Assembly: GCF_055900595.2 (NCBI RefSeq)
Contig: NZ_CM148325.1
Reading direction: 5' to 3' (one strand)
Length of the DNA: 64,000 bases
Shown: positions 1-64,000 of the stretch, in pieces
How positions within the stretch are numbered: the first letter of the stretch is position 1
How the letters are laid out: each line of letters starts with the position of its first letter
Position numbers and translations under genes: made by a program
The notes under the pieces: generated by a model
The model's input: the letters and a program-made list of their open reading frames with translations, nothing else
What the model was told of the DNA's origin: nothing
Databases searched by the model: none

Positions 1-11066: not shown

Positions 11067-12527
11067 TTACAGCGCAGCCACACACTCGCGCGCACCGCGT
11101 TCACACAGCTGCTGATATGCCGCCGTCACCGCGCCAACAAAGTCGGCATTCTGCGGCAGATCATCGGCAAAAATACCGCTCAGGCCCAGCAGCGCTTTCA
11201 CGCGGTCTGCGCCCTGATACTGCGCGTTGATCTTCTGGAACTCCGCCAGCATCGGGTCGACCACGTCAATGGCATTCCCCTGCTCATCCACCCCCTGGGT
11301 GTAACGCATCCAGCCAGCCACGCCGAGCGCCAGGTGACGCCAGCTACCGCCGTTTTGCAAGTGCAGACGCACCGGGTCCAACAGACGCTGCGGTAACTTC
11401 TGGCTGCCGTCCATCGCAATCTGCCAGGTACGGTGACGCAGAGACGGGTTGCTGAAACGCTCGATCAGCAGCGTCGCATAGGCGTTCAGGTCCGTACCTT
11501 CCGGCATCGACAGCGTTGGCGCTTGTTCCTGCATCATCAGGGCAAAGGCCGCTTTGCGATAATCCGGGTTAGTCATGGTGTCGGCAATAGTTTCATAGCC
11601 GCCGAGGTAACCGAGGTACGCCAGGAAAGAGTGGCTGCCGTTCAGCATACGCAATTTCATCATTTCGAACGGCACAACGTCTGCAACGAACTGTGCGCCC
11701 ACTTTATCCCAGTCCGGGCGACCATTAACGAAGTTATCTTCAATGACCCACTGACGGAATGGTTCGCAGGCAATGGCGCACGGGTCGTAAACGCCCAGCT
11801 GGTCAGCAATTTCCTGCAACGTTTCTGGGGTAGCTGCCGGAACGATGCGGTCAACCATGGTGCACGGGAAGGTGACGTTCTCTTCAATCCATGCCGCCAG
11901 TTGCGGATCGCGCGCCTGAGCCAGCCCCAGAACAGCAACTTTTGCCACGTGACCGTTTTCACGCACGTTGTCGCAGGACATGACAGTAAACGCTTTCAGC
12001 CCTTTTTCACGACGCAGACGCAACGCTTCTACGATGTAACCAATCGCCGACTTCGGCGCAGTCGGGTTTTCCAGATCGTGCTTAATCAGCGGATTATTGA
12101 GATCCAGCTGACCGCTCGCCGCATCGGCGCAGTAACCTTTTTCCGTGACCGTCAGGGAGACAATCGCCGTCTGCGGACGCGCCATCGCGTTGAGAATACC
12201 TTCACAACCGTCGATTTCCGGGTGCAGCGCTTCTTTCATCGAGCCAATAATTTTCAGCTCGGTGCTTTCTGCGCCTTTTTCCGCCACGGTATACAGCAGT
12301 TGCTGTTTTTTCAGGTTTTCGATCAGCACGCGGTCGTTGCCTGGCATCAGGTTAACTTCGCAGATACCCCAGTCGCTGTCGGTGCTTTCCAGCAGATGAT
12401 GGGTGTACAGCGCCTGGTGCGCGCGGTGAAACGCCCCGCAACCGAGATGCACAATGCGTGATTCCAGACGAGAATGATCCCATGACGGGCGGGCAACCGG
12501 CAGATTGCTGTCAACAATAGTAGTCAT
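11067..12527 (-). CDS. uxuB: D-mannonate oxidoreductase (fructuronate reductase), mannitol dehydrogenase family
   Basis: 486-aa ORF, N-terminal Rossmann-type dinucleotide motif (VHLGCGAFHRAH); operon position downstream of uxuA. Confidence 0.85.
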   Translation of the reverse strand: MTTIVDSNLPVARPSWDHSRLESRIVHLGCGAFHRAHQALYTHHLLESTDSDWGICEVNLMPGNDRVLIENLKKQQLLYTVAEKGAESTELKIIGSMKEALHPEIDGCEGILNAMARPQTAIVSLTVTEKGYCADAASGQLDLNNPLIKHDLENPTAPKSAIGYIVEALRLRREKGLKAFTVMSCDNVRENGHVAKVAVLGLAQARDPQLAAWIEENVTFPCTMVDRIVPAATPETLQEIADQLGVYDPCAIACEPFRQWVIEDNFVNGRPDWDKVGAQFVADVVPFEMMKLRMLNGSHSFLAYLGYLGGYETIADTMTNPDYRKAAFALMMQEQAPTLSMPEGTDLNAYATLLIERFSNPSLRHRTWQIAMDGSQKLPQRLLDPVRLHLQNGGSWRHLALGVAGWMRYTQGVDEQGNAIDVVDPMLAEFQKINAQYQGADRVKALLGLSGIFADDLPQNADFVGAVTAAYQQLCERGARECVAAL

Positions 12528-12607
12528 CGTAAACTCCAGAATTCGTCTTCAGAGAGTGACGGCAAGGAAGAAGGAACCGGCACGGCGCGCAGCCATGCCG
12601 GTGGATA

Positions 12608-13792
12608 TTAACGGCTAAAGAAAGCGCGCTGGATCGCCATTTCGACACCGCGAACTTCGGCCAGGCCTTTCAGACGACCAATCGCGGAGTAACCTGGGTT
12701 GGTTTTCTTCTTCAGGTCGTCCAGCATCTGATGACCGTGGTCCGGACGCATCGGGATCAGGTCTTCTTTGCCTTCCGCTTTACGACGGTGTTCTTCTTCA
12801 ACAATCGCTTTCACCACTTCGTACATATCAACGTCACCGTTCAGGTGCGCCGCTTCGTGGAAGGTTTTCGGGTTATCTTCACGCATGGTGGAACGCAGAT
12901 GGGTGAAGTAAATACGCGGACCGAACTGCTTGATCATATCAACCAGATCGTTGTCAGCACGCACGCCGTAGGAACCGGTGCACATGGTGAAACCGTTCGC
13001 CATGCTGTTTACGGTATCAACCATCCACTGCATATCTTCAATGGTGGAAACGATACGCGGCAGGCCGAGGATTGGGCGCGGCGGATCGTCCGGGTGAACA
13101 GCCATACGCACGCCAACTTCTTCCGCAACTGGAATGATCGCCTTCAGGAAGACCGCAAAGTTTTCGCGCAGTTTGGCTTTGTCGATATCTTTGTACAGCT
13201 CCAGGTGCTTACGGAACTGGTCAAGGGTGTAGCCTTCTTCCGCGCCCGGCAGACCGGCAATGATGTTACGGGTCAGACGCGCTTTGTCTTCGTCGCTCAT
13301 AGTGGCGAAGCGTTCAGCGGCCTGAGCAATTTCTTCTTCGGTGTAATCCGCTTCCGCGCCTGGACGCTTGAGGATGTGCATTTCAAACGCAGCAAATTCG
13401 ATCTGGTCGAAGCGCAGAGCTTTGGAGCCATCTGGCAGCACGTATTCGAGGTCAGTACGGGTCCAGTCGAGCACCGGCATGAAGTTGTAGCACACGGTGC
13501 GAATGCCGCACTGCGCCAGGTTGCGCAGAGTCTGCTGATAGTTAGCGATCCACTGCTCATAGTTGCCAGTATGAGTTTTGATATCTTCGTGAATTGGCAC
13601 ACTTTCCACAACAGACCACACCAGGCCTGCGTCTTCAACGATCGCCTTGCGTTTGAGGATCTCTTCTACTGACCACACTTCCCCGTTCGGGATATGGTGC
13701 AAAGCGGTAACCACGCCAGTCGCGCCCGCCTGACGGACATCAGCTAAAGTGACCGGATCATTAGGGCCGTACCAGCGCCAGGTCTGTTCCAT
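12608..13792 (-). CDS. uxuA: Mannonate dehydratase
   Basis: ORF 12608-13828; start placed at the Met of [14 protein letters not shown] (394 aa), the conserved UxuA N-terminus. Confidence 0.85.
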
Positions 13793-14131
13793 GATTTTTC
13801 CTCTTTCACATAGTGGGTTCCACAGCAAAAAAACGCGGAATCCCGGAGTTGTTTAGGTATCCGGATGAACAACCAGACCGCAGCCGTGGCATTGCATCGG
13901 ATGAGATGGCGTATAAGTTCTACCTTTTGGTAAGACATGTCAACCCGAATTCAAAAATTGGTTAACCACATCACAAGATTTTCACGCGCACGCTCGTTGC
14001 TGCAAATTGCAGCAACGGGTAATTGATAGTTATTAATCAGAGGGTGTGACATTCATCGCAACAATGGTTGACCAATTTACATAACATGTCGCCCAAAATA
14101 ACAACGGTTCAACCAGGTAAGGTAAAACGTT

Positions 14132-15475
14132 ATGCATGTGCTTAACATTCTTTGGGTAGTATTCGGTATCGGTCTGATGCTGGTACTGAATTTGAAGTTC
14201 AAAATCAATTCAATGGTGGCTTTGCTAGTGGCGGCGCTATCCGTCGGGATGTTGGCGGGCATGGATTTGATGTCGCTGCTGCACACCATGAAAGCGGGCT
14301 TCGGCAACACGCTGGGGGAACTGGCAATCATTGTTGTGTTCGGTGCGGTCATTGGTAAATTGATGGTCGACTCCGGCGCGGCTCATCAGATAGCGCATAC
14401 GCTGCTGGCGCGTCTCGGCCTGCGCTATGTCCAGATATCGGTGATTATCATCGGCCTGATTTTTGGTCTGGCGATGTTCTATGAAGTGGCCTTTATCATG
14501 TTAGCGCCGCTGGTTATCGTCATTGCCGCCGAAGCTAAAATTCCGTTCCTGAAACTGGCTATTCCGGCAGTAGCGGCTGCTACCACCGCACATTCACTTT
14601 TCCCTCCGCAGCCGGGTCCGGTGGCGCTGGTGAATGCTTATGGTGCAGATATGGGGATGGTTTATATCTATGGTGTACTGGTGACAATCCCAAGCGTAAT
14701 CTGCGCAGGCCTGATTCTGCCGAAGTTCCTCGGTAATCTTGAGCGCCCAACGCCATCATTCCTCAAAGCGGATCAACCTTTGGATATGAATAATCTCCCC
14801 TCTTTCGGCGTTTCGATTCTGGTACCGCTGATCCCGGCGATCATTATGATCTCTACCACTATCGCCAATATCTGGCTGGTCAAAGACACCCCTGCGTGGG
14901 AAGTCGTTAACTTTATAGGTTCATCGCCGATTGCAATGTTTATTGCGATGGTGGTTGCATTCGTACTCTTTGGCACCGCGCGTGGTCATGACATGCAGTG
15001 GGTGATGAACGCCTTTGAAAGCGCGGTAAAAAGCATTGCGATGGTGATTCTGATCATTGGTGCGGGCGGCGTGCTGAAGCAGACCATCATCGACACCGGC
15101 ATTGGTGACACCATCGGCATGTTGATGTCCCACGGCAATATCTCGCCGTACATCATGGCGTGGCTGATCACTGTGCTAATTCGTCTGGCGACGGGTCAAG
15201 GTGTGGTTTCAGCGATGACCGCCGCCGGGATTATCAGTGCTGCAATCCTTGATCCAGCAACCGGTCAACTGGTTGGCGTGAATCCGGCGCTGCTGGTACT
15301 GGCGACGGCTGCGGGTTCCAACACCCTCACCCACATTAACGATGCCTCATTCTGGTTGTTCAAAGGTTACTTTGACCTGTCAGTAAAAGACACGTTGAAA
15401 ACATGGGGTCTGCTGGAGCTGGTCAACTCCGTGGTTGGGCTGATTATTGTGTTGATTATTAGCATGGTAGCGTAA
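14132..15475 (+). CDS. gntP: Gluconate/fructuronate transporter (GntP family permease)
   Basis: 447-aa polytopic membrane protein; K-12 synteny between uxuA and fimH. Confidence 0.85.
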
Positions 15476-15484
15476 AAGAACACC

Positions 15485-15507
15485 AGAGCCTGCCAATGGC
15501 AGGCTCT
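15485..15507 (+). terminator. Intrinsic terminator hairpin after gntP
   Basis: 10-bp perfect stem AGAGCCTGCC/GGCAGGCTCT with a 3-nt loop, 10 bp after the gntP stop, followed by a T-containing tract. Confidence 0.55.
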
Positions 15508-15528
15508 ATTCAGATTCGCCTTGTTTAT

Positions 15529-15608
15529 GCCAGATGCGACGCTGCCGCGTCTTATCTGGCCTACAAAGGGCTAACGTGCGGGTTTGTAGGTAGCGTAGCG
15601 CATCAGGC
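15529..15608. repeat. Pair of REP elements between gntP and fimH
   Basis: GCCAGATGCGACGCTGCCGCGTCTTATCTGGCCTAC plus an inverted partial copy (GTAGGTAGCGTAGCGCATCAGGC). Confidence 0.65.
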
Positions 15609-15647
15609 AATATTGCGTACCAGCATTAGCAATGTCCTGTGATTTCT

Positions 15648-16550
15648 TTATTGATAAACAAAAGTCACGCCAATAATCGATTGCACATTCCCTGCAGTCA
15701 CCTGCCCTCCGGTACGTGCGTAATTTGCCGTTAATCCCAGACTTACCGCCGAAGTCCCTACTGCTCCTAACGATACCGTGTTATTCGCTGGAATAATCGT
15801 ACCGTTGCGCGTTAACTGTACGCCGACGCCCTGTGCTGGTGAAAACGACGCGGTATTGGTGAAAATCGAGTTGCCCGCATCTGCGGTTGTGCCGGAGAGG
15901 TAATACCCCAGGTTTTGGCTTTTCGCACAATAAACGGTAAGAGGAATAGGTACCGAACCGGGATAGTCCGGCAGAGTCACGGTGACATCACGAGCAGAAA
16001 CATCACAGCCGCCAGTGGGCACCACCACATCATTATTGGCGTAAATATTCCACACAAACTGGAAATCATCGCTGTTATAGTTGTTGGTCTGTCGCAAAAT
16101 AAGCACGGCAATTAATGAGCCAGCTTTAATCGCCACCCCGCCCGCACTGCTCACAGGCGTCAAATAAAGCGCCACCGGCCACGGCTTATCCGTTCTCGAA
16201 TTATAAACAACGCGCGGCGTTTCGCTGGTGGTAGGAAATGGATAGCTACTGCCACTATATTTTACGGTCCCGGAAAAATGAGATAACACGCCGCCATAAG
16301 CCGAACCTCGTTGCAGTGTGACATAGTCTGTAATGGTTTCCGGGTAATCGTTATGGCAAAAGATTTGCGTCGAAAGATCTACGACCAGGTTTTGCCCCAC
16401 ATTCACGGCGGGCGCAAGGTTTACATAAACATTGGCGCTGCCACCGCCAATAGGGATAGCGGTGCCATTGGCGGTTTTACAGGCGAATGACCAGGCATTT
16501 ACCGACCAACCCATCAACAGTACAGCAAACAGGGTAATAACTCTTTTCAT
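15648..16550 (-). CDS. fimH: Type 1 fimbrial tip adhesin (mannose-binding)
   Basis: Sequence begins MKRVITLFAVLLMGWSVNAWSFACKTANGTAIPIGGGSANVYVNLAP, which I recognise as FimH signal peptide plus lectin domain; 300 aa. Confidence 0.9.
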   Translation of the reverse strand: MKRVITLFAVLLMGWSVNAWSFACKTANGTAIPIGGGSANVYVNLAPAVNVGQNLVVDLSTQIFCHNDYPETITDYVTLQRGSAYGGVLSHFSGTVKYSGSSYPFPTTSETPRVVYNSRTDKPWPVALYLTPVSSAGGVAIKAGSLIAVLILRQTNNYNSDDFQFVWNIYANNDVVVPTGGCDVSARDVTVTLPDYPGSVPIPLTVYCAKSQNLGYYLSGTTADAGNSIFTNTASFSPAQGVGVQLTRNGTIIPANNTVSLGAVGTSAVSLGLTANYARTGGQVTAGNVQSIIGVTFVYQ

Positions 16551-16569
16551 TACAATCATCTCTTCGGAT

Positions 16570-17073
16570 TCAGCTGTAGGTATAGGTGATGCTAATCACT
16601 GCCTGAATGGTTCCCTGAGTGGCTCCGCCATTTACCGTCAATGCTCTGACCTGTAACGGGAAGTGCGCTGATTGTGAGGAATCATCCACCTGAACTGTTT
16701 TGGTTGCGCCAGTATTCAATGTGTTGCCACTGTCATCCTGTAGCTCTAACTGGATGTTTTGCGCGGTCCCCTGGTTTTTATAATATCCGGTACTGTCGGC
16801 TGCCCCGCTGAAGCTGGCGGTGACCCTCGACGTTCCCACCGGACAATGAGTCAACTCAAGCGCAACATCATGCCAGGCCGATGCCGCCCCGGCAGACATC
16901 AGACTGAAAGAATAAAGATCGCCGAGATCTACCGTGGCATTGGTGGTGGAAACCGTGCACGGTTTGGCGACGACCTTACCGTTCACCGTGATGGTGACAT
17001 CGGCTGCCTGTATCGTCGCACTTGCGAGCGCCAACATTGTCGCCAATAAATACCCACGTTTGCGCCATTTCAT
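16570..17073 (-). CDS. fimG: Type 1 fimbrial minor subunit
   Basis: 167-aa secreted pilin-like ORF in conserved position between fimF and fimH. Confidence 0.85.
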   Translation of the reverse strand: MKWRKRGYLLATMLALASATIQAADVTITVNGKVVAKPCTVSTTNATVDLGDLYSFSLMSAGAASAWHDVALELTHCPVGTSRVTASFSGAADSTGYYKNQGTAQNIQLELQDDSGNTLNTGATKTVQVDDSSQSAHFPLQVRALTVNGGATQGTIQAVISITYTYS

Positions 17074-17085
17074 GAGCATCTCCAG

Positions 17086-17619
17086 TTACTGATATTCAAG
17101 AGTGAAGGTAGCCGTGGCATTGATATGCCCCGCAGTGACAGGCACCTGTGTCGCCATTAGCCGGGCGTAAAAATTCAGCGTATTTGGTTTACCCGGCGTC
17201 AGGGTCGTCCACGAAATCGCGGAGGATGGCGCATTAAGGGGGATCTGATTTTGTTGCTCATTCAGAAGCTGTATTCCCAGCCCCGCAGCCGCTGACACCG
17301 TATTTTCAAGTGCAAGCAGGTTGGCATTGTGACTATCTGCAACGCCGGTAAACCCAACCTTTACGGCAGAAACGGCATTACCACAGGGTGACAGCAAAAT
17401 ACGAAATGGAACGACAGGAGTCGTCGCGCCAATGTTGTTAAATTGCTTCGCCGCGTTTTCCATCAGATCAACAGTAAAATTGGTTGATTCAGCGGCCACA
17501 CTACAGCCGTTATCTCTGACATAGCCGCGGATAGTAATCGTGCTATCCGCAGCCAAAGCGTGACTTACCGCCAGCCACAAAAAAGCGCACAGAAGATAAA
17601 AAGGTTTGCTTTTCATCAC
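17086..17619 (-). CDS. fimF: Type 1 fimbrial minor subunit
   Basis: 176/177-aa pilin-like ORF with signal peptide; conserved position after fimD. Confidence 0.85.
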
Positions 17620-17625
17620 GCCCCC

Positions 17626-20262
17626 TTAACGACATTCAGCTGATAGCTGGGTTAATAACTGCTGCTGACTCTCTGGTGGCAGTTGATAATTGGCGACACA
17701 GTGAGCATTTTCCTCTTCTCCCCATTTCACCTGAACTTTTCCCGCTAAAGGCATCCCGCTGAGATAAACCTGACCATTATCCGCAACAATGCCGCTACTC
17801 TGGCTACTCTCTGATGTGACCATCGCCCCAAACGGCAGCGGCTTATTATTATGGGTTAGCGTCATGAGCAGTTTTATCCCAACACGCGCTTTAAACTCTG
17901 CTCGCACAATTGCCCCACGGGTGGGAACAACGTTAGCGACCGCGTTATCTAAATCGACGTTATCAGCCAGGGTATTGGTATCCAGCGCCACTCTATTTTC
18001 CCGATATTCTGTGGCATAAGGCAGCACGGCATAGCCGCGCCAGTCGGTACGCACCCCCGTCTGGTTTTCAACTTTTGCATCTTTTGCGCCGGGTGCTTTA
18101 ACAAGCACCACCGTATCGTTTAACGGCTGCCCCAGCGTTACGCCATTGGCATGAGCCAATACCCCACCGCTGATTCCGTAATAGAGCTGCTTAATATCAT
18201 CGCTATGGCTGTAACCAATGTTGGCATTGCCGTAGCCACCGCGATAATTCAGCGCGGCGTAGCCTGTACTTCCGCTATTACCATCGCCTCCCCCGGCATA
18301 GCCGGTTTGCACGCTATAGCTGAGGTTATTGTCTTCCAGCAACGTACCGTATACGCCCGCAAGGTTGGTCATCCGACCGTTGAGATCGTGTGACATGCTG
18401 TAGCTGGCACTGGCATGTCGCCACTGAGATTTACTGTCAGAACGCAGCCAGTGGCTGAAAGGAATATTGACGTTAAGAGCCAACATCTGATCCCGTCCTT
18501 TTTGCCACGCGTTTTTCGTCAGGCTATAGCTGAGCGTCCAGTTGATATCTTCGAAAGCAGTATTTAATCCAGCCTGGAATTGCTCATCGACATTACTCGT
18601 TCCCCAATAAGTTTGATGGCTACCACTCAAATACAGTGTTGATGTGCGCCCGAGTTGCTGAGTAACAGTGAGCTGTAATTTCCCGCGTTTGTTATAAGCG
18701 AGATTGTAATAGTCGGTAAATTTCGGCTTAACCTGAATAACACCATCCTGTGTTTCGATGTTGTAGCCATTCATTCGGCTGTATGTTGTATCAGCGAAAT
18801 TAAAATACCCGCTGGTCGAGTAACGGTAACCCACTAACTGAAAATTCGTACCTGACTCATTGAGCGATTTGTTATAGAGAAAACGCACCGATTGCCCGTC
18901 ATGCTGACTGTCATCAGGAAGTGTGGAATTAGCCTGCGTCATATCCACGGACAGAGCGCCCAGTGCCCCCATGTTTTTCCCGATACCGAAATTAAAAGCG
19001 CGATAACGATCCGCCAGTTGCGTTCCACCATATATTGTCCAGCCAGCCGGAAGGCCGTGGAGTAATGTACTCTGGAAAAAACGGGGTTTATCCTGTTGCG
19101 CATTTCCACTACGGTATTCTCCTGCCGTAATGGAATAACGAGTATGCCCTTCACGTTGCAAAAGCGGGACTGACGAATAGGGTACGGTAAAGATCTGCGT
19201 GCTACCGTCAGCCTCTTTAATCGTTACCTGCAAGTCACCACTATTACCTGCGGCATAGATATCGTTGATGGTAAAAGGCCCCGGTGGCACCGTACTATTA
19301 TAAATGTCATACCCATTTTGTTTAATAGTGACCTGTGCAGTACCACGCGCAATACCGTGGATCACCGGGGCAAATCCTCTTTGGCTATCGGGTAACATAT
19401 TGTCATCTGAGGCCAATTGTGCGCCGCGAAAGTTAATACCATCGAAAATATCGCCCTGAGTATAACCATCACCCAGCGTCAGCCGGGAACGTAACGGAAT
19501 TATGTCTCGCTCAAGCCAGGTATTGATATGCTGCCATTTATTTTTGCTACCTGATGAACTGTCGCTACTGTTATAACTCCAGGTGGTATTGTCGCGTAAA
19601 CGCCACGCACCAATATTTAACCCACTCTGTAGGTTTAAATATGCATAATGGCTGTTACCACCAATCCGATTCTGTACACTATTTCCGCTGAAATTATAAT
19701 TGAGCAATCCGGCATTAATACCGGGGTCCCATAACTCTGGAGGAATATAACCACGCGCGCGATTACTCATAAATGCCTGAGGGATCGTCAGATTGAGTCG
19801 CTGCTGACCCACATCCAGTTGCGCAGTAGCGTCCTGGATCATTGAGGTTAATGGCACGCAGGCATCATCCGCCAGCAGATTCATACCGGAGACAGAAGCC
19901 GTATTCAGCCCCATACTGGCAAGTTGCGCGCGTGTCAGGCAGGGAACAATCCCTTGTTCGCTGTCGCCCGTATTAAATGTGACATCACGCGTTGCCATAT
20001 AACCATTATTCAAATAGATATCAACACGATACGTCCCTGGCGGTAATTCTTGCCCATTTTCAAAACGCGATAAATCAGCCACAGCCTGGGGATCATCCGC
20101 TAAAAAACGCGGGTTAAAATAGAGTTCGGCAGATGACAAAGGTGCCTGTGTGGCAAAAACACAGGCAACAGAGAGCCGAACAAAAAAACCAGCCAGACGA
20201 GGCTTACGAATATGCAAGCTTTGTGTGTTTCGCTGGTAAAGTCTTAAATTCAGATATGACAT
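17626..20262 (-). CDS. fimD: Type 1 fimbrial outer membrane usher
   Basis: 878-aa ORF, size and position characteristic of the chaperone-usher pathway usher. Confidence 0.9.
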   Translation of the reverse strand: MSYLNLRLYQRNTQSLHIRKPRLAGFFVRLSVACVFATQAPLSSAELYFNPRFLADDPQAVADLSRFENGQELPPGTYRVDIYLNNGYMATRDVTFNTGDSEQGIVPCLTRAQLASMGLNTASVSGMNLLADDACVPLTSMIQDATAQLDVGQQRLNLTIPQAFMSNRARGYIPPELWDPGINAGLLNYNFSGNSVQNRIGGNSHYAYLNLQSGLNIGAWRLRDNTTWSYNSSDSSSGSKNKWQHINTWLERDIIPLRSRLTLGDGYTQGDIFDGINFRGAQLASDDNMLPDSQRGFAPVIHGIARGTAQVTIKQNGYDIYNSTVPPGPFTINDIYAAGNSGDLQVTIKEADGSTQIFTVPYSSVPLLQREGHTRYSITAGEYRSGNAQQDKPRFFQSTLLHGLPAGWTIYGGTQLADRYRAFNFGIGKNMGALGALSVDMTQANSTLPDDSQHDGQSVRFLYNKSLNESGTNFQLVGYRYSTSGYFNFADTTYSRMNGYNIETQDGVIQVKPKFTDYYNLAYNKRGKLQLTVTQQLGRTSTLYLSGSHQTYWGTSNVDEQFQAGLNTAFEDINWTLSYSLTKNAWQKGRDQMLALNVNIPFSHWLRSDSKSQWRHASASYSMSHDLNGRMTNLAGVYGTLLEDNNLSYSVQTGYAGGGDGNSGSTGYAALNYRGGYGNANIGYSHSDDIKQLYYGISGGVLAHANGVTLGQPLNDTVVLVKAPGAKDAKVENQTGVRTDWRGYAVLPYATEYRENRVALDTNTLADNVDLDNAVANVVPTRGAIVRAEFKARVGIKLLMTLTHNNKPLPFGAMVTSESSQSSGIVADNGQVYLSGMPLAGKVQVKWGEEENAHCVANYQLPPESQQQLLTQLSAECR

Positions 20263-20328
20263 TATTCCTCCGGTTTAAAATTACCCGGCAGTCAATTCTT
20301 TTTATTCAGGCGAAAAATTCCCCCTGCG

Positions 20329-21054
20329 TTATTCCATTACGCCCGTCATTTTTGGGGTAAGTGCGCCATAATCATTTATTGTTCGGTAAGTAATATTGCT
20401 TCCTGCATCAGAAGGCAATTTAACCGTGCTTTCGCCCATTGGAGGCACCAAGGCATTTTCAAGAACCCGAGTTCCGGCATTCAACTCTGTTACCGTCAGG
20501 TAATAGGGTGTCGGGTTAATCAGCGTCAGAGAATTCGCGCTACGACGAAATCTTAACTTTTCTGCGGCCTGATCGGGTGGCAACGCTAATTTAGCCGGGC
20601 GATAGTACAATTTAATGCGGCTGATAATTGCGAGCTGTAGCGTATTCTCAGTCAATTTTGATTTATCCATTGACGGAATCGCTTTAACGTTCATCCAGAA
20701 TAAACTTTCCCGATCCTGTGGCAATTGGTTATTTGTGGCATCAAGAATACGCAAGGTATTCTCTTTTTTCCCCTTCATCGCAAACAGAGGTGGTGTCACG
20801 ATAAAACGACCATCCTTTACACCATCGGCATTTTCTACCCATGATTGAATTAAATAGGTGCTATTTTCATCATTATTTGTCACGGCAAGTTGTACTTGTT
20901 TTTGCCCTGCCGGATAAATAACGCGAGTCGCACCTAAGGCCACTCCTGCTTCCGCGCGTCCGGCAGCCATCATTGCCATGATCATCAGGATACCTGCCAG
21001 CAAGCAGAATGTTATTTCCTGCAATTTCCTTACATTGACGTTTTTATTACTCAC
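20329..21054 (-). CDS. fimC: Type 1 fimbrial periplasmic chaperone (PapD-like)
   Basis: 241-aa ORF with signal peptide; conserved position. Confidence 0.9.
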   Translation of the reverse strand: MSNKNVNVRKLQEITFCLLAGILMIMAMMAAGRAEAGVALGATRVIYPAGQKQVQLAVTNNDENSTYLIQSWVENADGVKDGRFIVTPPLFAMKGKKENTLRILDATNNQLPQDRESLFWMNVKAIPSMDKSKLTENTLQLAIISRIKLYYRPAKLALPPDQAAEKLRFRRSANSLTLINPTPYYLTVTELNAGTRVLENALVPPMGESTVKLPSDAGSNITYRTINDYGALTPKMTGVME

Positions 21055-21090
21055 TGTCCTGTTCCTGTTATCACATTATCTGCTGAACAA

Positions 21091-21630
21091 TTACTGATAG
21101 GTTAAAGAGAACCAGGCCTGAGCATTGGCGATGCCGCCAGTAACCCGACGCCCGGTAGCACGATATTTGGCGATGAAATGTAACGACGTAGAGCCTGAGT
21201 AAAGCCGTTTCCAGTTTGCTGGAGGACGATTAATCGGTACAAGGTTTCCTTCATCATCAAACAACGCTACGCCAATATTGGTGGCAATCCCTGGCCCCTC
21301 TCCCACGGAAAGCACATCCGGATTTTTACCATCCGCGACACCGTGAAACGCCACACCCACACGTTCACTCACCACCGTGCTACATTCCCGTAAATGAATA
21401 ACAAAAGGCACCGGTGCGCTATCTTCCCCAACCGCATGAAACCGGTTACTGCTGATTTGCCCCATATTGACCGTCATTTGTTTATCACCAGCTTCAATCC
21501 GGCAAGCTTCTGCAATAATGACGCCCTGAAATTGCATATTTCCGCCGGGCAACGTGGTGTTCCATTTATTTCCGGCCAGAGCAAACATTGGCAGCAACGA
21601 CGCTAATAGAAATAATCTCTTCCTTTTCAT
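21091..21630 (-). CDS. fimI: Type 1 fimbrial subunit FimI
   Basis: ORF 21091-21762; start placed at the Met of [19 protein letters not shown] (179 aa) by recollection of K-12 FimI. Confidence 0.8.
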
Positions 21631-21694
21631 CGTTATTTTTATCGCACAAGGGTGGGCATCCCTGCCCATAATGACGTCCCTGAACCTGGGTAGG

Positions 21695-22243
21695 TTATTG
21701 ATACTGAACCTTGAAGGTCGCATCCGCATTAGCAGCACCTGGGGTTGCGGCACCGGTTGCAAAGTAACGCGCCTGGAACGGAATGGTGTTAGTACCGTTA
21801 TTCAGGGTTGTTTCTGCACTAAATGTCGCACCGTCCAGCGCCAGCGCAGCACCGGTTCTGTCCAGAATTTGCACACCAACATTTGTTGCGCTACCTGCAG
21901 CAGAACTCTGCAGAGCCAGAACGTTGGTATGAGTCGCATCAATCGCCGTACCTAAAAAGGCAACAGCGGCTTTTGATGCAACATTGGTATCGCAATCATT
22001 CAGCTGAATGTTAAAACCGACAGCAGAACTGGTTGCTCCGTCCTGTGCCAGCGATGCGGTACGAACCTGTCCTAACTGAACGGTTTGATCAACAGAGCCT
22101 GCATCAACTGCGCAAGCGGCGTTAACAACTTCCCCTTTAAAGTGAACGGTCCCACCATTAACCGTCGTGGCAGCGGCCAGAGCCGCTGTAGAACTGAGGG
22201 ACAGAGCCGACAGAACAACGATTGCCAGAGTTTTAATTTTCAT
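21695..22243 (-). CDS. fimA: Type 1 fimbrial major subunit
   Basis: ORF 21695-22393; start placed at [23 protein letters not shown] (182 aa), the FimA signal peptide; C-terminal ...[10 protein letters not shown] pilin motif. Confidence 0.9.
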
Positions 22244-22361
22244 GCTGCTTTCCTTTAAAAAAACTGTTTCTAAATCGACATGGGCAGTCGTTCTGTACAC
22301 TTTGTTTTGAAACGAATTGGACTGCCAACACTGCGCAGTTCTTCCCCAAAAGATGAAACAT

Positions 22362-22675
22362 TTGGGGCCATTTTGACTCATAGAGGAAAGCATTACGCAC
22401 GAACTTTCTTAGTTTATTATTTGGATTTATATTCTATTAATACATTCTTTTATAGATTTTTATATTGAGCGCGGTGGTTTTTGGAGAGGTGAATGAGGAA
22501 GTTGCTTCGAGACACAGAAACGTTAACTTTACCTATAGCGGAGGTGATGTGAAATTAATTCATAAGAGAAACAATTTACATATCAAACAGTTAGTTGCTT
22601 TATATCGTTTTTTTATATTTTTATGCTTGAGAACAAATACAAAACTTTTTTATGATATGGACAGTTTGGCCCCAA
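22362..22675. promoter_or_regulatory. fimS: fimS invertible phase-variation switch (314 bp) bounded by 9-bp inverted repeats TTGGGGCCA; carries the fimA promoter
   Basis: TTGGGGCCA at 22362-22370 and its reverse complement TGGCCCCAA at 22667-22675 are exactly 314 bp apart (outer edges) between fimE and fimA; sigma70-like TTGAGA-18bp-TATGAT at 22627-22656 lies inside the element. Confidence 0.85.
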
Positions 22676-22722
22676 TTGTCTTATATTTCTTTATCTTTTC
22701 ATATTATTATCAATAAGTTACA

Positions 22723-23319
22723 TCAGGCATCTTCTCTTTTTAATTTTTCGTTTATGAGATTATTTCTTTCCCATAATCCGGCAAAACGTGCAGCATTACT
22801 GGCGGTATAACGCACAGTATGGCGAATATTTCGATGCCCGAGATAATCCTGAATTAAACGGGTATCTGCACCACGCTCCGCCAGTTCATAACCGCAAGCA
22901 TGCCTTAACATATGAGGATGAGTCTGCGTCACGGTTCCAGCTTCAATACCGGCATCGCGAATAATGCGATAGGCCTGCTGGCGAGAAAGTCGACTCCCGC
23001 GGCGAGAAATAAATATGGCGTCGGTCTGGTCAGCGCCTTTCCAGTTAGTACGTTCCTGGGTCCAGCGCTCCACAGCTTCACGCTCATCAAAACGTAACGG
23101 GTGAACGGTAGAAAATCCGTTCTTCAGTCGGCGGATATTTATTCGACCTTCGTTAAGGTCAAGATCCTGATAATGCAGATCAAGCAGTTCACTAATACGC
23201 ATCCCATGCCGATATGCCAACAAAATTAGGCAATAATCTCTGGCTCCCGTTGCCCCGTAACAAACCGCCTGCATCATGTCCTGAACTTCTTTACCGGTAA
23301 GATAACGACGTTTACTCAC
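22723..23319 (-). CDS. fimE: Tyrosine site-specific recombinase (fim switch ON-to-OFF)
   Basis: 198-aa ORF with integrase-family catalytic residues (HxxR...Y: HMLRHACGYELAERGADTRLIQDYLGHRNIRHTVRYT). Confidence 0.9.
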   Translation of the reverse strand: MSKRRYLTGKEVQDMMQAVCYGATGARDYCLILLAYRHGMRISELLDLHYQDLDLNEGRINIRRLKNGFSTVHPLRFDEREAVERWTQERTNWKGADQTDAIFISRRGSRLSRQQAYRIIRDAGIEAGTVTQTHPHMLRHACGYELAERGADTRLIQDYLGHRNIRHTVRYTASNAARFAGLWERNNLINEKLKREDA

Positions 23320-23796
23320 AATAGTAGTACTCCTGACTGAGATATATTTGAATGAATACCTATAGGAAACCTCGATCGGTTAAAATTAGCCCAATAGATA
23401 AAAAGATAACCACACATGAAGTGATGTGGCTATCAGTCAATTACATTAAATATCATACAAAAATAAAATATCACTGATGTGACAACATCTATTTTCATTG
23501 ATTTGATTCAATATAACAATAGATTGCAGCGGATTAACTTCCAGTTGCTTAAAAAATAAAGAAAAAAGTGCAGAAACAGGAGAACTTGAGTGATGTGTAA
23601 ATTTATGAATGATTTTGTTTATTTATTTTGAAGAACATAAACCATTGTATTTTGTATGGATATGGTTAACTTAATGTTTATTATGATAATTAAGAATCAC
23701 ACTTACAATAACATCAATTAATAAATGGTTAATCATTTTTGATATATCGTAAGAATAATGTATTATTTAACACCATCCCTGGTATCTCATCTATCT

Positions 23797-24399
23797 CTAT
23801 AAAACAGCGTGATGCTGTCGTCCTCTGGCTCTATCCCAGATGCCGTAAAAACGCCCTGCATTGCTGGCGGTATACCAGACAGTATGACGAATATTGCGAT
23901 GTCCAAGATAATCCTGGATAAGTCGTGTATCTATTCCCATATTCGCCAAAGCAAAACCACACGAATGGCGTAACATATGCGGATGAATCTCCAGTGATAA
24001 CCCAGCATTACCACCAGAAGTCGAGATAATATGGTAAAACTGTTGCCGAGAAAGCGGGTTCCCCTTACGTGATAAAAATACCCACTCGCTCTCAGCATGC
24101 GGATAAGAAGTACGTATACTCAACCAGTTTTTTAAAGCCTGAACTTCTTTGTTCAATAGCGGGTGCGTTGTTGAAAAGCCTTTTTTTAATCGATGGATAT
24201 ATATACACTTTGCCTTAAGATCAATATCCGAAATCCTCAATCGACAAATTTCACTCGCCCGGAAACCATGAATAAAACAAAGCAAAGTCAGACAATAATT
24301 ACGTGCTGCATGAGGCCCGGTATTTGCTGCTTTAAGGAGTGACTCGATTTCACTATGGGTCAGGAAGTTCCTTTTTTTGTTATCAGCCTTATTCTTCAT
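23797..24399 (-). CDS. fimB: Tyrosine site-specific recombinase (fim switch, bidirectional)
   Basis: 200-aa paralogue of fimE (HMLRHSCGFALANMGIDTRLIQDYLGHRNIRHTVWYT). Confidence 0.9.
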   Translation of the reverse strand: MKNKADNKKRNFLTHSEIESLLKAANTGPHAARNYCLTLLCFIHGFRASEICRLRISDIDLKAKCIYIHRLKKGFSTTHPLLNKEVQALKNWLSIRTSYPHAESEWVFLSRKGNPLSRQQFYHIISTSGGNAGLSLEIHPHMLRHSCGFALANMGIDTRLIQDYLGHRNIRHTVWYTASNAGRFYGIWDRARGRQHHAVL

Positions 24400-25412
24400 C
24401 GTTTTCCCTTATAATTACAGACGCGCACTAGCTGTGCTGGGTTAGCAATAATCCAACATTTTAATCCTGATTATGTTTATAAAAGCGAACGTTTGCTTAA
24501 TAACTAACGTAAGTGGACCAGTTCTTCTGAGTGAACTTAAATGGAGTAGCGATAGTTACTTATAATAACTTTGCCATACAAACGCCATGCTCTTGCATGC
24601 TATGTACCTTTATATATTTATCAATGTGATACGAATCTAATAATAACCCTCATCATTAATGCAACTAATCTTATCTATATATCATGTGATATGTTCTGTA
24701 ACAAGTAAAATCAACATAAAAAATTCAGCAAAATTTAATATTCGTTCAACTAGCCGTCTCACATATGACATTATTAGTCAACTGCATTTGCCACAAAATG
24801 GCTATTTCATGGAACGCAGTAATTTCTTAGCGTCTATTATCATGCTAATTCTTAGGTCCCTAGCGATTATTCCTGTCTGGTTCGTCAACTCACGCCATGA
24901 GATTGTTATATTCCTTTTTATCATGGAGATATGGGGGAAAGCAGGCGACGCTTTTTCATCTACATTCATTGGTAAATATGGCTTTGGTCACTACGTCTTA
25001 AACCTTCTTCAATCACAGCTATTCGCCGGGCGCTACGGCAAACAAACTAAGTGAAGCATCATCCTGAAAACACCATCATCAACAAGCCTCTCCAGATCGA
25101 CTTCAGAAGTGACCAGTTACAAGCCACAAACCTGGAAACATATTTCATGATGAGAATTATGCTCAGCCTGATGGCGGGTAAACACTTATTTTCACCAAGC
25201 TCACTGAGTTAGCTTGCAAAGCTTTCCTTGTTTAGATTCTAAATAAATTATCTATAAAACAGATAGTTAAAAGAAAATCTTTAGTTTTTGAAGACCACCG
25301 CAAGTGTTCGTCTGGCTTCACATGGCATCTTCCTCTTAGAAAAAGATCGACATATTTTGTGACACGAATTGCAAATCTGGTTTTGTTGTATGGATTGCGT
25401 GATTTTTGATCT

Positions 25413-25433
25413 GGTATAACAGGTATAAAGGTG
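25413..25433. promoter_or_regulatory. NanR operator-like GGTATA repeat in the long fimB-nanC intergenic region
   Basis: GGTATAACAGGTATAAAGGTG matches the repeated GGTATA hexamer recognised by the sialic-acid repressor NanR; ~420 bp upstream of nanC. Confidence 0.6.
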
Positions 25434-25842
25434 CACCACGATAGTCAATGAGACTGGGCATCTCGAAATCTATGGCAAACATCACTTCAGTTCTTTCACA
25501 TCGGGTGATGAAAATGCACTTCAGTCTGAAAGGAATATGAAAATGAGATCAACAGACACTCTATTTTATGACTCTGGGTAAAATGGATTGAGTAAGTGAT
25601 ATCGCTTACGAACATTCAAATCAATCAAACATCAGAAGAGATTTTATACTCAGGTATTTAATCTGGATCTCTGTTTATTTAAATAATGTGGAAAGAGATT
25701 TTTCACAGGAGACATTATACAAAAAATATAAAATACAGCTATCGGTTGCCAAAGACACTATAAGCCTGGCAAAAAATATTACACAACATAAATGCTAATT
25801 GTTTATGCGGGCTTTGTATTGCTTTCTGTATCCTACAAATGA

Positions 25843-26568
25843 GTGAAATTTATGAAAAAGGCTAAAATACTTTCTGGCGTATTATTACTGTGCTTTTCGT
25901 CACCATTAATTTCTCAAGCTGCGACACTGGACGTACGTGGTGGATATCGTAGTGGAAGCCACGCCTATGAGACTCGACTCAAAGTCAGTGAGGGATGGCA
26001 AAATGGATGGTGGGCAAGCATGGAAAGTAATACCTGGAATACCATTCATGATAATAAAAAGGAAAATGCCGCACTCAATGATGTTCAGGTTGAAGTTAAT
26101 TACGCGATTAAACTTGATGATCAATGGACGGTGCGCCCGGGAATGTTAACGCATTTTAGCAGCAACGGCACACGCTACGGACCCTACGTAAAACTGTCCT
26201 GGGACGCGACAAAAGATCTTAATTTTGGCATTCGCTATCGTTACGACTGGAAAGCTTACCGACAACAAGACTTATCCGGTGAGATGTCTCGTGATAACGT
26301 TCATCGTTGGGATGGATATGTCACTTACCATATTAATAGTGATTTCACCTTCGCATGGCAAACGACGCTATACAGCAAACAAAACGATTATCGCTATGCA
26401 AACCATAAGAAATGGGCGACGGAAAATGCATTTGTTCTACAATACCATATGACGCCTGATATTACGCCATACATAGAATATGACTACCTTGACCGTCAGG
26501 GTGTTTATAACGGCAGAGATAATTTATCAGAAAACAGTTATCGCATTGGTGTGTCATTTAAACTGTAG
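25843..26568 (+). CDS. nanC: N-acetylneuraminic acid outer membrane channel (KdgM family porin)
   Basis: Signal peptide MKKAKILSGVLLLCFSSPLISQA then beta-barrel-like sequence ending in aromatic residue pattern (RIGVSFKL); start may be 25852. Confidence 0.8.
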   Translation: MKFMKKAKILSGVLLLCFSSPLISQAATLDVRGGYRSGSHAYETRLKVSEGWQNGWWASMESNTWNTIHDNKKENAALNDVQVEVNYAIKLDDQWTVRPGMLTHFSSNGTRYGPYVKLSWDATKDLNFGIRYRYDWKAYRQQDLSGEMSRDNVHRWDGYVTYHINSDFTFAWQTTLYSKQNDYRYANHKKWATENAFVLQYHMTPDITPYIEYDYLDRQGVYNGRDNLSENSYRIGVSFKL

Positions 26569-26587
26569 TAGACAGGAGACAGTCACA

Positions 26588-27694
26588 ATGAATAAAACAA
26601 TAACGGCGCTTGCTATCATGATGGCTTCATTTGCCGCAAACGCGTCTGTATTACCGGAAACTCCGGTGCCATTTAAAAGTGGTACCGGAGCAATTGATAA
26701 CGACACTGTCTACATTGGTTTAGGTAGCGCAGGTACGGCATGGTACAAGCTGGATACACAGGCCAAAGATAAAAAATGGACAGCGTTAGCTGCATTCCCT
26801 GGTGGGGCGAGAGATCAAGCAACCTCTGCATTTATTGATGGCAATCTGTACGTATTTGGCGGCATTGGCAAAAACAGCGAAGGCTTGACTCAGGTATTTA
26901 ATGACGTACACAAATACAACCCCAAAACCAATAGCTGGGTTAAATTGATGTCGCACGCGCCGATGGGCATGGCGGGCCATGTGACTTTTGTACACAACGG
27001 CAAGGCTTATGTTACTGGCGGTGTTAACCAAAATATCTTTAATGGCTATTTTGAAGATCTCAACGAAGCTGGAAAAGATTCAACCGCTATAGAGAAAATC
27101 AACGCCCACTATTTTGACAAAAAAGCAGAAGATTATTTCTTCAATAAGTTTCTGTTGTCTTTTGATCCCTCTACACAGCAATGGAGTTACGCTGGCGAAT
27201 CTCCCTGGTACGGGACGGCTGGTGCAGCGGTTGTGAATAAAGGCGATAAAACCTGGCTTATTAATGGTGAAGCCAAACCAGGACTACGAACGGATGCCGT
27301 ATTTGAACTTGATTTCACCGGTAATAATTTAAAATGGAATAAACTTGCTCCCGTCTCATCACCAGATGGCGTTGCTGGCGGTTTTGCGGGGATAAGCAAT
27401 GACTCACTTATATTTGCCGGAGGGGCCGGATTCAAAGGTTCACGAGAAAATTACCAGAACGGTAAGAACTATGCGCATGAAGGCCTGAAAAAATCATATA
27501 GCACTGATATTCATCTTTGGCATAACGGGAAATGGGATAAATCGGGCGAATTGTCGCAAGGTCGGGCCTACGGAGTATCATTGCCCTGGAATAATAGTCT
27601 ATTGATTATTGGCGGTGAAACTGCAGGCGGCAAAGCGGTAACGGATTCAGTATTGATCTCTGTGAAGGATAATAAAGTCACAGTGCAAAACTAA
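26588..27694 (+). CDS. nanM: N-acetylneuraminate epimerase/mutarotase (Kelch-repeat protein YjhT)
   Basis: Start at MNKTITALAIMMASFAANA (signal peptide) with RBS GGAGA upstream; 368 aa; nanC-nanM-nanS order. Confidence 0.8.
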   Translation: MNKTITALAIMMASFAANASVLPETPVPFKSGTGAIDNDTVYIGLGSAGTAWYKLDTQAKDKKWTALAAFPGGARDQATSAFIDGNLYVFGGIGKNSEGLTQVFNDVHKYNPKTNSWVKLMSHAPMGMAGHVTFVHNGKAYVTGGVNQNIFNGYFEDLNEAGKDSTAIEKINAHYFDKKAEDYFFNKFLLSFDPSTQQWSYAGESPWYGTAGAAVVNKGDKTWLINGEAKPGLRTDAVFELDFTGNNLKWNKLAPVSSPDGVAGGFAGISNDSLIFAGGAGFKGSRENYQNGKNYAHEGLKKSYSTDIHLWHNGKWDKSGELSQGRAYGVSLPWNNSLLIIGGETAGGKAVTDSVLISVKDNKVTVQN

Positions 27695-27731
27695 CGCTTC
27701 AGGGCCCCAGTAAAGGGGCTCTGCTATCAAT

Positions 27732-28559
27732 TTGCCATTTCAATTACGCGAAAATTATATGAACGCAATAATATCGCCCGATTATTACTATGTTCTTACC
27801 GTTGCCGGTCAGTCTAATGCCATGGCGTATGGCGAAGGACTGCCATTACCGGACAGGGAAGATGCGCCTCATCCCAAAATTAAACAATTAGCGAGATTCG
27901 CGCATACGCATCCCGGAGGCCCCTCATGTCACTTTAACGACATTATTCCACTAACTCACTGCCCACACGATGTTCAGGATATGCAGGGTTATCACCATCC
28001 TCTGGCAACGAATCATCAAACACAGTACGGCACCGTTGGCCAGGCACTGCATATTGCACGGAAATTACTGCCCTTTATTCCTGATAATGCAGGGGTTCTC
28101 ATCGTTCCGTGTTGCCGTGGCGGATCGGCTTTTACCGCGGGCAGCGAAGGGACATATTCAGAACGGCACGGAGCCAGCCATGATGCTTGTCGTTGGGGAA
28201 CGGATACTCCGCTATACCAGGATTTAGTCAGCAGAACGCGAGCCGCACTGGCAAAAAATCCGCAGAACAAATTCCTCGGCGTATGCTGGATGCAAGGCGA
28301 ATTTGACTTAATGGCCAGTGACTACGCGTTACACCCTCAACACTTTAATCATATGGTTAAAGCCTTTCGTAGGGATCTAAAACAATACCATTCTCAGCTT
28401 AATAAAATTACTGACGCGCCGTGGTTTTGCGGCGATACCACCTGGTACTGGAAAGAAAATTTCCCTCATGCGTATGAAGCTATTTATGGCAATTATCAAA
28501 ATAATGTTTTAGCCAATATTATTTTCGTCGACTTCCAGCAACAAGGTGAAGAGGACTGA
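27732..28559 (+). CDS. nanS: Sialate 9-O-acetylesterase-like SGNH hydrolase (YjhS/NanS); reading frame ends prematurely relative to a conserved C-terminal tail present in the +2 frame (28550-28738)
   Basis: SGNH-type motif VAGQSNAMAY near the N-terminus; the peptide RGLTNAPDEDPDDLSTGYFGSAYRSAENWTT...FWRER is encoded in a different frame right after the stop, suggesting a 1-bp indel in a short A-run at ~28548-28552. Confidence 0.7.
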   Translation: MPFQLRENYMNAIISPDYYYVLTVAGQSNAMAYGEGLPLPDREDAPHPKIKQLARFAHTHPGGPSCHFNDIIPLTHCPHDVQDMQGYHHPLATNHQTQYGTVGQALHIARKLLPFIPDNAGVLIVPCCRGGSAFTAGSEGTYSERHGASHDACRWGTDTPLYQDLVSRTRAALAKNPQNKFLGVCWMQGEFDLMASDYALHPQHFNHMVKAFRRDLKQYHSQLNKITDAPWFCGDTTWYWKENFPHAYEAIYGNYQNNVLANIIFVDFQQQGEED

Positions 28560-28791
28560 CGAACGCGCCTGATGAAGATCCAGACGATTTAAGCACGGGA
28601 TATTTCGGCTCAGCGTACCGGTCAGCGGAGAACTGGACGACGTCACTGCGAAGCAGTCATTTCAGCGCGGCAGCCCGTCGGGGGATTATTTCTGACAGGT
28701 TTGTAGAAGCAATTTTGCAGTTTTGGCGCGAAAGGTGAGCGTTCATTAATTTGATTTATTCGCATCCATCAACGCTTTTAACTGCTCCGGC

Positions 28792-29270
28792 GTGCGGCAC
28801 TATAATGGTTTTCACAACAAGGAGCCATTTTCTTATACCACTTTCAGAGACCATCCGCTTATGCCACCGCCCTCTACGCAACTGTTTGCAGAGCACCTTC
28901 CCACCGAGTGGATACAGCACCTCCTGACGCTTTCTGCTCATGCGACCATTTGTCGTCTTAACCTGAGCGCGGATGGCGAAGCGGGGATTAGCCTGCTGGC
29001 CCGCAGCGCTGTCACCCAGGAGCGCCAGCGCGTGGGGGCCCCCTGGTGGAATGGCTCTTCCGCCAGACCGCACAGACATGGGGCGCGGAACGTTACCTGA
29101 AGGATGACTGGCACGGCCTGCAACTTTTTGCCATTGATGGCGCACAGTTCAGGACACCTATGAACCTGAGTTGCGTGAATATTATGGCTCTGCCAACACA
29201 TCCACTGAGCGGCAGAGCGCCTACCCGGTCATGCGTCTGGTGGCGTTAATGAATCTGGGAATCACATTCG
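28792..29270 (+). pseudogene. Fragmented DDE-transposase-like remnant (IS element relic) at the left edge of the accessory island
   Basis: Three short consecutive ORFs in different frames (…LFAIDGAQFRTP…, …YPVMRLVALMNLGITFG) consistent with a frameshifted transposase fragment; family not determinable by eye. Confidence 0.35.
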
Positions 29271-29712
29271 GCTGAATGCCATGACCGCGGCCTACCGGCG
29301 GAGCGATACAGCGTGAGGCAACTAAAGCGGCGTCAGAAATCAGCTTTAAGTTCGCATTCCTGTTTATCGTGACAGAAATGATAGTGCAGGGAAATACGGC
29401 GTCACCAGGAACCATCCCGAAACGGCTGGAGCATCTGCGGGGTGCTCTGGAAGCGGTGTTCCCACGACTATCAAGGCCGAGGGCTGTTAAGGTATCAAAA
29501 ACCCGTTATCCGGTGAAACACAGTGCTGCCCCGCTTAAGTGACGGCATTGTGTTTCTGACTGGCCTTAACTTTCCCTGAATCTCTGACGATCCTCACCAT
29601 TGATATTTTCTTCATTCCTCACCAGAGAAATAAAAAATCACTATACTCATCAAAATATGATGATTACCTTTATTCAGGTGATCACCTTACTATTTTATAC
29701 GGAAAATAAATC

Positions 29713-30363
29713 ATGAATATCCGTCAATCATTACATGACCGAATCTATGCAGAATACCCTCAACAGGCTAAAGATATATTACTGTATTTCCCCACTTATG
29801 AAATTATGCCATCGACCATAAAAATGGTTATGATTAATGAGGTGGTAGCTATAACACCGCAAGAAGATTTTTATACACCAGAGTCTGGTTATTTTACGAC
29901 TGTCGCCCGACAGTTAGCGCTGGCTGGATTATCGGCAAGTAGTGGCGAAGTCTTACTCAACCATGGTATCTACCTGACCTCCGCACTGAAACTACCTAAA
30001 ACACAGATCACAGCCACACCCGCGGAGATCATTCTCTGGTCACCTATTGTAGAATGGGAGCTCGAACTCTTTGCCAATATAAAAGTTATTTTCGTTGGCG
30101 GCGATATCGCGCGAAAATGCCTTAACATCATCGCGAAAAAGCAAACACGTAAACATGCCATCCCTTCAACTCCGACGTACAAACTGATGAATAGCGAATT
30201 AGTCTGGAAAGGAATAAGCATACTTCCTGGATATATTCTTACCGGAAAAAACCTGCTCATTGAAAAGTCAAAAATCGAAATGAATGTCGAACAATTAAGA
30301 AAAGGAATTGCGATTTATCGCAATAGTAACAGTAACCATACGAATAATTCAGTTCATGAATAA
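29713..30363 (+). CDS. Hypothetical protein (216 aa), orphan gene in AT-rich DNA at island edge
   Basis: Uninterrupted ORF with plausible start context; no motif I can confidently assign. Confidence 0.45.
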   Translation: MNIRQSLHDRIYAEYPQQAKDILLYFPTYEIMPSTIKMVMINEVVAITPQEDFYTPESGYFTTVARQLALAGLSASSGEVLLNHGIYLTSALKLPKTQITATPAEIILWSPIVEWELELFANIKVIFVGGDIARKCLNIIAKKQTRKHAIPSTPTYKLMNSELVWKGISILPGYILTGKNLLIEKSKIEMNVEQLRKGIAIYRNSNSNHTNNSVHE

Positions 30364-30876
30364 GAGATGAATCATTAATAACAAGAAATCACTGACAAAC
30401 CACCTGTAAAAGGTCAATCATTTTAGTTCAATTTCCTTTGTCATGATTATATTTTTATCGTCCTGACGATACTATTAACAATTACAATATTTATACCCTC
30501 CCCTGAACAAACAGAAAAGAACTCATACATTCGTTTATAATTCTGGTAATCCTGGCATCATACGTTTAAAATTTAAGGTGTTTGTTTTATAATCATGGTT
30601 CCAAAGACTATTGGTCACCAGAAAATGCCAGCCTTTTCGTGCCAGCTATATTTGTCCAGTGTGTTACCCCATCCAAAAATCATCCACATCCTGATGTTAC
30701 GTTAGATATAGAGAAAACAGGTTGTACTGTGCAATATGCTAACCGCATAAGCGAATATAATTTCTAAGCTGATATTGTCTGGCTGTTGGGAGCTAAACAA
30801 TATAAATATCGCCAGTTGCCAGAACGGTTATATAGACCAGGAGCGTTTCGGCTCCTGGTCTGTTTCGGACATATTA

Positions 30877-32991
30877 TCAATCAGCCACTAATAGCGGACT
30901 AGGGATACCAGATGATGAAACAAACAGCCCTTTTACGGCACGGGTTGCAGCCACATGCAGTAACGCGCGCTCATTAAATAATGCATCACGCTGTTCAACG
31001 GGATCATCGGATGCTAATGCTTTTATTTCCGGCACAACGCCTTCGTTAATCCCCACCAGGAACACATACTGGAACTCAAGCCCTTTAATACGGTGCATCG
31101 TTGCAACTCGCACGCCTGGGCGTGCATCGCTGTCACCGCTATCATTGCCTAAATTAAATGTCTCAATTCCGGCGTCATTGAGTGCTGATGCGTAGCGGTC
31201 GCAAGCATGTTTAGTACGCGCAGTAATGCAGATATCCTGAGAACGAACCTGATTCGCCAGCAATGCCTGAATTTGCTTGACGAGCGTTGCAGCCTCTTCT
31301 TTGAAATCTGCCGCATGCGTAATCATGGGCTTTTCCCCGTGCAGTAATGACAAATAATCATTACTGGTATCCGCTTCGCCATCGAGGTTATCAACCTTCA
31401 CACCAGTTAACAGCCCAACAGCAAATTGACGCGTCTCTTCTGTGGTCCGATAGTTAATCTTCAATTTTTTACTGCGACGACCACGGACGTTAATACCACA
31501 CTGACCAAGAACGACCTTATTGCGATAAATACGCTGATGCCCATCCCCGACAATAAACAGATCGTTGGGCGACTCGGGAACCAGGCTGCGAATAAGAGTA
31601 AATGCCGGGGCACCGATATCTTGAGCTTCATCGACGACAATACTGCTATAAGGTAGTTGGACCTGCTTTTCTTTAAACAGAACAATAGCCTCATGCATGG
31701 CATCGCCCATTTCGCGCAGTTTGGCACGCGCCATTTGTGCTCTGAATTCTTCGAAAACTGGCCAGATTTTCGCCCGTTGAATACGGGATAACGCTGTACC
31801 ACGTCCAACCCGGCTGACTTTGAGGTATTCCTCCCGGGTGTAAACCGCATTTGGCTGGACAACGCGTTGCCACTCTTCAGCATAGAAATTGTCAGGTAGC
31901 CCCAGTTCGGCAGGTGCCTGCTGCAAGGCATAGTTCCAGCATTTACGTCGCCCTTCATCGCTGTCGTATACCACGCGGAAATCATAACCGTGGCGTTTTA
32001 GTTGGTCGCTCATCCAGGCATCAATGTTAACGACGTCAATACGCGCCATCTCTTCTCGCGTACACAACCGCTGGAGATTAGCGCGAATATCTGCCGCCAG
32101 GTTACGCGTAAAGGTCGTGAAAAGTACCTTCTTACCGGGTTTATCTACCAGACGCTGAGATAACCACCGCGCACGGTGCATTGCAACAACCGTTTTCCCT
32201 GTACCTGCACCGCCCAGTACTCGTACCGGACCATTAGCGGGCGACTCCACCAGTTTTCGCTGGCTCGGGTGCAGAAATACACGCCATTTTTCTAAAGGCG
32301 CATTAAGCATCTGCAATAGTTCCTGTTCATTTTCAACGACATGGAAGCGACGTTTACTTCGTTCAATCGCCTCCATAAAGTCGTTGGTATCAACAGGCTC
32401 ATCACGATGATCGTTAAACTCTTCCAGCACTTCCTGGTAATCCAGCCCTTCTGCCAGCCAGTGCAGAGGTTCCCAGGCTTCTGCTGGCATTATGCTTTCA
32501 AGTTGATTAAGCCCGGCTTCATCGGTAAGCGCCATCACCTGATCAATAAAGACAGGCGGCACACCCAGGGCCAGAATCTGTTCCGCGCTGTAAGCTGCGA
32601 AGAGTTTCGGTTTATCAACCACCGTTTCCGCTGCCGGTTTGATATAGCTAATATCAATGACCTGAATCGCGCCAGTAACCGGGTGAATCGAACAATCATG
32701 CCGCCGCGCCCAGTCATATGCTTCGTCGTGTTTATCCACCCACATCAGCATATACAGAGCACCCTGTTCAGGTTTCAGAACAATGCCGCGATAAGTTTGA
32801 TCGATTCGCACCGAATGGACATTTTTACTGCGCGCATCGTGGATCTTTTCATAGTTAAGTCCATTACTGGTCGGGTCCTGACGGAATTTGGAGATGAATT
32901 CCTGCACCTTTTTTTGCTGTGCTTTTGGGATCCGCGCGAATGCGCCCAGAAAACCATCAGAAAGTGCCACCTTGGGCGTTTGCACCGTCAT
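30877..32991 (-). CDS. UvrD/PcrA-like superfamily 1 helicase with ~230-aa N-terminal extension (YjhR-like); last gene of the DISARM-like operon
   Basis: Walker A VLGGAGTGKTVVAMHRA, Walker B IVVDEAQDI, C-terminal UvrD_C-like motif ATMHRIKGLEFQYVFLVG; start overlaps upstream stop (ATGA at 32988-32991). Confidence 0.8.
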   Translation of the reverse strand: MTVQTPKVALSDGFLGAFARIPKAQQKKVQEFISKFRQDPTSNGLNYEKIHDARSKNVHSVRIDQTYRGIVLKPEQGALYMLMWVDKHDEAYDWARRHDCSIHPVTGAIQVIDISYIKPAAETVVDKPKLFAAYSAEQILALGVPPVFIDQVMALTDEAGLNQLESIMPAEAWEPLHWLAEGLDYQEVLEEFNDHRDEPVDTNDFMEAIERSKRRFHVVENEQELLQMLNAPLEKWRVFLHPSQRKLVESPANGPVRVLGGAGTGKTVVAMHRARWLSQRLVDKPGKKVLFTTFTRNLAADIRANLQRLCTREEMARIDVVNIDAWMSDQLKRHGYDFRVVYDSDEGRRKCWNYALQQAPAELGLPDNFYAEEWQRVVQPNAVYTREEYLKVSRVGRGTALSRIQRAKIWPVFEEFRAQMARAKLREMGDAMHEAIVLFKEKQVQLPYSSIVVDEAQDIGAPAFTLIRSLVPESPNDLFIVGDGHQRIYRNKVVLGQCGINVRGRRSKKLKINYRTTEETRQFAVGLLTGVKVDNLDGEADTSNDYLSLLHGEKPMITHAADFKEEAATLVKQIQALLANQVRSQDICITARTKHACDRYASALNDAGIETFNLGNDSGDSDARPGVRVATMHRIKGLEFQYVFLVGINEGVVPEIKALASDDPVEQRDALFNERALLHVAATRAVKGLFVSSSGIPSPLLVAD

Positions 32992-35900
32992 TTGTCACCT
33001 CCGGACAGATGTTGCAATGTAATTTCGTCAATTGGCCCGAATGCAACGTGCCAACCCCTGGTTGTGAATAATGGAATAAATTCTTGATTATCAATAATCA
33101 ATGCCCATTTTTGTGATGGCCAGGCGAGATCGGCTTCCGCAATAATTTCACCTTCATCATTTTGCAATTCGTAGCCGAGAGTCGGCGCAGAGAGAGAATG
33201 AGACTGAAGCAACGCGATCTCTTCAGCGCTTAATAAGCCAAACTCAATAATCTCAGCCCAACTTTCATCAGTCTCTGGTACTGCCTCTGGCGTTGCCGTA
33301 ACTTTAACGTCAACGCTTTCCTGCGGTAAATGCACGGCTTTACGGCTGGTAAAGGTCATATCCGGCAGGAACTGTAACAGGTTTACCAGTCGCCAGAAGC
33401 CATTGAGTCCCGCTTCATAACCGTCATCCTGCGTATAGCGATCGTCAAAACAGATATGCAAACGCAGCCAGCTGCGCATTTGTGCGACACTGGTCGTCGG
33501 TTTAATGGCTTGTTGTGGCAACACCGAAGCCAGCTCAATAAATTGCTGCGATGAGTTACAGCTATCGAGTAAACCACCAAAGACAAACGGTTCGTCTGGC
33601 AAAAGCTCTGCTAGCCGCCAGGCTGGCGCGTTTTCCTGCATTTCATAGGCATACTTTTGTTTCGTTCCCGCGTCCTGTGACTTCTTCACATCCAACCACA
33701 CCCAGGCATGTGCAGCAGCCATTCTCTGCCATAACTGCGTTCTTCCGCCCGGATCGGCGAGATAATCCAGCAGCAGTGCAAAACTGTTGCGTTCCCGGAA
33801 CGACGCTTCAAGGGCCGCAAAGTTGGTATCGTGAAACAGGTTATAAAACTTAGGCTGTTTCATATCCGGGTTATGCCCAAGCCCCAGGACATCCTGAACA
33901 TGTTTAAGCCCAGGCTCTTTGAGATCGGCCCACGTGACTGTCCACACCCAGAAATTATCGCTATCCCGAATCGCCTGGCGTTTTTGCACATCCTCTGCGA
34001 CGCTATTTTTGTGAAACGCAAAGCCATCAAGGAAAATAGCTACCGGTTTAATGGCATCAGACTGCATAAGCGGATATAGCACGTAATCCGGGCGACAAGG
34101 GATCCCCACTGCCTCTTTAGCGCCTAAATCCACCTGAGCTTTAAGATGCCAGCTCATCATCGGTTCGCTGCGGGTGTTAATAATCCACCCAGCGCCCTGA
34201 TGCGCGTAACTGCGACTGACAATCAGGTTTTTATTTTCTTGCAGGCAGCTAATAAACCGTTTTTCCAGCTCACTGCCCATCATGGCTTCGAGGGAAATGT
34301 TTTTGATGGAATCAATTACCCGTATCGAATCTCTTGCCTGCAAAATTTTCGCCAGCAAGAGACGCGCCTGATCGCGGGAGACATACTTCATGCGCCCACG
34401 GTCACGGTAAGCGTAAACGCAACGATAACAACCATCTTTATGCGTATCATGGTTGCAACTGCATTCCACTATCGCCTGATAGGCCAGTTCAAGTAATTTC
34501 AGCAAATTGTCGGGAGTGCGCATCAGCTCTTTAAGAGAACCAGTCCCCCCCGGGACGGTATCGTAAATCACCAGATACTGCCGCCAGGATTCGCCTTCAT
34601 TTTCCGGCTCGCGGTACACAACGCCTTTCAGGTGATCGACATTCCCCTTGAAGTAATGTTTAAGGCCGAGCTGGATCGCCGCCCCAAGAGAAGCCTCCAC
34701 GACACGGTCATTACTGTAACTGCTTACCGGGAGCAGAATTCGCAACGCTTCTGACTCCAGCTGGCGATAGAGATAGAGATAATCTTCGAACTTCGCCTTT
34801 TCCGGTTCCGTGCGATATTTGCAGCTCAAATCATGACGTGGTTCATGATCGCGAGGACGCTGTACCATGCCGCACCCCAGGCAAACTTTAAACCCGGTTC
34901 GCTTCTTCGCTTCTCCGGCAATCATCAACTCATTGGCATCATCCGCCATTTTGCCGAAGTTGATATCCCGCAGGGTGACTTTGCTTAAAAATTCAAAACC
35001 AAACGGAACTTCGCCTTCCTCAATCGCGTATGCCGCCGATACATCTTCTTTTTCGAAACTAACCAATAGCTGACGCTGGAAGAAAGCAGGTTCACGGCTG
35101 TCGCTCTCGTCGCTGATCTGGCTATCACGTGCGCTGGCGCGGGCATACACCTGGCGAAGTTTCAGCAGCGTGGTTTTTTGTCCGGCGTCGGCCCACCCCG
35201 GTGTGCCACATTTCGGGCAATATTTATGCTGGTCGCCCGTCTGGTCGATATTTTCGCTGTAGTTACAGTGGCTACAGATACGCCAGTTCTCCGGCTCAGA
35301 GACCTTCAGGTCTATCTGCTCAATTTCAACTTTATGCCCACCGGCATAGAAATTATTCAGCGGAGCCAGCTCAGCCAGCGCCGTTGATGCCGGGCGTTCA
35401 TATTCGAAAGTGGTGTTTTGATATTCACGCGCTTCCCCGCCTTCTTTACGCCGCCAGAGCACAGAACGTAACGTAATACCGGCTTCCGGAAAGGCGTAGT
35501 TAGGCAGCAGACCTTCATCCGTGAGGAAATTCAGCGTCTGCTTATTGTTGATTTGATTGACTAGCGCCATCAGCGCCTGCCGTTCTGAAGTTAACTCGCG
35601 CATATCGCTGTCAAAGTTTTGATCGCGCGGCGCGTTCTCCAGCTTATCGATACTGCGCTTGAGTTTATCGATGCGTGAACGCAGAGATTTGCGATCTTCC
35701 ACCAGCAGTTTTAACGCCTCTTCGATACGCTGCACCAGAGAGCGTTGTCCTGGCGCGCCCTGAAGATAAGACAACAACTGTTGGCGAGTTTCTGCGGCAA
35801 GATCGGGGAAGATCGCCGTAAATTGTGCAGCAATCTCCGCATGATGCTGTTCGATATATCTCAGTAAGTTATACGGAAAACCCGATTTACGCCCGAACTC

Positions 35901-38900
35901 CAGCTCATCCAGCATCTGTTTGACGTTTTTACAGATAGCGGATTCTGGTACACCGGTTTTCACCCAGTTATCCATACAAAAAGCTGCCAGCTGGCGTTCG
36001 AGAATAGCCGTTGCATTGAGGAAGACGCCAGGAGCCTGCACCTGGCCCTGCATCATCTCCAGCGGTTCTTCAAAGAAAAACTGATCGTGCGGGTTCCCTT
36101 CTGCCACGGTAATGTTTAACGCGTTACCATCTTTACGACCGGCGCGACCAATACGCTGCAAGTAGTTGGCCTGAGCAGGTGGGACAGAACAGAGTAAAAC
36201 GGTGGAAAGATCCCCAACGTCAATACCCATCTCCAGCGTCGGTGTTGCCGACAACAGGTTGATATTCCACGGTTGGTTGCCGCGGTAGAACGATTTTTCG
36301 GTGGCTTCGCGATCTTCACGGCTAAGCAGCCCCGTGTGTTCTGCGCCCTGCACGCGCGCGATGTCCATGTTCTCCCAACGCCAGGTCGCCATATTGTCGA
36401 CTTCCTGGTAACGACCTTCACAACGTAAAGAGAGACAAGGCGCATTACGCCACTGCCAGCCTTGATCGGCCGGAGCCCGGACAACCTCACGGCAACATGA
36501 ACAATTAAGCTGAACGACGTCACGGCTCACCACCAGCGCAGAAGGCACCAGTCCCCAGGCTTCACGCCCTTTGGTGTCAAAATCTTTTACTACTCCGGCT
36601 ATTTTCAACGCCGTAAACAGGCGTCGTAACACTGTTTCCGCAACGCTACTGATAAACAGATTATTGCCGTTACTCAGCGTGCGATTGATCCAATGCTGAT
36701 ACCAACTGGGGTTAGACTTCGCGCCAATCAGGCGATGGAAACCATTAATTTTTTCAAACGACGCATAAGCCGGTTTACGCGTTTTCGGACCGATAGAAGG
36801 CATATAGCGCGAGGTACGCTCTTTTTGCGTCATCATAAAGGTCGTGCCATCACGGCGATAACTTTCGAACGTCGGATGCATAACGGCCCCGGCCTGGCGT
36901 TGATACCAAATAACCCCCAGCGCCAGGTGCGCGACCTGCTCGACGCTCACACCGGACATCTCATCACCCAGCTCTTCACAAAGCTGTTGATGCAGGGCGG
37001 TAATTGCCGGATTAAAGCGTTCTTTATCCACTCCGGCAACGGCATAACCGGTGGCTTCCAGCGTACGTCCGATACGCGCGCGCAGGGTAAATTCGCTGTA
37101 CACCTCCCAGTCGAGGCGCAGGGAAACCAGCTCCGGCAGATCGGAGTTCTCCGCCAGTTTGCCTTCATTTTTCAGTGTCTGATAATCATTCAGCCACTGC
37201 ATATTTGGTGCGATGAAGTTCGCTGCAAAATGAGCATCGTCCGGTGAACGTTCACGCGTTTGTTGGCAAACACGCGCCGCGAACGCATCCAGCGGTAATG
37301 TCTCTTTTTCGCCAAGAACACTGGCGATTTGCCCACGAATCATCAGCGGCCAGGTACGGGCAGTAAAGAAGCTGGCACGATGCGCGGCGTCTTGTACCGA
37401 GTCAGAAAACGTAATCAGCTTTTTATGTTCGTTGAACTGGCTGCCATAAAGCTGGTGAATCATCACCGCCGACAGACTGGCAGCCCGTGACCCCAGAATC
37501 GAAATCCCCTGTTTGCTGTTGCAGTACGGGCATTCATTAGCAAACTCCAGCTCGTCCTTACGCTCTTTGAGCATATCCGGGATCAGTACCTGCAACAGTT
37601 CCGTATGACCGCAATGTCCACACTGGACGCTGGACTGTCGGTTCAGTTTCAGACAGATAGGGCACAGTTTCTGGTGTGCGCCACTGACCGCTTTTTCGTT
37701 GTTATCCGGGAAAGCAAGGACGATGGAGCGCCCTTTTTCAAAGAACTGGCGATAAATGCCGTCGAGGTCTGTTTCCAGCTGAACGCTTTGCCCATGACGC
37801 AGGCTGGCCCAGCCGGTTGCGTGGCAGTCACGGCAGTGGATAACCGGCAAATAGTGTTCGCGATCTTCCACCGCCACATCATCGGCAAACACCAGTCTCG
37901 GCGTTTTCGCCACGCTGGCGACCAGACGACGCATCTCACGAAGCCACAACTGGGAACGCAGTTGCACAAACGGCAACACCGGGCGCGCTTTCTTCGCCTG
38001 GAGACGTTTTTGCCGATCGTGTTCCGTTTCCGGTACTTCGAGACGTGCCTGCGCGATCAGCGCCAGAATGCTTTGCAGCACGCGTCGGGCATGGTCGGCG
38101 CTTTCTGCCAGCATGACCTGGAGATTTTCCAGACACTCTCGTTCAGAGAGGATCCCGCCTTGCAGATCATGGAGTAAGACATGCATCACGCTGTGGCGGC
38201 GTAACAGTGACCCCAGCGCAATACGCTTTTCGCGCCCGTCGTCGCTCTCCAGATCGTCCGGGAGTTGCAAGTCGCTGTCGGAGAACCACAAAGGGATTTG
38301 TCCGTTGAGATACGCCACCGGGGTAGCGTAACTCTGCGGGTCCAGCGCCGAAGCGACCTCCGGCCCCGGATACTGACTGTACGCAATGGCGTAATCCTGC
38401 AAGTACTCCGCTGCCGTGTAGCGATCTTCGCGAATAACGGCGTCATCGGTAAACGGCTGGTCAAAGATTGTTTTTGCGTAATCGAGCAGTTGCCCCAGTT
38501 CGTCGCCGACGGTAGCTGATGTCCCGACGCAGGCGAATCGTTGGTTATCCACACCTATGTGATGCTTCAGACGTCGCACCAGACAGGCCAGATCCGACCC
38601 TTGCGCGCCATCAAACGTATGCAATTCATCCACGACCAGGTAACGCAATGAACCGGGCTGGTTGTAACGCCAGAGCGGCTGATCGCCAGGGCGCATCAGT
38701 AGGTAGTCGAGCATTTTGTAGTTGGTCAACAGGATGTCCGGCGGGCTTTCGCGCAGCGTGTGCTTACAGGTAATGACCTTTTCTGCCGACATTTTTTTGC
38801 TGGGTTCGATTTCGCTGTCGCCGACAAACAATCCGACGGTCACCTTGCCATGCAGTTGTGGATCGCTGGCGATGGTTTTGGCGAAACGGCTGGCCTGATC

Positions 38901-39329
38901 GGTTGCCAGGGCGTTCATCGGGTAGATGATAATTGCTTTAACCCCGGCTTGTGACGCGCCCGCGCAGTGGTTGAGCAGCGGGAACATAAAGCATTCTGTT
39001 TTACCGGAGCCGGTACCGGTAGCGACCAGTGTCGGCTGTGGCGCGTCGCATCCCAGACGCTGAAATGCCCGGGCCTGATGCGCGTGCGGCGGGAACGGCA
39101 GCGTCAGATTAGGGAAAAAATTCAGCGGTAAGTCACTTTTACGAAACGGCAACTGGGCGGAAAGGTATGGTCCTTTCAGCAGCGTTTCGGGCTGGGCCAG
39201 AAATTGCTCCAGCATTGAGACATTATCGTTATTCTCACCGTTAAACAGCGGGCTGTTTAGCGGGAACGCCGCCCGTAAAAAGGCGGCAACGCTGTCGGCG
39301 ACCTGCCGACTGACAACGGACGGCAACAT
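32988..39329 (-). CDS. Giant (2113 aa) DEAH-box helicase with C-terminal Cys-rich Zn-ribbon region (DUF1998/MrfA-like); fused DrmA+DrmB-type or DruE-like protein
   Basis: Motif I LVATGTGSGKTECFMFPLL, motif II YLVVDELHTF, motif VI QRIGRAGRKDG; Cys clusters CSHCNYSEN...CPKCG, CLGCGMV, CSCNHDTHKDGCYRC; start overlaps upstream stop by 1 nt (TGATG at 39327-39331). Confidence 0.8.
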   Translation of the reverse strand: MLPSVVSRQVADSVAAFLRAAFPLNSPLFNGENNDNVSMLEQFLAQPETLLKGPYLSAQLPFRKSDLPLNFFPNLTLPFPPHAHQARAFQRLGCDAPQPTLVATGTGSGKTECFMFPLLNHCAGASQAGVKAIIIYPMNALATDQASRFAKTIASDPQLHGKVTVGLFVGDSEIEPSKKMSAEKVITCKHTLRESPPDILLTNYKMLDYLLMRPGDQPLWRYNQPGSLRYLVVDELHTFDGAQGSDLACLVRRLKHHIGVDNQRFACVGTSATVGDELGQLLDYAKTIFDQPFTDDAVIREDRYTAAEYLQDYAIAYSQYPGPEVASALDPQSYATPVAYLNGQIPLWFSDSDLQLPDDLESDDGREKRIALGSLLRRHSVMHVLLHDLQGGILSERECLENLQVMLAESADHARRVLQSILALIAQARLEVPETEHDRQKRLQAKKARPVLPFVQLRSQLWLREMRRLVASVAKTPRLVFADDVAVEDREHYLPVIHCRDCHATGWASLRHGQSVQLETDLDGIYRQFFEKGRSIVLAFPDNNEKAVSGAHQKLCPICLKLNRQSSVQCGHCGHTELLQVLIPDMLKERKDELEFANECPYCNSKQGISILGSRAASLSAVMIHQLYGSQFNEHKKLITFSDSVQDAAHRASFFTARTWPLMIRGQIASVLGEKETLPLDAFAARVCQQTRERSPDDAHFAANFIAPNMQWLNDYQTLKNEGKLAENSDLPELVSLRLDWEVYSEFTLRARIGRTLEATGYAVAGVDKERFNPAITALHQQLCEELGDEMSGVSVEQVAHLALGVIWYQRQAGAVMHPTFESYRRDGTTFMMTQKERTSRYMPSIGPKTRKPAYASFEKINGFHRLIGAKSNPSWYQHWINRTLSNGNNLFISSVAETVLRRLFTALKIAGVVKDFDTKGREAWGLVPSALVVSRDVVQLNCSCCREVVRAPADQGWQWRNAPCLSLRCEGRYQEVDNMATWRWENMDIARVQGAEHTGLLSREDREATEKSFYRGNQPWNINLLSATPTLEMGIDVGDLSTVLLCSVPPAQANYLQRIGRAGRKDGNALNITVAEGNPHDQFFFEEPLEMMQGQVQAPGVFLNATAILERQLAAFCMDNWVKTGVPESAICKNVKQMLDELEFGRKSGFPYNLLRYIEQHHAEIAAQFTAIFPDLAAETRQQLLSYLQGAPGQRSLVQRIEEALKLLVEDRKSLRSRIDKLKRSIDKLENAPRDQNFDSDMRELTSERQALMALVNQINNKQTLNFLTDEGLLPNYAFPEAGITLRSVLWRRKEGGEAREYQNTTFEYERPASTALAELAPLNNFYAGGHKVEIEQIDLKVSEPENWRICSHCNYSENIDQTGDQHKYCPKCGTPGWADAGQKTTLLKLRQVYARASARDSQISDESDSREPAFFQRQLLVSFEKEDVSAAYAIEEGEVPFGFEFLSKVTLRDINFGKMADDANELMIAGEAKKRTGFKVCLGCGMVQRPRDHEPRHDLSCKYRTEPEKAKFEDYLYLYRQLESEALRILLPVSSYSNDRVVEASLGAAIQLGLKHYFKGNVDHLKGVVYREPENEGESWRQYLVIYDTVPGGTGSLKELMRTPDNLLKLLELAYQAIVECSCNHDTHKDGCYRCVYAYRDRGRMKYVSRDQARLLLAKILQARDSIRVIDSIKNISLEAMMGSELEKRFISCLQENKNLIVSRSYAHQGAGWIINTRSEPMMSWHLKAQVDLGAKEAVGIPCRPDYVLYPLMQSDAIKPVAIFLDGFAFHKNSVAEDVQKRQAIRDSDNFWVWTVTWADLKEPGLKHVQDVLGLGHNPDMKQPKFYNLFHDTNFAALEASFRERNSFALLLDYLADPGGRTQLWQRMAAAHAWVWLDVKKSQDAGTKQKYAYEMQENAPAWRLAELLPDEPFVFGGLLDSCNSSQQFIELASVLPQQAIKPTTSVAQMRSWLRLHICFDDRYTQDDGYEAGLNGFWRLVNLLQFLPDMTFTSRKAVHLPQESVDVKVTATPEAVPETDESWAEIIEFGLLSAEEIALLQSHSLSAPTLGYELQNDEGEIIAEADLAWPSQKWALIIDNQEFIPLFTTRGWHVAFGPIDEITLQHLSGGDK

Positions 39330-42300
39330 CAGGCGCTCTCCTTATCTTGTGCAAAGAACGCCCAGGCCACTTTGTAATCGTCTTCGCGATCCGGCTTGAT
39401 AAACGGAGCCTGCCAGGTGACGGTACGGCGCTCGCCTTCGTCGCTGCGGGTATAGTCATCAAAGGTGACGCTGACGGTACCGGTTTGCAGATGTTTGACA
39501 TCATCCCAGCCGATAGCCTGATCGGTGCAGTCACCGCCGGTCCAGTCCGGGCTGTCGACGTTAAAGACAAAGCCGTTTTTCAGGTCAGCTTTACGCGCAG
39601 TGCGAGGCAAGCCAACGCCCACCAGCCCTTTGCTTGGGGTAAAGATAATGCGACCGTTTTGATCGTACCAGGTATCCGCTTCGTACTGGCGCATCACCGG
39701 GAACTGAACGCGATAAATGGTAAGCAGTTCTTCGAGGGTTAACCCTAGCGCCTGCGCCACCAGTACGTCGATTTCCACCAGCGCCTGACGACGACTGTAG
39801 TCAGAGCGTAAGGCGCAGTTACGCTGCCACTCTGGGGTCAGATTGGTGAAGAAATCCTGGGGAAGCGGCGGGAGATCGCGGCTCCAGCGCTGGGTGTTGA
39901 AGTCTGGGGTGTAGCAGGATTGCCAGAGATCAGCGTAATCTTTCGTTAACACATTCAAAGCTAATGCTCTTGAGTTTGCACTCATTAACTCAACATAAGG
40001 GAAGCCACGCAATGTTGATTCATAAACATCCGCCCGCCCTGTTGTTTTCAAATAAAAATCAGCCACTATTGAATGGCAAAATGCAGAGAAACTTAGCAGG
40101 TTTATTGGCTCTCTAAATGTTGTTGAGAGTACAGGGTGTATATGAGCAACGTGCTTTGGAACTATGCTGGATATCATCGAGCGTTCTGATGATGCCCCAA
40201 ACATTCTTCGATTAACAAAACGATAATAGTCCGTCACCTTCCTCGGCTCGTCTTCATCCTGCTCTTTCCACGAAACCCGTGGGGTGCGCTTTGCATACTC
40301 CTGTGCATCACAGGCTGGAATATAGTTAGTGCGCGGCAAATAGTCGTCGGGCAGAGTTAGCAATTCTAGGTTATCGTATGCTTTATTCGTGTCACAAACC
40401 GCTCTAGGCGTATTGTAGAAAGGATTGCCAACAAAAAAATGAGGGCCAGACAAAACCCATTGTGATGCTTCTTCCGGGAACTGTGTATGTCGCTCAATTG
40501 TACCATCGCTTTGCTGATTAGTTTCATGCCACATTTCTAGAGAATAATATTGCCCCTGCAAATCACCTAATCGCCTAGGTTGTTTCGCAAACTTTTCAAG
40601 TACTGCAACCAATTGAGTAGCATGTAACGCAGGAAGACGGGCTTCATGTGCTGTAGTGCCAGCACTATCATAGAGACGCGAGAAAAGACCTAATTGCTTT
40701 AAATTTACATGCAAGACTCGATCGAAATGTCCCTGAAAATTCCATTTAACCTTTATTTTACCATCAATTTCAGTTTCTTCTTTTATCCCCGGAACAATGC
40801 CTTCCCCTTTATGTTCAAAACACGCATCAATAGTTTGAGGAATAAATAAATTTGCTATATTTGAGAATGCCACTATCTGAGAATAGGGGCCATACACATT
40901 AATGCTAAATAATGTCTGGTTATGCACCTCAGTGAATAATTTCGTTTCATTAATAAACTGAAAATGCGCCCTAAGCCTCGGATATACCGACGCACGCAGC
41001 TGCCCGCCTTTTGGGTCATCATAAATCCCTTCCGGGTGCAGGAACCCTGCCACGCCTTTCTCTGCCCCCAGACGCCAGGCCTGCGGCAGGAAGCATTTAT
41101 ACAAGTTGGTCTGCACCCCGCGCAGTACCGGGTAGTTCTGCTGCGCATTGAGGAAGTTTTGCATCCCTTCACAGCCTTCATACTCGCTGCGCCAGGCCGC
41201 TTCCAGCGCCGGGATCTGGTTAAAGGTATCAATACGCAACGTTGCCAGCTTCGATGCACTCAGCTTACGCAGCACAAATTCCGGCTCGTAATCACCCAGC
41301 ACGCCCGCTTCCTGCCATTCCACTTTCAGCCACGGCGGGTTTCCGAGCATCAGGTCAAAACCGCCACGCTCGGCAAACAAGTCGCAGAACTCCAGATCCC
41401 AGTGGAAGAAACGGTGCTGCTTTCTCAGGGCATCGACAATCGCCAGACGCGGCAAATGACGGAACAACACCTCGGTTTTCAGACGACCAGCAACGGAAAA
41501 CAGCGAAGACTCTTCTCGCAGCAGGCCGTCTTCGGCAAACAGATCGCCAGTGGTGTGCTCCGCAACTTCAGTGACTTTTTCCGTGATTACAATCCCGTCG
41601 AGCAGGGTTTCAATCTCAAACAACCAGGTGCCGCGATCCGGTAACTCATCGGCTTTGTCGATCGGCCAGAACCACAGCGCGCACCAGTAGTCCATCACCC
41701 AACGCAGCTTCTGGTAGGCGCTGTTATCTTCAAGACGACCGCTAAAGGTTTCATCTTTACTGCTCAGCGAAGAACGCGTCTGCTCGCTGTTTTCTGCCGG
41801 CCACACCGGGTAGCTGTCGGCGGTTTTCAGACGTTCTGCTTTAAGTTGCTGGCGATAGGTGTTCCACAGAGCTTCCACCTTTTCGCTGATACGCTGCACA
41901 TCAGCAATCTCATGCCCGGCAAAGCTTTTAATAAACTCTTTGCGCCAGCTGTCCAGGGCTTTGAAGTCATCCGGATAACGCTGCTTAACAGTTTTATCGC
42001 TGTAGTTAGCCATACCGCCGTCGGGCAGCAGGAAGTGAAAAATCTGCGTCTCTTCACGCGGCGTGTTCATCGCCAGTTCGACCGGCTCGCTGTTAAGCCA
42101 GCTCGGATCTTTGGCTTTTTTGTAGGTCAGTTCACTCTTGTTGAACACCTGACGGCGCGCGCCCACCAGTGAGTTACCGCAGTGCAGCTGGTAACCAAAC
42201 CACGGTACAAAGGCATCGCCACTGATGGCGTTCAACCACAGCGACACTTCCGCCAGTTCCACCGCCACCGGGTTTAAGTCCACGCCGAAAACGTTGTTGT

Positions 42301-44251
42301 CGGCAATGTACATTTTCACCCGCTGTAACTCCTGGGTGTAACGATCCTGCGGAATACGGCGACCTTCCGCCTGCTGCTTGTGGAACAGATACGCTTCCGC
42401 CAGCTGGTTGATGGCTTCGTTAAGGAACGCCGCGCTGCCCATCGCCGGTTCGCACACGGTGAGGTTTAAGATGGCATCAGCTTTGGCGTGCGGATCGCTA
42501 ATGGGATCAATCTGCTCCTTAAACAGTTCTTTCAGGGCATATTTAACCAGTGAGCGGGTCAGCACTTCCGGGGTGTAATAAGAGGCAGATTTCTCACGGT
42601 CGCGCCCGGCCATACGGTAGATAAAACTGCCTTTGCGGTGAATGCGCAGACTGCCGTCTTTCTCGTAGACCTTCTCGTCTTCGTGGTATTTGCCAATCTC
42701 ATCCTTACTGACGAAGTAACCCGTCTCCAGCTCGTTAAACTCTTCCCCGGCTTTCTTCACCTCGTAGAGATCTTCGCTGGCGAAGAATCCGCGATAGGAA
42801 AGCAGCGCCTCATACACCGCACCTAACTGGTTGATACCCAACTGGCGATAAGAAATACGTCCGCGGCGGTTAAAGCGCCCTTTGCCCGGGCGGCTTAACG
42901 ACATCGCCTGGATAATCTGTTGCAGGGTTTCGTTACGGAATACCACGCGGTTAAGAATGCGGGTGTTGTTGGCATCGAAAAGATGACTTTCCAGACGCGG
43001 GACGCTGAACTGATGACTATGGATGGTGATCCGGTCGCCGCTCTCCAGGTCACTCTGTATTTTCACGCCGCCGTTGTAGCCTTCGCGCACCAGTTTAAAC
43101 AGCATATTCAGGCTGTCGTGGAAGTAGCGCCCGTTGCGATCTTCTTCGCTGGTCAGCGGGATCATCTCCAGATCGCGCAACGTTTCCAGGCTGTAACCTT
43201 GCAGATAGGTTTTGGCGGTCATTGGCGCATAACCCAGCTCCGGGCGCGCTTCAATGTAGAACAGGAACAGCAGGCGGTACATGTAACGCAGACATTCGCG
43301 GCTCAGTTCATCCGGGTCCACCGCACGGTTACCGGTATAGTTTGCCAGGCCACGGTCGATCAGATAATGCATCGCTTCGTTGCCCAGCAGCTCAATACTT
43401 TCGCGCAGGGCATATTTCAGATCTTCCGAAACACCAAACGCATGTTTGTGCGAATTGTCATCCAGCGAGTCAAGATAAGGTGCCCCACTGCCCGGCAGCA
43501 GCGAATCTTTATGTAGCAACACTGCCGTCGCTTTCAGCGTATCCGTTTCACGACGACTTAAAATCTCTTCAAAATCAAAACGTAGCAGACGGTTTTGCGC
43601 CCACTTAGTACGGTCCAACAACAATAGCTGACGGTTACCGAGCAGCAGCACAAAACGCGGCGGTTCATTTTGAGTGAAGACCGCCGTAGAGAGCAGATCC
43701 TGCCAGCTGCGATATTCACCGTTGGCTTTTTTGCGCAGGCTGTCGCGCTTATGTTTGTCGGTATCCGCCGGGAATTGCGCGGTCAGTAAAGAGAGCGCCA
43801 GCGGATCCAGCGTTCCTTCTTCCTGATCGTGTGCTTCAACAATCCACAGCCACGGGCTACCGTCAGTGCTGTTGTAACGCGCCAGTACCGGCAGTGGTGT
43901 ATCGTCATCCAGCATTTGGATCTGCGGCGTAATTTCGTAGCCCAGCGCCTTTAACAATGGCTGCCAGCGATTACGTTGATCGGCCAGACGCTGCGGGATC
44001 TGACGCTGTTTTTCGTGCTCGGCAAGTTTGCGGAAAAACTCAGTCGCCAGACTGTTAAACTGGTTCCACGGAGCGCGGTATCCCGGCTCTACGTCTTTGC
44101 CCTGTTCACGAGCGGCACGCTCCGCTTCACGCGCTGCATTTTCCTGGGCTATCCAGGGTTCCAGCACATCGCGGATATCACTGGTGAATACCTCACCCAA
44201 ATAGTGGTTAGAGTAAAATTCGTTTTCGTTATTAATACCGACCAGCGCCAT
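39329..44251 (-). CDS. Large (1640 aa) N6-adenine (amino) DNA methyltransferase, DrmMI-like
   Basis: AdoMet-binding motif I CEPAMGSAAFLNEA and catalytic motif IV GNPPW (NPPW = N6A/N4C amino-MTase signature); starts 2 bp after the SNF2 gene stop. Confidence 0.85.
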   Translation of the reverse strand: MALVGINNENEFYSNHYLGEVFTSDIRDVLEPWIAQENAAREAERAAREQGKDVEPGYRAPWNQFNSLATEFFRKLAEHEKQRQIPQRLADQRNRWQPLLKALGYEITPQIQMLDDDTPLPVLARYNSTDGSPWLWIVEAHDQEEGTLDPLALSLLTAQFPADTDKHKRDSLRKKANGEYRSWQDLLSTAVFTQNEPPRFVLLLGNRQLLLLDRTKWAQNRLLRFDFEEILSRRETDTLKATAVLLHKDSLLPGSGAPYLDSLDDNSHKHAFGVSEDLKYALRESIELLGNEAMHYLIDRGLANYTGNRAVDPDELSRECLRYMYRLLFLFYIEARPELGYAPMTAKTYLQGYSLETLRDLEMIPLTSEEDRNGRYFHDSLNMLFKLVREGYNGGVKIQSDLESGDRITIHSHQFSVPRLESHLFDANNTRILNRVVFRNETLQQIIQAMSLSRPGKGRFNRRGRISYRQLGINQLGAVYEALLSYRGFFASEDLYEVKKAGEEFNELETGYFVSKDEIGKYHEDEKVYEKDGSLRIHRKGSFIYRMAGRDREKSASYYTPEVLTRSLVKYALKELFKEQIDPISDPHAKADAILNLTVCEPAMGSAAFLNEAINQLAEAYLFHKQQAEGRRIPQDRYTQELQRVKMYIADNNVFGVDLNPVAVELAEVSLWLNAISGDAFVPWFGYQLHCGNSLVGARRQVFNKSELTYKKAKDPSWLNSEPVELAMNTPREETQIFHFLLPDGGMANYSDKTVKQRYPDDFKALDSWRKEFIKSFAGHEIADVQRISEKVEALWNTYRQQLKAERLKTADSYPVWPAENSEQTRSSLSSKDETFSGRLEDNSAYQKLRWVMDYWCALWFWPIDKADELPDRGTWLFEIETLLDGIVITEKVTEVAEHTTGDLFAEDGLLREESSLFSVAGRLKTEVLFRHLPRLAIVDALRKQHRFFHWDLEFCDLFAERGGFDLMLGNPPWLKVEWQEAGVLGDYEPEFVLRKLSASKLATLRIDTFNQIPALEAAWRSEYEGCEGMQNFLNAQQNYPVLRGVQTNLYKCFLPQAWRLGAEKGVAGFLHPEGIYDDPKGGQLRASVYPRLRAHFQFINETKLFTEVHNQTLFSINVYGPYSQIVAFSNIANLFIPQTIDACFEHKGEGIVPGIKEETEIDGKIKVKWNFQGHFDRVLHVNLKQLGLFSRLYDSAGTTAHEARLPALHATQLVAVLEKFAKQPRRLGDLQGQYYSLEMWHETNQQSDGTIERHTQFPEEASQWVLSGPHFFVGNPFYNTPRAVCDTNKAYDNLELLTLPDDYLPRTNYIPACDAQEYAKRTPRVSWKEQDEDEPRKVTDYYRFVNRRMFGASSERSMISSIVPKHVAHIHPVLSTTFREPINLLSFSAFCHSIVADFYLKTTGRADVYESTLRGFPYVELMSANSRALALNVLTKDYADLWQSCYTPDFNTQRWSRDLPPLPQDFFTNLTPEWQRNCALRSDYSRRQALVEIDVLVAQALGLTLEELLTIYRVQFPVMRQYEADTWYDQNGRIIFTPSKGLVGVGLPRTARKADLKNGFVFNVDSPDWTGGDCTDQAIGWDDVKHLQTGTVSVTFDDYTRSDEGERRTVTWQAPFIKPDREDDYKVAWAFFAQDKESA

Positions 44252-44253
44252 GA

Positions 44254-47112
44254 TTAACCCTCCGCTCCGGTGATAACAGCAATTACCTGAATGTAGGGTT
44301 CTTTTTCAGTCGTCATGGTGTCCTCAATCCATTCGATATAGCTGTCAAAATTGTGTTCGATTTCGCGTTGTCTCTGCTCTTTACGGCTCTGCTTAACTGA
44401 CAATTGCTGTTTGTTATCGGCAAAATCCAGCTCAAGTTGGCTCAACTGCCGCCCACGCAAAACGTCCAGCTTTTGCAGATGCTCATTCAGTTGCTGGTTA
44501 ATGTGCGTTTCAAACGCATTCCGATCATGGATGAATACCTCCCGGGCATGAGCAATAGCCGCTTCCAGTAAATCCTGCTGGCGCTGGTGATTACGATCTT
44601 TACCGCCGCTGTTAGTCAGCTTGTTACTCAACTGCGGATGACGTTGTAAAAACTCAGCGAATGGCTGACTGCCGATTAGCGATTCACGGTTAAAGCTCAC
44701 CACTATCCACGGGTTCACCATCGGATGTGATTTACGGTTCGGGAATAACCCGGAAAGAATGAAGTGATCTTCATCGGGTTCAAGCAGGTATGGCAGACGG
44801 ATAACCGGTGCCTGATGACGACCAAAAGCCGAAGAGATTTTATCGTCCAGCCACTGCACTACCGGGTTGATTTGCCAGAGATACTGCACATCGGGCCAGG
44901 CATGTTGCTCACCGCGAGCGCGTGCAATCGCGTCGGTGATGACGGTTTTATCCTGACTTAAAAAGAGCTGCCAGTTCTCCGGGGCGATTTCAGGCGGTAG
45001 CTGGTTGAAGCGGCGGCGTAACTCCTCCGGTGCCACCAGCGACAAGGTATTATCAGGCAAGGTTTCATACTGGATAGTTTGACCACTGGCTTTCAGGTAA
45101 CCCAATGCTCTTTCACAGTACGCCTGTTCGCTGGCAAACAAGCTGGTGTCTGTTTCGATGACCATTGAGGCATCGCTGGAAACCGCACTGCATATTTCGC
45201 CAAACAGATCGTGTTCGGCGCTTTCCGAGACGTTGCTGTTCAGCAGTTGATCAAACAGGCTGGCACCATCATCCTGCATCATGAACTCTGCAACCTGCTC
45301 TTCTTCCTCTTCCTGGGTAAATTTGCCGGTAAACTCCGAACTGTCCCCAATGTTCTTCTGCGCCTGTTCGTCTTTGTTGATCAACACTTCCAGTACGCGC
45401 ATATCGCCATTGATCTGCGGTTCGCTGGCCTCGGTAAGCAGATAGCGGATTTGAGGCTGATGTTTTTGCCCATAGCGGTCAATACGCCCGTTACGTTGCT
45501 GGAATACCATCAACGACCACGGAATATCAAAGTGAATCATTTTGTGGCTAAGGTGATGCAGGTTGATCCCTTCAGATGCCACATCCGAACAAACCAGAAG
45601 ACGCAACGGCGACTGCGTTTTACCAAAGGCTTCTACGGTTTCCATCAACACCGTATCGCCCTGATCGCCGCGCAGCGTGGCGATCTGATCATCTTTCAAT
45701 TTCAGATCCGCTCGCAGTTGCTGTTCGAGGAACTCCAGCGTTTTAATGCTTTCGGTGAAGATCACCAGGCGATCTTCCGTGTTATTGGCTTTCCAGGCGA
45801 GGTCTTTTCGGATGGTGTCGAGCAGCAACTGGTATTTGCTAAACTGGCTGGCATCAATGTTATTCAGCGCCAACAGCAATGACTCCAGTTCGTTGATCTG
45901 GCTCTGGCTATTATGATCTTTACGGCTCTCAAGACGCTTCAGACGATTAGCCACTACGCTGGCACACGCCATCGGGCTGGAAAATAGCGCTTTTTCGAGG
46001 GTTATCTTGAACAGACGACCTTTGTTAGACTGGGCCTGTTCATCGTCATCATCACGGAACTGACTCTCAACCAGGCGACGGTATGCTTCTTCTTCGGCAC
46101 CGGATGCCAGGCGAGTCAGTTTGACAATATTGCGCTCGGGGAACTCGCCAGACATCTGATCTTTCACGTCTTTTTTGAAGCGACGGACAACCAGATTTTT
46201 ATCGGCAAAGTCGGCGTATTCATACTCTTTCGGGTTGGCGATCGCCGTCGGGTCAAGCATGTTCATCAGGCTGGCAAAACTTTCAGCTTTACCATCATGC
46301 GGCGTTGCTGAAAGCATAATCAGCGTATCGCTGCGCCCGGCGAGCAGTTTTGCCAGTTTACTGCGTAACGAACTGGTTCCACGTTCTGCGACGTTATGGG
46401 CCTCATCAATGACAATAATATCCCACCAGGCATTTTCCAGATGGTGACGATATTCAATATCTTGTTTCAGCGTATCGATGGAGATAATGGTCTTGTCAAA
46501 ATAGTGGAACGGGTTGTGGTTGGTAGGGATGCGGTTACGCACTTTTTGTAAACCAGCAGAATCCAGGCGGGTCAATGGGATCGCAAAACGGCTCCAGAAC
46601 TCCTTCTGGAATTGTGTCAGCATCGATTTAACCGCCAGAACCAGAATACGTTTTCCGCGCCCACGACGGATCAGTTCCGAAACCAGAATACCCGCTTCCA
46701 GCGTTTTACCCAGACCGACAGCGTCGGCAATGAGTATCCGCTGACGCGGTTGTGCCAGCGCCATCCGCGTAGGATCGAGCTGAAACGGCATGGAATCCAT
46801 CGCCGCCAGATGTCCAAAATGGACTTTACTGTCTGTCGGTACGCGTTGGCGTAACTGACTTTCAATATACAACTGTGCCGCCTGATAATTGGCGGATTCA
46901 TCTTCCACCAAATGCGTTTTTGCGGGATCAAGGATCTCTACTTTTTGTTCCAGTTTGGTCAGAAATAACCCTTCTTTACCGCGCACAAGCTCTGAAATAC
47001 CATCGCAGGTCAGCAAATACCCACCATCACCACTGTCATCCGCCCGGCGAATACGCCATTCGGCATCACGAATAACCACCCGCATACCAGGTGCATAATT
47101 TTGCTTATTCAT
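44254..47112 (-). CDS. SNF2-family helicase/ATPase (952 aa), DrmD-like
   Basis: Motif I LIADAVGLGKTLEAG, motif II IIVIDEAHNV, motif III LMLSATPHDG, SNF2-type motif VI FQQRNGRIDRYGQ. Confidence 0.85.
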   Translation of the reverse strand: MNKQNYAPGMRVVIRDAEWRIRRADDSGDGGYLLTCDGISELVRGKEGLFLTKLEQKVEILDPAKTHLVEDESANYQAAQLYIESQLRQRVPTDSKVHFGHLAAMDSMPFQLDPTRMALAQPRQRILIADAVGLGKTLEAGILVSELIRRGRGKRILVLAVKSMLTQFQKEFWSRFAIPLTRLDSAGLQKVRNRIPTNHNPFHYFDKTIISIDTLKQDIEYRHHLENAWWDIIVIDEAHNVAERGTSSLRSKLAKLLAGRSDTLIMLSATPHDGKAESFASLMNMLDPTAIANPKEYEYADFADKNLVVRRFKKDVKDQMSGEFPERNIVKLTRLASGAEEEAYRRLVESQFRDDDDEQAQSNKGRLFKITLEKALFSSPMACASVVANRLKRLESRKDHNSQSQINELESLLLALNNIDASQFSKYQLLLDTIRKDLAWKANNTEDRLVIFTESIKTLEFLEQQLRADLKLKDDQIATLRGDQGDTVLMETVEAFGKTQSPLRLLVCSDVASEGINLHHLSHKMIHFDIPWSLMVFQQRNGRIDRYGQKHQPQIRYLLTEASEPQINGDMRVLEVLINKDEQAQKNIGDSSEFTGKFTQEEEEEQVAEFMMQDDGASLFDQLLNSNVSESAEHDLFGEICSAVSSDASMVIETDTSLFASEQAYCERALGYLKASGQTIQYETLPDNTLSLVAPEELRRRFNQLPPEIAPENWQLFLSQDKTVITDAIARARGEQHAWPDVQYLWQINPVVQWLDDKISSAFGRHQAPVIRLPYLLEPDEDHFILSGLFPNRKSHPMVNPWIVVSFNRESLIGSQPFAEFLQRHPQLSNKLTNSGGKDRNHQRQQDLLEAAIAHAREVFIHDRNAFETHINQQLNEHLQKLDVLRGRQLSQLELDFADNKQQLSVKQSRKEQRQREIEHNFDSYIEWIEDTMTTEKEPYIQVIAVITGAEG

Positions 47113-47180
47113 CGGTTTTTCTGTCTATTTGGGGCAGTGGCGGTAACGTCATCCTGAAAAATGTGGCGCGGCACACTGCG

Positions 47181-47217
47181 ATAAAAAAGAGGGCCTTAAA
47201 GATATCATGAAGGCCCC
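47181..47217 (-). terminator. Rho-independent terminator between the Druantia-like pair and the SNF2 operon
   Basis: On the minus strand: stem GGGCCTT/AAGGCCC (7 bp, 12-nt loop) followed immediately by TCTTTTTTAT; located 120 bp after the 2107-aa gene stop. Confidence 0.65.
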
Positions 47218-47335
47218 CGGCAAAGTGACAAAATGGGAGGGAATGCGCATAATTTGCGCATGATTTTCAAACAAAAATTATTAAAAAGTGAGCTGGGTCA
47301 ACTCCCCTGGAAGATATCCCCAGGGGAGCAATTAT

Positions 47336-50300
47336 TTATCCAGCGATAACATAACTCCTAAGGTCATTACCCGGGGCAACAGCTCGCGCTCGCGTGTTTG
47401 CCAGCCGTTCAACTTGCTGCGGTACTCGCAGAGCAAAATCAAAGAAGGTGTCTTCAATACAGCGCCAGTAGCTAAGCCCCATGTCGAGCAGGACATAATG
47501 CTGACTGCCATCGCTGAAGGTGACTGTCAGTTCTCGTCCATGCTCCGTACTCTGGTTATCCCCCGTTAACCAGCTAATTGCTCCCGGCCACGCAGGCCCC
47601 AGATATCCTTCTTCAAGTAAAGTGGTCACAACCTGCTGACGATCTTCCTCATTAAGCCACGCGTTATAGAGAGCGTTGTGTTGGCGAGAGTTGTAATCCA
47701 ATTTTTTGACGCAAACAGTGAGGCTGGCGCGTTCCGCCATTCCCTGTTCAACCAGCTCGGTTAAGATTTCACCTAACATACGCGCCGTGAATGGGCTATT
47801 AAGATAACGATCGCTGTACTCAACATGCGTTATCTCTTTGTGGCGGGTAAATGCCTGCTTCCAGCCAGCGTGCTGTTGCGTGACTAACGACCAGAAACGC
47901 GAACCAAACCCTTCCAGCGGCCCGTCCAGTTGCTCGCAGAGGTTGATGCGCACCGCCCCGGTGGGTAAGGCGGGCAGTAAATCTTCTGCACTTAAGGTCT
48001 GACCCGAGAAGGTTTTTCCGGACGTTCCTTTAAGTGTCACTACTGGTGAGGACGCACTTTGTCCCCATAATTCACCAGGTGCAACGGTAGCGCTGTCGTC
48101 TGCGGCCCACTGTTGGCTTTGCCCTTCGCGAGTCACCTGCGCAAGCCAGCGCCCCTTTCCTTGCATGAGTTGCGCAGTGGCAATGGATTTCACTTGTAAG
48201 CGTCCTCCCGGCATCGCCGCCAACGCGGAAAGCTGATGTCTGGAGCTATCAGTTAAGTTTTCCAGCGGCGTGGCCACCAGCAACTCAACATTCCCACCGG
48301 AGGAGGCAAACTGGAGCAACTCTTTAAATAATGGCCATTGGGCAAAGTCCCACTGTTCCTGCGGCCCCGCAAGAACCAGCGAGCAGGAGTCATAAATCTC
48401 GCTGTTCAGGCATTGCGCAATACGTAAACTCAGAGGGTTAGTTTCAACCCGGCTACCATCGACGAAGTACTGATATTCTGGCGCGAGGTTAAGTCGCTGC
48501 AACCGTACATTGGTAAGCAGGGTTAATGCATGGTGACGATCTAATCTGTTGACATAATGCTGACTGTCGTAGCTGAGCAAGCAGTGGTGACAGAATTTAT
48601 CGCAACTGCAATCGAGCAATTTTCTGGCGTAATTAAAGACATCAGCCCAATGGTCGATCAATTGCACTGCATAACCTGCACCACCCGCATTATTGTCGTA
48701 AATGAAGATGGAATATCCGGTATAGCCATTGATATCGCGCGCTTGCTGCGTCGTCACGCCCAGCTCAGTATTTTCGATACCCAATTTATGCGCTAACCCT
48801 TCACGCAAAGCGACCGCAAGGGAACGCGCGGCAACCTCATCACGGATCAACAGGCCATTATCATCATTGAGTTGCAGCTCAACCATATCTGTACGACTGC
48901 TATACCCCAACCACAGATCTTTATGCACATGACCGTGGCACAATTTATTGCTCCCCTGACGATCGTTACTGCCCCCTCGCAACAGGTAATGCGTATTTTC
49001 CCGCTCTGGGTTCTTTAGATTTTCAGGGGTACGCTGGGGTTGAGTTTGAGATTCTGCCCGACCACATGAGAGGCAAATTGCGTAGCCGTGCCCAAATTCC
49101 CCTTCACTGAAGTGGAACAATTCCCCACTATGGCTAAAACGGTAACGTCCTAGCCCAGCATCGGGTAAAGAAACCCACACCGAAGACGGTACAAGAACAC
49201 GTGGATCTTTCCAGGGAAGTTGTGCAGGCATGGATACATCATTATGTGCCTGATAACGAATATCTGTCGCAAAACCAACAGGCTGTAAATAACGCTTCAC
49301 ATCAAGTTGCTGTATATCCGCTTTGCAGTGACTACATTCGACAGGATGGGTAGCACTGGTTGCCCCCGCACCACATTTACGGCAATGCCAGAACCACGGA
49401 ATATGATGATCGCCTGACAGCTCCTGCCCGCTGGCAAGTACCTTGCCAAGCATAATGCCCGAGGAACGATATACTTTTCCGCCCAATACCACATCTGCAC
49501 CAGGCGCATACTCGCGTAATGCTGTAGGTAGATCACGGCAGGGCAATTTTTCAATACGACGAGAAAAGCTTTCTCCCCCTTCATTAGGGTCAGCCTGAGT
49601 AGCTTTTATTGCGCGACGTTTTTCCAGCTCATCTGCCGTCAGATAATTGAAATTGACGACACCAACCGGGAAACCATGCCCTGGCAGGAACGCTTCACTA
49701 ATGAGTTTAGAAAACAGATATGCACCGCGATAATCACGAAGCTGATAAGCGATGGCTTTACCTGCTGGCGTTTCTTCCCACGCGCTGTTATCCGCTTTCA
49801 ACGCTTCGATATTTTCCAACAGTATCGCAAGTTGGCTTCTCCAGCGGATATCAACCTGCTGCATCATTGCTTGTGTGCGGGTCAAGAGCTGGGTTGCCGT
49901 CAATGACATCAGGACGGTTCCCTGAGTAAGGCGTTTAAGTTTATCCGCCAGCTGATCGGCCTGGTTATTTAACCAATGGAGAAAACGAAGACACTGGCTC
50001 TCATCACCTTCAAAGAACCATTTGCAACTCAGTTTTGTCGCATCAGGAACTTCAGCTCGTAAAAACAGACCTAAAACCAGGGCATTAACATGTCGTTGAA
50101 CAATACTGCTGCTCCCAAAACGAACCCGTGGCGCACTGGCAGTAGTGTTGAACGCCCAGAGGGGGTCTTTGAATACCTCCATTCCATGCGCCGTGTTTTT
50201 ACATAACGTAATGGCAGCAGATGCACTCTCTCCACGTCGACCCGCGCGGCCTGCACGCTGCAAATAATTTGCCGGAGCTGGAGGAACGTTGTTCATTGCC

Positions 50301-53300
50301 ACCAAACTCATACCACCAATGTCCACCCCCATCTCCATGGTCGTGGAGCAGTTCAGCACATTAACTTTGCCTGACTTAAATTGTTTTTCATTAAACTGGT
50401 TCTGCTCAGGCGTTCTCTGCGCAGAGTGTTCCTCCAGACGATACCAGCTATCTTTCAGGGCCAGTCGGTCGCTGCGAGTAGACCATAATCCTTCCTCGCG
50501 GGCATGTTGAATCAGCGCATTACTTTCCAGCCACTCCAGGCGTTCTTCTCGGGCGATTTCTCCACCACCAGACAAACGCCAGTGACGTACAGGAAGCTCA
50601 GGCATTTCAATCAACACTGCTTTTTCAGGTGCAATTTCTTTGCTACCCGGCAAATACGGAGAGTATCCCAGCAACGTGACGTCTAACGCACGTCGAGTAT
50701 AGGGGCAACGCCACACTTGCTTTGGACTGTAAAATTCAGCCTGTTGTTTAATATCCAGCTGATAACCCGACTCAAACTGACGTAAGCAGGGTCGAATTGC
50801 ATCCCAGACCTCAATCATTAAGTGGTTAACTAACGATTTCCAGTGAGCCTGCTCAGGTTGTATTGCCGGAAAGACTGCAATTAATAGCTTAATGACCCGG
50901 TTATAATGGCGATCGCGTATTTGTGGCCAAAGTTGATCACGTTTCTGCCCTTTGTTTTTTTTATCTGGACCCTGGAGCATTTTTACCGGGAAACGAGCCC
51001 CCATCCAGCGAGGGTATTGCTCGTTTTCGTAAAAAACGGCACTGTTTTCACGTATAAAGAAATCAAGAGTAATCTTCAATAAATTACGCCATTCCGCTAA
51101 TTGCTTATCGGGATCGGGTAATAATGTCTTCCAGTCCTGCGGGCAGGTTGTAACTTTATCAATAAATGGATAGTGAATGGCTACCAGACCCAGACTTTCG
51201 AGGGTCCAGGCATTTTTAGGGCGGCGACCAAATTCACTGTATAAACAAAAATCTGCAAACTGTTGTTTAGTAAGATCAAGCCCAGACAATTCTTTAAAAC
51301 TGCCTCTCATTCTATCGGCAAGGTCCACACTGCCAACCAGCTGTTCAGACAGTGTTTGCCATGACATGGTTTTCTTCTGCTGATTGCCAGAGTTAGCCTG
51401 GAGTATTTGCATCGCTTCAGCATGATCCGGGCTTAAGGAACTCACCATCGGCTCGATAATTTTAAGTGCCTGAATGTCCGCCGGGCTAAGCTCTTCATTA
51501 GCAACCATCGATTTTTTCAGCGCGTCAATAGAGTTTTTTAAAGGAAGGATAGAAAACTGGGCAATAAAACTCTCTAACAATGCGCAGTGTGCCGGGCTGA
51601 GCTTTGCTGATGGCTCATTAATATTGGCCAACTCCTGGTAGCAAAGAGCTCGCAACGTCGCTTTATCGGCATCCTGCTGTAAGCGGGCAGAAATGCGGGC
51701 AGTGCCCTGACGTGAATCCGTAAAGGTGAGCAGACGTCGACCATTAAACGGTCCTAACTGCTCTTCTCTTGTCTGCGGTAATGGTGAAAACTCCAGCAGA
51801 GTAGGAATAATTTCATTTAAAAAAAAGGGCGCGCCAAGTCGAAGCGGACGGAATAAAGGATTATTTTTTCGTTGGGTGTCACCACAGCAAACACAAGCAA
51901 AGGAATTATTACGTCCCTCACCTCGAGATTCCGGTCTTAACAGGTTTATTTCATAGTGCTTTTGCGCTTCACTATCAATTTTCCCCGCCGTCGTTTCTTC
52001 CAGTGAAATGATATATTTTTCACCATCGCTCGCAATCAGACGATCAAATTGAGAGTTATTGTCTAATTCGTCGTTGTCTTCATCTTCAGAATAAACATCT
52101 ACATCAAGAGCAAACTCATCCACTTCGGCAGCGGCGGGTTGCGCTACCAACCAGTTCGTTCCATCACCGCGCATCTCCTCTTTGGCAGACAAATAAGCTG
52201 AACCACACCCGGAGCAACGTAAAACTTCAAATACCGGCGCACCACAGTCACAATATTGGCGCTGCTCAAACCATACCTGACCAAATGGCCAGTCACTCTG
52301 ATTTAATTCATGTGCTTTATGTGAGCATTGTTTGTTTGAACATGCCCATAGACCCGCCAGTGTTCTGATAAATCCATGCATACGTAATGGCGTAAAAGCC
52401 AGTTCACCTTCTCGCGATCTTGCCATTAGATCGAGGAGTTGCAGTAGCTCACGGTGATTAATATCTGGCCAGGTTCTTCTGGCAACATTGAGCAACTCAC
52501 TCAAACGTACTGCCTGCCGTCCGGGATGAGTTAACGCCTGACGCAATTGCTGGGCCACACGGTAATGACAAAGCTGTTGGTAAAGATCCTGAGGGCTCAG
52601 AGATTTAAGAGAAGTTAAAGATGTGGGGTATTCATGACGAATCAGCGACTCCGATACCCGCGGTATTTGTCGATAGCCGCGAACCACTTTGACATCACGT
52701 TCTGTAACGCCCGCAAGATCAGCGACAAATTTAGCAAGCTCCTTATTACCTTCAGGAGAGTCTTCACCAATAGTGGCAGAGGTCGCGATAATCTGCACAG
52801 GTTTATCTGTGCCAGGTCCAACATTGAAAGCCTGCATAACACGACGTAAAAGCAGCGCTAACTCAGCAGCCTGAGAACCAATATAACTATGGGCTTCATC
52901 CAGGACGATATACTTTAACATCCCCTGAGACTTTTCGATGATTGGGGCATCTTTACGACGAATCAGCATATATTCCAGCATGGTGGTATTCGTCACCATG
53001 ATGGAAGGTGGTGCTTCGTAAATGGCTTCCCGACTCAAAGCTTGTTCAGGTACTTTCAACTGATCTTCCTGAACTTCGTATTTGGTATGCCGGGTTTCGC
53101 CATTATATAGCGCGAAGCGTATTTTCCCCTTAAATCCGCGCGTCCATTCGCGAAGCCGCTCCTGTTGGCTGTTAATTAATGCATTTAACGGATACAAGAA
53201 AATAGCTTGTGTCCCTGTTAGTGACTGACGGGTCGATTTTTGCTGACGAATAAGATCTTCCAGGACCGGTACCATAAAGCATTCTGTTTTCCCGGATCCC

Positions 53301-53659
53301 GTACCGCTGCTCACTAACAAGGATTTTTTGTCTTCCAGAATTGTTCGCCACGCAGTGAGTTGATGACGAAATGGCACTGGCGCTTTGCTCAATGCATCAA
53401 CCTGCGGGCTGGAGATCAGCTTGTCCCGCAAATCCTCCATTGTTTCATCCGCAGGCATCCAGCCGAATGTACTTTCGAATACCGGGCCTGCAAGCAGTGA
53501 CCCCTCCTGACCGGGAGGCTGAAAATATTGTGATTCCAGATAATGAGTCAACGACTTGCTCCGCAATGCCAACTGACTTACCACCGACCTCACCGCACGC
53601 TGATGAAGCTGATTTAGAAGTGGCGCATAATGCAGTTGCTGAACGTCCATCAATGACAT
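47336..53659 (-). CDS. druE: Giant (2107 aa) DEAH helicase with DUF1998-like Zn-ribbon C-terminal region; Druantia DruE-like
   Basis: Motif I LVSSGTGSGKTECFMVPVL, motif II YIVLDEAHSY, motif VI QRAGRAGRRGE; Cys clusters CRKCGAG...CSHCK, CLSCGR, CSCDKFCHHC; start overlaps upstream gene by 10 bp. Confidence 0.7.
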   Translation of the reverse strand: MSLMDVQQLHYAPLLNQLHQRAVRSVVSQLALRSKSLTHYLESQYFQPPGQEGSLLAGPVFESTFGWMPADETMEDLRDKLISSPQVDALSKAPVPFRHQLTAWRTILEDKKSLLVSSGTGSGKTECFMVPVLEDLIRQQKSTRQSLTGTQAIFLYPLNALINSQQERLREWTRGFKGKIRFALYNGETRHTKYEVQEDQLKVPEQALSREAIYEAPPSIMVTNTTMLEYMLIRRKDAPIIEKSQGMLKYIVLDEAHSYIGSQAAELALLLRRVMQAFNVGPGTDKPVQIIATSATIGEDSPEGNKELAKFVADLAGVTERDVKVVRGYRQIPRVSESLIRHEYPTSLTSLKSLSPQDLYQQLCHYRVAQQLRQALTHPGRQAVRLSELLNVARRTWPDINHRELLQLLDLMARSREGELAFTPLRMHGFIRTLAGLWACSNKQCSHKAHELNQSDWPFGQVWFEQRQYCDCGAPVFEVLRCSGCGSAYLSAKEEMRGDGTNWLVAQPAAAEVDEFALDVDVYSEDEDNDELDNNSQFDRLIASDGEKYIISLEETTAGKIDSEAQKHYEINLLRPESRGEGRNNSFACVCCGDTQRKNNPLFRPLRLGAPFFLNEIIPTLLEFSPLPQTREEQLGPFNGRRLLTFTDSRQGTARISARLQQDADKATLRALCYQELANINEPSAKLSPAHCALLESFIAQFSILPLKNSIDALKKSMVANEELSPADIQALKIIEPMVSSLSPDHAEAMQILQANSGNQQKKTMSWQTLSEQLVGSVDLADRMRGSFKELSGLDLTKQQFADFCLYSEFGRRPKNAWTLESLGLVAIHYPFIDKVTTCPQDWKTLLPDPDKQLAEWRNLLKITLDFFIRENSAVFYENEQYPRWMGARFPVKMLQGPDKKNKGQKRDQLWPQIRDRHYNRVIKLLIAVFPAIQPEQAHWKSLVNHLMIEVWDAIRPCLRQFESGYQLDIKQQAEFYSPKQVWRCPYTRRALDVTLLGYSPYLPGSKEIAPEKAVLIEMPELPVRHWRLSGGGEIAREERLEWLESNALIQHAREEGLWSTRSDRLALKDSWYRLEEHSAQRTPEQNQFNEKQFKSGKVNVLNCSTTMEMGVDIGGMSLVAMNNVPPAPANYLQRAGRAGRRGESASAAITLCKNTAHGMEVFKDPLWAFNTTASAPRVRFGSSSIVQRHVNALVLGLFLRAEVPDATKLSCKWFFEGDESQCLRFLHWLNNQADQLADKLKRLTQGTVLMSLTATQLLTRTQAMMQQVDIRWRSQLAILLENIEALKADNSAWEETPAGKAIAYQLRDYRGAYLFSKLISEAFLPGHGFPVGVVNFNYLTADELEKRRAIKATQADPNEGGESFSRRIEKLPCRDLPTALREYAPGADVVLGGKVYRSSGIMLGKVLASGQELSGDHHIPWFWHCRKCGAGATSATHPVECSHCKADIQQLDVKRYLQPVGFATDIRYQAHNDVSMPAQLPWKDPRVLVPSSVWVSLPDAGLGRYRFSHSGELFHFSEGEFGHGYAICLSCGRAESQTQPQRTPENLKNPERENTHYLLRGGSNDRQGSNKLCHGHVHKDLWLGYSSRTDMVELQLNDDNGLLIRDEVAARSLAVALREGLAHKLGIENTELGVTTQQARDINGYTGYSIFIYDNNAGGAGYAVQLIDHWADVFNYARKLLDCSCDKFCHHCLLSYDSQHYVNRLDRHHALTLLTNVRLQRLNLAPEYQYFVDGSRVETNPLSLRIAQCLNSEIYDSCSLVLAGPQEQWDFAQWPLFKELLQFASSGGNVELLVATPLENLTDSSRHQLSALAAMPGGRLQVKSIATAQLMQGKGRWLAQVTREGQSQQWAADDSATVAPGELWGQSASSPVVTLKGTSGKTFSGQTLSAEDLLPALPTGAVRINLCEQLDGPLEGFGSRFWSLVTQQHAGWKQAFTRHKEITHVEYSDRYLNSPFTARMLGEILTELVEQGMAERASLTVCVKKLDYNSRQHNALYNAWLNEEDRQQVVTTLLEEGYLGPAWPGAISWLTGDNQSTEHGRELTVTFSDGSQHYVLLDMGLSYWRCIEDTFFDFALRVPQQVERLANTRARAVAPGNDLRSYVIAG

Positions 53660-56600
53660 ACTCCTGCTTGTTCAAAATAATATTGATAGATTACCCCTAA
53701 TTGCTGTGGGGCTTGCTGATAGTGAAATTCAAAAAGCGCAGACAGTTGATGTATCAGGTTATTATCTTTTTGGGTTAACAGCGCTGCGACTAACATCAAA
53801 TTAAAACGTTTTTCAAGCCGTGAGTGATATTTATCTTCAATCCAAAGCTTATTAAAAACAGATTTTAACTCTGGAGTAATAGCACTAGACCAAAGTTCTT
53901 TAGGGAAGATACTGATACGCCCAAAGCTGTCGGGGTTCCTTAATAGCATCTGTTTAGCTTCATTAAACTGCTCACGACTAACAGTTGGCAATACATCACA
54001 ACCGGTTGGTAGGCTCTCACTATATGTAAGTAACATATTCGCAATGGGAGCCAGCCGACGATCGATATGTGCACGATGGTTCATAAAAGCAATAAAGGGT
54101 TGCAATATATGTAATGCTAATGTTTTATCGTTAATCTGTTTTTCCAGATAAGCCCAACATTTTTGGAAAACATCTTTCCAGATTGAAACGGGAATCCATC
54201 CCCATGAAAAGGGTAATTCTTCCTGTATATCATAAATCGTATCGCTATCACCAGAAAGACATGATGATATTAACAACTGAACAACCACGCGGTAATTACT
54301 CGAAATACCTCTGAACAAGTCCAGATCCAGCAAGGATAAGCCATTATTCATTTTGTATTTCTTAATATACTCTGTTAATAAACAGCAATAATTTTGCAAT
54401 GGGTTGTTATCTATTTCAAAAATTAGCTCATTAAATTTTTTTTTGCGCTGTTCTGGGTCTGCTTCGCATAGAGCATTTAGTAATAAATCATTTGTCTGCA
54501 ATACAGGTAGCATCCATTTAATTACTGGTGCAATGCGAGCTGTACCATCAAGTTTTCCCACAATTAACCATGGACTATCCTGAACATTCAGAGCTGAAAG
54601 ATCATAAGCAAATTCATCTTTTTTTAGCAATGATTTGTGTAAGCCAGGATCCTTAAGAGAAATAGCATCAACAACCAGTTCGTCTATTCTATTTGCAGGA
54701 AAAACAACAGAATTTTTTATATCAACCAGCAACCCTTGATCGTGTTCAATAAAACTACCATCGTAGCGTTTAATATTGAGTGTTGCTTTATCCTTTCCAA
54801 ATCTGTCAGAGTAAAAATCAACACATAATGTACTATTGCTGTTCCATGCACATGCCAGCATAGAATTTAGCAAATTATAGTTCTCATAAAGTGAAATTTG
54901 TTGTAATTTGTCATTGCGTCCTGATAAAAGAGGAAGGTCGGCATGTAAATAACGGAATTTTTCAGCTACTGGATTTTCATCCAATAACTCGATATTAAGA
55001 TATCCTCTTCCAGCACATGACATGGTTAATAACTCAGCATCTATTCCATGCAAATGTGCTATAGATGCCACACCATCAAAATGAACAGAACCATCATTAG
55101 TTACAAATCGGCCACCGCTAACCGGCTTAGGTAATAATAGTTTAAGATTAGAACCATCTTTCCAGGAGACCCGTAAATCAACGGTATTTTCCAGCATCTG
55201 CGATGAATTATAATAAATAGCACACTCGTTTTGTGAATAATCGGACTTAAGTGTTACTTTTTCATTGTTTGTATATTTGTCAATTCTAGTATCCGTTATA
55301 CCAGAAAGCATTATGATGCCTTGCTGAGCACTCTCAGGTATAATATTAATATCGAAGTCTGCTGGTAAAACTACAACTTTACCGCTAAATAAAACCTCAT
55401 CATTAACTATTCGTCTGACTTCTATCTGTCCTTTTGGCATTTCTGATGCGACAGAATACCAGGCATTGTTACCTGAACGAATGGAACGCCAAAAAAGTTC
55501 TTTCTCCGGTACAATGCCATATTGCAGATCCTTTTTCCAACCGATCTTCGGCCAGGCTCGATGGACAGGATAATCCGATTTAACCAGTTCAACTTCTGTC
55601 GATTTAATATAATATTCAATCGCAGAATCATAAAGTTGCTGGGTGCGAATTGTACAAACTGCACCATCATGTAAAACAACACTAAATACTCCACTTATTT
55701 TAGTTAAGCTGCGTTCACTGTTTTTCAGCAACCTTGGGATATCAAACTCACCTTCTCCACTAATATCTAAATGGCTATTTTTCGGTAGCGAAATAAACAG
55801 AGCATTTAGCCTGGAACTCACAGACCCCATACCGACAAGTTTTAGCTGCGATTCACTCTCATTCATCGCTTCAAAAACCCAGGGGAGTTCTTCAGTAAGT
55901 TCATAACCGCCTTTTGGAATTGTGTGGCCTAACAGAATTGGACCTTCATGAAGCGACAACGAGATTTCGGCCATTGCATCTGCACCAGAGAGCTTTTGCA
56001 TCGCAATAGGTAATAACTCGACCCGCCAATCTTGCTGCTCATAACGGCTTAGCATTGCCAACCTTGCCCCGCCATTTCTCCATTTTCCTGAAATGATGAG
56101 TCGGGTCTGCTCCGGCTGAATATTGCATTCAAACAAAGAGGTTAACTGTTCTGTACGCATTGTGGCCGGGAATCGGAACCGGGCATCACAATACCAACTG
56201 TCATCAACATCGACCCAGATTCTTTCAACCTGAAGACTACTTGCACTGCGTATTTCAGAAGATTGAGAAAGTAATCGCCTTACAATCTCTGCAGCATTCG
56301 CTTCGGGGAGAACGAGTGGAAGTTGAAGATGCCAGTCTGGAGAGAGCTTACGTAATGCAGAAACGGGATCACTGCTTTGAGGTGGATGCTCACTAAGTAA
56401 TCGGCAGAGAGTCTCGCAGAATTCACCGGCTATTTCATAGACCAGTTCGTTTTGCATTGTGACAGGAATCGTATCGCCTAATTTTTGTGCAATTTTAGCG
56501 GCAGGATATTGAGATGCTTGCCCACGAAGCGCCTGATATATCCTTCTGAAATAGGTAATCAAATAACCGCTCTCATTTTCAATCATGCGGATAGGTAAAC

Positions 56601-57009
56601 CACCTTCACAAGCCAGTGTATGCAGATAACCCGAAGCTTGCCCCAGGTTTCTTATCTTTCTTTTCCAGTAGCGAATGCCATCATTAACCAGCTTCTGTCG
56701 ATGAACATACGGAACTTTCCAGTCAATAGAATCTAAAATTGTGTCCCATTTAGGGTGTCCGACCGTATGAGTCCGGCGGATAAACTCTGCGGCATATATG
56801 CTAAATAGAACATCGCTATAGGAAATGAATATCGTTCTTGGATAACTACGGGGGGCATATGTACGCAGTAGTTCTGCCAAACTTTCGTACTCTGTATCAG
56901 TACAACGGTAAGCATATAACGCCCGTCCATCAGCTCCGGATAATGAACGGCGACTAAAAAACATGTTAAGCCATTGCAAAAGTGGGTTAACTGGAGTTTT
57001 CACAAGCAA
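53650..57009 (-). CDS. druH: Large (1119 aa) protein without recognisable catalytic motifs; Druantia type III DruH-like partner of DruE
   Basis: Long uninterrupted ORF, no P-loop or nuclease motif visible; translationally coupled to the DruE-like gene; size and pairing match what is described for DruH. Confidence 0.55.
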   Translation of the reverse strand: MLVKTPVNPLLQWLNMFFSRRSLSGADGRALYAYRCTDTEYESLAELLRTYAPRSYPRTIFISYSDVLFSIYAAEFIRRTHTVGHPKWDTILDSIDWKVPYVHRQKLVNDGIRYWKRKIRNLGQASGYLHTLACEGGLPIRMIENESGYLITYFRRIYQALRGQASQYPAAKIAQKLGDTIPVTMQNELVYEIAGEFCETLCRLLSEHPPQSSDPVSALRKLSPDWHLQLPLVLPEANAAEIVRRLLSQSSEIRSASSLQVERIWVDVDDSWYCDARFRFPATMRTEQLTSLFECNIQPEQTRLIISGKWRNGGARLAMLSRYEQQDWRVELLPIAMQKLSGADAMAEISLSLHEGPILLGHTIPKGGYELTEELPWVFEAMNESESQLKLVGMGSVSSRLNALFISLPKNSHLDISGEGEFDIPRLLKNSERSLTKISGVFSVVLHDGAVCTIRTQQLYDSAIEYYIKSTEVELVKSDYPVHRAWPKIGWKKDLQYGIVPEKELFWRSIRSGNNAWYSVASEMPKGQIEVRRIVNDEVLFSGKVVVLPADFDINIIPESAQQGIIMLSGITDTRIDKYTNNEKVTLKSDYSQNECAIYYNSSQMLENTVDLRVSWKDGSNLKLLLPKPVSGGRFVTNDGSVHFDGVASIAHLHGIDAELLTMSCAGRGYLNIELLDENPVAEKFRYLHADLPLLSGRNDKLQQISLYENYNLLNSMLACAWNSNSTLCVDFYSDRFGKDKATLNIKRYDGSFIEHDQGLLVDIKNSVVFPANRIDELVVDAISLKDPGLHKSLLKKDEFAYDLSALNVQDSPWLIVGKLDGTARIAPVIKWMLPVLQTNDLLLNALCEADPEQRKKKFNELIFEIDNNPLQNYCCLLTEYIKKYKMNNGLSLLDLDLFRGISSNYRVVVQLLISSCLSGDSDTIYDIQEELPFSWGWIPVSIWKDVFQKCWAYLEKQINDKTLALHILQPFIAFMNHRAHIDRRLAPIANMLLTYSESLPTGCDVLPTVSREQFNEAKQMLLRNPDSFGRISIFPKELWSSAITPELKSVFNKLWIEDKYHSRLEKRFNLMLVAALLTQKDNNLIHQLSALFEFHYQQAPQQLGVIYQYYFEQAGVCH

Positions 57010-57220
57010 CCTGCCTTCCTTTGATACAATTCGTAACAGGTTACTATCATCATAAAAAAGCTCAACCCGATGAACTCGCTAAAAATGAGACAAATCATTT
57101 ATATCTCGAAAAAACTTGTTACAATCATGAGCGCTACACCGAACTTAACCATATAAATTATGTGCGTTTTGTTTATTTTTTAAACAATTACAACTATCCA
57201 TTATTTACACAGGTATCAAA

Positions 57221-58873
57221 ATGTTAGCGCAGCTTTTTGAGCAGTTGTTTCAATCGATAGACTCTACACTGATCACCAATATTTTCATCTGGGCTGTTAT
57301 ATTCGTATTTTTATCAGCGTGGTGGTGTGACAAAAAAAATATACATAGTAAGTTTAGAGAATATGCTCCAACCTTAATGGGGGCATTAGGTATTCTGGGT
57401 ACTTTCATTGGTATTATTATTGGGTTACTCAATTTTAATACTGAAAGTATTGATACCAGCATCCCCGTATTATTAGGCGGCCTAAAAACAGCATTCATTA
57501 CAAGCATTGTAGGTATGTTTTTTGCCATTTTATTTAATGGAATGGATGCTTTCTTTTTTGCCAATAAACGAAGTGCGTTAGCAGAAAATAACCCTGAATC
57601 TGTTACACCTGAACATATCTATCATGAATTAAAAGAGCAGAACCAGACTCTGACTAAATTAGTCTCGGGTATTAACGGTGATAGTGAAGGTTCTCTTATT
57701 GCTCAAATAAAATTACTACGTACTGAGATTAGCGATTCCTCGCAGGCACAATTAGCTAATCACACTCATTTCAGTAATAAGCTTTGGGAACAACTTGAAC
57801 AATTTGCAGATCTAATGGCAAAAGGTGCTACAGAACAAATTATTGATGCTTTACGACAAGTCATTATTGATTTTAATGAAAATTTAACTGAACAGTTTGG
57901 TGAAAACTTTAAAGCACTTGATGCCTCTGTAAAAAAACTTGTTGAGTGGCAGGAAAATTATAAAACGCAAGTTGAGCTGATGTCAGAACAATATCAACAA
58001 AGTGTCGAGTCTCTGGTTGAAACAAAAACTGCGGTTGCCGGGATTTGGGAAGAATGTAAAGAAATTCCTCTGGCTATGTCTGAACTGCGTGAAGTGCTTC
58101 AGGTGAACCAACATCAAATCAGCGAACTCTCCCGCCATTTAGAAACCTTTGTCGCTATCCGCGATAAAGCTACAACCGTATTACCTGAAATACAGAACAA
58201 AATGGCTGAAGTGGGTGAACTGCTGAAATCCGGAGCTGCAAATGTTAGTGCATCTCTTGAGCAAACCAGCCAGCAAATACTTCTTAATGCAGATTCAATG
58301 CGCGTGGCCCTGGATGAAGGTACCGAAGGATTCAGACAATCGGTTACCCAAACACAACAAGCATTTGCCTCGATGGCACATGATGTCAGCAATTCCTCCG
58401 AAACTCTAACCAGCACGTTAGGTGAAACAATTACTGAAATGAAACAAAGTGGTGAAGAATTCCTGAAGTCACTAGAGTCGCACTCGAAAGAATTGCATAG
58501 AAATATGGAACAAAATACGACTAATGTAATTGATATGTTCAGTAAGACTGGTGAAAAGATTAACCATCAACTATCCAGTAATGCCGATAATATGTTTGAT
58601 TCAATCCAGACATCATTTGATAAGGCAAGTGCAGGGCTGACTTCTCAAGTCAGAGAATCAATTGAAAAATTTGCTCTATCCATCAACGAGCAGTTACATG
58701 CTTTTGAGCAAGCAACTGAACGTGAGATGAACCGTGAAATGCAATCATTAGGTAATGCTCTGCTTTCAATCAGCAAAGGTTTTGTCGGTAACTATGAAAA
58801 ACTTATTAAAGATTACCAAATAATTATGGGGCAGTTACAAGCATTAATTTCTGCTAATAAACATCGAGGGTAA
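57221..58873 (+). CDS. zorA: MotA/ExbB-like membrane protein with long C-terminal coiled-coil tail; Zorya ZorA-like
   Basis: N-terminal TM helices (LITNIFIWAVIFVFLSAWW, LMGALGILGTFIGIIIGLL, AFITSIVGMFFAILFNG) followed by ~400 aa of heptad-like Q/E/L-rich sequence. Confidence 0.75.
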   Translation: MLAQLFEQLFQSIDSTLITNIFIWAVIFVFLSAWWCDKKNIHSKFREYAPTLMGALGILGTFIGIIIGLLNFNTESIDTSIPVLLGGLKTAFITSIVGMFFAILFNGMDAFFFANKRSALAENNPESVTPEHIYHELKEQNQTLTKLVSGINGDSEGSLIAQIKLLRTEISDSSQAQLANHTHFSNKLWEQLEQFADLMAKGATEQIIDALRQVIIDFNENLTEQFGENFKALDASVKKLVEWQENYKTQVELMSEQYQQSVESLVETKTAVAGIWEECKEIPLAMSELREVLQVNQHQISELSRHLETFVAIRDKATTVLPEIQNKMAEVGELLKSGAANVSASLEQTSQQILLNADSMRVALDEGTEGFRQSVTQTQQAFASMAHDVSNSSETLTSTLGETITEMKQSGEEFLKSLESHSKELHRNMEQNTTNVIDMFSKTGEKINHQLSSNADNMFDSIQTSFDKASAGLTSQVRESIEKFALSINEQLHAFEQATEREMNREMQSLGNALLSISKGFVGNYEKLIKDYQIIMGQLQALISANKHRG

Positions 58874-58879
58874 TCGATC

Positions 58880-59587
58880 ATGGATAAGATTATAGGGAAA
58901 CAATTACCTAAAAAAGATCAAGATAATGAACACTGGGTATCCATGTCAGACCTAATGGCAGGGCTGATGATGGTTTTTATGTTCATATCTATTGCTTATA
59001 TGCACTACGTACGTATTGAAAAAGAAAAAATTAAAGAAGTTGCCGTAGCCTACGAGAATGCTCAGTTACAGCTTTATAATGCTCTGGATATTGAGTTTGC
59101 AAAGGATTTGCAAGACTGGGATGCAGAGATCGATAAGCAGACTCTGGAGGTTCGATTTAAATCACCGGATGTTTTATTTGGCTTAGGAAGCACAGAGCTT
59201 AAACCAAAGTTTAAACTCATTCTTGACGACTTCTTTCCTCGCTACCTAAAAGTTCTTGATAATTATCAAGAACATATTACTGAAGTCCGCATTGAAGGTC
59301 ACACAAGTACTGACTGGACTGGAACAACGAATCCTGATATTGCTTATTTTAATAATATGGCACTATCACAAGGTCGTACACGTGCAGTATTACAATACGT
59401 TTATGATATAAAAAATATCGCGACACACCAACAATGGGTTAAAAGTAAATTTGCCGCAGTAGGTTATTCATCTGCACATCCCATTCTTGATAAAACCGGC
59501 AAGGAGGATCCTAATCGCTCTCGTCGTGTCACCTTCAAAGTTGTAACAAATGCCGAGTTGCAGATTAGAAAGATTATTCAGGAGTAA
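58880..59587 (+). CDS. zorB: MotB-like protein with single TM helix and OmpA-type peptidoglycan-binding domain; Zorya ZorB-like
   Basis: TM segment MSDLMAGLMMVFMFISIAY, C-terminal OmpA-family motif (NMALSQGRTRAVLQYV); 6 bp after zorA stop. Confidence 0.75.
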   Translation: MDKIIGKQLPKKDQDNEHWVSMSDLMAGLMMVFMFISIAYMHYVRIEKEKIKEVAVAYENAQLQLYNALDIEFAKDLQDWDAEIDKQTLEVRFKSPDVLFGLGSTELKPKFKLILDDFFPRYLKVLDNYQEHITEVRIEGHTSTDWTGTTNPDIAYFNNMALSQGRTRAVLQYVYDIKNIATHQQWVKSKFAAVGYSSAHPILDKTGKEDPNRSRRVTFKVVTNAELQIRKIIQE

Positions 59588-59590
59588 GAG

Positions 59591-60694
59591 ATGAAATTAT
59601 CTATCGACATTTCAGAACTTATTCAATTAGGGAAGAAAATGTTACCAGAAGGAGTCGATTTTTTTCTGGATGAATCCCCTATTGACTTTGATCCTATAGA
59701 TATTGAGTTATCCACGGGTAAAGAAGTTAGTATCGAAGATCTTGACCCTGGTAGCGGGCTTATCTCTTATCATGGCCGCCAGGTTCTTTTATATATTAGG
59801 GACCATTCAGGGCGTTATGATGCGGCTATCATCGATGGCGAAAAAGGAAAACGTTTTCATATTGCCTGGTGCAGAACTCTTGATGAAATGCGCCATAAAA
59901 ATCGATTTGAAAGGTATCATGCAACTAACCGCATAGATGGTTTATTCGAAATTGATGATGGTTCAGGTCGGAGCCAGGATGTTGATTTACGGGTATGTAT
60001 GAATTGTCTGGAACGACTTAATTACAAAGGAAGTATTGATAAACAAAGGAAAAGAGAGATTTTTAAATCATTCTCATTAAATGAGTTTTTTTCAGATTAT
60101 AGTACCTGTTTTCGTCATATGCCTAAGGGTATCTATGACAAAACAAATAGTGGGTATGTCGAAAACTGGAAAGATATATCAAAATCAATACGAGAAAAGG
60201 CCAAGTATACTTGTAATGATTGTGGTGTGAATTTATCAACCGCCAAAAACTTGTGCCATGTCCATCATAAAAATGGCATCAAATATGATAATCACCATGA
60301 AAACCTTCTTGTTCTGTGTAAGGATTGCCATCGTAAACAGCCCCTCCATGAAGGTATATTCGTTACCCAAGCTGAGATGGCTATCATTCAACGTTTACGT
60401 TCCCAACAAGGGTTATTAAAAGCCGAATCCTGGAATGAAATATATGACCTGACTGATCCATCAGTACATGGTGATATTAATATGATGCAACATAAAGGCT
60501 TTCAACCTCCTGTTCCTGGGTTAGATCTTCAAAACTCAGAACATGAAATTATTGCAACCGTAGAAGCAGCATGGCCAGGCCTTAAAATTGCAGTTAACCT
60601 TACTCCCGCCGAAGTCGAAGGATGGAGAATATATACCGTGGGTGAGCTGGTTAAAGAAATACAAACAGGAGCCTTTACGTCAGCAACGTTGTAA
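59591..60694 (+). CDS. zorE: HNH endonuclease-domain protein; Zorya type II effector ZorE-like
   Basis: HNH motif CNDCGVNLSTAKNLCHVHHKNGIKYDNHHENLLVLCKDCH plus an upstream CMNCLERLNYKG Zn-ribbon; 3 bp after zorB stop. Confidence 0.75.
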   Translation: MKLSIDISELIQLGKKMLPEGVDFFLDESPIDFDPIDIELSTGKEVSIEDLDPGSGLISYHGRQVLLYIRDHSGRYDAAIIDGEKGKRFHIAWCRTLDEMRHKNRFERYHATNRIDGLFEIDDGSGRSQDVDLRVCMNCLERLNYKGSIDKQRKREIFKSFSLNEFFSDYSTCFRHMPKGIYDKTNSGYVENWKDISKSIREKAKYTCNDCGVNLSTAKNLCHVHHKNGIKYDNHHENLLVLCKDCHRKQPLHEGIFVTQAEMAIIQRLRSQQGLLKAESWNEIYDLTDPSVHGDINMMQHKGFQPPVPGLDLQNSEHEIIATVEAAWPGLKIAVNLTPAEVEGWRIYTVGELVKEIQTGAFTSATL

Positions 60695-60705
60695 ATTCCG
60701 AAACT

Positions 60706-60729
60706 CCGTGAAAGTTAAGACTTTCACGG
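60706..60729 (+). terminator. Hairpin after zorE (9-bp stem CCGTGAAAG/CTTTCACGG, 6-nt loop)
   Basis: Perfect inverted repeat 12 bp downstream of the zorE stop; the downstream tract is A/T-rich but not a clean T-run. Confidence 0.45.
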
Positions 60730-60803
60730 AAGATAAATAAAATTTTCCTGATTTGTGACTCAAATTATAAAAGTCGTTTATGGCATAACTTGTCTGTTTT
60801 TTT

Positions 60804-60822
60804 GGTGTAATAGGTATAAAGG
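60804..60822. promoter_or_regulatory. Second NanR operator-like element (GGTGTAATAGGTATAAAGG) upstream of the nanM-like remnant
   Basis: Near-copy of the GGTATA-repeat element at 25413-25433, here ~80 bp upstream of the nanM-like start. Confidence 0.5.
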
Positions 60823-60903
60823 CATATGCTATGGTTAGCCTTATATTTAAAACTTTCCTCATACGGGTGAAGGTTAAAGCTTGGTAGATAGGTTACAGTC
60901 ACA

Positions 60904-61513
60904 ATGAATAAAGCAATAACGGTGCTTGCTATAATGATGGCTTCATTTTCCGTAAATGCGTATGTATTACCGGAAACGCCTGTGCCATTTAAAAGTGGTA
61001 CCGGAGCAATTGATAACAACACTGTCTACATTGGTTTAGGTAGCGCAGGTACGGCATGGTACAAGCTGGAGAAACAGACCAAAGATAAAAAAATGGACAG
61101 CGTTAGCTGCATTTCCTGGTGGACCGAGAGATCAAGCAACTTCTGCATTTATTGATGGCAATCTGTATGTGTTTGACGGCATTGGCAAAAACAGTGAGGG
61201 CTTGACTCAGGTATTTAATGACGTTCACAAATACAACCTCAAAACCAATAGCTGGGTTAAATTGATGTCGCACGCGCCGATGGGCATGGCGGGTCATGTG
61301 ACATTTGTACACAACGGCAAGGCTTATGTTACTGGCGGTGTTAACCAGAATATCTTCAATGGCTATTTTGAAGATCTTAACGAAGCTGGAAAAGATTCAG
61401 CGTACCGGTCACCGGAGAACTGGACGACGGCACTGCGAAGCAGTCATTTCAGTCGGGGGATGATTGTAGACAAATTTGTTGACGCTATTTTGCGGTTTTG
61501 GCGTGAAGGGTGA
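60904..61513 (+). pseudogene. Degraded nanM paralogue fused to a nanS-like 3' tail (frameshifted nanM'-nanS' remnant)
   Basis: 60904-61399 aligns by eye to nanM 26588-27082 with substitutions and an extra A in a poly-A run (frameshift); at 61400 it switches to sequence matching the nanS 3' end (28614-28738), including a 12-bp deletion. Confidence 0.7.
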
Positions 61514-61520
61514 GCGTTCA

Positions 61521-62171
61521 TTAATTTGATTTATTCGCATCCATCAACGCTTTTAACTGCTCCGGCGAAAACGGTGGTTTGCGTCGGTGCAACATCGCAT
61601 GGCAATTAGGGCACACAGGAAGCAAATCATTAACTGGACCCAGCTGGTAATCCTCTTTAATGGCTGAAAGCGGGACCAGGTGATGCACATGGATAAAGCC
61701 TTCAGCGATATCACCATAGATCTTCACCAGATCAACGCCGCATACTTTGCACTGGCATCCATGATGTTCGACCGCTTTATCTCGGGCCTTTTTATCGCGT
61801 TCATAGCGGTTTACTGTCACTTTTATCGCCGCACCTTCAAGGTATGTCTCCTGCGACGGCAACTCATCCGGGAACAGAACGTCGGCTATGGGAGCCGCAG
61901 CGGCTTTATCCTGATGAATATGAAATCCCTGCTCTATGAGTAGTTTGACGCATTTAGATTTTATTCCGCCGGTGAAATCCGCAGGGGTAAATTGCGTCCC
62001 CGTCATCAATGTCGCTGCGATGCCAGCAATCGCCTTCGAGGGGTAACGTCGGCCATGATATTCAATCTCATACAACCGCGCAGGCTGGAACTGATGAGTT
62101 TCTCCCGCATCCCATAAATGGATAGCTTCGATGATATACCGCCGCGGAAGATGATCAGGGAGTTTATTCAT
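61521..62171 (-). CDS. HNH endonuclease-domain protein (216 aa) with N-terminal ~130-aa domain of unknown type
   Basis: C-terminal HNH/Zn-finger motif CQCKVCG...HVHHLVPLS...CPNCH; the last 40 bp of the gene are also present as a copy at 28744-28792. Confidence 0.65.
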   Translation of the reverse strand: MNKLPDHLPRRYIIEAIHLWDAGETHQFQPARLYEIEYHGRRYPSKAIAGIAATLMTGTQFTPADFTGGIKSKCVKLLIEQGFHIHQDKAAAAPIADVLFPDELPSQETYLEGAAIKVTVNRYERDKKARDKAVEHHGCQCKVCGVDLVKIYGDIAEGFIHVHHLVPLSAIKEDYQLGPVNDLLPVCPNCHAMLHRRKPPFSPEQLKALMDANKSN

Positions 62172-62250
62172 GGAGAATGTCCTTATACGTTCTCAGAACA
62201 GGCAGCAAAAAAACAAATGAGATCAAGGTAATATATCTTCACTTGCAGGC

Positions 62251-63180
62251 TTGAACAGCAGAAAATTTGCGAGCATGATCGCAATTATTTCACTGCCAGG
62301 GATATCAATGGCTTCCAGTAAATCGCTACAGCAGGCAATTGCCAATATAAAAATCTGGCACAAGGGTGAACAGCGCGCGCCGCATAAGCCATTGTTATTG
62401 CTATACGTATTAGCGGGATACCTGAATGGACATCCGCGCCTTTTCGATTATGGCTCGGAAATCTACGAACCTCTGCACAGTTTACTGGAACGTTTTGGGC
62501 CACAGCGTTCACAGTACCGACCTGATATGCCGTTCTGGCGATTACAAGGCGACGGATTCTGGCAATTACACAATGCCGAGCTTTGCTCAACAGCAGGGAG
62601 CAGCCGACAACCGCCAGTGAAGGAACTGAACGAATACCACGTTGCAGGCGGTTTCGATGAACAGCACTACGCCCTGGTAACCGGCAATAAAAAACTCATC
62701 AATACTCTGGCGCAACAGATACTCGAAGCGCACTTCACCGAGAGTATTCAGGAAGAAATTGCTGACGAGCTGGGTTTTGATCTCCAGCAAATCCGTAAAC
62801 AGCGCGACCCGTTATTTCGCAAAAATGTATTACGCGCTTATAAATACCAGTGCGCGATATGTGGCTTTAATATGCGCCACGATGACACCACCGTCGCGTT
62901 GGAAGCGGCGCATATAAAATGGAAACAGCACGGCGGTCCTTGTGAAATTCCTAATGGCCTGGCGCTTTGCGCAATTCACCATAAAGCCTTTGATAAAGGA
63001 TCGATTGGCCTGGATGAAAATATGCGGGTACTGGTCTCGGATGCGGTAAACGGCGGAGGGATCGTTGAGAAACTATTCTGGGATTTTGACGGGAAAACTA
63101 TTGCGTTGCCGCAGGTGCGTAAAAATTACCCTTATGAGGGGTTTGTGGAGTGGCATCGGAAAGAGGTTTTTAGGGGGTGA
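62251..63180 (+). CDS. HNH endonuclease-domain protein (309 aa) with ~200-aa N-terminal domain
   Basis: HNH motif CAICGFNMRHDDTTVALEAAHIKWKQHGG...NGLALCAIHHKAFD; divergent from the 216-aa HNH gene across an 80-bp intergenic region. Confidence 0.65.
   Translation: MNSRKFASMIAIISLPGISMASSKSLQQAIANIKIWHKGEQRAPHKPLLLLYVLAGYLNGHPRLFDYGSEIYEPLHSLLERFGPQRSQYRPDMPFWRLQGDGFWQLHNAELCSTAGSSRQPPVKELNEYHVAGGFDEQHYALVTGNKKLINTLAQQILEAHFTESIQEEIADELGFDLQQIRKQRDPLFRKNVLRAYKYQCAICGFNMRHDDTTVALEAAHIKWKQHGGPCEIPNGLALCAIHHKAFDKGSIGLDENMRVLVSDAVNGGGIVEKLFWDFDGKTIALPQVRKNYPYEGFVEWHRKEVFRG

Positions 63181-64000: not shown

Follow-up and report, generated by a model that had tools for sequence, protein, structure and literature searches.

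The window, by which we mean the whole stretch of 64,000 nucleotides analysed here, carries the Escherichia coli type 1 fimbrial (fim) locus at 15.6-24.4 kb, entirely on the minus strand. On that strand, the open reading frames and the annotation of E. coli LR-58-1 give the order fimB-fimE-IR-fimS-IR-fimA-fimICDFGH, and the gene coordinates agree with the RefSeq annotation of LR-58-1 (Table 1). The two recombinases are full length, FimB differing from its K-12 counterpart at one residue and FimE at five. All catalytic Arg-His-Arg-Tyr residues listed for these proteins (PMC9820224) were found, namely R47/H141/R144/Y176 in FimB and R41/H136/R139/Y171 in FimE. FimA comprises 182 amino acids starting with MKIKTLA, the listed open reading frame taking a longer upstream start, and differs from K-12 FimA at four residues. 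Its ATG is separated from the nearer repeat by 118 bp. An earlier note on this DNA had placed fimA on the minus strand at lower coordinates than the switch, which is confirmed. The MG1655 record annotates a small RNA, FimR2 (b4838), directly downstream of fimA; the counterpart in the window is the fimA-fimI spacer at 21631-21694.

Table 1. Features of the fim locus in the window, in order of position, with nucleotide identity to K-12 where given.
Feature	Position	Strand	Identity to K-12	Description
fimH	15648-~16550	-		ORF; name from LR-58-1 annotation at matching coordinates
fimF, fimG	between fimD and fimH	-		ORFs; names from LR-58-1 annotation
fimD	17626-20262	-		ORF; name from LR-58-1 annotation at matching coordinates
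fimC	20329-21054	-		ORF; name from LR-58-1 annotation at matching coordinates
fimI	21091-21630	-		ORF; name from LR-58-1 annotation at matching coordinates
fimA	21695-22243	-	96.5%	Major type 1 fimbrial subunit; LR-58-1 annotation at same coordinates
fimS invertible element	22362-22675		87.3%	314 bp including repeats, between fimE and fimA; 40/314 substitutions, no indel
fimA-proximal 9-bp inverted repeat (IRR)	22362-22370			TTGGGGCCA on + strand
Promoter-distal part of fimS	22394-22475			Lrp/Fis-binding region in K-12; most diverged stretch of the allele
IHF-II consensus site	22581-22593	+		TATCAAACAGTTA; inside fimS, upstream of promoter; predicted from sequence
Putative fimA promoter hexamers	22627-22656	+		-35 TTGAGA 22627-22632, 18-bp spacer, -10 TATGAT 22651-22656; directed toward fimE
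fimE-proximal 9-bp inverted repeat (IRL)	22667-22675			TGGCCCCAA on + strand
IHF-I consensus site	22708-22720	+		TATCAATAAGTTA; outside fimS, between fimE and repeat; predicted from sequence
fimE-to-repeat spacer			81%	
fimE	22723-23319	-	96.3%	198-aa ORF; tyrosine recombinase; annotated fimE in LR-58-1
fimB	23797-24399	-	97.8%	200-aa ORF; tyrosine recombinase; same-coordinate LR-58-1 gene annotated fimB

The repeat sequence TTGGGGCCA and the definition of fimS have been published (PMC9820224), and the element is also described in PMC4374849. The window sequence agrees with this definition in its length of ~314 bp, its TTGGGGCCA repeats, its place in the fimE-fimA interval and its position upstream of fimAICDFGH. 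The repeats, TTGGGGCCA and TGGCCCCAA, are perfect over 9 bp and enclose exactly 314 bp. Two predicted IHF sites, TATCAATAAGTTA (IHF-I) and TATCAAACAGTTA (IHF-II), fit the consensus WATCAANNNNTTR; the former carries the same bases as K-12 at the homologous position and the latter is likewise identical in K-12. Published work places IHF-1 beside IRL and shows that IHF-2 boosts the fimA promoter (PMC9993118).

FimB flips fimS both ways and FimE chiefly in the ON-to-OFF direction, both acting at half-sites that overlap the repeats; inversion requires IHF, and Lrp, Fis and H-NS bias its direction (PMC9993118, PMC9820224, PMC9096935, PMC6458436). It joins or unjoins the fim operon and its only promoter, and likewise fimE and a Rho-dependent terminator within fimS (same sources). 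Applied to the window, this scheme would have the two 9-bp repeats recombined by FimB and FimE with the aid of IHF, Lrp, Fis and H-NS, and the single promoter of the fim operon would sit inside fimS about 10 bp from one repeat. With the promoter end abutting and facing fimE, fimAICDFGH would be promoterless and the cell non-fimbriate, while an OFF transcript would presumably head for the 3' end of fimE. Once FimB had inverted the element, the promoter would lie beside fimA, and the ON transcript would then cross the repeat and the 118-bp leader into fimA. The majority orientation would usually be OFF because FimE drives the ON-to-OFF reaction strongly. The K-12 switch of fimS, FimB and FimE was reportedly described by Abraham et al. 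in 1985 and Klemm in 1986. The hyxS/FimX and ipuS/IpuA-IpuB systems of E. coli likewise use tyrosine recombinases to flip a short segment that carries a promoter (PMC6458436); these, however, have other loci, repeats and target genes and are absent at this position of the window.

A TTGAGA-18 bp-TATGAT promoter on the plus strand, about 10 bp from the fimE-proximal repeat of a 314-bp element, had been proposed in the earlier note, whose coordinates for it (22627-22656) proved exact; TATGAT ends 10 bp from the repeat. Its description as the only good promoter holds in part. With 10 of 12 consensus positions it is the best site wholly within fimS, but it is not the sole one. Two weaker 9/12 sites lie inside the element, one on the plus strand at 22437-22466 and TTCACA-16-TAAAGT at 22553-22526 on the minus strand, which faces fimA and has a poor -10 hexamer (TAAAGC in K-12). 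A second 10/12 site, at 22658-22687 (+), spans the fimE-proximal repeat. Across 22200-22800, which is AT-rich, we counted four promoter-like sites against 1.9 +/- 1.4 in shuffled sequences, and the consensus match of TTGAGA/TATGAT alone has no statistical significance. We identify the promoter because of its homology to K-12 and its conservation, not because of its consensus score: the layout of TTGAGA, 18-bp spacer, TATGAT and 10 bp to the repeat is common to K-12, E275a and E69, and it recurs as TTGCAA-18-TATGAT in Citrobacter amalonaticus, whose switch has an overall identity of only 62%. The text of the literature searched yielded no statement of the mapped fimA -35/-10 hexamers or transcription start. 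The fimA promoter was reportedly mapped to TTGAGA/TATGAT by Olsen and Klemm in 1994. Together with the conserved layout and the fimS end published as promoter-distal (see below), that work supports TTGAGA/TATGAT as the likely fimA promoter. Transcription would then be expected to start at ~22663-22665, ~7 nt downstream of TATGAT.

The window switch aligns base for base with that of MG1655 (NC_000913.3) in the fimE-to-fimA direction with zero indels, and it is an exact inversion relative to that of strain E275a, which aligns only once the interior of its switch has been reverse-complemented against the flanking DNA. The orientation was calibrated via three published, experimentally defined assays that we ran in silico on MG1655 and E275a. 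The Inv-1/Inv-2 assay with SnaBI, for which the reported fragments are 440+161 bp in OFF and 403+198 bp in ON (PMC4374849), gave 442+162 bp for MG1655 (OFF) and 405+198 bp for E275a (ON). The OL20/OL4 assay with BstUI has reported fragments of 539+187 bp in OFF and 433+293 bp in ON (PMC9993118), and yielded 540+188 bp for MG1655 (OFF) and 293+434 bp for E275a (ON). The third assay utilises a 135-bp probe for the 'phase OFF right end / promoter-distal end', the promoter being at the opposite end of fimS (PMC9993118); its product was exact on MG1655 and impossible on E275a. In the arrangement shared by MG1655 and the window, the promoter-distal end is the one beside fimA, and the promoter lies at the end that abuts fimE; this arrangement is therefore phase OFF. 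We regard it as very nearly certain that 22362-22675 is fimS in the OFF orientation, and the evidence supports a fimA promoter at the fimE-abutting end of the element rather than at the TTTTGACTCATAGAGG end. The OFF call of the earlier note is thus upheld, the window being collinear with a reference that reproduces three published OFF assays and inverted relative to an ON strain; the mapped promoter was not found on the minus strand near 22370-22420, a placement that would have argued for the opposite call.

What the earlier note had implied to be noteworthy is, by contrast, the default of E. coli assemblies. We searched complete E. coli genomes with an 851-bp query across both junctions in the orientation of the window, counting a genome as collinear where at least 80% of the query matched in one place; the ON query was the same 851 bp with 22362-22675 reverse-complemented in place. 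Of 4725 genomes having the fim locus, 4456 were collinear with the OFF query and 249 with the ON query, and both orientations are thus seen for the common allele. These counts correspond to ~94% OFF and ~5% (5.3%) ON, with ~20 genomes disrupted. In published work the UTI89 reference fimS is OFF (PMC6458436), as were 129 of 129 Shigella genomes examined (PMC4374849). The fim switch found here is a textbook system in its commonest assembled state and as such is already known.

Among K-12-derived assemblies, fimS is ON in DH1Ec095, DH1Ec104, DH1Ec169, ER1821R and the 'K-12 MG1655' record CP010444, which differ in this from NC_000913.3 (OFF). Since derivatives of K-12 can be assembled ON, the assembled state is a snapshot of a culture and not a property of the strain. 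It is probable that the sequenced culture contained both ON and OFF cells and that the assembler returned the majority OFF consensus, the window then recording the state of a population. In line with this reading, fimS is phase-variable by design and E. coli sequencing libraries hold both orientations (PMC6458436), both recombinase genes are intact in the window, and the occurrence of K-12 derivatives among the 5.3% of complete genomes that are ON indicates that the state varies within a lineage. A mixed culture, which is what one would normally expect at a phase-variable locus, is compatible with the OFF assignment, our best explanation, and makes it more precise. The window allele probably still inverts, and the culture would have been mostly rather than uniformly OFF.

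The window and LR-58-1 share an identical 851-bp switch region (100%). The two sequences are near-identical over ~19.0-23.2 kb, including 1537 bp of perfect identity at 21686-23222 around fimS, whereas on either side of this tract they show 1-7% differences per 500 bp (72 in 25000-25499, for instance). With flanks of 98.7% identity and a different content past 28.8 kb, the window is not the LR-58-1 sequence. As judged from these alignments, the fim locus tract has the mosaic pattern expected from recombination. Further along the window, an island at 28800-53700, beside nanC/nanM, encodes three DEAD/DEAH-box helicases, a class I SAM-dependent DNA methyltransferase, a UvrD-helicase-domain protein and an STY4851/ECs_5259 family protein, and is probably a defence island. 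It is present at a coverage of at least 80% in 512 of 5426 genomes. Its best match is in EC42405 (98.9%), which also carries the rare fimS allele described below.

Comparing the window switch with that of K-12 reveals the same locus, gene order, 314-bp length, 9-bp repeats, IHF-I and IHF-II sites, hexamers, spacing and, relative to MG1655, orientation. The two differ, however, by 40 substitutions in fimS (87.3% identity), against an identity of 96-98% for fimB, fimE and fimA; the substitutions are densest in the promoter-distal half, the SnaBI site is lost and the BstUI site has moved. A sliding difference count delimits a block of excess divergence of ~450 bp (~22309-22760, ~13% from K-12), which extends past fimS by ~50 bp toward fimA and ~85 bp toward fimE. 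Differences from K-12 number 3-12 per 50 bp in the block and mostly 0-3 (maximum 4) in fimB, fimE and intergenic DNA; the flanks of the block differ from K-12 by 2-4%. The substitutions spare the repeats, both IHF sites and the promoter hexamers, and the bases just inside both repeats, like the first 7 bp outside each, equal K-12. They cluster in the promoter-distal half, and the promoter spacer is changed at four positions.

This allele is rare. When the window switch was used as a query, two complete E. coli genomes were identical to it, 11 were 95-99% and one was 90-95% identical; a gap followed below 90%, and 4630 genomes then matched at 80-90%, none of them above 88.9%. Switches with 90% identity or more to that of the window thus occur in 14 of 4647 complete genomes. 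The K-12 switch, used in the same way, found 4283 genomes with at least 95% identity and only 29 at 80-90%. MG1655 and E275a, which carry ordinary alleles, differ from each other at 12 positions, whereas members of the rare class differ from K-12 at 35-40 positions and from each other at 0-10. The 13 carrier genomes were recovered from human, cattle, pig, poultry and food sources in eight countries, and several FimA alleles are represented among them.

The text and legends of PMC9993118 have Lrp and Fis binding to the promoter-distal part of the K-12 switch. In the window, 21 differences from K-12 fall in two 50-column alignment segments over 22408-22507. From the text of the same paper we picked GAATATTAAGCCAAC as a candidate Fis site of K-12. 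It fits the Fis consensus and lies 50 bp from the promoter-distal repeat; the window reads GAATATAAATCCAAA at 22425-22439 (-), the terminal C being lost among three changes.

Scans of metagenomes for ON-state copies of the allele, with a 49-mer and then a 33-mer, gave zero hits. A 21-mer that all alleles share, but in which other Escherichia species may differ, was used to scan GTDB species representatives and gave no donor; its matches were a misbinned MAG contig, Citrobacter amalonaticus and E. coli E69 only. The switch of C. amalonaticus S646 (positions 1929-2242 of the locus compared) shares with that of the window its 314-bp length, its 9-bp repeats and 21 bp at the promoter end, with TTGCAA-18-TATGAT at 10 bp from the repeat; genes resembling fimB and fimE precede it, and it is assembled OFF. 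Overall, however, it is only 62% identical to the window switch, and we rejected this species as the donor. E. coli E69 (CP089930.1; positions 513-827 of the locus compared) carries a third fimS allele of 315 bp, with identities of 90.8% to the K-12 switch and 87.6% to that of the window; it is assembled ON and has some promoter-spacer variant bases in common with the window. A targeted literature search found no description of this allele class. Sequence heterogeneity of the fim switch in uropathogenic strains was reportedly noted by Leathart and Gally in 1998.

Tentatively, and with more doubt than confidence, we propose that the allele represents a rare switch cassette in which the recombination core has been kept while the Lrp/Fis region and the outer DNA on the fimE side have been rewritten. 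Such a cassette may have been imported from an unsampled Escherichia lineage and may alter switching rates or responses to the environment. If this were true, the OFF state of each of the 14 known copies would be in keeping with a stronger OFF bias.

An improbable reading is that the 40 substitutions in fimS, or the flanking changes, have disabled recombination or cofactor sites and thereby lock the switch genetically in the OFF state. None of the 14 copies of the rare allele (13 of 13 complete genomes and the window) is ON, the promoter-distal region bound by Lrp and Fis in K-12 is heavily substituted, the candidate Fis site appears to have lost its terminal C, and identity to K-12 drops to 81% in the DNA outside the fimE-proximal repeat. 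However, at the background ON rate of 5.3%, zero ON in 14 is expected ~47% of the time (P ~0.47) and is hence uninformative. Moreover, fimS retains its full 314 bp free of indels, its two repeats are perfect, the bases just inside them and the first 7 bp outside each equal K-12, as do both IHF consensus sites, and FimB and FimE are intact with their catalytic tetrads. The persistence of the allele with 0-10 internal differences across many hosts and countries suggests that it is maintained.

Locked-OFF switches are known from O157:H7, which has a 16-bp deletion in fimS, from Shigella flexneri, with a nonsense mutation in fimB, and from ST131, with an insertion sequence in fimB. The window resembles all three in being assembled OFF but has no fimS deletion, and its fimB and fimE are intact. 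O157:H7 genomes also gave a shorter match to the census query (836 vs 851 bp), unlike the window. A lock caused by a deletion in fimS or by an inactivated fimB or fimE was rejected, the 314-bp switch being complete and both genes intact. Given the lack of a deletion, the intact FimB and FimE and IHF sites identical to those of K-12, there is no sign of a lock of the O157:H7, Shigella or ST131 type.

Finally, it is exceedingly improbable that the orientation call is wrong and the window ON, with the true fimA promoter elsewhere, such as at TTCACA-16-TAAAGT (22553-22526, minus strand): this weak promoter-like site does face fimA and the hexamer assignment has no direct printed source in the text of the literature searched, but the -10 hexamer of the site is poor and reads TAAAGC in K-12, three published assays set the MG1655-type arrangement, with which the window is collinear, as OFF, and PMC9993118 names the fimA-adjacent end of that arrangement 'promoter-distal'.

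The phase-OFF, diverged switch of the window has practical consequences for orientation assays. The SnaBI site of K-12 sits in the promoter spacer and is absent from the window allele, and the moved BstUI site gives OL20/OL4 fragments of 463+263 bp in OFF and predicted fragments of 369+357 bp in ON. The allele thereby defeats two standard restriction assays of orientation, the predicted BstUI ON doublet of 369+357 bp being unresolvable. In silico, HinfI with Inv-1/Inv-2 still discriminates the two states of the window allele, with 423+179 bp in OFF and 140+462 bp in ON.

On its own, the orientation call is of little consequence, an assembly giving the majority state of one culture. RefSeq records show no feature under fimS, which annotation pipelines leave unmarked, and as a result the promoter of this major adhesin operon seems in most genomes to face the wrong direction, which should be borne in mind when fim expression is deduced from an assembly. 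The rare diverged allele is a modest lead on how cofactor sites tune phase variation. If its rewritten Lrp/Fis region does alter switching, the allele would constitute a natural experiment on the cofactor sites that set the bias of phase variation.

Follow-up and report, generated by a model that had tools for sequence, protein, structure and literature searches.

A probable inherited loss-of-function allele of the chromosomal nanS gene in one clonal lineage of Escherichia coli

Introduction

What has become of nanS, the chromosomal sialate 9-O-acetylesterase gene, in an Escherichia coli strain whose nanS frame closes well short of the usual end while the missing tail can still be read in another frame? 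The stretch of DNA that raises this question, a single strand of 64,000 nucleotides (hereafter the window), had first been described from its letters and open reading frames (ORFs). That preliminary description proposed either that a 1-bp deletion had removed the end of the esterase or that a base had been lost in sequencing. The answer bears on a defined phenotype, as nanS mutants do not grow on Neu5,9Ac2 according to the section of PMC3658417 that cites Steenbergen 2009. We compared the locus with intact alleles, with other assemblies, and with complete E. coli genomes. We conclude that nanS in the window is very probably a real, inherited loss-of-function allele, that is, a pseudogene.

Results

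The nanS frame is broken at codon 264

The window covers the E. coli fim-nan region in the reverse of the K-12 orientation, with uxuRBA, gntP, and fimHGFDCIA-E-B on the minus strand. From ORFs and Pfam matches, nanC, nanM, and nanS all lie on the plus strand in the order fimB, NanR operator, nanC, nanM, and nanS, and the nanCMS synteny is shared with K-12 and four other genomes. The features discussed below are collected in Table 1.

Table 1. Positions in the window of the nanCMS operon, the nanS lesion, and features of the adjoining segment
Feature	Coordinates	Strand	Basis or remark
NanR operator upstream of nanC, GGTATA aca GGTATA aa GGTGCA	25413-25435	+	Identical to K-12
nanC, intact, 238 aa, KdgM-family porin	25852-26568	+	Pfam KdgM, E=1.4e-28; nanC annotation in syntenic genomes
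nanM, intact, 368 aa, N-acetylneuraminate epimerase/mutarotase	26588-27694	+	Pfam NANM, E=1e-117 over 23-366; nanM annotation in syntenic genomes
Truncated nanS	27759-28559	+	ORF, 266 aa; residues 1-263 are NanS, then EED and TGA
1-nt deletion site, codon 264	28548-28549	+	Pairwise alignments and K-12 codon context
Premature TGA	28557-28559	+	ORF reading
Out-of-frame nanS 3′ remainder, residues 265-326 and original stop	28550-28738	+	Translation and K-12 alignment
ythB-like small ORF, 29 aa	28657-28746	-	ORF; Pfam YthB call in sister loci
Left copy of 59-bp direct repeat	28734-28792	+	Right copy at 61509-61567
UvrD/GajB-like helicase	30877-32991		PADLOC
DruE-like helicase, 2113 aa	32988-39329		PADLOC
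Type IIG-like or DrmMI-like methyltransferase, 1640 aa	39329-44251		PADLOC
DrmD-like SNF2 helicase, 952 aa	44254-47112		PADLOC
Druantia type III	DruE 47336-53659, DruH 53650-57009
Zorya type II	ZorA 57221-58873, ZorB 58880-59587, ZorE 59591-60694
nanM′-′nanS fossil	60884-61513	+	DNA identity to nanM 94%, to nanS 86%

The nanS ORF starts with the ATG at 27759, runs for 266 codons, and ends in FVDFQQQGEED before the TGA at 28557-28559; the preliminary description had given this stop and the last residues (QQGEED) correctly. It had also proposed that a different frame from 28550 encodes a conserved NanS tail. That frame reads RGLTNAPDEDPDDLSTGYFGSAYRSAENWTTSLRSSHFSAAARRGIISDRFVEAILQFWRER up to a stop at 28736-28738 and is identical to residues 265-326 of K-12 NanS at 58 of 62 positions (94%), without gaps (E=4e-41). 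An alignment of positions 27700-28800 with the two complete genomes that match best, EC42405 (98.9%) and Z1323HEC0462 (97.7%), showed exactly one gap, between 28548 and 28549. Relative to intact 326-aa alleles, this is a single 1-nt gap in codon 264, which bears out the proposed 1-bp deletion. The premature TGA arises from the frameshift and follows three aberrant residues (EED) placed after residue 263. Both marks of a frameshift pseudogene were thus found, an indel relative to intact orthologues and homology that carries on in the shifted frame.

The identity of the lost base depends on the reference. In EC42405 and Z1323HEC0462, the codons are GGT GCA AGA GGA CTG (G-A-R-G-L) and the haplotype reads GGTGCAAGAGG, so that a C is absent from the window, where the codons from the deletion site are GGT GAA GAG GAC TGA and the letters around 28545-28555 of the deleted allele are GGTGAAGAGG. 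In K-12 and E2863, the codons are GGT GAA AGA, with Glu264, and the sequence reads GGTGAAAGAGG, so that one A of a 3-A run is absent. An exact 62-mer of the GCA form was present in 372 of 5,001 genomes. Because the tail haplotype of the window (Y283F, P290A, and A296S) is that of EC42405, the loss of a C appears the more parsimonious reading, favored by the nearest haplotypes. Neither of the two "repaired" 326-aa proteins, with Ala264 or Glu264, was found by look-up in a collection of 15 billion proteins. The earlier description of the site as a homopolymer did not hold up, as only two to three A residues stand there, whichever base was lost.

We note that a ythB-like ORF lies antisense to the nanS 3′ end, inside the now untranslated tail, and is unchanged by the deletion. 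K-12 ythB (b4802) overlaps nanS in the same way.

The shortened product would lack the catalytic base

Intact NanS is 326 aa long in K-12, O157 (PDB 3PT5), EC42405, Z1323HEC0462, and E2863; all five reach residue 326, none ends at the stop seen in the window, and the 266-aa ORF falls short of full length. The crystal structure of the O157:H7 protein (PDB 3PT5) spans residues 2-326. Its SGNH blocks were assigned in a structural survey (PMC10792757) as block I at 17-21 (GQSNA), block II at 120-125 (RGGSAF), block III at 178-183 (MQGEFD), and block V at 267...303, ending in SHFS. The catalytic residues are Ser19 and His301, and the usual catalytic Asp is absent, in the account that PMC9063846 gives with reference to Rangarajan 2011. 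In the window ORF, residues 17-21 are GQSNA, so block I with the nucleophile Ser19 is present, as are blocks II (RGGSAF) and III (MQGEFD). The ORF also retains a match to Pfam SASA (PF03629; E=4.1e-13, 49.9 bits against a cut-off of 24.8). No in-frame block V with His301 was found in the ORF; the codon for His301 occurs solely in the shifted frame, at 28550-28735. Residues 264-326 are lost, and with them the whole of block V (the acid-base zone, 267-303), His301, and the C-terminal helix.

We infer that the 266-aa product is a dead esterase, unable to deacetylate Neu5,9Ac2, because the catalytic His301, whose role we take from secondary literature, lies in the lost segment. The product is also predicted to be unstable, probably, and no growth on 9-O-acetylated sialic acid would be expected from the nanS locus alone. 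That the strain lacks the last ∼60 residues, as first suggested, is supported by the alignments, the homology in the shifted frame, and the recurrence of the truncated protein on 77 contigs (see below). A polar effect on the operon is not expected, because nanS is its last gene and nanC and nanM are intact.

Loss of the chromosomal enzyme could nevertheless be silent if prophage-encoded nanS-p esterases elsewhere in the genome still gave access to 9-O-acetylated sialic acids, the loss then being neutral by redundancy. Prophage NanS-p proteins have esterase activity and sustain growth on Neu5,9Ac2 in EHEC O157:H7 and O104:H4 (PMC8065619), many pathogenic E. coli strains carry several nanS-p copies (PMC3658417), and the contigs that bear the allele reach 5.35-5.49 Mb, which leaves room for many prophages. 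However, the window itself contains no nanS-p, and its sole other nanS-like sequence is a fossil of ∼115 nt. We regard this redundancy as a serious possibility, on balance an unlikely one.

The deletion recurs in independent assemblies

The preliminary description had named a sequencing error as the alternative to a true deletion; nanS would then be intact in the strain, and one base would have been dropped at the short A-run in base-calling or polishing. Single-base indels are the commonest assembly error, the base missing relative to K-12-type alleles is one A of AAA, and the downstream frame is fully open and conserved, as an intact gene would give. However, a run of two to three A residues is not an error-prone homopolymer, and the same product recurs across NCBI, ENA, and Logan assemblies. 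By exact-protein look-up, the 266-aa protein was on record on 77 contigs, the longest of 5.49 Mb, and in 108 index blocks; its sources were NCBI (EPD7827730.1, EPD7993604.1, EPE0358685.1, and EPF3887928.1), ENA, Logan, and UniRef (UPI0026CF9D80). These 77 contigs may represent one clone sequenced repeatedly, and they support the base call, not a broad distribution. A 48-mer spanning the deletion was not found by exact search among GTDB species representatives or JGI metagenome contigs, so support for the allele comes from the protein-collection look-ups. Two assemblies from separate projects, GCA_052815395.1 and GCA_964249055.1, carried the same deletion and had 2 and 1 SNPs, respectively, relative to the window in 6.8 kb; because these SNPs separate them from the window, they are sister isolates and not duplicate records.

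The indel profile of the assembly points the same way. Over ∼50 kb of the window aligned to EC42405, the nanS deletion was the sole uncompensated coding indel, and the remaining indels were intergenic or formed compensated runs in divergent stretches (the DUF2686 gene and fimA). Of the five indels in the 14.4-kb block that contains nanS, four lie upstream of nanC, and the next 10.8 kb held none. An error-prone assembly is further disfavored because the very long ORFs of the window (2113, 1640, 952, 2107, and 1119 aa) are unbroken. The independent assemblies and the clean indel profile led us to reject a sequencing error, which we judge to be very improbable.

Relative to EC42405, small indels that compensate one another cluster at 9199-9856, within a DUF2686-family ORF (9019-9939), and at 22040-22055 in fimA. 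These clusters are divergent alleles and not errors, and most indels between EC42405 and the window fall within them.

Residual function, recoding, and a split gene find little support

If the base call is sound, the truncated protein might still keep a function, either as a residual esterase that uses another base or by binding O-acetylated sialic acid, and be maintained for it. The ORF still contains Ser19, the residues of the oxyanion hole, and blocks I-III, its SASA match is unchanged, and NanS lacks the usual catalytic Asp to begin with, as the secondary account in PMC9063846 has it. Against this, the base His301, the entire acid-base zone, and the C-terminal helix are gone, and the shortened form was not seen in other lineages (0 of 5,001 genomes). 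SGNH folds are not known to withstand the loss of block V. A retained function thus seems most unlikely.

Full-length NanS might instead be restored by a programmed −1 ribosomal frameshift or by transcriptional slippage near 28548-28556. A −1 shift is indeed what would be required, and the open tail frame has 94% identity to residues 265-326 of K-12 NanS. However, neither a slippery heptamer (X XXY YYZ) nor a long homopolymer, that is, a run of at least four identical bases, was found in positions 28530-28559, GACTTCCAGCAACAAGGTGAAGAGGACTGA, and the deletion site itself has no run of more than two identical bases. The other genomes encode NanS in a single frame (the deleted 61-mer being found in none of 5,001), and recency explains the conserved tail, the sisters differing by 1-2 SNPs per 6.8 kb. 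Recoding is therefore extremely improbable, and programmed frameshifting, slippage, and phase variation were rejected for want of a slippery site or repeat tract. A split gene yielding a two-polypeptide enzyme was likewise dismissed, as the tail frame lacks its own start codon and no ORF of at least 20 aa starting with ATG, GTG, or TTG was found in it.

The allele appears confined to one lineage

The nanCMS/nanS locus was present in 5,001-5,032 of 5,426 complete E. coli genomes. An exact search with a 61-mer carrying the deletion matched none of the 5,001 complete RefSeq E. coli genomes that have the locus, and we therefore read the deleted allele as confined to a single clonal E. coli lineage without close kin among the complete RefSeq genomes. 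The nearest of these reach a best identity of ∼99.2-99.3% elsewhere in the window. In the 15 records that the 61-mer search listed, the frameshift site bears no annotated feature.

Three residues of the window NanS, K40, A186, and L191 (within 27759-28548), differ from all four intact alleles compared. Nonsynonymous and synonymous differences in intact nanS alleles stood at 4:4, 12:7, 13:11, and 14:12, which suggests that nanS is under weak constraint in general. Because nonsynonymous changes already equal or outnumber synonymous ones among intact alleles, relaxed selection after inactivation is not readable from such counts.

The NanR operator is built of three GGTATA repeats, and nanCMS carries one such operator (PMC3658417). 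The sole SNPs between the window and the two sister assemblies in 6.8 kb sit within this 23-bp operator, which lies at ∼655-677 of the two sister loci, with 25420 C>T in both GCA_052815395.1 and GCA_964249055.1 and 25435 A>G in GCA_052815395.1. In K-12, NanR binding in the fimB-nanC intergenic region also controls fimB. Because a fixed nanS null coincides with sister SNPs that both fall inside the operator, the nanCMS arm of the sialoregulon might be under selection in this lineage and not merely decaying; with two sister loci to go on, we consider this improbable. If true, it would imply adaptive loss or rewiring of O-acetyl-sialic-acid use and of type-1 fimbrial switching, for example after a shift of host or niche.

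The second nanS-like sequence is a remnant at the edge of a defense island

The preliminary description had also reported a second copy of the tail at 61400-61510. The tail is indeed kept there, as positions 61397-61513 correspond to the last ∼40 codons (∼115 nt) of nanS at 86% DNA identity, with a 12-nt gap and with SSHFS retained; the element is not a second nanS, however. Positions 60884-61399 match the region upstream of nanM and its first ∼165 codons (∼500 nt of the 5′ part), to which they are 94% identical; one extra nucleotide in an A-run shifts the nanM frame. The two parts are joined at a TCA microhomology. From this arrangement, we read 60884-61513 as a deletion fossil (nanM′-′nanS) and not a second gene.

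A perfect direct repeat of 59 bp, comprising the nanS stop region and the sequence downstream of it, brackets 32,775 bp. In E2863, which lacks this segment, nanS adjoins the HNH genes (61521-63180 in the window) directly. Because the repeat brackets the segment and nanS abuts the HNH genes in E2863, the 32,775 bp look like an island that was inserted or recombined beside nanS. No integrase was seen in the segment, only a remnant of an IS4-like transposase. The part from 30877 to 60694 is a defense island with Druantia type III and Zorya type II. PADLOC matches for the four-gene set at 30877-47112 were scattered over several families and do not indicate a single named system. EC42405 has the same island arrangement. 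A 12-kb query (20000-32000), which reaches 3.2 kb into the island, was covered to at least 80% in 448 of 5,426 genomes, a figure that gauges the spread of the island only indirectly.

Further features were observed along this segment. The IS4-family transposase remnant (Nterm_IS4) occupies 28792-29540, right after the 59-bp repeat, and is split into several short ORFs. The syntenic IS4 gene is annotated as "frameshifted" in both EC42405 and Z1323HEC0462, which makes this an old pseudogene common to these genomes. A conserved 216-aa ORF (29713-30363; WP_001026378.1 in other genomes) with no Pfam match lies at the island edge nearest to nanS. Two divergent HNH-domain genes lie at 61521-63180 and form the ancestral flank of nanS; the minus-strand gene encodes 216 aa (HNH), and its plus-strand neighbor encodes 309 aa (HNH_2). 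The syntenic HNH gene of E2863, of 291 aa, is annotated as a "phosphorothioated DNA-binding restriction endonuclease" and is presumably the counterpart of the 309-aa gene.

Discussion

Our preferred reading is an inherited null allele. Loss of one nucleotide in codon 264 throws the sequence out of frame, so that three wrong residues are followed by a stop at codon 267. The shortened product retains Ser19 and SGNH blocks I-III but not residues 264-326 with the base His301. The tail, though no longer translated, has stayed open and hardly changed, which points to a probably recent event. The strain would lose the NanS activity of this locus, and nanC and nanM of the operon remain intact.

The deletion has little import beyond strain-level annotation. 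It makes an ordinary pseudogene, specific to one lineage, out of an accessory gene that is well characterised. We predict that the strain and its clonal relatives have no chromosomal NanS activity and are unable to use the 9-O-acetylated sialic acids of mucus unless a prophage nanS-p is present. The gene should be labeled a pseudogene; public records name the 266-aa product plainly "sialate O-acetylesterase". Being absent from 5,001 complete RefSeq genomes, the deletion also offers a clean lineage marker.

In the compared loci of EC42405 (3060-4040) and E2863 (741-1721), RefSeq/PGAP calls nanS an "incomplete, missing C-terminus" pseudogene (345 or 567 nt), yet the 326-codon ORF is intact, and a 29-aa hypothetical (YthB-like) protein is called opposite nanS. 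These partial calls look like an annotation artefact. Because intact nanS is marked as a partial pseudogene in at least two genomes, counts of broken nanS based on annotation would mislead, and the sequence itself must be checked.

Among known systems, the closest is E. coli NanS itself (YjhS; K-12 b4309; PDB 3PT5); by sequence and by synteny (nanC-nanM-nanS beside fimB), the window gene is its orthologue. Residues 1-263 of the window protein are about 95-98% identical to intact E. coli NanS and share Ser19, blocks I-III, and the SASA domain; unlike b4309 and 3PT5, the window ORF ends at 266 aa and leaves block V and His301 untranslated. The prophage NanS-p proteins of STEC/EHEC have a homologous SASA esterase domain, act on the same substrate, and could compensate for the loss (PMC8065619), whereas nanS in the window is the short form, chromosomal and regulated by NanR. 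The nanM′-′nanS fossil is likewise a decayed nanMS remnant and preserves the same C-terminal NanS coding sequence. In contrast to the nanS allele, it arose by an internal deletion of ∼1.5 kb together with a frameshift; at 86-94% identity it is far older, and it is found in many island-bearing E. coli strains, so that it is not lineage-specific.

The nanS-negative state is itself documented, with nanS lacking from E. coli ATCC 8739, SE11, and UMNK88 (PMC3658417) and nanCMS missing from about 7% of isolates (PMC10088187). The predicted outcome in the nanS-less strains is the same as here, namely no chromosomal NanS activity. In those strains the locus is absent, whereas in the window nanS is present but frameshifted and nanC and nanM are intact, a decay by point mutation. 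A frameshift in nanS thus adds a further way of reaching a nanS-negative state already on record.

What the first reader, a model, noticed from the sequence alone, without database searches (positions are those of the whole stretch)
28560..61570. ~32-kb defence island bracketed by diverged nanM/nanS sequence copies and an IS relic
Seen in sequence: the 3' end of nanS plus the following ~58 bp (28735-28792) recurs at 61510-61567, and nanM 5' sequence (26588-27082) recurs at 60904-61399 with about 90 percent identity by eye, a poly-A frameshift and a microhomology-mediated internal deletion (junction GATTCA at 61394-61399). A NanR-operator-like GGTATA element precedes both copies. Everything between (IS relic, orphan gene, three defence modules) is absent from the K-12 arrangement as I recall it. 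Inference: the nanCMS neighbourhood is a recombination hotspot where defence cargo has been inserted or exchanged between paralogous nan loci.
Basis: partly seen in the sequence, partly recalled or inferred. Interest (0 to 1): 0.6.

Follow-up and report, generated by a model that had tools for sequence, protein, structure and literature searches.

The report
Known defence array with nanM/nanS scar
The 32-kb block is an intact copy of the already published Zorya II–Druantia III–ARMADA II anti-phage array of E. coli, and the diverged nanM/nanS fragments beside it are the decayed remains of the array's own older neighbour genes, which show it was joined in tandem to the fimbrial/nanCMS region rather than exchanged between two nan loci.

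Summary
The repeat is real. 26558-27082 matches 60874-61399 (93%), and 28610-28792 matches 61397-61567 (86%, last 58 bp identical). The right copy is nanM' fused to 'nanS, with an A7 frameshift and a 1,527-bp deletion.

[quoted passage not shown] Proteins are 97.8-100% identical to E. coli O157:H7 (methyltransferase 90%). Bell et al. 2025 (PMC12458937) described and tested this array.

"Exchange between paralogous nan loci" is not supported. E. coli has one nan locus, and the diverged copy occurs only beside zorE.

Four complete E. coli genomes and Escherichia sp. E1V33 have zorE followed by a 180-bp NanR-operator region and then an apparently intact nanM. TW14425 and GF4-3 show the full layout: uxuA | array | nanM-nanS-HNH. 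There the array replaces gntP-fim-nanC. The window carries both alternative alleles in tandem, joined 47 bp inside the HNH gene at a truncated IS4-family relic.

O157:H7 shares this junction but has a different nanM deletion. That implies one origin, then independent decay of the redundant copy. No integrase or leuX-type repeat borders the array.

The island is known; the scar analysis is a modest evolutionary addition.

The parts
25413..25432 (+). NanR-operator-like GGTATA repeats upstream of nanC (left, resident nan operon)
   Evidence: Motif scan; sequence GGTATAACAGGTATAAAGGT.
25852..26568 (+). nanC (resident copy); the repeat starts in its last 10 bp
   Evidence: ORF list; annotation of near-identical loci.
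26588..27694 (+). nanM, intact 368 aa (left, resident copy)
   Evidence: NCBIfam NF010730 E=1e-181. It is 96-98% identical to nanM of other E. coli.
27759..28738 (+). nanS (left copy), frameshifted in this window: a 1-bp deletion near 28546 gives a stop at 28557-28559 (266 aa instead of 326)
   Evidence: Alignment with K-12-type and CT30 nanS.
28746..28792 (-). 47-bp fragment of the 3' end of the HNH-endonuclease gene; end of the left repeat and left junction of the island
   Evidence: Identical to 61521-61567. The same junction is present in the O157-like strain ERL06-2503 and in CS5L.
28793..29551 (+). IS4-family insertion-sequence relic (first ~40 bp with the left inverted repeat missing, ~630 bp internal deletions, frameshifts)
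   Evidence: blastn to an intact 1.39-kb IS4-family element on pCPWW7-IncF. Translation is full of stops.
29713..30363 (+). Orphan ORF, 216 aa, left end of the array block. Weak UDG-superfamily similarity only
   Evidence: No PADLOC or NCBIfam hit. Pfam UDG i-E=0.004. It is deleted in O157-type islands. In TW14425 it survives only as two short diverged stretches, 72% and 80% identical.
30877..47112 (-). ARMADA type II. SNF2/BrxHII-like helicase (44254-47112), PglX/DrmMI-like type IIG methyltransferase (39329-44251), YprA/DruE-like helicase with MZB domain and C-terminal HNH similarity (32988-39329), GajB/UvrD-like helicase (30877-32991)
   Evidence: PADLOC hits. Pfam MZB, UvrD. Proteins are 99.3-99.8% identical to the O157:H7 proteins, including WP_000937974.1, the ARMADA II reference; the methyltransferase is 90% identical. 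Gene order is as defined in PMC12458937.
47336..57009 (-). Druantia type III: druE (47336-53659) and druH (53650-57009)
   Evidence: PADLOC DruE3 2173 bits and DruH3 2545 bits, both full length. 99.0% and 98.7% aa identity to O157:H7.
57221..60694 (+). Zorya type II: zorA (57221-58873), zorB (58880-59587), zorE (59591-60694)
   Evidence: PADLOC ZorA2, ZorB2, ZorE2 full-length hits. 97.8-100% aa identity to O157:H7.
60695..60873 (+). 180-bp region between zorE and nanM' (zorE terminator hairpin, then a NanR-operator-like element at 60804-60826). This is the nanC-less nanM promoter region that accompanies the array
   Evidence: Present with zorE in 565-582 E. coli genomes. 94% identical to the zorE-nanM spacer of Escherichia sp. 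E1V33. A similar operator lies directly upstream of nanM in sister species without nanC.
60874..61399 (+). nanM' remnant (start codon at 60904; first 165 codons; +1 A frameshift near 61084-61090)
   Evidence: At most 94.1% identical to any full-length nanM listed in the spread sample. Among loci aligned directly, the closest were TW14425 (95.0%) and WB61 (95.2%).
61397..61512 (+). 'nanS remnant (last ~115 bp of nanS, including a ~70-bp patch, 61441-61509, of E. whittamii-type sequence)
61521..62171 (-). HNH endonuclease gene, intact; right flank shared with island-free genomes
   Evidence: ORF list. Annotation of CT30, TW14425 and others. The flank is 98.2% identical to CT30.
62251..63180 (+). 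Phosphorothioated-DNA-binding restriction endonuclease (right flank, not part of the inserted block)
   Evidence: NCBIfam NF045808, 438 bits against a cutoff of 180.

Best explanation

The two nan copies are not paralogous loci. The array has its own older neighbour: a nanC-less module made of a NanR-operator promoter, nanM and nanS. A few E. coli strains and Escherichia sp. E1V33 still carry an apparently intact nanM directly after zorE and this spacer. In the two strains where the other end was examined (TW14425, GF4-3), the array lies between uxuA and nanM in place of gntP-fim-nanC.

In the lineage of this window the two alternative alleles of the uxuA-nanM interval were joined in tandem, giving uxuA-gntP-fim-nanC-nanM-nanS-'HNH | IS4 relic-orphan-ARMADA-Druantia-Zorya-promoter-nanM*-nanS*-HNH. 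The join lies 47 bp inside the HNH gene, next to a truncated IS4-family element.

The join could have been made in several ways. One is a homology-anchored import, with one end recombining in nanS/HNH and the other joining illegitimately or through the IS. Another is Campbell-type integration of a circle carrying the array plus its nanMS flank. The direction of the event cannot be decided from these data.

The array-side nanM*-nanS* then became redundant and decayed. Here it carries a frameshift plus a 1.5-kb deletion; in O157:H7 and related strains it carries a different deletion. The two direct repeats remain substrates for recombination.

What is shown: the anatomy, the population distribution, the alternative allele, the shared junction and the independent decay.
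What is inferred: the order and mechanism of the joining event, and the foreign origin of nanM*.
For: Content:
- PADLOC full-length hits for all three systems.
- Proteins are 97.8-100% identical to O157:H7, including the ARMADA II reference protein WP_000937974.1.
- The array is described and tested in PMC12458937. Druantia-Zorya synergy is in PMC13192584.

Repeat.

The right copy is foreign or old rather than a recent duplicate:
- dS=0.18 with dN/dS=0.18 against the left copy.
- No full-length E. coli nanM examined is closer than about 95% to it: at most 94.1% in the sampled rows, and 95.0-95.2% for TW14425 and WB61.
- Its nanS 3' patch matches E. whittamii at 94.5% but typical E. coli at 86%. 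The CS5L copy is more divergent still.

The right copy belongs to the array:
- The 180-bp spacer and the nanM' fragment follow zorE in 565-582 genomes.
- This includes IS1-flanked copies at tRNA-Phe sites.

The alternative allele:
- TW14425 and GF4-3 have uxuA | ARMADA-Druantia-Zorya | spacer-nanM-nanS-HNH, with no gntP, fim or nanC.
- S43 and MB06022 have the same right end.
- E1V33 has zorE-spacer-nanM open for at least 313 codons.
- Sister species (E. whittamii, SCPM-O-B-8794) have uxuA directly next to a NanR-operator-nanM.

Single origin and independent decay:
- O157-like and CS5L genomes share the 28792|28793 junction.
- The O157/O145/ATCC 8739-type remnant keeps nanM 1-46 plus 384-628, which extends beyond this window's deletion point.

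No site-specific machinery:
- No leuX-type direct repeat at the array borders in the window, TW14425, O145 or O157.
- No integrase ORF between 28.5 and 64 kb.
Against: - The donor of nanM*-nanS* was not found. There were no hits to an R-specific 23-mer in 100,044 species-representative genomes. Metagenome hits were all remnants or mosaics.
- The four E. coli strains with the array-only allele carry a typical E. coli nanM (96-98% to the left copy, 94-95% to the remnant). They are therefore not the direct source.
- The right copy is itself a mosaic. Parts of it are typical E. coli sequence, so divergence estimates are approximate.
- The IS relic lacks its terminal inverted repeat at the junction, so a simple transposition did not create the junction.
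- The 58-bp identity of the two copies is not conserved in CS5L and cannot be used to place the crossover.
- Only 1.3 kb of the E1V33 locus could be read.
Confidence: 0.7

Rival explanations
1. The array was delivered here as cargo of a mobile element that integrates site-specifically into tRNA-Leu (leuX) and was later immobilised. This is the model of Bell et al. The nan fragments would then be incidental debris.
For: - PMC12458937 Fig. 5B proposes this.
- In O157:H7 an integrase pseudogene and a leuX direct repeat lie about 2-3 kb beyond the restriction-endonuclease gene on the leuX side.
- The region between leuX and the restriction-endonuclease gene is filled with P4-like and CP4-like elements in many strains.
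Against: - The array is separated from leuX by nanM-nanS and the restriction endonuclease. These genes sit in the same order next to uxuA in sister species that lack the array.
- In O145 and PapRG-06-5 there is no integrase at all between leuX and the array.
- No leuX-type repeat occurs at either array border.
- In TW14425 and GF4-3 the far border is uxuA.
- The tRNA-Phe copies are bounded by IS1, not by att sites next to the array.
Confidence: 0.15
2. A local tandem duplication of nanM-nanS in an E. coli ancestor, followed by insertion of the defence cargo between the copies and in-situ divergence of the right copy as a pseudogene.
For: Direct, collinear repeats in the same orientation flank the cargo. 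The right copy is a pseudogene.
Against: - Most of the divergence is synonymous (dN/dS 0.18, dS 0.18). It therefore accumulated while the gene was under selection.
- The right copy has a different upstream region: no nanC, its own NanR-operator spacer shared with E1V33 and TW14425.
- It also has an E. whittamii-type nanS patch.
- Genomes exist with the array next to a single intact nanM and no second copy.
Confidence: 0.05
3. One reading: defence cargo exchanged between two paralogous nan loci of the E. coli genome.
For: Two nan-like sequences, each preceded by a NanR-operator-like element, lie in one window.
Against: There is one nanM place per genome in the median complete E. coli genome. 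The R-type sequence is found at exactly one place per genome and always next to zorE. No independent second nan locus was seen in any of the loci examined.
Confidence: 0.05

Closest known systems
Zorya II - Druantia III - ARMADA II defence array of E. coli (Bell et al. 2025, bioRxiv, PMC12458937; strains NCTC 12900/O157:H7 and ATCC 8739)
   Same: The nine genes, their order and their orientation are the same. Proteins are 97.8-100% identical to O157:H7, except the methyltransferase at 90%. The chromosomal neighbourhood is also the same, between the type 1 fimbrial operon and tRNA-Leu.
   Different: This window keeps a longer nanM'-'nanS remnant, an intact HNH gene and the orphan ORF, all of which O157:H7 has lost. 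The methyltransferase has a different variable block. The paper does not mention nanM/nanS or the uxuA|array|nanM allele.
Druantia III + Zorya II synergistic pair (PMC13192584, which cites an earlier report of the pair in E. coli as its reference 4)
   Same: The druH-druE and zorABE pair is adjacent and divergently transcribed. The systems are of the same subtypes.
   Different: Nothing different in the pair itself. Here it is accompanied by ARMADA II and by the nan scar.
Duplication of the homologous segment by Campbell-type or homology-facilitated illegitimate recombination of foreign DNA (established recombination mechanisms; from general knowledge)
   Same: The topology matches. A homologous segment is duplicated as direct repeats on both sides of the foreign cargo. 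One copy has a novel junction at its end. Divergence between the copies is typical of inter-lineage DNA.
   Different: The event was not observed and neither the circle nor the donor was found. The junction abuts a truncated IS, so an IS-mediated step may have been involved.
IS1 composite-transposon-like relocation of genomic segments
   Same: The array (B-3008, at a tRNA-Phe next to the cad operon) and a zorE'-nanM' fragment (EC3, at a second tRNA-Phe) are bracketed by IS1 copies. Both still carry the nanM' fragment.
   Different: In the window itself there is no IS1 and only one IS4-family relic. The window's arrangement is therefore not a composite transposon.

Membership tests
ARMADA type II (PMC12458937) | Strict gene order: BrxHII/SNF2-like helicase, then PglX-like methyltransferase, then YprA-like helicase, then GajB-like helicase, all co-directional | tested here: met
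   The four ORFs 47112->30877 on the minus strand hit DrmD/BrxHII, type IIG MTase/DrmMI, DruE/DrmA and GajB models in that order.
ARMADA type II (PMC12458937) | YprA-family helicase (helicase core plus MrfA Zn-binding/DUF1998 domain) of the ARMADA II clade | tested here: met
   Pfam MZB PF09369 (9e-13) and Helicase_C. 99.3% identical over 2,113 aa to WP_000937974.1, the paper's ARMADA II representative.
ARMADA type II (PMC12458937) | GajB-like helicase carries an N-terminal RelE-like domain | tested here: inconclusive
   Residues 1-240 of the 704-aa protein have no Pfam hit at E<=0.001. The protein is 99.7% identical to the O157:H7 protein, so it has whatever that protein has. No structure prediction was run.
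Druantia type III | druH plus druE, adjacent and co-directional, full length | tested here: met
   DruH3 PDLC00041 covers 3-1119 of 1119. DruE3 PDLC00037 covers 9-2105 of 2107.
Zorya type II | zorA, zorB and zorE (HNH), co-directional | tested here: met
   ZorA2, ZorB2 and ZorE2 models match full length, E from 1e-104 to 1e-302. RefSeq names them the same way in near-identical loci.
tRNA-integrating genomic island / satellite-like mobile element | Integrase gene, and direct repeats of the tRNA 3' end at both ends of the element | tested here: not met
   No integrase-like ORF in 28.5-64 kb. No match (<=3 mismatches in 18 nt) to the leuX 3' end anywhere in the window or at the array borders in TW14425, O145 or O157. 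leuX itself lies beyond the window.
Composite transposon | Two copies of the same IS bracketing the segment | tested here: not met
   The window has only one IS4-family relic, at the left end, and it lacks its outer inverted repeat. The feature is met elsewhere: IS1 pairs bracket the tRNA-Phe copies.
Sialoregulon operon (NanR-regulated nanCMS) | NanR operator (GGTATA repeats) upstream of intact nan genes | tested here: inconclusive
   Both copies have an operator-like element. The left operon has intact nanC and nanM but a frameshifted nanS. The right copy has only gene fragments. NanR binding cannot be tested with these tools.

The most novel reading that the evidence does not exclude
At this locus the Zorya-Druantia-ARMADA array does not behave as cargo of a tRNA-targeting mobile element. 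It behaves as an alternative allele of the uxuA-nanM interval, competing with gntP-fim-nanC and spreading within Escherichia by recombination of its flanks. A single inter-lineage joining event then created the tandem form that carries both the fimbriae and the array. That form founded most E. coli carriers and also seeded the IS1-borne copies at tRNA-Phe. The nanM*/nanS* scar is a datable marker of that event.
Probability: 0.4. Interest if true: 0.4.

Novelty: already known. Interest (0 to 1): 0.3.

Why it matters
The array itself is published and experimentally validated, so the window adds one more intact copy.

What is new is small but concrete. The diverged nanM/nanS fragments are a scar, and the scar shows three things:
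(i) The array once sat directly upstream of a nanC-less nanM-nanS operon, in the place where most E. coli have the type 1 fimbrial cluster.
(ii) All tandem carriers examined (window type, CS5L, O157-like) share one junction and so probably one origin.
(iii) The tRNA-Phe copies derive from the nan-adjacent form.

This qualifies the published view that the array reached this site inside a tRNA-Leu-integrating element. It also gives a simple PCR or sequence marker for typing the locus. It has no bearing on how the defence systems work.

Tried and rejected
(1) Searching for the donor of the diverged copy.
- A protein search with the corrected 165-aa NanM* returned only fragments at <=95% identity over full coverage, and no closer full-length protein.
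- An R-specific 23-mer found nothing in the species-representative genomes.
- A degenerate NanM-motif pattern retrieved only four Escherichia loci, none closer than E. coli itself.
- The metagenome scan returned nine loci. All were remnants or left copies.

(2) Reading more of the E1V33 contig.
- The stored locus is only 1,310 bp.
- Its NanM falls in the large E. coli 90% cluster, so it could not be traced by exact-protein look-up.
- Searching E. coli genomes with the E1V33 sequence instead revealed the four array-only genomes.

(3) Testing for excision scars.
- I looked for island-free genomes carrying the R-type nanS patch. All 93 hits were the remnant itself or WB61.

(4) Gene conversion between the two copies.
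- Two metagenome contigs show the left nanM with an R-type patch and the A7 frameshift.
- None of 82 complete genomes has R-type sequence at two places.
- I therefore treat the contigs as possible assembly chimeras.
- WB61, a complete island-free genome, does carry R-type patches in its single nanM/nanS.

(5) Using the 58-bp identical block to place the crossover. Rejected because the block differs between the two copies in CS5L.

(6) Microhomology at the HNH|IS junction: none convincing.

(7) K-12 yjhR as a remnant of the ARMADA UvrD-like helicase: no DNA similarity. The protein-level check (tblastx) returned no output and may not have run.

(8) Rfam scan of the window: no hits.


Full report
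**Observation.**
A self-comparison of the window shows two collinear direct matches:
- 26558-27082 vs 60874-61399 (93.2%, E=0).
- 28610-28792 vs 61397-61567 (85.8%, E=2e-46).

The alignment confirms three features of the right copy. It has an extra A in a poly-A run. It fuses nanM codon ~165 to the last ~115 bp of nanS, a 1,527-bp deletion with 3-4 bp of microhomology (TTCA). Its last 58 bp are identical to the left copy.

Those 58 bp are mostly the 3' end of a convergent HNH-endonuclease gene (61521-62171, minus strand). The left repeat therefore ends 47 bp inside a truncated copy of that gene, at 28792. Immediately after it comes an IS4-family relic (28793-29551). The relic lacks its first ~40 bp (the outer inverted repeat) and ~630 internal bp, compared with an intact 1.39-kb copy. 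NanR-operator-like GGTATA repeats precede nanC (25413) and the right nanM' (60804).

**Content of the interval.**
PADLOC models identify three systems:
- On the minus strand, a four-gene cluster: an SNF2/BrxHII-like helicase, a type IIG/PglX-like methyltransferase, a 2,113-aa DruE/YprA-like helicase and a GajB/UvrD-like helicase.
- Druantia type III (DruE, DruH), with full-length hits.
- On the plus strand, Zorya type II (ZorA, ZorB, ZorE).

The four-gene cluster has exactly the gene order that defines ARMADA type II. Its YprA-like protein carries the MrfA Zn-binding domain. That protein is 99.3% identical to WP_000937974.1 of O157:H7, the ARMADA II representative of Bell et al..

All nine ORFs are open. 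Eight are 97.8-100% identical to the O157:H7 proteins. The methyltransferase is 90% identical because of one hypervariable block.

The tripartite array, its anti-phage activity and the ARMADA-Druantia synergy are published (PMC12458937). The Druantia-Zorya synergy is published in PMC13192584. The array is therefore not new.

**Distribution among 5,426 complete E. coli genomes.**
- 582 contain zorE plus the 180 bp downstream of it.
- About 447 contain the left junction: nanS, HNH fragment, IS relic, then the start of ARMADA.
- 92 contain this window's form of the remnant.
- Most genomes lack the island. In those, nanS is followed directly by the HNH gene and the phosphorothioated-DNA-binding restriction endonuclease, as in CT30. 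In K-12 it is followed by ythB and an endonuclease fragment.

**What the right nan copy is.**
It is not a recent duplicate. Against the left copy, dS is 0.18 and dN/dS is 0.18, so most of the divergence arose while the gene was functional.

No full-length nanM examined is closer than about 95% to it. The sampled rows reach at most 94.1%. Direct alignment gives 95.0% for TW14425 and 95.2% for WB61. Ordinary alleles differ from each other by only 2-3%.

Its nanS part contains a ~70-bp patch, including a 12-bp deletion, that matches E. whittamii (94.5%) rather than E. coli (86%). The homologous copy in strain CS5L is more divergent still.

It is also not a second locus. E. coli has one nanM place per genome. 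R-type sequence is found at exactly one place per genome, always next to zorE.

The nanM' fragment follows zorE even where the array, or a piece of it, sits at tRNA-Phe sites bracketed by IS1 (B-3008 and EC3).

**The alternative allele.**
The 180-bp spacer between zorE and nanM' has no counterpart upstream of the left nanM. It is 94% identical to the sequence between zorE and nanM in Escherichia sp. E1V33, where nanM is open for at least 313 codons.

Searching E. coli with the E1V33 sequence found four complete genomes (TW14425, GF4-3, S43, MB06022) in which zorE is followed by the spacer and then by an apparently intact nanM, nanS and the HNH gene.

In TW14425 and GF4-3 the other end of the array abuts uxuA. 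gntP, the whole fim operon and nanC are absent.

In sister lineages (E. whittamii and the divergent strain SCPM-O-B-8794), uxuA is directly adjacent to nanM, which has its own NanR-operator-like element about 60-70 bp upstream.

The uxuA-nanM interval therefore has at least three states:
- empty;
- occupied by gntP-fim-nanC (ordinary E. coli);
- occupied by the defence array.

The window contains the last two in tandem.

**Single origin, independent decay.**
The O157-like strain ERL06-2503 and CS5L have the same 28792|28793 junction.

The remnant of O157:H7, O145 and B-3008 retains nanM 1-46 plus 384-628. This extends beyond the window's deletion point, and in O157:H7 and O145 it runs straight into the restriction-endonuclease gene.

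The common ancestor of the tandem form must therefore have had a longer, probably complete, nanM*-nanS*. That copy was then eroded differently in different lineages.

**Mechanism (inferred).**
The topology has three features:
- a segment duplicated as direct repeats on both sides of the cargo;
- the left copy ending at a novel junction;
- the right copy continuing into the normal flank.

This is what is expected from either of two events. One is Campbell-type integration of a circle carrying the array plus its nanMS flank. The other is a homology-anchored import, with one end recombining in nanS/HNH and the other joining illegitimately.

The truncated IS at the junction suggests an IS-associated step. 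However, the missing inverted repeat rules out a simple insertion.

It cannot be decided whether the array block entered a fim-type genome or the fim block entered an array-type genome.

No integrase and no leuX-type repeat border the array. In O145 and PapRG-06-5 there is no integrase between leuX and the array. This fits poorly with delivery by a tRNA-Leu-integrating element. It does not exclude such delivery for an earlier step.

**Recombination between the copies.**
The right copy is a mosaic of R-private and ordinary E. coli sequence. WB61, an island-free complete genome, carries R-type patches in its single nanM and nanS.

Two metagenome contigs show a left nanM that has acquired an R-type patch together with the frameshift. 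No complete genome shows this, so these contigs may be assembly artefacts.

**Verdict.**
It is wrong about paralogous nan loci. The island is already known. The scar analysis is a modest evolutionary refinement.

Noticed in passing
window 28540-28560 (nanS, left copy): The resident nanS has a 1-bp deletion in an A-run (GGTGAAAGAGG -> GGTGAAGAGG). This gives a stop at 28557-28559, so the product is 266 aa instead of 326. EC42405, CT30, GF4-3 and the K-12 type have the full 326-aa ORF. Neither nanS copy in this window is therefore intact, unless this is a sequencing error.
   Followed up: partly
window 39329-44251 (ARMADA methyltransferase), roughly aa 1000-1500: One block of the methyltransferase is only 42-86% identical between strains (O157, CS5L, TW14425, B-3008, EC42405). 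The rest of the protein and the neighbouring genes are 98-100% identical. This pattern is expected for a swapped target-recognition region.
   Followed up: partly
window 29713-30363: Orphan 216-aa ORF at the left end of the array, on the opposite strand to ARMADA. It has no PADLOC or NCBIfam hit and only weak Pfam UDG-superfamily similarity (i-E 0.004). It is deleted in O157-type islands, cut by IS1 in B-3008, and in TW14425 survives only as two short stretches 72% and 80% identical.
   Followed up: partly
L006/L002 (B-3008, NZ_CP117960.1 2.156-2.191 Mb) and L013 (EC3): At tRNA-Phe sites, IS1 copies bracket the whole array (next to the cad operon) or a zorE'-nanM' fragment (next to yqgA/gss). 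Each still carries the nanM' fragment and an ISKpn26. This suggests IS1-mediated relocation from the nan-adjacent site.
   Followed up: partly
window 14116-14133 and L007, L010: In E. whittamii and the divergent strain SCPM-O-B-8794, the uxuA flank joins directly to nanM. gntP, the whole type 1 fimbrial operon and nanC of ordinary E. coli are therefore themselves an insertion at the same point where other strains carry the defence array.
   Followed up: partly
window 61521-62171 vs L025 (K-12 type) and L007: The HNH-endonuclease gene is itself an indel polymorphism. The K-12 type and SCPM-O-B-8794 go from the end of nanS straight to the restriction-endonuclease gene (window 28741 -> 62143).
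   Followed up: no
L001 (SCPM-O-B-12142, NZ_CP144928.1): In the genome closest to the window's right end (99.8%), IS1 has deleted everything from inside fimD to inside zorA. That deletion removes nanCMS, ARMADA and Druantia.
   Followed up: no
L032, L035 (metagenome contigs) and L037 (WB61): Two short-read metagenome contigs have a left, otherwise ordinary nanM containing an R-type patch with the A7 frameshift. The island-free complete genome WB61 has R-type patches in its single nanM and nanS. This could be gene conversion or allelic recombination with the remnant. None of 82 complete genomes has R-type sequence at two places.
   Followed up: partly
window 54000-60000 vs 32000-46000: G+C content is about 38-40% over druH and Zorya but 50-56% over ARMADA. 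The modules of the array probably have different origins.
   Followed up: no
window 22765-22925 vs 23830-23990: A 161-bp match at 74.5% between fimE and fimB. This is the expected paralogy of the two fim switch recombinases.
   Followed up: no

Follow-up and report, generated by a model that had tools for sequence, protein, structure and literature searches.

The DNA analysed here, a stretch of 64,000 nucleotides that we refer to as the window, is part of an Escherichia coli chromosome; in it, an island comes after uxu, gntP, fim and nanC-nanM-nanS. The coordinates of its features are collected in Table 1. The nanS ORF (27732-28559) carries a frameshift at about codon 265, near position 28550, and encodes 275 aa versus 326 aa in K-12; in a tblastn search with K-12 NanS, frame 1 accounted for aa 1-265 and frame 3 for aa 265-326. 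PGAP annotates nanS (sialate O-acetylesterase) as a pseudogene in several close relatives. Opposite the nanS tail, a 29-aa ORF on the minus strand (28657-28746) is the counterpart of YthB, a small protein of K-12 (in relatives, Pfam YthB is matched), and a second YthB-like ORF of 25 aa goes with the right-hand repeat described below. To the right of a transposase relic, which is the subject of this analysis, lies a multi-system anti-phage defence island of about 31-32 kb (29713-60694). No Pfam match was obtained for the 421-aa gene of which a C-terminal remnant is present near the left end of this island. When the four-gene module of DruE-like, type IIG methylase-like, SNF2-like and UvrD-like genes was compared with PADLOC, no single named system matched. 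The UvrD-like and DruE-like genes, which were the two module genes checked, are kept together across Enterobacterales.

Table 1. Coordinates of the relic, its lesions and its surroundings in the 64-kb window
Feature	Position	Strand	Remarks
nanS out-of-frame 3' tail	28550..28741	+	K-12 homology ends at 28741
HNH endonuclease 3' fragment	28746..28793	-	15 codons plus stop, ...TPEQLKALMDANKSN*
IS4-family relic	28793..29550	+	Corresponds to reference IS 42/43-1430 of 1430 bp; left inverted repeat absent
Former transposase start codon	28835..28837	+	ATG>ATA, also in O157 copy
19-bp deletion (IS 91-109)	28839/28840		Also in O157
~87-bp deletion (IS ~219-305, aa 45-73)	~28950-28957		Also in O157
Three 1-bp deletions (frameshifts)	~29040, ~29159, ~29261		From alignment to intact IS
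Segment encoding LQLFAIDGAQFRTP	29118..29159	+	First catalytic Asp of DDE triad (AIDG, reference aa 135-138)
~488-bp deletion (IS 663-1150, aa ~196-356)	29304/29305		Also in O157
21-bp deletion	~29322/3		Also in O157
12-bp deletion	~29460/1		From alignment to intact IS
Right terminal inverted repeat CTTAAGTG-ACGGCATTG	29534..29550	+	17/18, 1-nt deletion
AT-rich spacer, relic to UDG-family gene	29551..29712	.	In E. coli only together with the relic
UDG-family protein	29713-30363		
61-aa ORF, C-terminal remnant of 421-aa gene	30582-30767		Intact gene beside UvrD-like gene in Escherichia sp. E1V33
UvrD/GajB-like helicase	30877-32991		
DruE-like protein, 2113 aa (helicase)	32988-39329		
Type IIG methylase-like (DrmMI-like), 1640 aa	39329-44251		
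SNF2/DrmD-like helicase, 952 aa	44254-47112		
Druantia III DruE3, 2107 aa	47336-53659		
Druantia III DruH3, 1119 aa	53650-57009		
Zorya II zorA2, zorB2, zorE	57221-60694		Annotation in EC42405
Second diverged copy, nanS tail and HNH 3' end	61397..61567	+	Versus 28610-28792, 85.8%

On either side of the island lies one copy of a diverged direct repeat. The 5' part of nanM (26568-27082) recurs at 60884-61399 with 93.6% identity, and the segment 28610-28792 recurs immediately after it, the similarity between these two copies ending at the left edge of the relic. The earlier note on this DNA had described the relic as lying directly after the nanS-tail repeat, and this is where it was found. In the right-hand repeat copy, the 3' part of nanM is missing along with most of nanS, and the sequence leads into an intact HNH endonuclease gene of 216 aa (61521-62171, minus strand), the product of which ends with ...SPEQLKALMDANKSN and carries the Pfam HNH and ScoMcrA_N domains. 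Beyond it lies a 309-aa ORF for a phosphorothioate-DNA-binding restriction endonuclease (NF045808), with which the HNH gene forms an intact pair (61521-63180). Only fragments of the HNH gene are present in K-12 and UTI89. The layout in strain EC4115 is the same, with more deletions. The diverged flanking repeats suggest either import together with donor flanks or an old duplication. No tRNA genes were detected in the 64-kb window (leuX lies beyond the window in strain EC42405), and an Rfam search matched no family and returned sub-threshold snoRNA noise only.

Between the nan region and the island, the segment 28751-29542 holds only short ORFs in shifting frames, from which the earlier note had proposed a decayed transposase relic at 28792-29420. 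Both peptides that it quoted were found, and their frames differ (LFAIDGAQFRTP in ORF 29046-29249, MRLVALMNLG in ORF 29171-29275). When the intact 445-aa transposase of plasmid pJNE21-009_1 was aligned to the window by tblastn, five collinear segments in three frames were obtained. Four of them (aa 10-104, 103-144, 146-178 and 178-195) reach a combined E of 1e-64, and the fifth (aa 357-445) an E of 3e-36. The relic ORF 28792-29100 matched Pfam Nterm_IS4 (E 1.5e-5, 25.6 bits, cut-off 25). These tblastn and Pfam matches are far above chance. For the plasmid-borne transposase itself, the NCBIfam model NF033592 (IS4 family) gives 259.6 bits at a cut-off of 115; this protein also matches Pfam Nterm_IS4 (1e-29) and DDE_Tnp_1 (1e-22), and contains the motifs AIDG (aa 135), LFDKL (aa 212) and YHSRWEIEVGFRNLK (aa 311), the last of which represents the Y-(2)-R-(3)-E-(6)-K signature.

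In a global alignment, the window sequence from 28793/4 to 29550 is a deletion derivative (~757 bp) of the 1430-bp IS4-family element, and its DNA identity to intact copies ranges from 80 to 95% (blastn blocks of 80%, 94-95% and 86-87%). A DNA search of complete E. coli genomes returned near-full-length relatives annotated as IS4 family transposase; the relic is labelled 'transposase, frameshifted' by RefSeq in close relatives, O157:H7 included, and the protein-cluster source names read 'IS4 family transposase' and nothing more specific. With a transposase that has the IS4 N-terminal domain, the relic belongs to the IS4 group of the IS4 family by descent, not as a functional member. The core claim of the earlier note therefore stands, the match to a transposase family being clear. 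The relic is moreover an ordinary, known feature, already annotated as a pseudogene across hundreds of RefSeq genomes. As to its extent, the relic reaches 29550, which is 130 bp further to the right than proposed. Of the terminal inverted repeats, which the earlier note could not find by eye, the left one is absent and the right one exists; the latter escaped notice because its position is beyond the interval then considered.

The anatomy of the relic was worked out from a global alignment to the intact pJNE21-009_1 IS and from a five-way alignment, and the reference inverted repeats and target duplications of 10-11 bp were defined on intact copies. The ~488-bp deletion takes out both the second Asp region (LFDKL) and the Y-R-E-K motif, and what remains of the complete D, D, E set with its Y-(2)-R-(3)-E-(6)-K signature is the first Asp region (AIDG) alone. 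Terminal inverted repeats of ~18 bp (CAATGCCG..TTAAG), which intact copies have at both ends, were found at the right end only. A MITE-like derivative that can be mobilised in trans keeps both transposase-binding ends; here, the left end is gone from the window-type as well as the O157-type relic. Out of four features by which a functional IS was judged, the relic lacks three (catalytic core, both repeats, target duplication). As a transposon it would be both non-functional and non-mobilisable.

The closest named relative of the relic is insZ (ISZ', ychG), located between adhE and tdk in K-12, the name of which was taken from the IS table of PMC3032704. It belongs to the same lineage, with 86.9% DNA identity over the shared parts, and both it and the window relic are internally deleted, frameshifted IS4-family pseudogenes annotated by PGAP. 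Unlike the window relic, K-12 insZ has kept both inverted repeats and a target duplication of ~10 bp; it also differs in its internal deletions, in its locus and in its spread (~2000 genomes versus ~446). The intact 1430-bp element, as present in pJNE21-009_1 and beside silE in KCTC 2571, is the parent type of the relic. The right inverted repeat and the N-terminus and C-terminus of the transposase are the same in both. What sets the intact element apart is an 18-bp repeat at each end, a target duplication of 10-11 bp, and an ORF of 445 aa in which D, D and Y-R-E-K are all present. In pJNE21-009_1 the two repeats read CAATGCCGATCAGTTAAGG and CTTAAGTGAACGGCATTG; the S24 peptidase gene interrupted by the element shows a target duplication of 10 bp. 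Intact copies of this IS family occur on ~160 plasmids, the majority being conjugative, so the family either is still active or has been so in the past. Canonical IS4 of K-12 (insG, 1426 bp) belongs to the same family and group, with Nterm_IS4 and DDE_Tnp_1 domains and a similar size, and the first 35 bp of its left end are 97% identical to those of the intact element. However, transposase identity to InsG is 38%, and the DNA is otherwise dissimilar except for one block of ~145 bp (69%), so that the element from which the relic derives is a different IS species.

At the left end of the relic, IS positions 1-42, including the left inverted repeat, are absent from the window according to the alignments to the intact IS, and the truncated end is joined to the last 48 nt of the HNH-endonuclease gene. 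The joint reads ...CTGCTCCGGCG-T-GCGGCACTATAA..., in which the T is the only nucleotide common to HNH and IS, amounting to a microhomology of 1 nt. Homology to K-12, covered by blastn over 27000-28741 at 96.8%, stops 52 bp before this joint, and homology to genomes of the UTI89 type stops at 28793. The latter are island-free and number ~2700 complete genomes; they keep 28560-28793 at 95-97%, followed by the HNH fragment on the minus strand, which runs 57 bp further past the position of the joint in the window. On this comparison, the boundary between shared DNA and island-specific DNA is located at 28793/4, the left edge of the relic, in agreement with the core/island junction suggested in the earlier note. 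The segment 28742-28792 shows weak similarity to IS 1-42 by eye and with MAFFT and was considered as a decayed left IS end; this was ruled out because the segment is HNH-gene sequence common to the ~2700 island-free genomes. A sigma-70-like site (TTAACT-17-TATAAT, 10/12) straddles the HNH'/IS joint at 28778-28806. Joints made by a transposase, as well as IS-adjacent deletions, end at the tip of the IS. The present joint is at IS 42/43, inside the element, and was therefore not made by the transposase.

Among 5426 complete E. coli genomes the flank 29551-29712 was not found without the relic, and there was no empty site; on plasmids this flank was not found, the hits stopping at the IS end and a few running ~8 nt past it. 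No target-site duplication of 10-13 bp surrounds the relic (GTTCATTAATT / HNH' and TGTTTCTGACTGG mismatch). One candidate was an 11-mer, TTTCTGACAGG / TTTCTGACTGG (at 28689 and 29553), which extends to 11 matches out of 13 (28687-28699 versus 29551-29563). It was rejected, as its left copy is 94 bp upstream of the joint, in the K-12-homologous nanS tail, with no IS end adjoining. We judged this likeness to be a chance match; several such repeats are expected per 1.1 kb. In blastn and tblastn searches with the intact IS, no second copy better than E 0.07 was detected in the whole 64-kb window, and a pattern search of the same window yielded no credible further copy of the inverted repeat. A composite transposon, or an island bounded by IS copies, has a second IS at its far end; here, the far end consists of nanM'/HNH.

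The relic is present in ~446 of the 5426 complete E. coli genomes, O157:H7 included, with the same joint and major deletions. Two groups can be distinguished, namely a window type (84 records, at least 95% identity) and an O157/O55/O145 type (364 records, 90-95% identity), the latter without the UDG-family gene. Among complete genomes, EC42405 comes nearest to the window (99.2% over 28560-29712), along with strains such as SMS-3-5. In O157:H7 EC4115, the relic occupies the same locus and has the same HNH'/IS joint, the ATA codon and the deletions of 19, 87, ~488 and 21 bp. One 1-bp deletion is common to the EC4115 and window relics; EC4115 has small indels of its own, and its right inverted repeat is perfect (18/18). 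These shared features show that the relic has a single origin, and the joint and the main lesions would predate the split between window-type and O157-type islands.

Of 703 former coding sites, 36 differ between the relic of the window and that of O157, with substitutions distributed over the codon positions as 7/10/19. This mild third-position excess (p=0.04) is not predicted by pure neutral drift after shared inactivation. At ~29035-29045, the window and the near-intact KCTC 2571 copy by silE have the same 1-bp deletion with an adjacent C>T (GGGGGCC-CCCTGG). Gene conversion from live IS copies may explain both the third-position excess and the KCTC 2571 lesion. In other respects too the islands of the O157/O55/O145 type have their own features: the UDG-family gene (29720-30366) is precisely missing, and there are larger deletions at the right-hand nanM'/HNH end. 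Between O157-type islands and the window, the relic and the noncoding flanks are 5-14% diverged and the helicase genes are ~98% identical.

Modules related to that of the window occur well beyond E. coli. In a scan of one genome per species, the UvrD-like gene was found again in Citrobacter, Siccibacter, Mangrovibacter, Enterobacter, Leclercia, Yersinia and Serratia (90-94% protein identity), in Aeromonas (75%) and in Escherichia sp. E1V33 (100%, best segment). In the latter strain, the module adjoins uxuA, with no fim or nan genes within 10 kb, and it is the only one among these loci with traces of the UDG-family gene. Within 10 kb of the UvrD-like gene, no IS4-like DNA or protein was detected at any of the 14 loci examined, E1V33 included. 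The relic is therefore peculiar to the nanS-linked arrangement of E. coli and not a general component of such islands.

Taken together, the relic is in all likelihood the remnant of an IS4-family element of the ISZ'/insZ lineage that was once located at the left edge of the island, was truncated by one joining in which transposase had no part, and then drifted to become the scar seen today. According to this explanation, an IS of ~1430 bp would have sat at the left edge of the present ~32-kb defence island. An illegitimate, non-transposase joining would then have removed its left 42 bp together with the left inverted repeat, and the same event would have fused IS 42/43 to the last 48 nt of the HNH gene downstream of nanS. 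This event may have been a deletion, or else an imported fragment may have been joined there by one of its ends, with homologous recombination at the other. The start codon would have been lost as well, and the ~488-bp deletion would have taken the second catalytic Asp and the Y-R-E-K motif. The joint and the shared lesions presumably arose once, before window-type and O157-type islands separated, and since then the relic would have drifted with lineage-specific indels, leaving a scar at the core/island boundary with no predicted transposon activity. The order of these events is our inference, and so is the view that a deletion, or else illegitimate end-joining of incoming DNA, produced the joint and that transposition did not; the event that created the joint is not reconstructible from present sequences.

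A more specific version of this explanation, which does not contradict it, is that the IS was a passenger at the end of an imported IS-island-nanM-nanS-HNH segment from a diverged Escherichia donor, integrated by homology-facilitated illegitimate recombination. The right-hand join would have been made by homology, on the side of the HNH and phosphorothioate-restriction genes, and the left-hand join illegitimately, between IS 43 and the resident HNH gene. Import with donor flanks would explain the truncated IS as well as the diverged right-hand nanM'/nanS-tail/HNH copy. It is consistent with the two diverged direct repeats that bracket the island, the right copy of which enters the intact HNH gene, with a right-hand nanM' that is ~6% away from every E. 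coli nanM sampled, with the different context of the module in E1V33, and with the minimal microhomology at the joint. On the other hand, the donor layout predicted by such an import (ZorE followed by intact nanM-nanS) was not found in 10 contexts and the sampled nanM rows, and a tandem duplication of old date, whose right-hand copy decayed neutrally, could have led to a comparable divergence. We consider import of the IS as a passenger to be plausible but not the outcome we would expect. That the truncated IS end is a preserved homology-facilitated illegitimate joint, marking the capture beside nanS of a ~32-kb island from a diverged donor with its own nanM-nanS-HNH flank, is rather doubtful.

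The earlier note had also raised the possibility that the IS mediated the acquisition or rearrangement of the island. In that case it would have acted as one end of a composite transposon, by homologous recombination between IS copies, or through an adjacent deletion, and the evidence would have been erased later. The relic does lie exactly at the boundary, it is never found apart from the left flank of the island in E. coli, and intact members of the family circulate on plasmids, which speaks for its present or past activity. Nevertheless, the joint is 42 bp inside the IS, the search for a target-site duplication found none flanking the relic, there is no second copy or lone repeat in the window, the far end of the island included, and no IS4-like sequence was detected near the related modules of nine other taxa. 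An active part of the IS is thus improbable. That it helped to acquire the island is unproven, and as regards the existing joint, a role of the transposase is contradicted by the joint's position; an earlier IS-mediated step that has since been erased, such as transposition into the island edge or IS-IS recombination, is possible. Finally, it is very hard to believe that the relic was co-opted, either as a hybrid promoter-like site (28778-28806) directed toward the UDG-family gene or as the source of an expressed short peptide, because, although the 10/12 match to the sigma-70 consensus spans the joint and its -10 hexamer owes its existence to a C>T change not present in intact IS copies, it is a consensus match only (10 such sites were found versus 4.9 expected in shuffles), the O157 copy keeps TATAAC, O157-type genomes are without the UDG gene, no ORF exceeds 102 aa, indels make the ORFs differ from one lineage to another, and no Rfam family matched.

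In itself, a dead IS of a known family matters little. As a remnant truncated by a non-transposase joining, however, the relic is a precise landmark that locates the left edge of the nanS-linked defence island with single-nucleotide precision (28793/4), and it ties the O157-type and window-type islands to one integration event. Since the joint was not made by transposase, the presence of an IS at the edge of an island is by itself no proof of IS-mediated acquisition. If the island was indeed captured by homology-facilitated illegitimate recombination, the locus would provide a natural, datable case of that integration route for an E. coli defence island.

Follow-up and report, generated by a model that had tools for sequence, protein, structure and literature searches.

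An unusual uracil-DNA glycosylase-superfamily protein encoded at the left edge of a composite Escherichia coli defense island

At the left edge of an approximately 32-kb composite defense island of Escherichia coli lies a genuine gene, at positions 29713–30363 on the plus strand, whose 216-residue product (identical to WP_001026378.1) is an unusual member of the uracil-DNA glycosylase (UDG) superfamily of base-excision proteins. The stretch of DNA analyzed, hereafter the window, comprises 64,000 nucleotides of contig NZ_CM148325.1 (RefSeq assembly GCF_055900595.2). The superfamily is known, and this open reading frame (ORF) belongs to a variant subfamily within it. We judge, with moderate confidence, that the ORF is single-gene cargo at the island's edge, gained by horizontal transfer and independent of the adjacent DISARM/Druantia-like operon, and that its product is a base-excision enzyme. 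The initial annotation had described a lone plus-strand gene convergent with that minus-strand operon, which proved exact in its coordinates and starts with ATG; the gene is indeed real, foreign and AT-rich, and it borders the island on the left.

Assignment to the UDG superfamily

No motif had been assignable to the protein by eye, and this holds for the eye alone. The Pfam UDG model PF03167 matches the protein at E 0.003 and 18.1 bits, under its gathering cut-off of 24.3, and PGAP labels the product 'uracil-DNA glycosylase family protein' in some genomes. Scans of the protein against NCBIfam, PADLOC and PHROGs returned zero matches. A search of the PDB with the single sequence reached E 0.18 at best, so family profiles were needed; with a broader family profile, the E values were 2.2e-9 for the family 5 structure 2d3y and 0.013 for family 4. 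An AlphaFold2 model built from a 25-sequence alignment (pLDDT 91.5, pTM 0.89) matches solved UDG-superfamily structures and, as modeled, has their α/β/α arrangement with a four-stranded parallel sheet. Sensitive homology and structure searches, which the initial annotation had recommended, place the protein in the UDG superfamily through this fold. The annotation had also raised the prospect of homology to an unrelated housekeeping family: the protein does belong to a DNA-repair superfamily, and its own subfamily is patchy and accessory, not housekeeping.

Predicted active site

The core clade that contains the E. coli protein is recognized by the motifs I41-N42-E43-V44-V45-P46, F53-Y54, G85-x-Y-x-T-N90-A-x-K93-x-P95-K96, E114-x-E116, G130-D131, P151, T155 and P172-S-Y174-I175-M-T-G-x-N180-L-L-I-E-K-x-K187, within which N42-E43, F53-Y54, K93, P95-K96, E114, E116, D131, Y174, N180 and E184-K185 are invariants of active-site character. 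Motif A (positions 29833–29850, plus strand) reads I41-N42-E43-V44-V45-A46 in E. coli, and its INEVV is invariant in the family alignment and in 79 of 79 genome relatives (from the best 80 of 263). Glu43 is predicted to be the water-activating residue; the wider family retains an acidic residue at this position, which, by inspection, would be equivalent to the Glu of the family 4 GE(A/G)PG loop. F53-Y54 (29869–29874, plus strand), likewise invariant in the family alignment and the genome relatives, is a predicted base-stacking aromatic pair because family 4 UDGs have an equivalent Phe, described in PMC11078745.

The β2 motif, G85-x-Y-x-T-S90-A-x-K93-x-P95-K96 (29965–30000, plus strand), was placed by HMMER alignments to 2d3y and 1l9g. 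In these profile alignments, position 90 falls on the uracil-reading Asn of family 4 and on Ala of family 5; the wider family has N, T, S or A here. Motif B, P172-G-Y-I175-L-T-G-K-N180-L-L-I-E-K-S-K187 (30226–30273, plus strand), comes from profile alignments in which N180 lies opposite N195 of the family 5 enzyme UDGb. Ile175, kept in 79 of 80 relatives (the best 80 of 263), lies opposite the catalytic His, namely H190 of Thermus thermophilus UDGb (ASYHVSRQN) and the His of TFHPSY in TM0511 (1l9g). The sole cysteine of the E. coli protein is C136, and no Cys is conserved in the core clade, so an Fe–S cluster is absent. Deeper relatives retain CxxxPC and AVKC cysteines, and for that reason we take the subfamily to descend from the Fe–S UDG families 4 and 5. 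The clade with the E. coli protein has lost its Fe–S cysteines, and the subfamily does without the motif-B catalytic His.

By these alignments, the protein lacks defining features (the His and the Fe–S cluster) of families 1, 4, 5 and UdgX. Families 4, 5 and UdgX have four Cys ligands of a 4Fe–4S cluster, whereas the ORF protein has one Cys; families 1, 4 and 5 have a motif-B catalytic His (HPSP, HPS and SYH, respectively), where it has Ile175. From family 5 (UDGb; T. thermophilus TTHA1149, 2d3y) it differs in its lack of Fe–S cysteines (the single C136), in motif A, which is GLAPA without an acidic residue in family 5 and INEVV(P/A) with a conserved one in the ORF subfamily, and in Ile175 for the catalytic His190; UDGb N120 aligns with a non-conserved residue. 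Family 4 (UDGa; Thermotoga maritima TM0511 1l9g/1vk2, T. thermophilus 1ui0 and Sulfolobus tokodaii 4zby) and UdgX carry Fe–S ligands of which the E. coli clade has none. The His of the family 4 'HPS' is Ile here, and the E. coli copy also lacks the Asn (S90) and the Arg (M159). Motif A of family 4, G-E-(A/G)-P-G, supplies a Glu as does I-N-E-V-V-(P/A) with its invariant Glu43, the two being matched by inspection only; the β2 Asn of family 4 is present as Asn90 in 79 of 79 relatives (among the best 80 of 263) and is Ser in E. coli. The crosslinking loop specific to UdgX is apparently absent. Family 2 (MUG/TDG) likewise does without the motif-B His, but its motif A, G-I-N-P-G, is unlike that of the ORF protein and there is no significant sequence similarity.

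Homologues and their genomic contexts

The label 'orphan' was mistaken. At E ≤ 1e-3, a protein database search gave 111 homologues, and 441 clusters (275 at E ≤ 1e-10) emerged when 1.84 billion cluster representatives were searched exhaustively with a profile. Among 100,044 species, each represented by one genome, a scan gave 263 relatives. Most of the 111 have a precomputed Pfam UDG domain (PF03167), flagged as weak wherever its strength is given. Beyond E. coli and Shigella, these homologues are about 200 residues long with 36–48% identity, and the few that are named come from Muribaculaceae, Duncaniella and Clostridia. Over all searches, the relatives belong mostly to gut Lachnospiraceae, Bacteroidales and Enterococcus, with identities of 36–49%. 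On these searches, the family appears small and separate from the very large canonical UDG families. The best 80 of the 263 species relatives are nearly all from gut or anaerobic Bacillota and Bacteroidota, including Lachnospiraceae, Oscillospiraceae, Muribaculaceae, Bacteroides, Parabacteroides and the Enterococcus avium/raffinosus group. The top matches outside E. coli and Shigella, at 44–49% identity, are in Enterococcus, Lachnospiraceae and Muribaculaceae; together with a GC content of 40% (GC3 39%), below the 47% of the window and the 52% of the operon, they indicate a foreign origin, and the gene appears to have been picked up horizontally from gut anaerobes. Plasmid-borne relatives in a plasmid search were confined to Enterococcus megaplasmids.

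The product itself forms cluster P0001 (WP_001026378.1; 183 member sequences, 260 contigs). A literature search for WP_001026378 found nothing, and no subfamily member appears to have been characterized so far; a paper on an END nuclease turned out to be unrelated to the family. One blastn match in EC23HZZ201 (72.5% identity, between uxuA and IS1, with no annotated feature) was dismissed as an AT-rich chance match or a relic.

Ten homologue contexts were inspected individually, and no defense gene was seen in them. They include a Bacteroidales array of small HxlR, DJ-1, acetyltransferase and CAT genes; a clostridial locus immediately 3′ of pyrimidine-nucleoside phosphorylase; the cargo region of an integrative mobilizable element; an apparently archaeal locus after a CYTH gene (archaeal by its Hef-type helicase-nuclease); a spore-former locus 3′ of a gene for a Cys/Met-metabolism PLP enzyme; two chromosomal sites that are apparently proteobacterial, to judge by their neighbors; and two Enterococcus megaplasmid sites (E. 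raffinosus and E. gallinarum). Two ideas, each a speculation from a single context, were not adopted: that the Bacteroidales arrays are linked to immunity proteins or deaminase toxins, and that the clostridial locus beside the phosphorylase is linked to fluoropyrimidines.

A broader neighbor survey clustered crude ORF calls within 6 kb at 80 species loci (the best 80 of 263). Adjacent upstream on the same strand, 24 of the 80 loci have an HTH-WYL-WCX regulator (Pfam WYL 2e-19, with HTH_11 and WCX), and 15 have an MFS_3 transporter 19–201 bp downstream; regulator and pump occur together at 14. Recurrent Bacteroidales neighbors are DUF6194 (12 loci), hexapeptide acetyltransferase (12), Zn_ribbon_2-YCII (13) and class A β-lactamase (6), and large serine recombinases occur at 9 of the 80 loci. 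The recurrent large neighbors were, by eye, regulators, ABC and MATE pumps, kinases and metabolic enzymes, with no helicase, nuclease or methylase among the recurrent neighbors of the 80 loci. As a crude test of defense enrichment, the ten annotated contexts and the recurrent neighbor clusters of the 80 loci contained no known defense gene. Taken as a whole, the subfamily has the character of an accessory gene distributed across gut microbes, often with a WYL regulator of the DNA-damage type and efflux pumps, and not as a dedicated defense-island gene. None of the recurrent partners (WYL regulator, MFS pump, DUF6194 and others) was found by tblastn against the window, so the E. coli copy has lost them or never had them.

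Proposed mechanism and a possible antiphage role

For catalysis, substrate class and biological role, we infer the following from the fold and the motifs. The protein would act alone. A non-canonical, uracil-like pyrimidine would be flipped out of DNA into a pocket made by the I-N-E-V-V loop, F53/Y54 and residue 90, where a water activated by Glu43 would cleave the N-glycosidic bond and leave an abasic site. The substrate range probably differs from uracil, given that the family has no motif-B His and the E. coli copy no Asn90.

Two sets of observations pull the other way. The gene lies inside the 32-kb composite defense island and is kept beside the operon in two islands, such that a defense function may be under-weighted here; in addition, the Pfam match is below its cut-off, and promoter and ribosome-binding signals are weak.

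A defense role has to be considered because UDG-fold proteins are stand-alone antiphage effectors in three cases: Brig1 (Nature 2024, PMC11078745), Brig2 (bioRxiv 10.1101/2025.10.29.685425) and Brig3 (bioRxiv 10.64898/2026.02.25.707755) are proven single-gene defenses that excise modified bases from phage DNA. The ORF protein could be an effector of this type, excising a hypermodified pyrimidine, or uracil in phages that have U-DNA or inhibit Ung, with the abasic sites blocking replication; we regard this as possible but on balance doubtful. Like Brig1, Brig2 and Brig3, it is a small, single-domain UDG fold encoded in AT-rich, mobile DNA in or near defense islands, and the proposed chemistry, base excision to abasic sites, is the same. 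Its own island carries DISARM/Druantia-like, Druantia III-like and Zorya II systems, and at pheV, in a second island, the gene and the block are still found together. Members of the family have a patchy distribution and spread horizontally; some lie close to serine recombinases or in an integrative mobilizable element. The base-reading position is variable in the wider family and uniquely Ser in E. coli. WYL regulators, which accompany many of the homologues, also control BREX and CBASS systems.

Against such a role, the protein has no significant similarity to Brig1 (hhalign with the family profile, probability 0.05% and E 0.83; BLASTP E 3.6), with the reservation that the Brig1 sequence was machine-read from the PDF supplement of PMC11078745 and may contain small errors; Brig1 also has a GLNPG-type motif A, unlike that of the ORF protein. 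Compared by description only, Brig2 homologues are mostly in Pseudomonadota (bioRxiv 10.1101/2025.10.29.685425), whereas the ORF family is mostly in Bacillota and Bacteroidota, and Brig3 is longer, with residues numbered to at least 233. Whereas the Brig proteins are defense genes, the homologues surveyed above lie outside defense contexts; no PADLOC model matches the protein, and more than 80% of the E. coli genomes that keep the island block have the ORF absent or broken.

A wider proposal, which we hold only tentatively, would unite these strands: the subfamily (INEVVP / PSYIMTGxN, without an Fe–S cluster or motif-B His) may be a class of mobile glycosylases directed at exogenous targets, either modified or U-containing phage DNA, which would make it a fourth 'Brig' lineage that Ung inhibitors do not affect, or lesions caused by genotoxic xenobiotics, with the E. 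coli copy (Ser90, lost arginines) re-specialized and recruited into a native E. coli defense island. The xenobiotic target is suggested by the operons of WYL regulator, glycosylase and efflux pump in Lachnospiraceae; in gut Firmicutes, such WYL-regulated efflux-pump operons could constitute an inducible resistance module. With Brig1–3 reported since 2024, a subfamily with so odd an active site (an acidic motif A and neither a catalytic His nor an Fe–S cluster) is a well-defined candidate for recognizing a new phage-DNA modification or a new kind of damage.

E. coli has two textbook UDG-superfamily enzymes, Ung and Mug. Approximately 2% of complete E. coli genomes have, inside a phage-defense island, a third and structurally distinct protein of the superfamily.

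Divergence of the E. coli copy

The E. coli copy is the most divergent core-clade member sampled. Of 46 positions found invariant among the 24 other members of the alignment, it keeps 35 (76%), whereas every other member keeps 95–100%, and its identity to an Fe–S-type outgroup is 27.6% (a long branch) against 31–39% for other core members. Among the best 80 of the 263 relatives, E. coli alone has S90 and A46 (Asn and Pro, respectively, in 79 of 79), M159 and S169 (Arg in 80 of 80 at each), G173 (Ser in 80 of 80) and H148 (Asn in 78 of 80). In the profile alignment, R159 corresponds to the conserved Arg of the family 4 'VRG' and position 169 to a conserved Lys, and these two positions may contact DNA. 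With six otherwise invariant or nearly invariant positions changed, including the base-reading Asn and two Arg, the E. coli protein probably has an altered specificity or a weakened activity; given the missing motif-B His and the loss of N90, R159 and R169, it could have little or no glycosylase activity.

These replacements are also what would be expected of a decaying hitch-hiker, a dead or nearly dead remnant kept only through the recent spread of the island, which we rate as unlikely but, beside the Brig-type role, as the other serious alternative. Several independent inactivations (a deletion, an IS1 truncation and two frameshift alleles, described below) fit decay, as do the missing partners and the weak expression signals. 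However, all 216 codons are intact after approximately 60% divergence; E43, F53/Y54, K93/K96, D131, N180 and E184/K185 are retained; and the modeled fold is confident. An open frame and retained putative catalytic residues after such divergence point to purifying selection for most of the gene's history. Long branches are, moreover, shared by the proteobacterial relatives P0119 and P0129. Should the E. coli copy prove inactive, it would be a clean example of cargo decay at the edge of a defense island.

Independence from the neighboring operon

The operon that converges on the ORF encodes four proteins: a UvrD-like helicase, a 2113-residue helicase, a 1644-residue type IIG-like methyltransferase and a 952-residue SNF2 helicase. 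Its last gene, for the 704-residue UvrD-like helicase (30877–32991, minus strand), is the nearest to the ORF and is mentioned as context, with no functional tie implied. PADLOC models match the 2113-residue helicase as DruE3 (2e-103) and DrmA (4e-14), the methyltransferase as DrmMI (5e-57) and the SNF2 helicase as DrmD (3e-99). The earlier description as 'DISARM-like' is acceptable in view of the DrmD and DrmMI matches, yet the large helicase scores best as DruE, and so we call the operon a DISARM/Druantia hybrid. Beyond it lie a Druantia III-like pair, Zorya II and a second partial nanM.

Across 5426 complete E. coli genomes, with the UvrD gene as the marker of the operon, the operon was present in 525, including 22 plasmid places, and an essentially full-length ORF (≥80% covered, ≥99% identity) in 92 (approximately 2%), all chromosomal. 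Approximately 40 further genomes have a 3′ stump, only the last ≤165 bp of the ORF, and approximately 378 have flanks of the type seen in O157:H7 EDL933 (90–95% identity) with the ORF cleanly deleted. EDL933 itself has the same locus of nanS, insertion sequence (IS) relic and operon, the operon annotated as intact, and lacks the ORF through a clean 661-bp microhomology deletion. Alignment of the window, EDL933 and the pheV island places the left microhomology, CATGAATA, at 29712–29719 and the right one, CATTAATA, at 30373–30380; the EDL933 junction keeps the ORF's ATG AAT and then joins ...AACAAGAAATCAC. A second island type lies at pheV (tRNA-Phe) and has an integrase; there the ORF is cut short by IS1 at codon 163, immediately next to the same spacer and the UvrD gene. 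A plasmid copy has IS3 abutting the UvrD gene and no ORF, and frameshift alleles (P0002 and P0003) occur in E. coli and Shigella. These junctions beside a retained operon indicate that the ORF belonged to the mobile block ancestrally, that the operon does not need it, and that its loss has occurred repeatedly.

The co-occurrence analysis that the initial annotation had proposed reveals no obligate pairing (525 genomes with the operon against 92 with the full-length ORF). The annotation had entertained an accessory, regulatory or anti-defense function, and adjacency in two island types and convergence on a shared terminator region would suit an accessory or regulatory subunit of the operon, or an anti-defense or anti-restriction factor. 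Such functions are now very improbable and largely refuted by distribution: the operon does without the ORF in approximately 430 genomes, EDL933 among them, and on plasmids, and homologues elsewhere never adjoin such helicase or methylase genes. An anti-defense factor in particular is unlikely, in that tblastn against 50,697 phage genomes found no phage-encoded relative and viral structure models offered generic UDG folds only, at ≤17% identity to the ORF protein.

Flanking DNA

The gene lies where the GC profile of the window dips to 0.31–0.33. An IS relic had been noted ahead of it, and this is borne out by an IS4-like transposase pseudogene (28862–29543, plus strand), which truncates nanS and marks the left edge of the island; PGAP annotates it as 'transposase, frameshifted' in identical E. 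coli genomes, and one contig gives a faint Nterm_IS4 match. More than 300 bp of AT-rich non-coding DNA had been described on each side of the ORF. That is correct downstream, where a spacer of 513 bp and 36% GC (30364–30876) is common to all versions of the island, but not upstream, where an AT-rich leader of 169 bp and 34% GC (29544–29712, plus strand) gives way to the IS relic at 52–61% GC. The leader contains a perfect palindrome, AGGTGATCACCT, at 29676–29687, which is a candidate operator or promoter element only, and a direct repeat, TCCTCACCA, at 29591 and 29616. A consensus scan of the leader for a σ70 promoter found no strong match, and the Shine–Dalgarno sequence is a weak GGA only. 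The start codon is nevertheless fixed by the N-terminus, MNIRQSL, which matches MNIRQTL of clostridial homologues. For all the low GC and weak translation signals, a spurious ORF in AT-rich intergenic DNA is already refuted by full-length homologues across phyla at E 1e-40 to 1e-50 and by the confident UDG-fold model.

An Rfam scan of 29300–31000 gave a single chance snoRNA match and nothing else. The spacer has a promoter-like site at 30565–30593 and an unannotated 61-residue ORF at 30582–30767. Between the convergent genes, a GC-rich hairpin, GACCAGGAGC-N6-GCTCCTGGTC (30835–30860), was read from the sequence and is absent from the consensus-scan list; it is likely to be a terminator for the operon and possibly serves the ORF as well.

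Conserved neighbourhoods of the family

At 24 of 80 species loci (the best 80 of 263 relatives), in Lachnospiraceae and relatives, an HTH-WYL-WCX regulator lies directly 5' of the uracil-DNA-glycosylase (UDG)-like gene on the same strand (L029, L036-L038, L040, L045, L047, L050-L052, L057, L058, L065, L066, L072, L077, L081, L087, L089-L091, L093, L094 and L096), and in 14 of these 24 an MFS_3 efflux-type transporter follows on the 3' side. Regulator, UDG-like gene and transporter are a conserved three-gene module, with large serine recombinases sometimes close by.

Bacteroidales homologues reside in arrays of small stand-alone genes (L002 and, in Bacteroidales, L023, L025, L031-L033, L041, L043, L048, L059, L060, L075, L079 and L084) that encode DUF6194, a Vat-like hexapeptide acetyltransferase, Zn_ribbon_2-YCII, a class A beta-lactamase, HxlR, DJ-1/PfpI, CAT and Sel1/DUF4303; such arrays recall collections of resistance or immunity genes. 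A single Clostridia genome offers a hint of a connection with pyrimidine metabolism: there the homologue begins 14 bp past a pyrimidine-nucleoside phosphorylase gene, near a HAD-hydrolase/thymidylate-kinase fusion (L003 3887-5825). Two genomes, Anaerotruncus colihominis JM4-15 and 'Bacterium 1XD21-70', hold two family copies each on separate contigs (locus pairs L052 and L096; L063 and L072).

More distant members of the broader family alignment A3 (protein clusters P0120, P0130, P0132, P0139, P0149, P0156, P0188, P0230 and P0250) retain an N-terminal CxxxPC and the Cys of an AVKC beta-2 motif. Because these cysteines are similar to those that bind the Fe-S cluster in UDG families 4 and 5, the cluster appears, from the alignment, to have been lost inside the family.

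Loss and truncation in other E. coli

The O157:H7-type allele (L008 6150-7030) lacks the gene through a 661-bp deletion that is a clean microhomology scar: it is bounded by the imperfect 8-bp repeats CATGAATA and CATTAATA (29712-29719 and 30373-30380 in the window), and only the start codon and second codon remain. The same block, comprising an ORF stump, the spacer, UvrD and the large helicase, is found in an island at tRNA-Phe that carries its own integrase (L009 3299-9793, E. coli Res13-Lact-ER02-39), where IS1 interrupts the ORF at codon 163; such a stump (codon 163 onward, or less) is common to ~40 genomes.

Sequences flanking the gene

A perfect 12-bp palindrome, AGGTGATCACCT (29676-29687), which contains a GATC Dam site, sits 26 bp 5' of the start codon, and farther upstream lies a direct repeat, TCCTCACCA, with copies 25 bp apart (29591-29631); on sequence grounds, both are possible operator or regulatory sites. 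Downstream, the convergent ORF and UvrD genes are separated by a 513-bp AT-rich spacer (30364-30876), which is conserved at the nanS locus, in the O157 allele and in the pheV island, the three versions of the island. Within the spacer lie the most sigma-70-like site of the region (TTTAAA-17-TATAAT, 30565-30593) and a 61-aa ORF (30582-30767) absent from the PGAP annotation; the spacer matched no Rfam family.

The surrounding defence island

The adjoining minus-strand operon of four genes (30877-47124) is DISARM/Druantia-like and, as judged from its predicted proteins, combines hallmarks of both systems. It has a DrmD match (3e-99), a DrmMI-like type IIG methyltransferase, a 2113-aa helicase whose top score is to DruE3 (2e-103) and a UvrD/GajB-like helicase. 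Its carriers number 525 of 5,426 complete E. coli genomes, O157:H7 EDL933 among them, and in 22 places in these genomes it is plasmid-borne.

Beyond the operon (~47348-60900, mapped from L011, a compared locus) come a Druantia III-like pair, namely a 2104-aa DEAH helicase annotated as 'motility-regulating' and an STY4851/ECs_5259 family protein, then a type II Zorya system (zorA2, zorB2 and zorE) and a second, partial copy of nanM, whose presence suggests either the right boundary of the island or a duplication arising from insertion. On the left, nanS (sialate O-acetylesterase; 27732-28559) is cut short where the island begins in this lineage, and in related genomes it is labelled a pseudogene by PGAP. 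The interval from nanS to the IS relic (28862-29543) carries, on the opposite strand, an annotated 29-aa 'hypothetical protein'.

Follow-up and report, generated by a model that had tools for sequence, protein, structure and literature searches.

The question raised by this locus is whether four adjacent genes make up an undescribed anti-phage system or a copy of one that already has a name. The genes lie within a window (the whole stretch of DNA analysed) of 64,000 nucleotides from contig NZ_CM148325.1 of assembly GCF_055900595.2. An initial annotation took them for a DISARM class 1-like operon of possibly undescribed composition. Its account of four co-directional minus-strand genes with coupled junctions is exact in coordinates, sizes and overlaps. 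The genes span 30877–47112, from armA to armD:

44254..47112, minus strand: armA, SNF2/RapA-type (BrxHII/DrmD-like) ATPase, 952 aa; Walker A K136, Walker B D236
39329..44251, minus strand: armB, PglX/DrmMI-like gamma-class N6-adenine DNA methyltransferase, 1640 aa; SAM motif AMGSAAFL (G605), catalytic NPPW (N971)
32988..39329, minus strand: armC, YprA-family DExH helicase-nuclease, 2113 aa; Walker A K110, DELH D234
30877..32991, minus strand: armD, predicted RelE-fold domain, helical linker and GajB/UvrD-like SF1 helicase, 704 aa; Walker A K266, Walker B D454

A 2-bp gap separates armA from armB (TAA TC ATG), armB and armC overlap by 1 nt (TGATG), and armC and armD by 4 nt (ATGA). A chance origin is ruled out because the open reading frames, of 704 to 2113 aa, have conserved homologues. 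Together they form a genuine, intact operon for defence against phages.

The operon is already known. Its exact gene content and order are those of ARMADA type II, so the composition is not a new one (Bell et al. 2025, PMC12458937; EHEC study, 10.1101/2025.09.22.677730). A named system with this gene content was an outcome that the initial annotation had itself listed as refuting its proposal. ARMADA type II was named, classified and validated by experiment in 2025 and has been cited by later papers. In EDL933, armABCD corresponds to z5899–z5902 of O-island 172 (PMC12458937, 10.1101/2025.09.22.677730). ARMADA type II is defined by a strict co-directional order of a BrxHII/SNF2-like helicase, a PglX-like methyltransferase, a YprA-like helicase and a GajB-like helicase (PMC12458937), and the open reading frames, junctions and family matches of the window display this same order. 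Positions 30877–47112 very probably hold an intact copy of the type II system. The O157:H7 strains NCTC 12900 and EDL933 and the strain ATCC 8739 have the same four genes, order, coupling and island partners, and the island context around the operon is identical in O157:H7 and EC42405. Identity to the O157:H7 proteins is 99.8% for ArmA, 90% for ArmB, 99.3% for ArmC and 99.7% for ArmD. Only ArmB differs, and in aa ~1090–1460 it shares 59% identity with the O157:H7 allele. The eight residues mutated in PMC12458937 (K136, D236, G605, N971, K110, D234, K266 and D454) are found at identical positions. The operon occurs in 521 of 5426 complete E. coli genomes (about 10%) at 95–99% DNA identity, and all 521 copies are annotated as the same four genes, which always travel together. 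PADLOC-DB v2 and NCBIfam do not recognise ARMADA and split it into "DrmD", "type IIG R-M", partial "DruE" and "GajB".

Phage resistance from the window's operon is predicted by orthology with the NCTC 12900, ATCC 8739 and EDL933 systems. ARMADA II protects E. coli, O157:H7 included, against many phages; the orthologous operon (99% identical; ArmB 90%) guards against many siphoviruses, T5-like phages and podoviruses. A BAC clone blocked 13 of 80 phages (PMC12458937), and EOP effects in EDL933 are 10^2–10^5-fold (10.1101/2025.09.22.677730). In EHEC O157:H7 it is reported to be the dominant determinant of resistance to phages, a point that bears on phage therapy. Each of the four deletions abolishes defence, as do active-site mutants, with G605A partial (PMC12458937), and the ATPase sites of ArmA, ArmC and ArmD as well as the ArmB NPPW motif are needed. 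In EDL933, too, each gene including armB could be deleted singly, and every such mutant lost defence (10.1101/2025.09.22.677730). Synergy of ARMADA II with Druantia III is described in ATCC 8739 (PMC12458937) and also in 10.1101/2025.09.22.677730.

Druantia III, followed by Zorya II, adjoins armA on the upstream side, an arrangement missed by the initial annotation:

47336..57009, minus strand: canonical Druantia type III; druH 53650–57009, druE 47336–53659
57221..60694, plus strand: Zorya type II, divergent from druHE; zorA 57221–58873, zorB 58880–59587, zorE 59591–60694

The druHE products match PADLOC profiles over their full length (DruH3 2545 bits, DruE3 2173 bits), with a NCBIfam YjiT_fam match as well. 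The ZorA2, ZorB2 and ZorE2 matches are all full length too, and the RefSeq annotation of syntenic strains agrees.

ArmC shows a GSGKT motif at position 107 and DELH at 234. It had been called a DEAH-box helicase; the helicase assignment stands, but the box is DELH (DExH), not DEAH. Pfam gives DEAD at aa 84–278, Helicase_C at 993–1066 and MZB/DUF1998 (PF09369) at 1549–1638. Thus a DrmA-type core and a DrmB-type DUF1998 module are found in one polypeptide, as in DruE and as had been proposed, and the combination of a DExH core with a four-Cys module is a feature of the YprA family. The proposal had been made to depend on a DUF1998/DrmB-like region in this protein, and the region is present with an E-value of 8.5e-13. 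The Cys-rich cluster had also been described as the tail of the protein, but about 475 more residues come after it. The domains in the C-terminal part of ArmC are as follows:

34416..34685, minus strand: MZB/DUF1998 four-Cys zinc module, aa 1549–1638, the DrmB-like part (PF09369); sequence CSCNHDTHKDGCYRC
33918..34271, minus strand: predicted Vsr-type PD-(D/E)xK nuclease domain, aa ~1687–1804; motif RPDYV...AIFLDGFAFH
33042..33269, minus strand: C-terminal tail domain, aa 2021–2096, homologous to the ZorE C-terminal domain

By PADLOC scores ArmC is much closer to DruE than to DrmA, with partial matches to DruE3 (345 bits, 2e-103) and DruE1 (323 bits, 1.7e-96) and 49 bits for DrmA. The published YprA phylogeny likewise puts ArmC with Druantia and not with DISARM (PMC12458937). 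ArmC and the adjoining DruE share 23–30% identity in the helicase and DUF1998 regions (BLASTP E-values 5e-30 and 2e-25). Each is a YprA-family helicase of ~2100 aa that has a DUF1998 module and whose RecA lobes are separated by a long insertion. Membership of ArmC in Druantia type III was nevertheless rejected. Its DruE3 match is partial, at 345 bits versus 2173 for the true DruE next to it; the DruE C-terminus is PLD-type whereas that of ArmC is predicted to be Vsr-type; and the ARMADA operon is without a DruH partner, the DruH at 53650–57009 being paired with its own DruE. ARMADA in addition carries a methyltransferase, a SNF2 ATPase and a UvrD-like helicase. A BrxA-like helical domain after RecA1 of ArmC is a published, structure-based claim and is described as a derived feature common to the ARMADA/Druantia lineage; a PADLOC sequence scan of ArmC aa 281–500 matched no family.

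The C-terminus of ArmC bears, according to the structure model, a fused Vsr-type PD-(D/E)xK nuclease that is predicted to be active, as in ARMADA II. The D, D, H and R residues of the Vsr-fold domain are invariant. Pfam detects neither Vsr nor DUF559 families in this region, and single-sequence and profile searches of the ArmC C-terminus against solved structures gave nothing relevant. The proposal that a helicase replaces the nuclease module of the operon is thus not borne out by the model.

The tail domain, modelled in the order alpha-alpha-beta-beta-beta-alpha-beta, has 40% identity with aa 279–335 of the window's ZorE (BLASTP E-value = 2e-8) and matches the PADLOC ZorE2 profile at 1e-9. 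This tail is absent from DruE. The ~80 aa tail common to ArmC and ZorE could be a docking or DNA-end-binding module coupling ARMADA II and Zorya II physically or functionally, and such coupling might help explain why the three systems travel as one block.

ArmD was described by the initial annotation as a UvrD-like helicase. Pfam (UvrD-helicase at aa 241–490, UvrD_C at 509–693) and PADLOC (GajB, 2.7e-36) agree. The N-terminal 240 aa give no match to Pfam, RelE/ParE families included, and in single-sequence and profile searches against solved structures the N-terminus gave nothing relevant, with only the UvrD-helicase part matched. In the predicted structure the N-terminus is a RelE/ParE-fold domain:

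32653..32991, minus strand: predicted RelE/ParE-fold N-terminal domain of ArmD, aa ~1–113

The Vsr-type nuclease of ArmC and the RelE-like domain of ArmD, both reported for ARMADA type II, were thus found again independently in the window. The ArmD core (aa 240–700) matches GajB profiles; however, ARMADA is without the GajA OLD-family nuclease partner of Gabija, and ArmD has its N-terminal RelE-fold domain.

ArmA carries GLGKT at aa 133, DEAH at 236 and QRNGRIDRYGQ at 539, and matches SNF2-rel_dom and Helicase_C by Pfam and BrxHII by PADLOC (9.5e-60). ArmB carries AMGSAAFL at 603 and NPPW at 971; its Pfam matches (Eco57I, MmeI_Mtase, N6_Mtase) are all weak. Comparison of ArmB alleles from eight E. 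coli shows 95–100% identity per 50-aa bin outside a block at aa ~1100–1450, and 41–87% inside it:

39902..40954, minus strand: hypervariable block of armB, aa ~1100–1450, the probable target-recognition region

Variation limited to aa 1100–1450 is what would be expected of a specificity module under diversifying selection. The window's allele of the block is absent from the 5426 complete E. coli genomes, where no megablast match covers at least 80% of the segment, and it appears to have arisen when two hypervariable sub-blocks recombined. The activity of this ArmB is predicted from relatives; the alleles tested differ from it in the block, so its recognition motif is probably different as well. 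ARMADA II may thus be a system whose specificity can be shuffled, as in type I HsdS or BREX PglX, and a new motif for methylation and restriction may be present in the strain. That both parts hold, a shufflable ArmB block with a new motif and an ArmC/ZorE tail acting as a coupling module, is rather unlikely and is offered tentatively. The block variation, the allele and the tail homology are points that go beyond the two ARMADA papers (PMC12458937, 10.1101/2025.09.22.677730), and the block and the tail are handles for work on the ARMADA II mechanism.

Of importance for how ArmB acts, N971A in NPPW abolishes defence, while G605A in the SAM-binding motif causes only a partial loss (PMC12458937). 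The accessible text of 10.1101/2025.09.22.677730 reports an armB deletion in EDL933 with defence lost and mentions no growth differences without phage. Since the deletion is tolerated and defence is lost, a BREX-like logic fits better than classical restriction-modification. In both BREX type 1 and ARMADA a PglX-like methyltransferase is required for defence, so that its deletion is tolerated; in each it is partnered by a BrxHII/SNF2-type helicase, and variation clusters in the specificity region of the methyltransferase. However, ARMADA is without BrxA, BrxB, BrxC, BrxL and PglZ, and its likely effector is the YprA helicase-nuclease. The primary papers (PMC12458937 and 10.1101/2025.09.22.677730) hold no methylation motif or methylome for ARMADA, and self-marking by ArmB is for this reason inferred.

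The most likely mechanism as a whole, put at somewhat better than even, is as follows. With its hypervariable region ArmB would recognise a DNA motif particular to the strain and methylate host adenines there; like PglX in BREX, it would be required for restriction too. Where phage DNA is unmodified, ArmB together with ArmA, the SNF2 translocase, would engage the YprA-type helicase ArmC, which, by analogy with DruE and MrfA, may track single-stranded DNA under an OB-CON-DUF1998 canopy. The homologue DruE is a 3′-to-5′ helicase that depends on ssDNA and does not work without its MZB domain. The fused Vsr-type nuclease of ArmC would then cut the DNA. ArmD, with its RelE-fold domain and UvrD-like motor, would be an accessory; plasmid-borne expression of the system requires it, and in EHEC it matters less.

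A possible but doubtful alternative is a methylation-independent action resembling that of Druantia III, with ArmC sensing exposed single-stranded DNA or phage replication and recombination intermediates and ArmB having mainly a structural or DNA-binding part. DruE is the most similar relative of ArmC, and Druantia III acts on replication intermediates; DruE recognises single-stranded DNA and unwinds 3′-to-5′. ARMADA II and Druantia III also have overlapping phage ranges (10.1101/2025.09.22.677730), and the EDL933 armB deletion that was obtained and grown, together with the partial defence kept by the G605A SAM-site mutant, would suit this reading. Loss of defence with N971A argues against this (PMC12458937), as does the sharply delimited hypervariable block of ArmB in an otherwise ~99% conserved system, which is hard to explain without sequence-specific recognition. 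A 2026 review also places ARMADA among modification-based systems. The methylation-guided mechanism is preferred.

An abortive-infection or toxin mode, with a RelE-like RNase domain of ArmD stopping translation once the helicases detect phage DNA, is very unlikely. ARMADA II is non-abortive in propidium iodide and resazurin assays, infected cells being intact, metabolically normal and not killed (PMC12458937). Loss of armD gives the mildest phenotype in EHEC, and hypermodified T-even phages resist the system, which points to DNA targeting (both 10.1101/2025.09.22.677730).

Still less probable is a class 1 DISARM variant, a methylation-based system with DrmA and DrmB fused and the PLD nuclease DrmC replaced by a helicase, although the relationship is real and the published name means "disARM-related" (PMC12458937). 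Class 1 (DrmD, DrmMI, DrmA, DrmB, DrmC) also has a SNF2 ATPase, a large N6-adenine methyltransferase with a common N-terminal region, and an OB-CON-DUF1998 module that acts together with a DExH helicase. ArmA matches PADLOC DrmD at 1.5e-99 and ArmB matches DrmMI at 5e-57, with ArmB aa 200–500 alone matching at 1e-18; ArmC has the DExH core and DUF1998. The initial annotation was right that the operon is related to DISARM, with DrmD- and DrmMI-like partners. The helicase is closer to DruE (345 versus 49 bits for DrmA), also phylogenetically (PMC12458937). ArmA scores 349.7 bits against NCBIfam DISARM_DrmD (NF038317), under the curated cut-off of 610. In class 1, DrmA and DrmB are separate adjacent genes, whereas the window has one 2113 aa open reading frame. 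Pfam scans found no PLD domain in the four Arm proteins, in contrast to DrmC; the predicted Vsr-type nuclease is instead fused to the ArmC helicase and so would not have been replaced by ArmD, and ARMADA II has the RelE-UvrD gene in addition. Membership in class 1 was rejected on the separate DrmA and DrmB, the DrmC PLD and the DrmD cut-off.

That ArmB is a stand-alone type IIG restriction-modification enzyme among three unrelated helicase genes is the least likely reading: the REase_MTase_IIG model (PDLC03614) does match ArmB across nearly its full length at 6.6e-288, but no nuclease domain was detectable in ArmB by Pfam or PADLOC sub-region scans, translationally coupled junctions link the four genes, which always travel together, and all four are required for defence, so that ArmB does not act alone (PMC12458937, 10.1101/2025.09.22.677730).

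The sequence between druE and armA shows signals of its own:

47113..47335, minus strand: druE-armA intergenic region; terminator-like hairpin 47304–47290 and promoter-like site 47231–47204, weak evidence from a consensus scan

This agrees with published work in which ARMADA was cloned with its native promoters (PMC12458937). The K-12 gene yjhR had been suggested as a relic of armD; tblastn of the four Arm proteins against the nanS-yjhR region gave no match at E 1e-3, and the yjhR translation bears a PLD HxK motif (HSKIVIED...GSFN), so that it derives from a different helicase-PLD gene. No tRNA integration site was found within the window; in EC42405 a tRNA-Leu is located ~5 kb past the point that corresponds to the right end of the window.

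The four genes of the operon at 30877–47112, armA to armD from first to last, form a unit that already carries a name, disARM-related Antiviral Defense Array (ARMADA) type II. Type II is defined by a strict order, including a BrxHII/SNF2-like helicase (ArmA), a PglX-like methyltransferase (ArmB) and a YprA-like helicase (ArmC) (Bell et al., PMC12458937, September 2025). The initial annotation held the composition to be possibly undescribed, which is not borne out, the named four-gene unit being identical. The span that it gave for four minus-strand open reading frames is matched exactly, and the junctions are as described: 2 bp separate armA from armB, armB and armC overlap by 1 nt (TGATG), and armC and armD by 4 nt (ATGA).

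44254–47112, minus strand, armA, open reading frame of 952 aa
39329–44251, minus strand, armB, open reading frame of 1640 aa
32988–39329, minus strand, armC, open reading frame of 2113 aa
30877–32991, minus strand, armD, open reading frame of 704 aa

Identities to E. coli O157:H7 ATCC 43890 are 99.8% (ArmA), 90% (ArmB), 99.3% (ArmC) and 99.7% (ArmD), and the eight published functional residues are all found at the same positions in the window proteins. The cluster is present in 521 of 5426 complete E. coli genomes at 95–99% DNA identity. The system had been described and characterised by experiment before; the observation was accurate and its first interpretation largely sound. The remaining interest lies in the ARMADA II mechanism, the variable block of ArmB and a C-terminal tail common to ArmC and ZorE.

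All motifs quoted initially are present: GLGKT (aa 133), DEAH (aa 236) and QRNGRIDRYGQ (aa 539) in ArmA, AMGSAAFL (aa 603) and NPPW (aa 971) in ArmB, and GSGKT (aa 107) and DELH (aa 234) in ArmC, the last being a DExH box and not the DEAH reported. Pfam finds SNF2-rel_dom and Helicase_C in ArmA, and only weak matches to Eco57I, MmeI_Mtase and N6_Mtase in ArmB. ArmC displays DEAD (aa 84–278), Helicase_C (aa 993–1066) and the MrfA zinc-binding domain MZB/DUF1998 (aa 1549–1638, E-value = 8.5e-13); the last agrees with the key prediction of a DrmB-like DUF1998 region within the third protein. ArmD carries UvrD-helicase and UvrD_C from aa 241 on, and its first 240 residues show no match in the Pfam search. 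This N-terminal domain, left unassigned at first, is predicted from modelled structure to adopt a RelE/ParE fold, with a helical linker after it. A Vsr-type nuclease, predicted to be active, is fused to ArmC (PMC12458937). Both published assignments, Vsr-type in ArmC and RelE/ParE in ArmD, were reproduced independently in predicted structures. The nuclease module is therefore not replaced by a helicase, as had been proposed; ArmD is an additional component. The published BrxA-like insertion in ArmC was not confirmed at the sequence level in a PADLOC scan of ArmC sub-regions.

The operon cloned from E. coli NCTC 12900 protects against 13 of 80 phages in a non-abortive mode, needs all four genes, and shows synergy with Druantia III in ATCC 8739 (PMC12458937). 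Residues K136 and D236 (ArmA), N971 (ArmB), K110 and D234 (ArmC) and K266 (ArmD) are required, G605 (ArmB) and D454 (ArmD) partly so (PMC12458937). In EDL933 the operon corresponds to z5899–z5902 on O-island 172, with EOP effects of 10^2–10^5-fold, and hypermodified T-even phages are resistant (10.1101/2025.09.22.677730). Four single-gene deletion mutants, including armB, were made and defence was lost in all, the armD deletion giving a milder phenotype; diversity between strains is concentrated in armB (10.1101/2025.09.22.677730).

When eight E. coli ArmB alleles are compared in 50-aa bins, their mean pairwise identity falls to 41–87% within one block and is 95–100% elsewhere.

39902–40954, minus strand, ArmB variable block, aa ~1100–1450, from allele comparison

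Two hypervariable sub-blocks are seen, aa 1100–1200 and aa 1350–1450, a pattern typical of a target-recognition module under diversifying selection. In the 5426 complete E. coli genomes no match spans 80% or more of the block of the window's ArmB. One side resembles strain 2452 and the other EC42405, and the block appears mosaic.

Near-identical orthologues give direct, non-abortive defence that needs the ATPase and NPPW sites and that hypermodified DNA escapes. ArmB would, like PglX in BREX, both mark self DNA and read the sequence for restriction; the armB deletion mutant was obtained and grew, and it had lost defence. ArmA would supply dsDNA translocation. DruE is a 3′-to-5′ ssDNA helicase dependent on its MZB domain, and by analogy ArmC may be the effector, threading ssDNA under an OB-CON-DUF1998 canopy and cutting with its Vsr-type domain. 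ArmD would be an accessory motor carrying the RelE-fold domain. The main alternative is that ARMADA, like Druantia, senses DNA intermediates independently of methylation. The confinement of ArmB variation to one block speaks instead for the recognition of particular sequences, and against an ArmB that is purely structural, but the alternative still stands because neither PMC12458937 nor 10.1101/2025.09.22.677730 reports methylome data for ARMADA.

The last ~80 residues of ArmC match the PADLOC ZorE2 profile (1e-9). By BLASTP, ArmC aa 2021–2096 (33042–33269) and aa 279–335 of the same island's ZorE (60425–60595) share 40% identity (E-value = 2e-8), so that the domain at the extreme C-terminus of ArmC is, by sequence similarity, homologous to the one at the C-terminus of ZorE. 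The tail is absent from the window's DruE, and ZorE is unmentioned throughout Bell et al. (PMC12458937). The tail may serve both proteins as a module for docking or DNA binding.

Assignment to Druantia was rejected. ArmC scores 345 bits with DruE and 49 bits with DrmA (PADLOC), but its match to DruE profiles is partial, and it has neither PLD domains nor a DruH partner of its own. It is a distant paralogue of the neighbouring DruE, with which it shares 30% identity in the first RecA lobe and 23% from RecA2 through DUF1998. DISARM was likewise rejected: with the curated DISARM_DrmD model ArmA reaches 350 bits, below the cut-off of 610, the operon has no separate genes for DrmA and DrmB, and Pfam finds a PLD domain in none of its four products. 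PADLOC-DB v2 (2023), which holds no ARMADA models, would label ArmB a type IIG R-M enzyme (6.6e-288), but neither Pfam nor PADLOC detects a nuclease domain in it, and it resembles DrmMI in its N-terminal region.

The window comes from an E. coli chromosome and has the order iatD–uxu–gntP–fim–nanC–nanM–nanS', followed by a defence island (synteny with strain EC42405). Complete canonical Druantia type III (47336–57009) lies directly upstream of the operon on the same strand. Neither it nor the Zorya system beyond it was mentioned in the initial annotation.

47336–53659, minus strand, Druantia type III druE, 2107 aa, full-length DruE3 match (2173 bits)
53650–57009, minus strand, Druantia type III druH, PADLOC 2545 bits, NCBIfam YjiT_fam
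57221–60694, divergent from Druantia III, complete Zorya type II (zorA, zorB and zorE), profile matches

Together the three systems form a conserved tripartite island of the O-island 172 type. Open reading frames 61521–62171 (minus) and 62251–63180 (plus), an HNH endonuclease and a phosphorothioated-DNA-binding restriction endonuclease by EC42405 synteny annotation, are likely further defence genes of the same island.

nanS (27759–28735) is frameshifted near codon 265, and to the right of zorE (60904–61507) there is a second, degraded remnant consisting of nanM' (aa 1–165) and nanS' (aa 257–325). Thus nan-gene copies are found on both sides of the defence block, perhaps a trace of its insertion or recombination. 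The nanS–armD spacer (28742–30877) contains a 216 aa open reading frame (29713–30363) with no match among PADLOC profiles, and the EC42405 annotation calls its syntenic counterpart a hypothetical protein; near the O157:H7 counterpart a frameshifted transposase-domain pseudogene is annotated. The spacer is probably the decayed edge of a mobile element.

Homology between K-12 and the window stops just past nanS. The K-12 yjhR pseudogene had been taken for a relic of armD; however, the four Arm proteins have no match in the K-12 nanS–yjhR region. In MG1655 (region L002, 7016–8032) the translation of yjhR consists of the C-terminal portion of a helicase and, after it, a PLD HxK motif (HSKIVIED...GSFN). 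Judged from this translation, yjhR is what is left of another defence-like helicase-PLD gene, located at the same site next to nanS, and is unrelated to armD.
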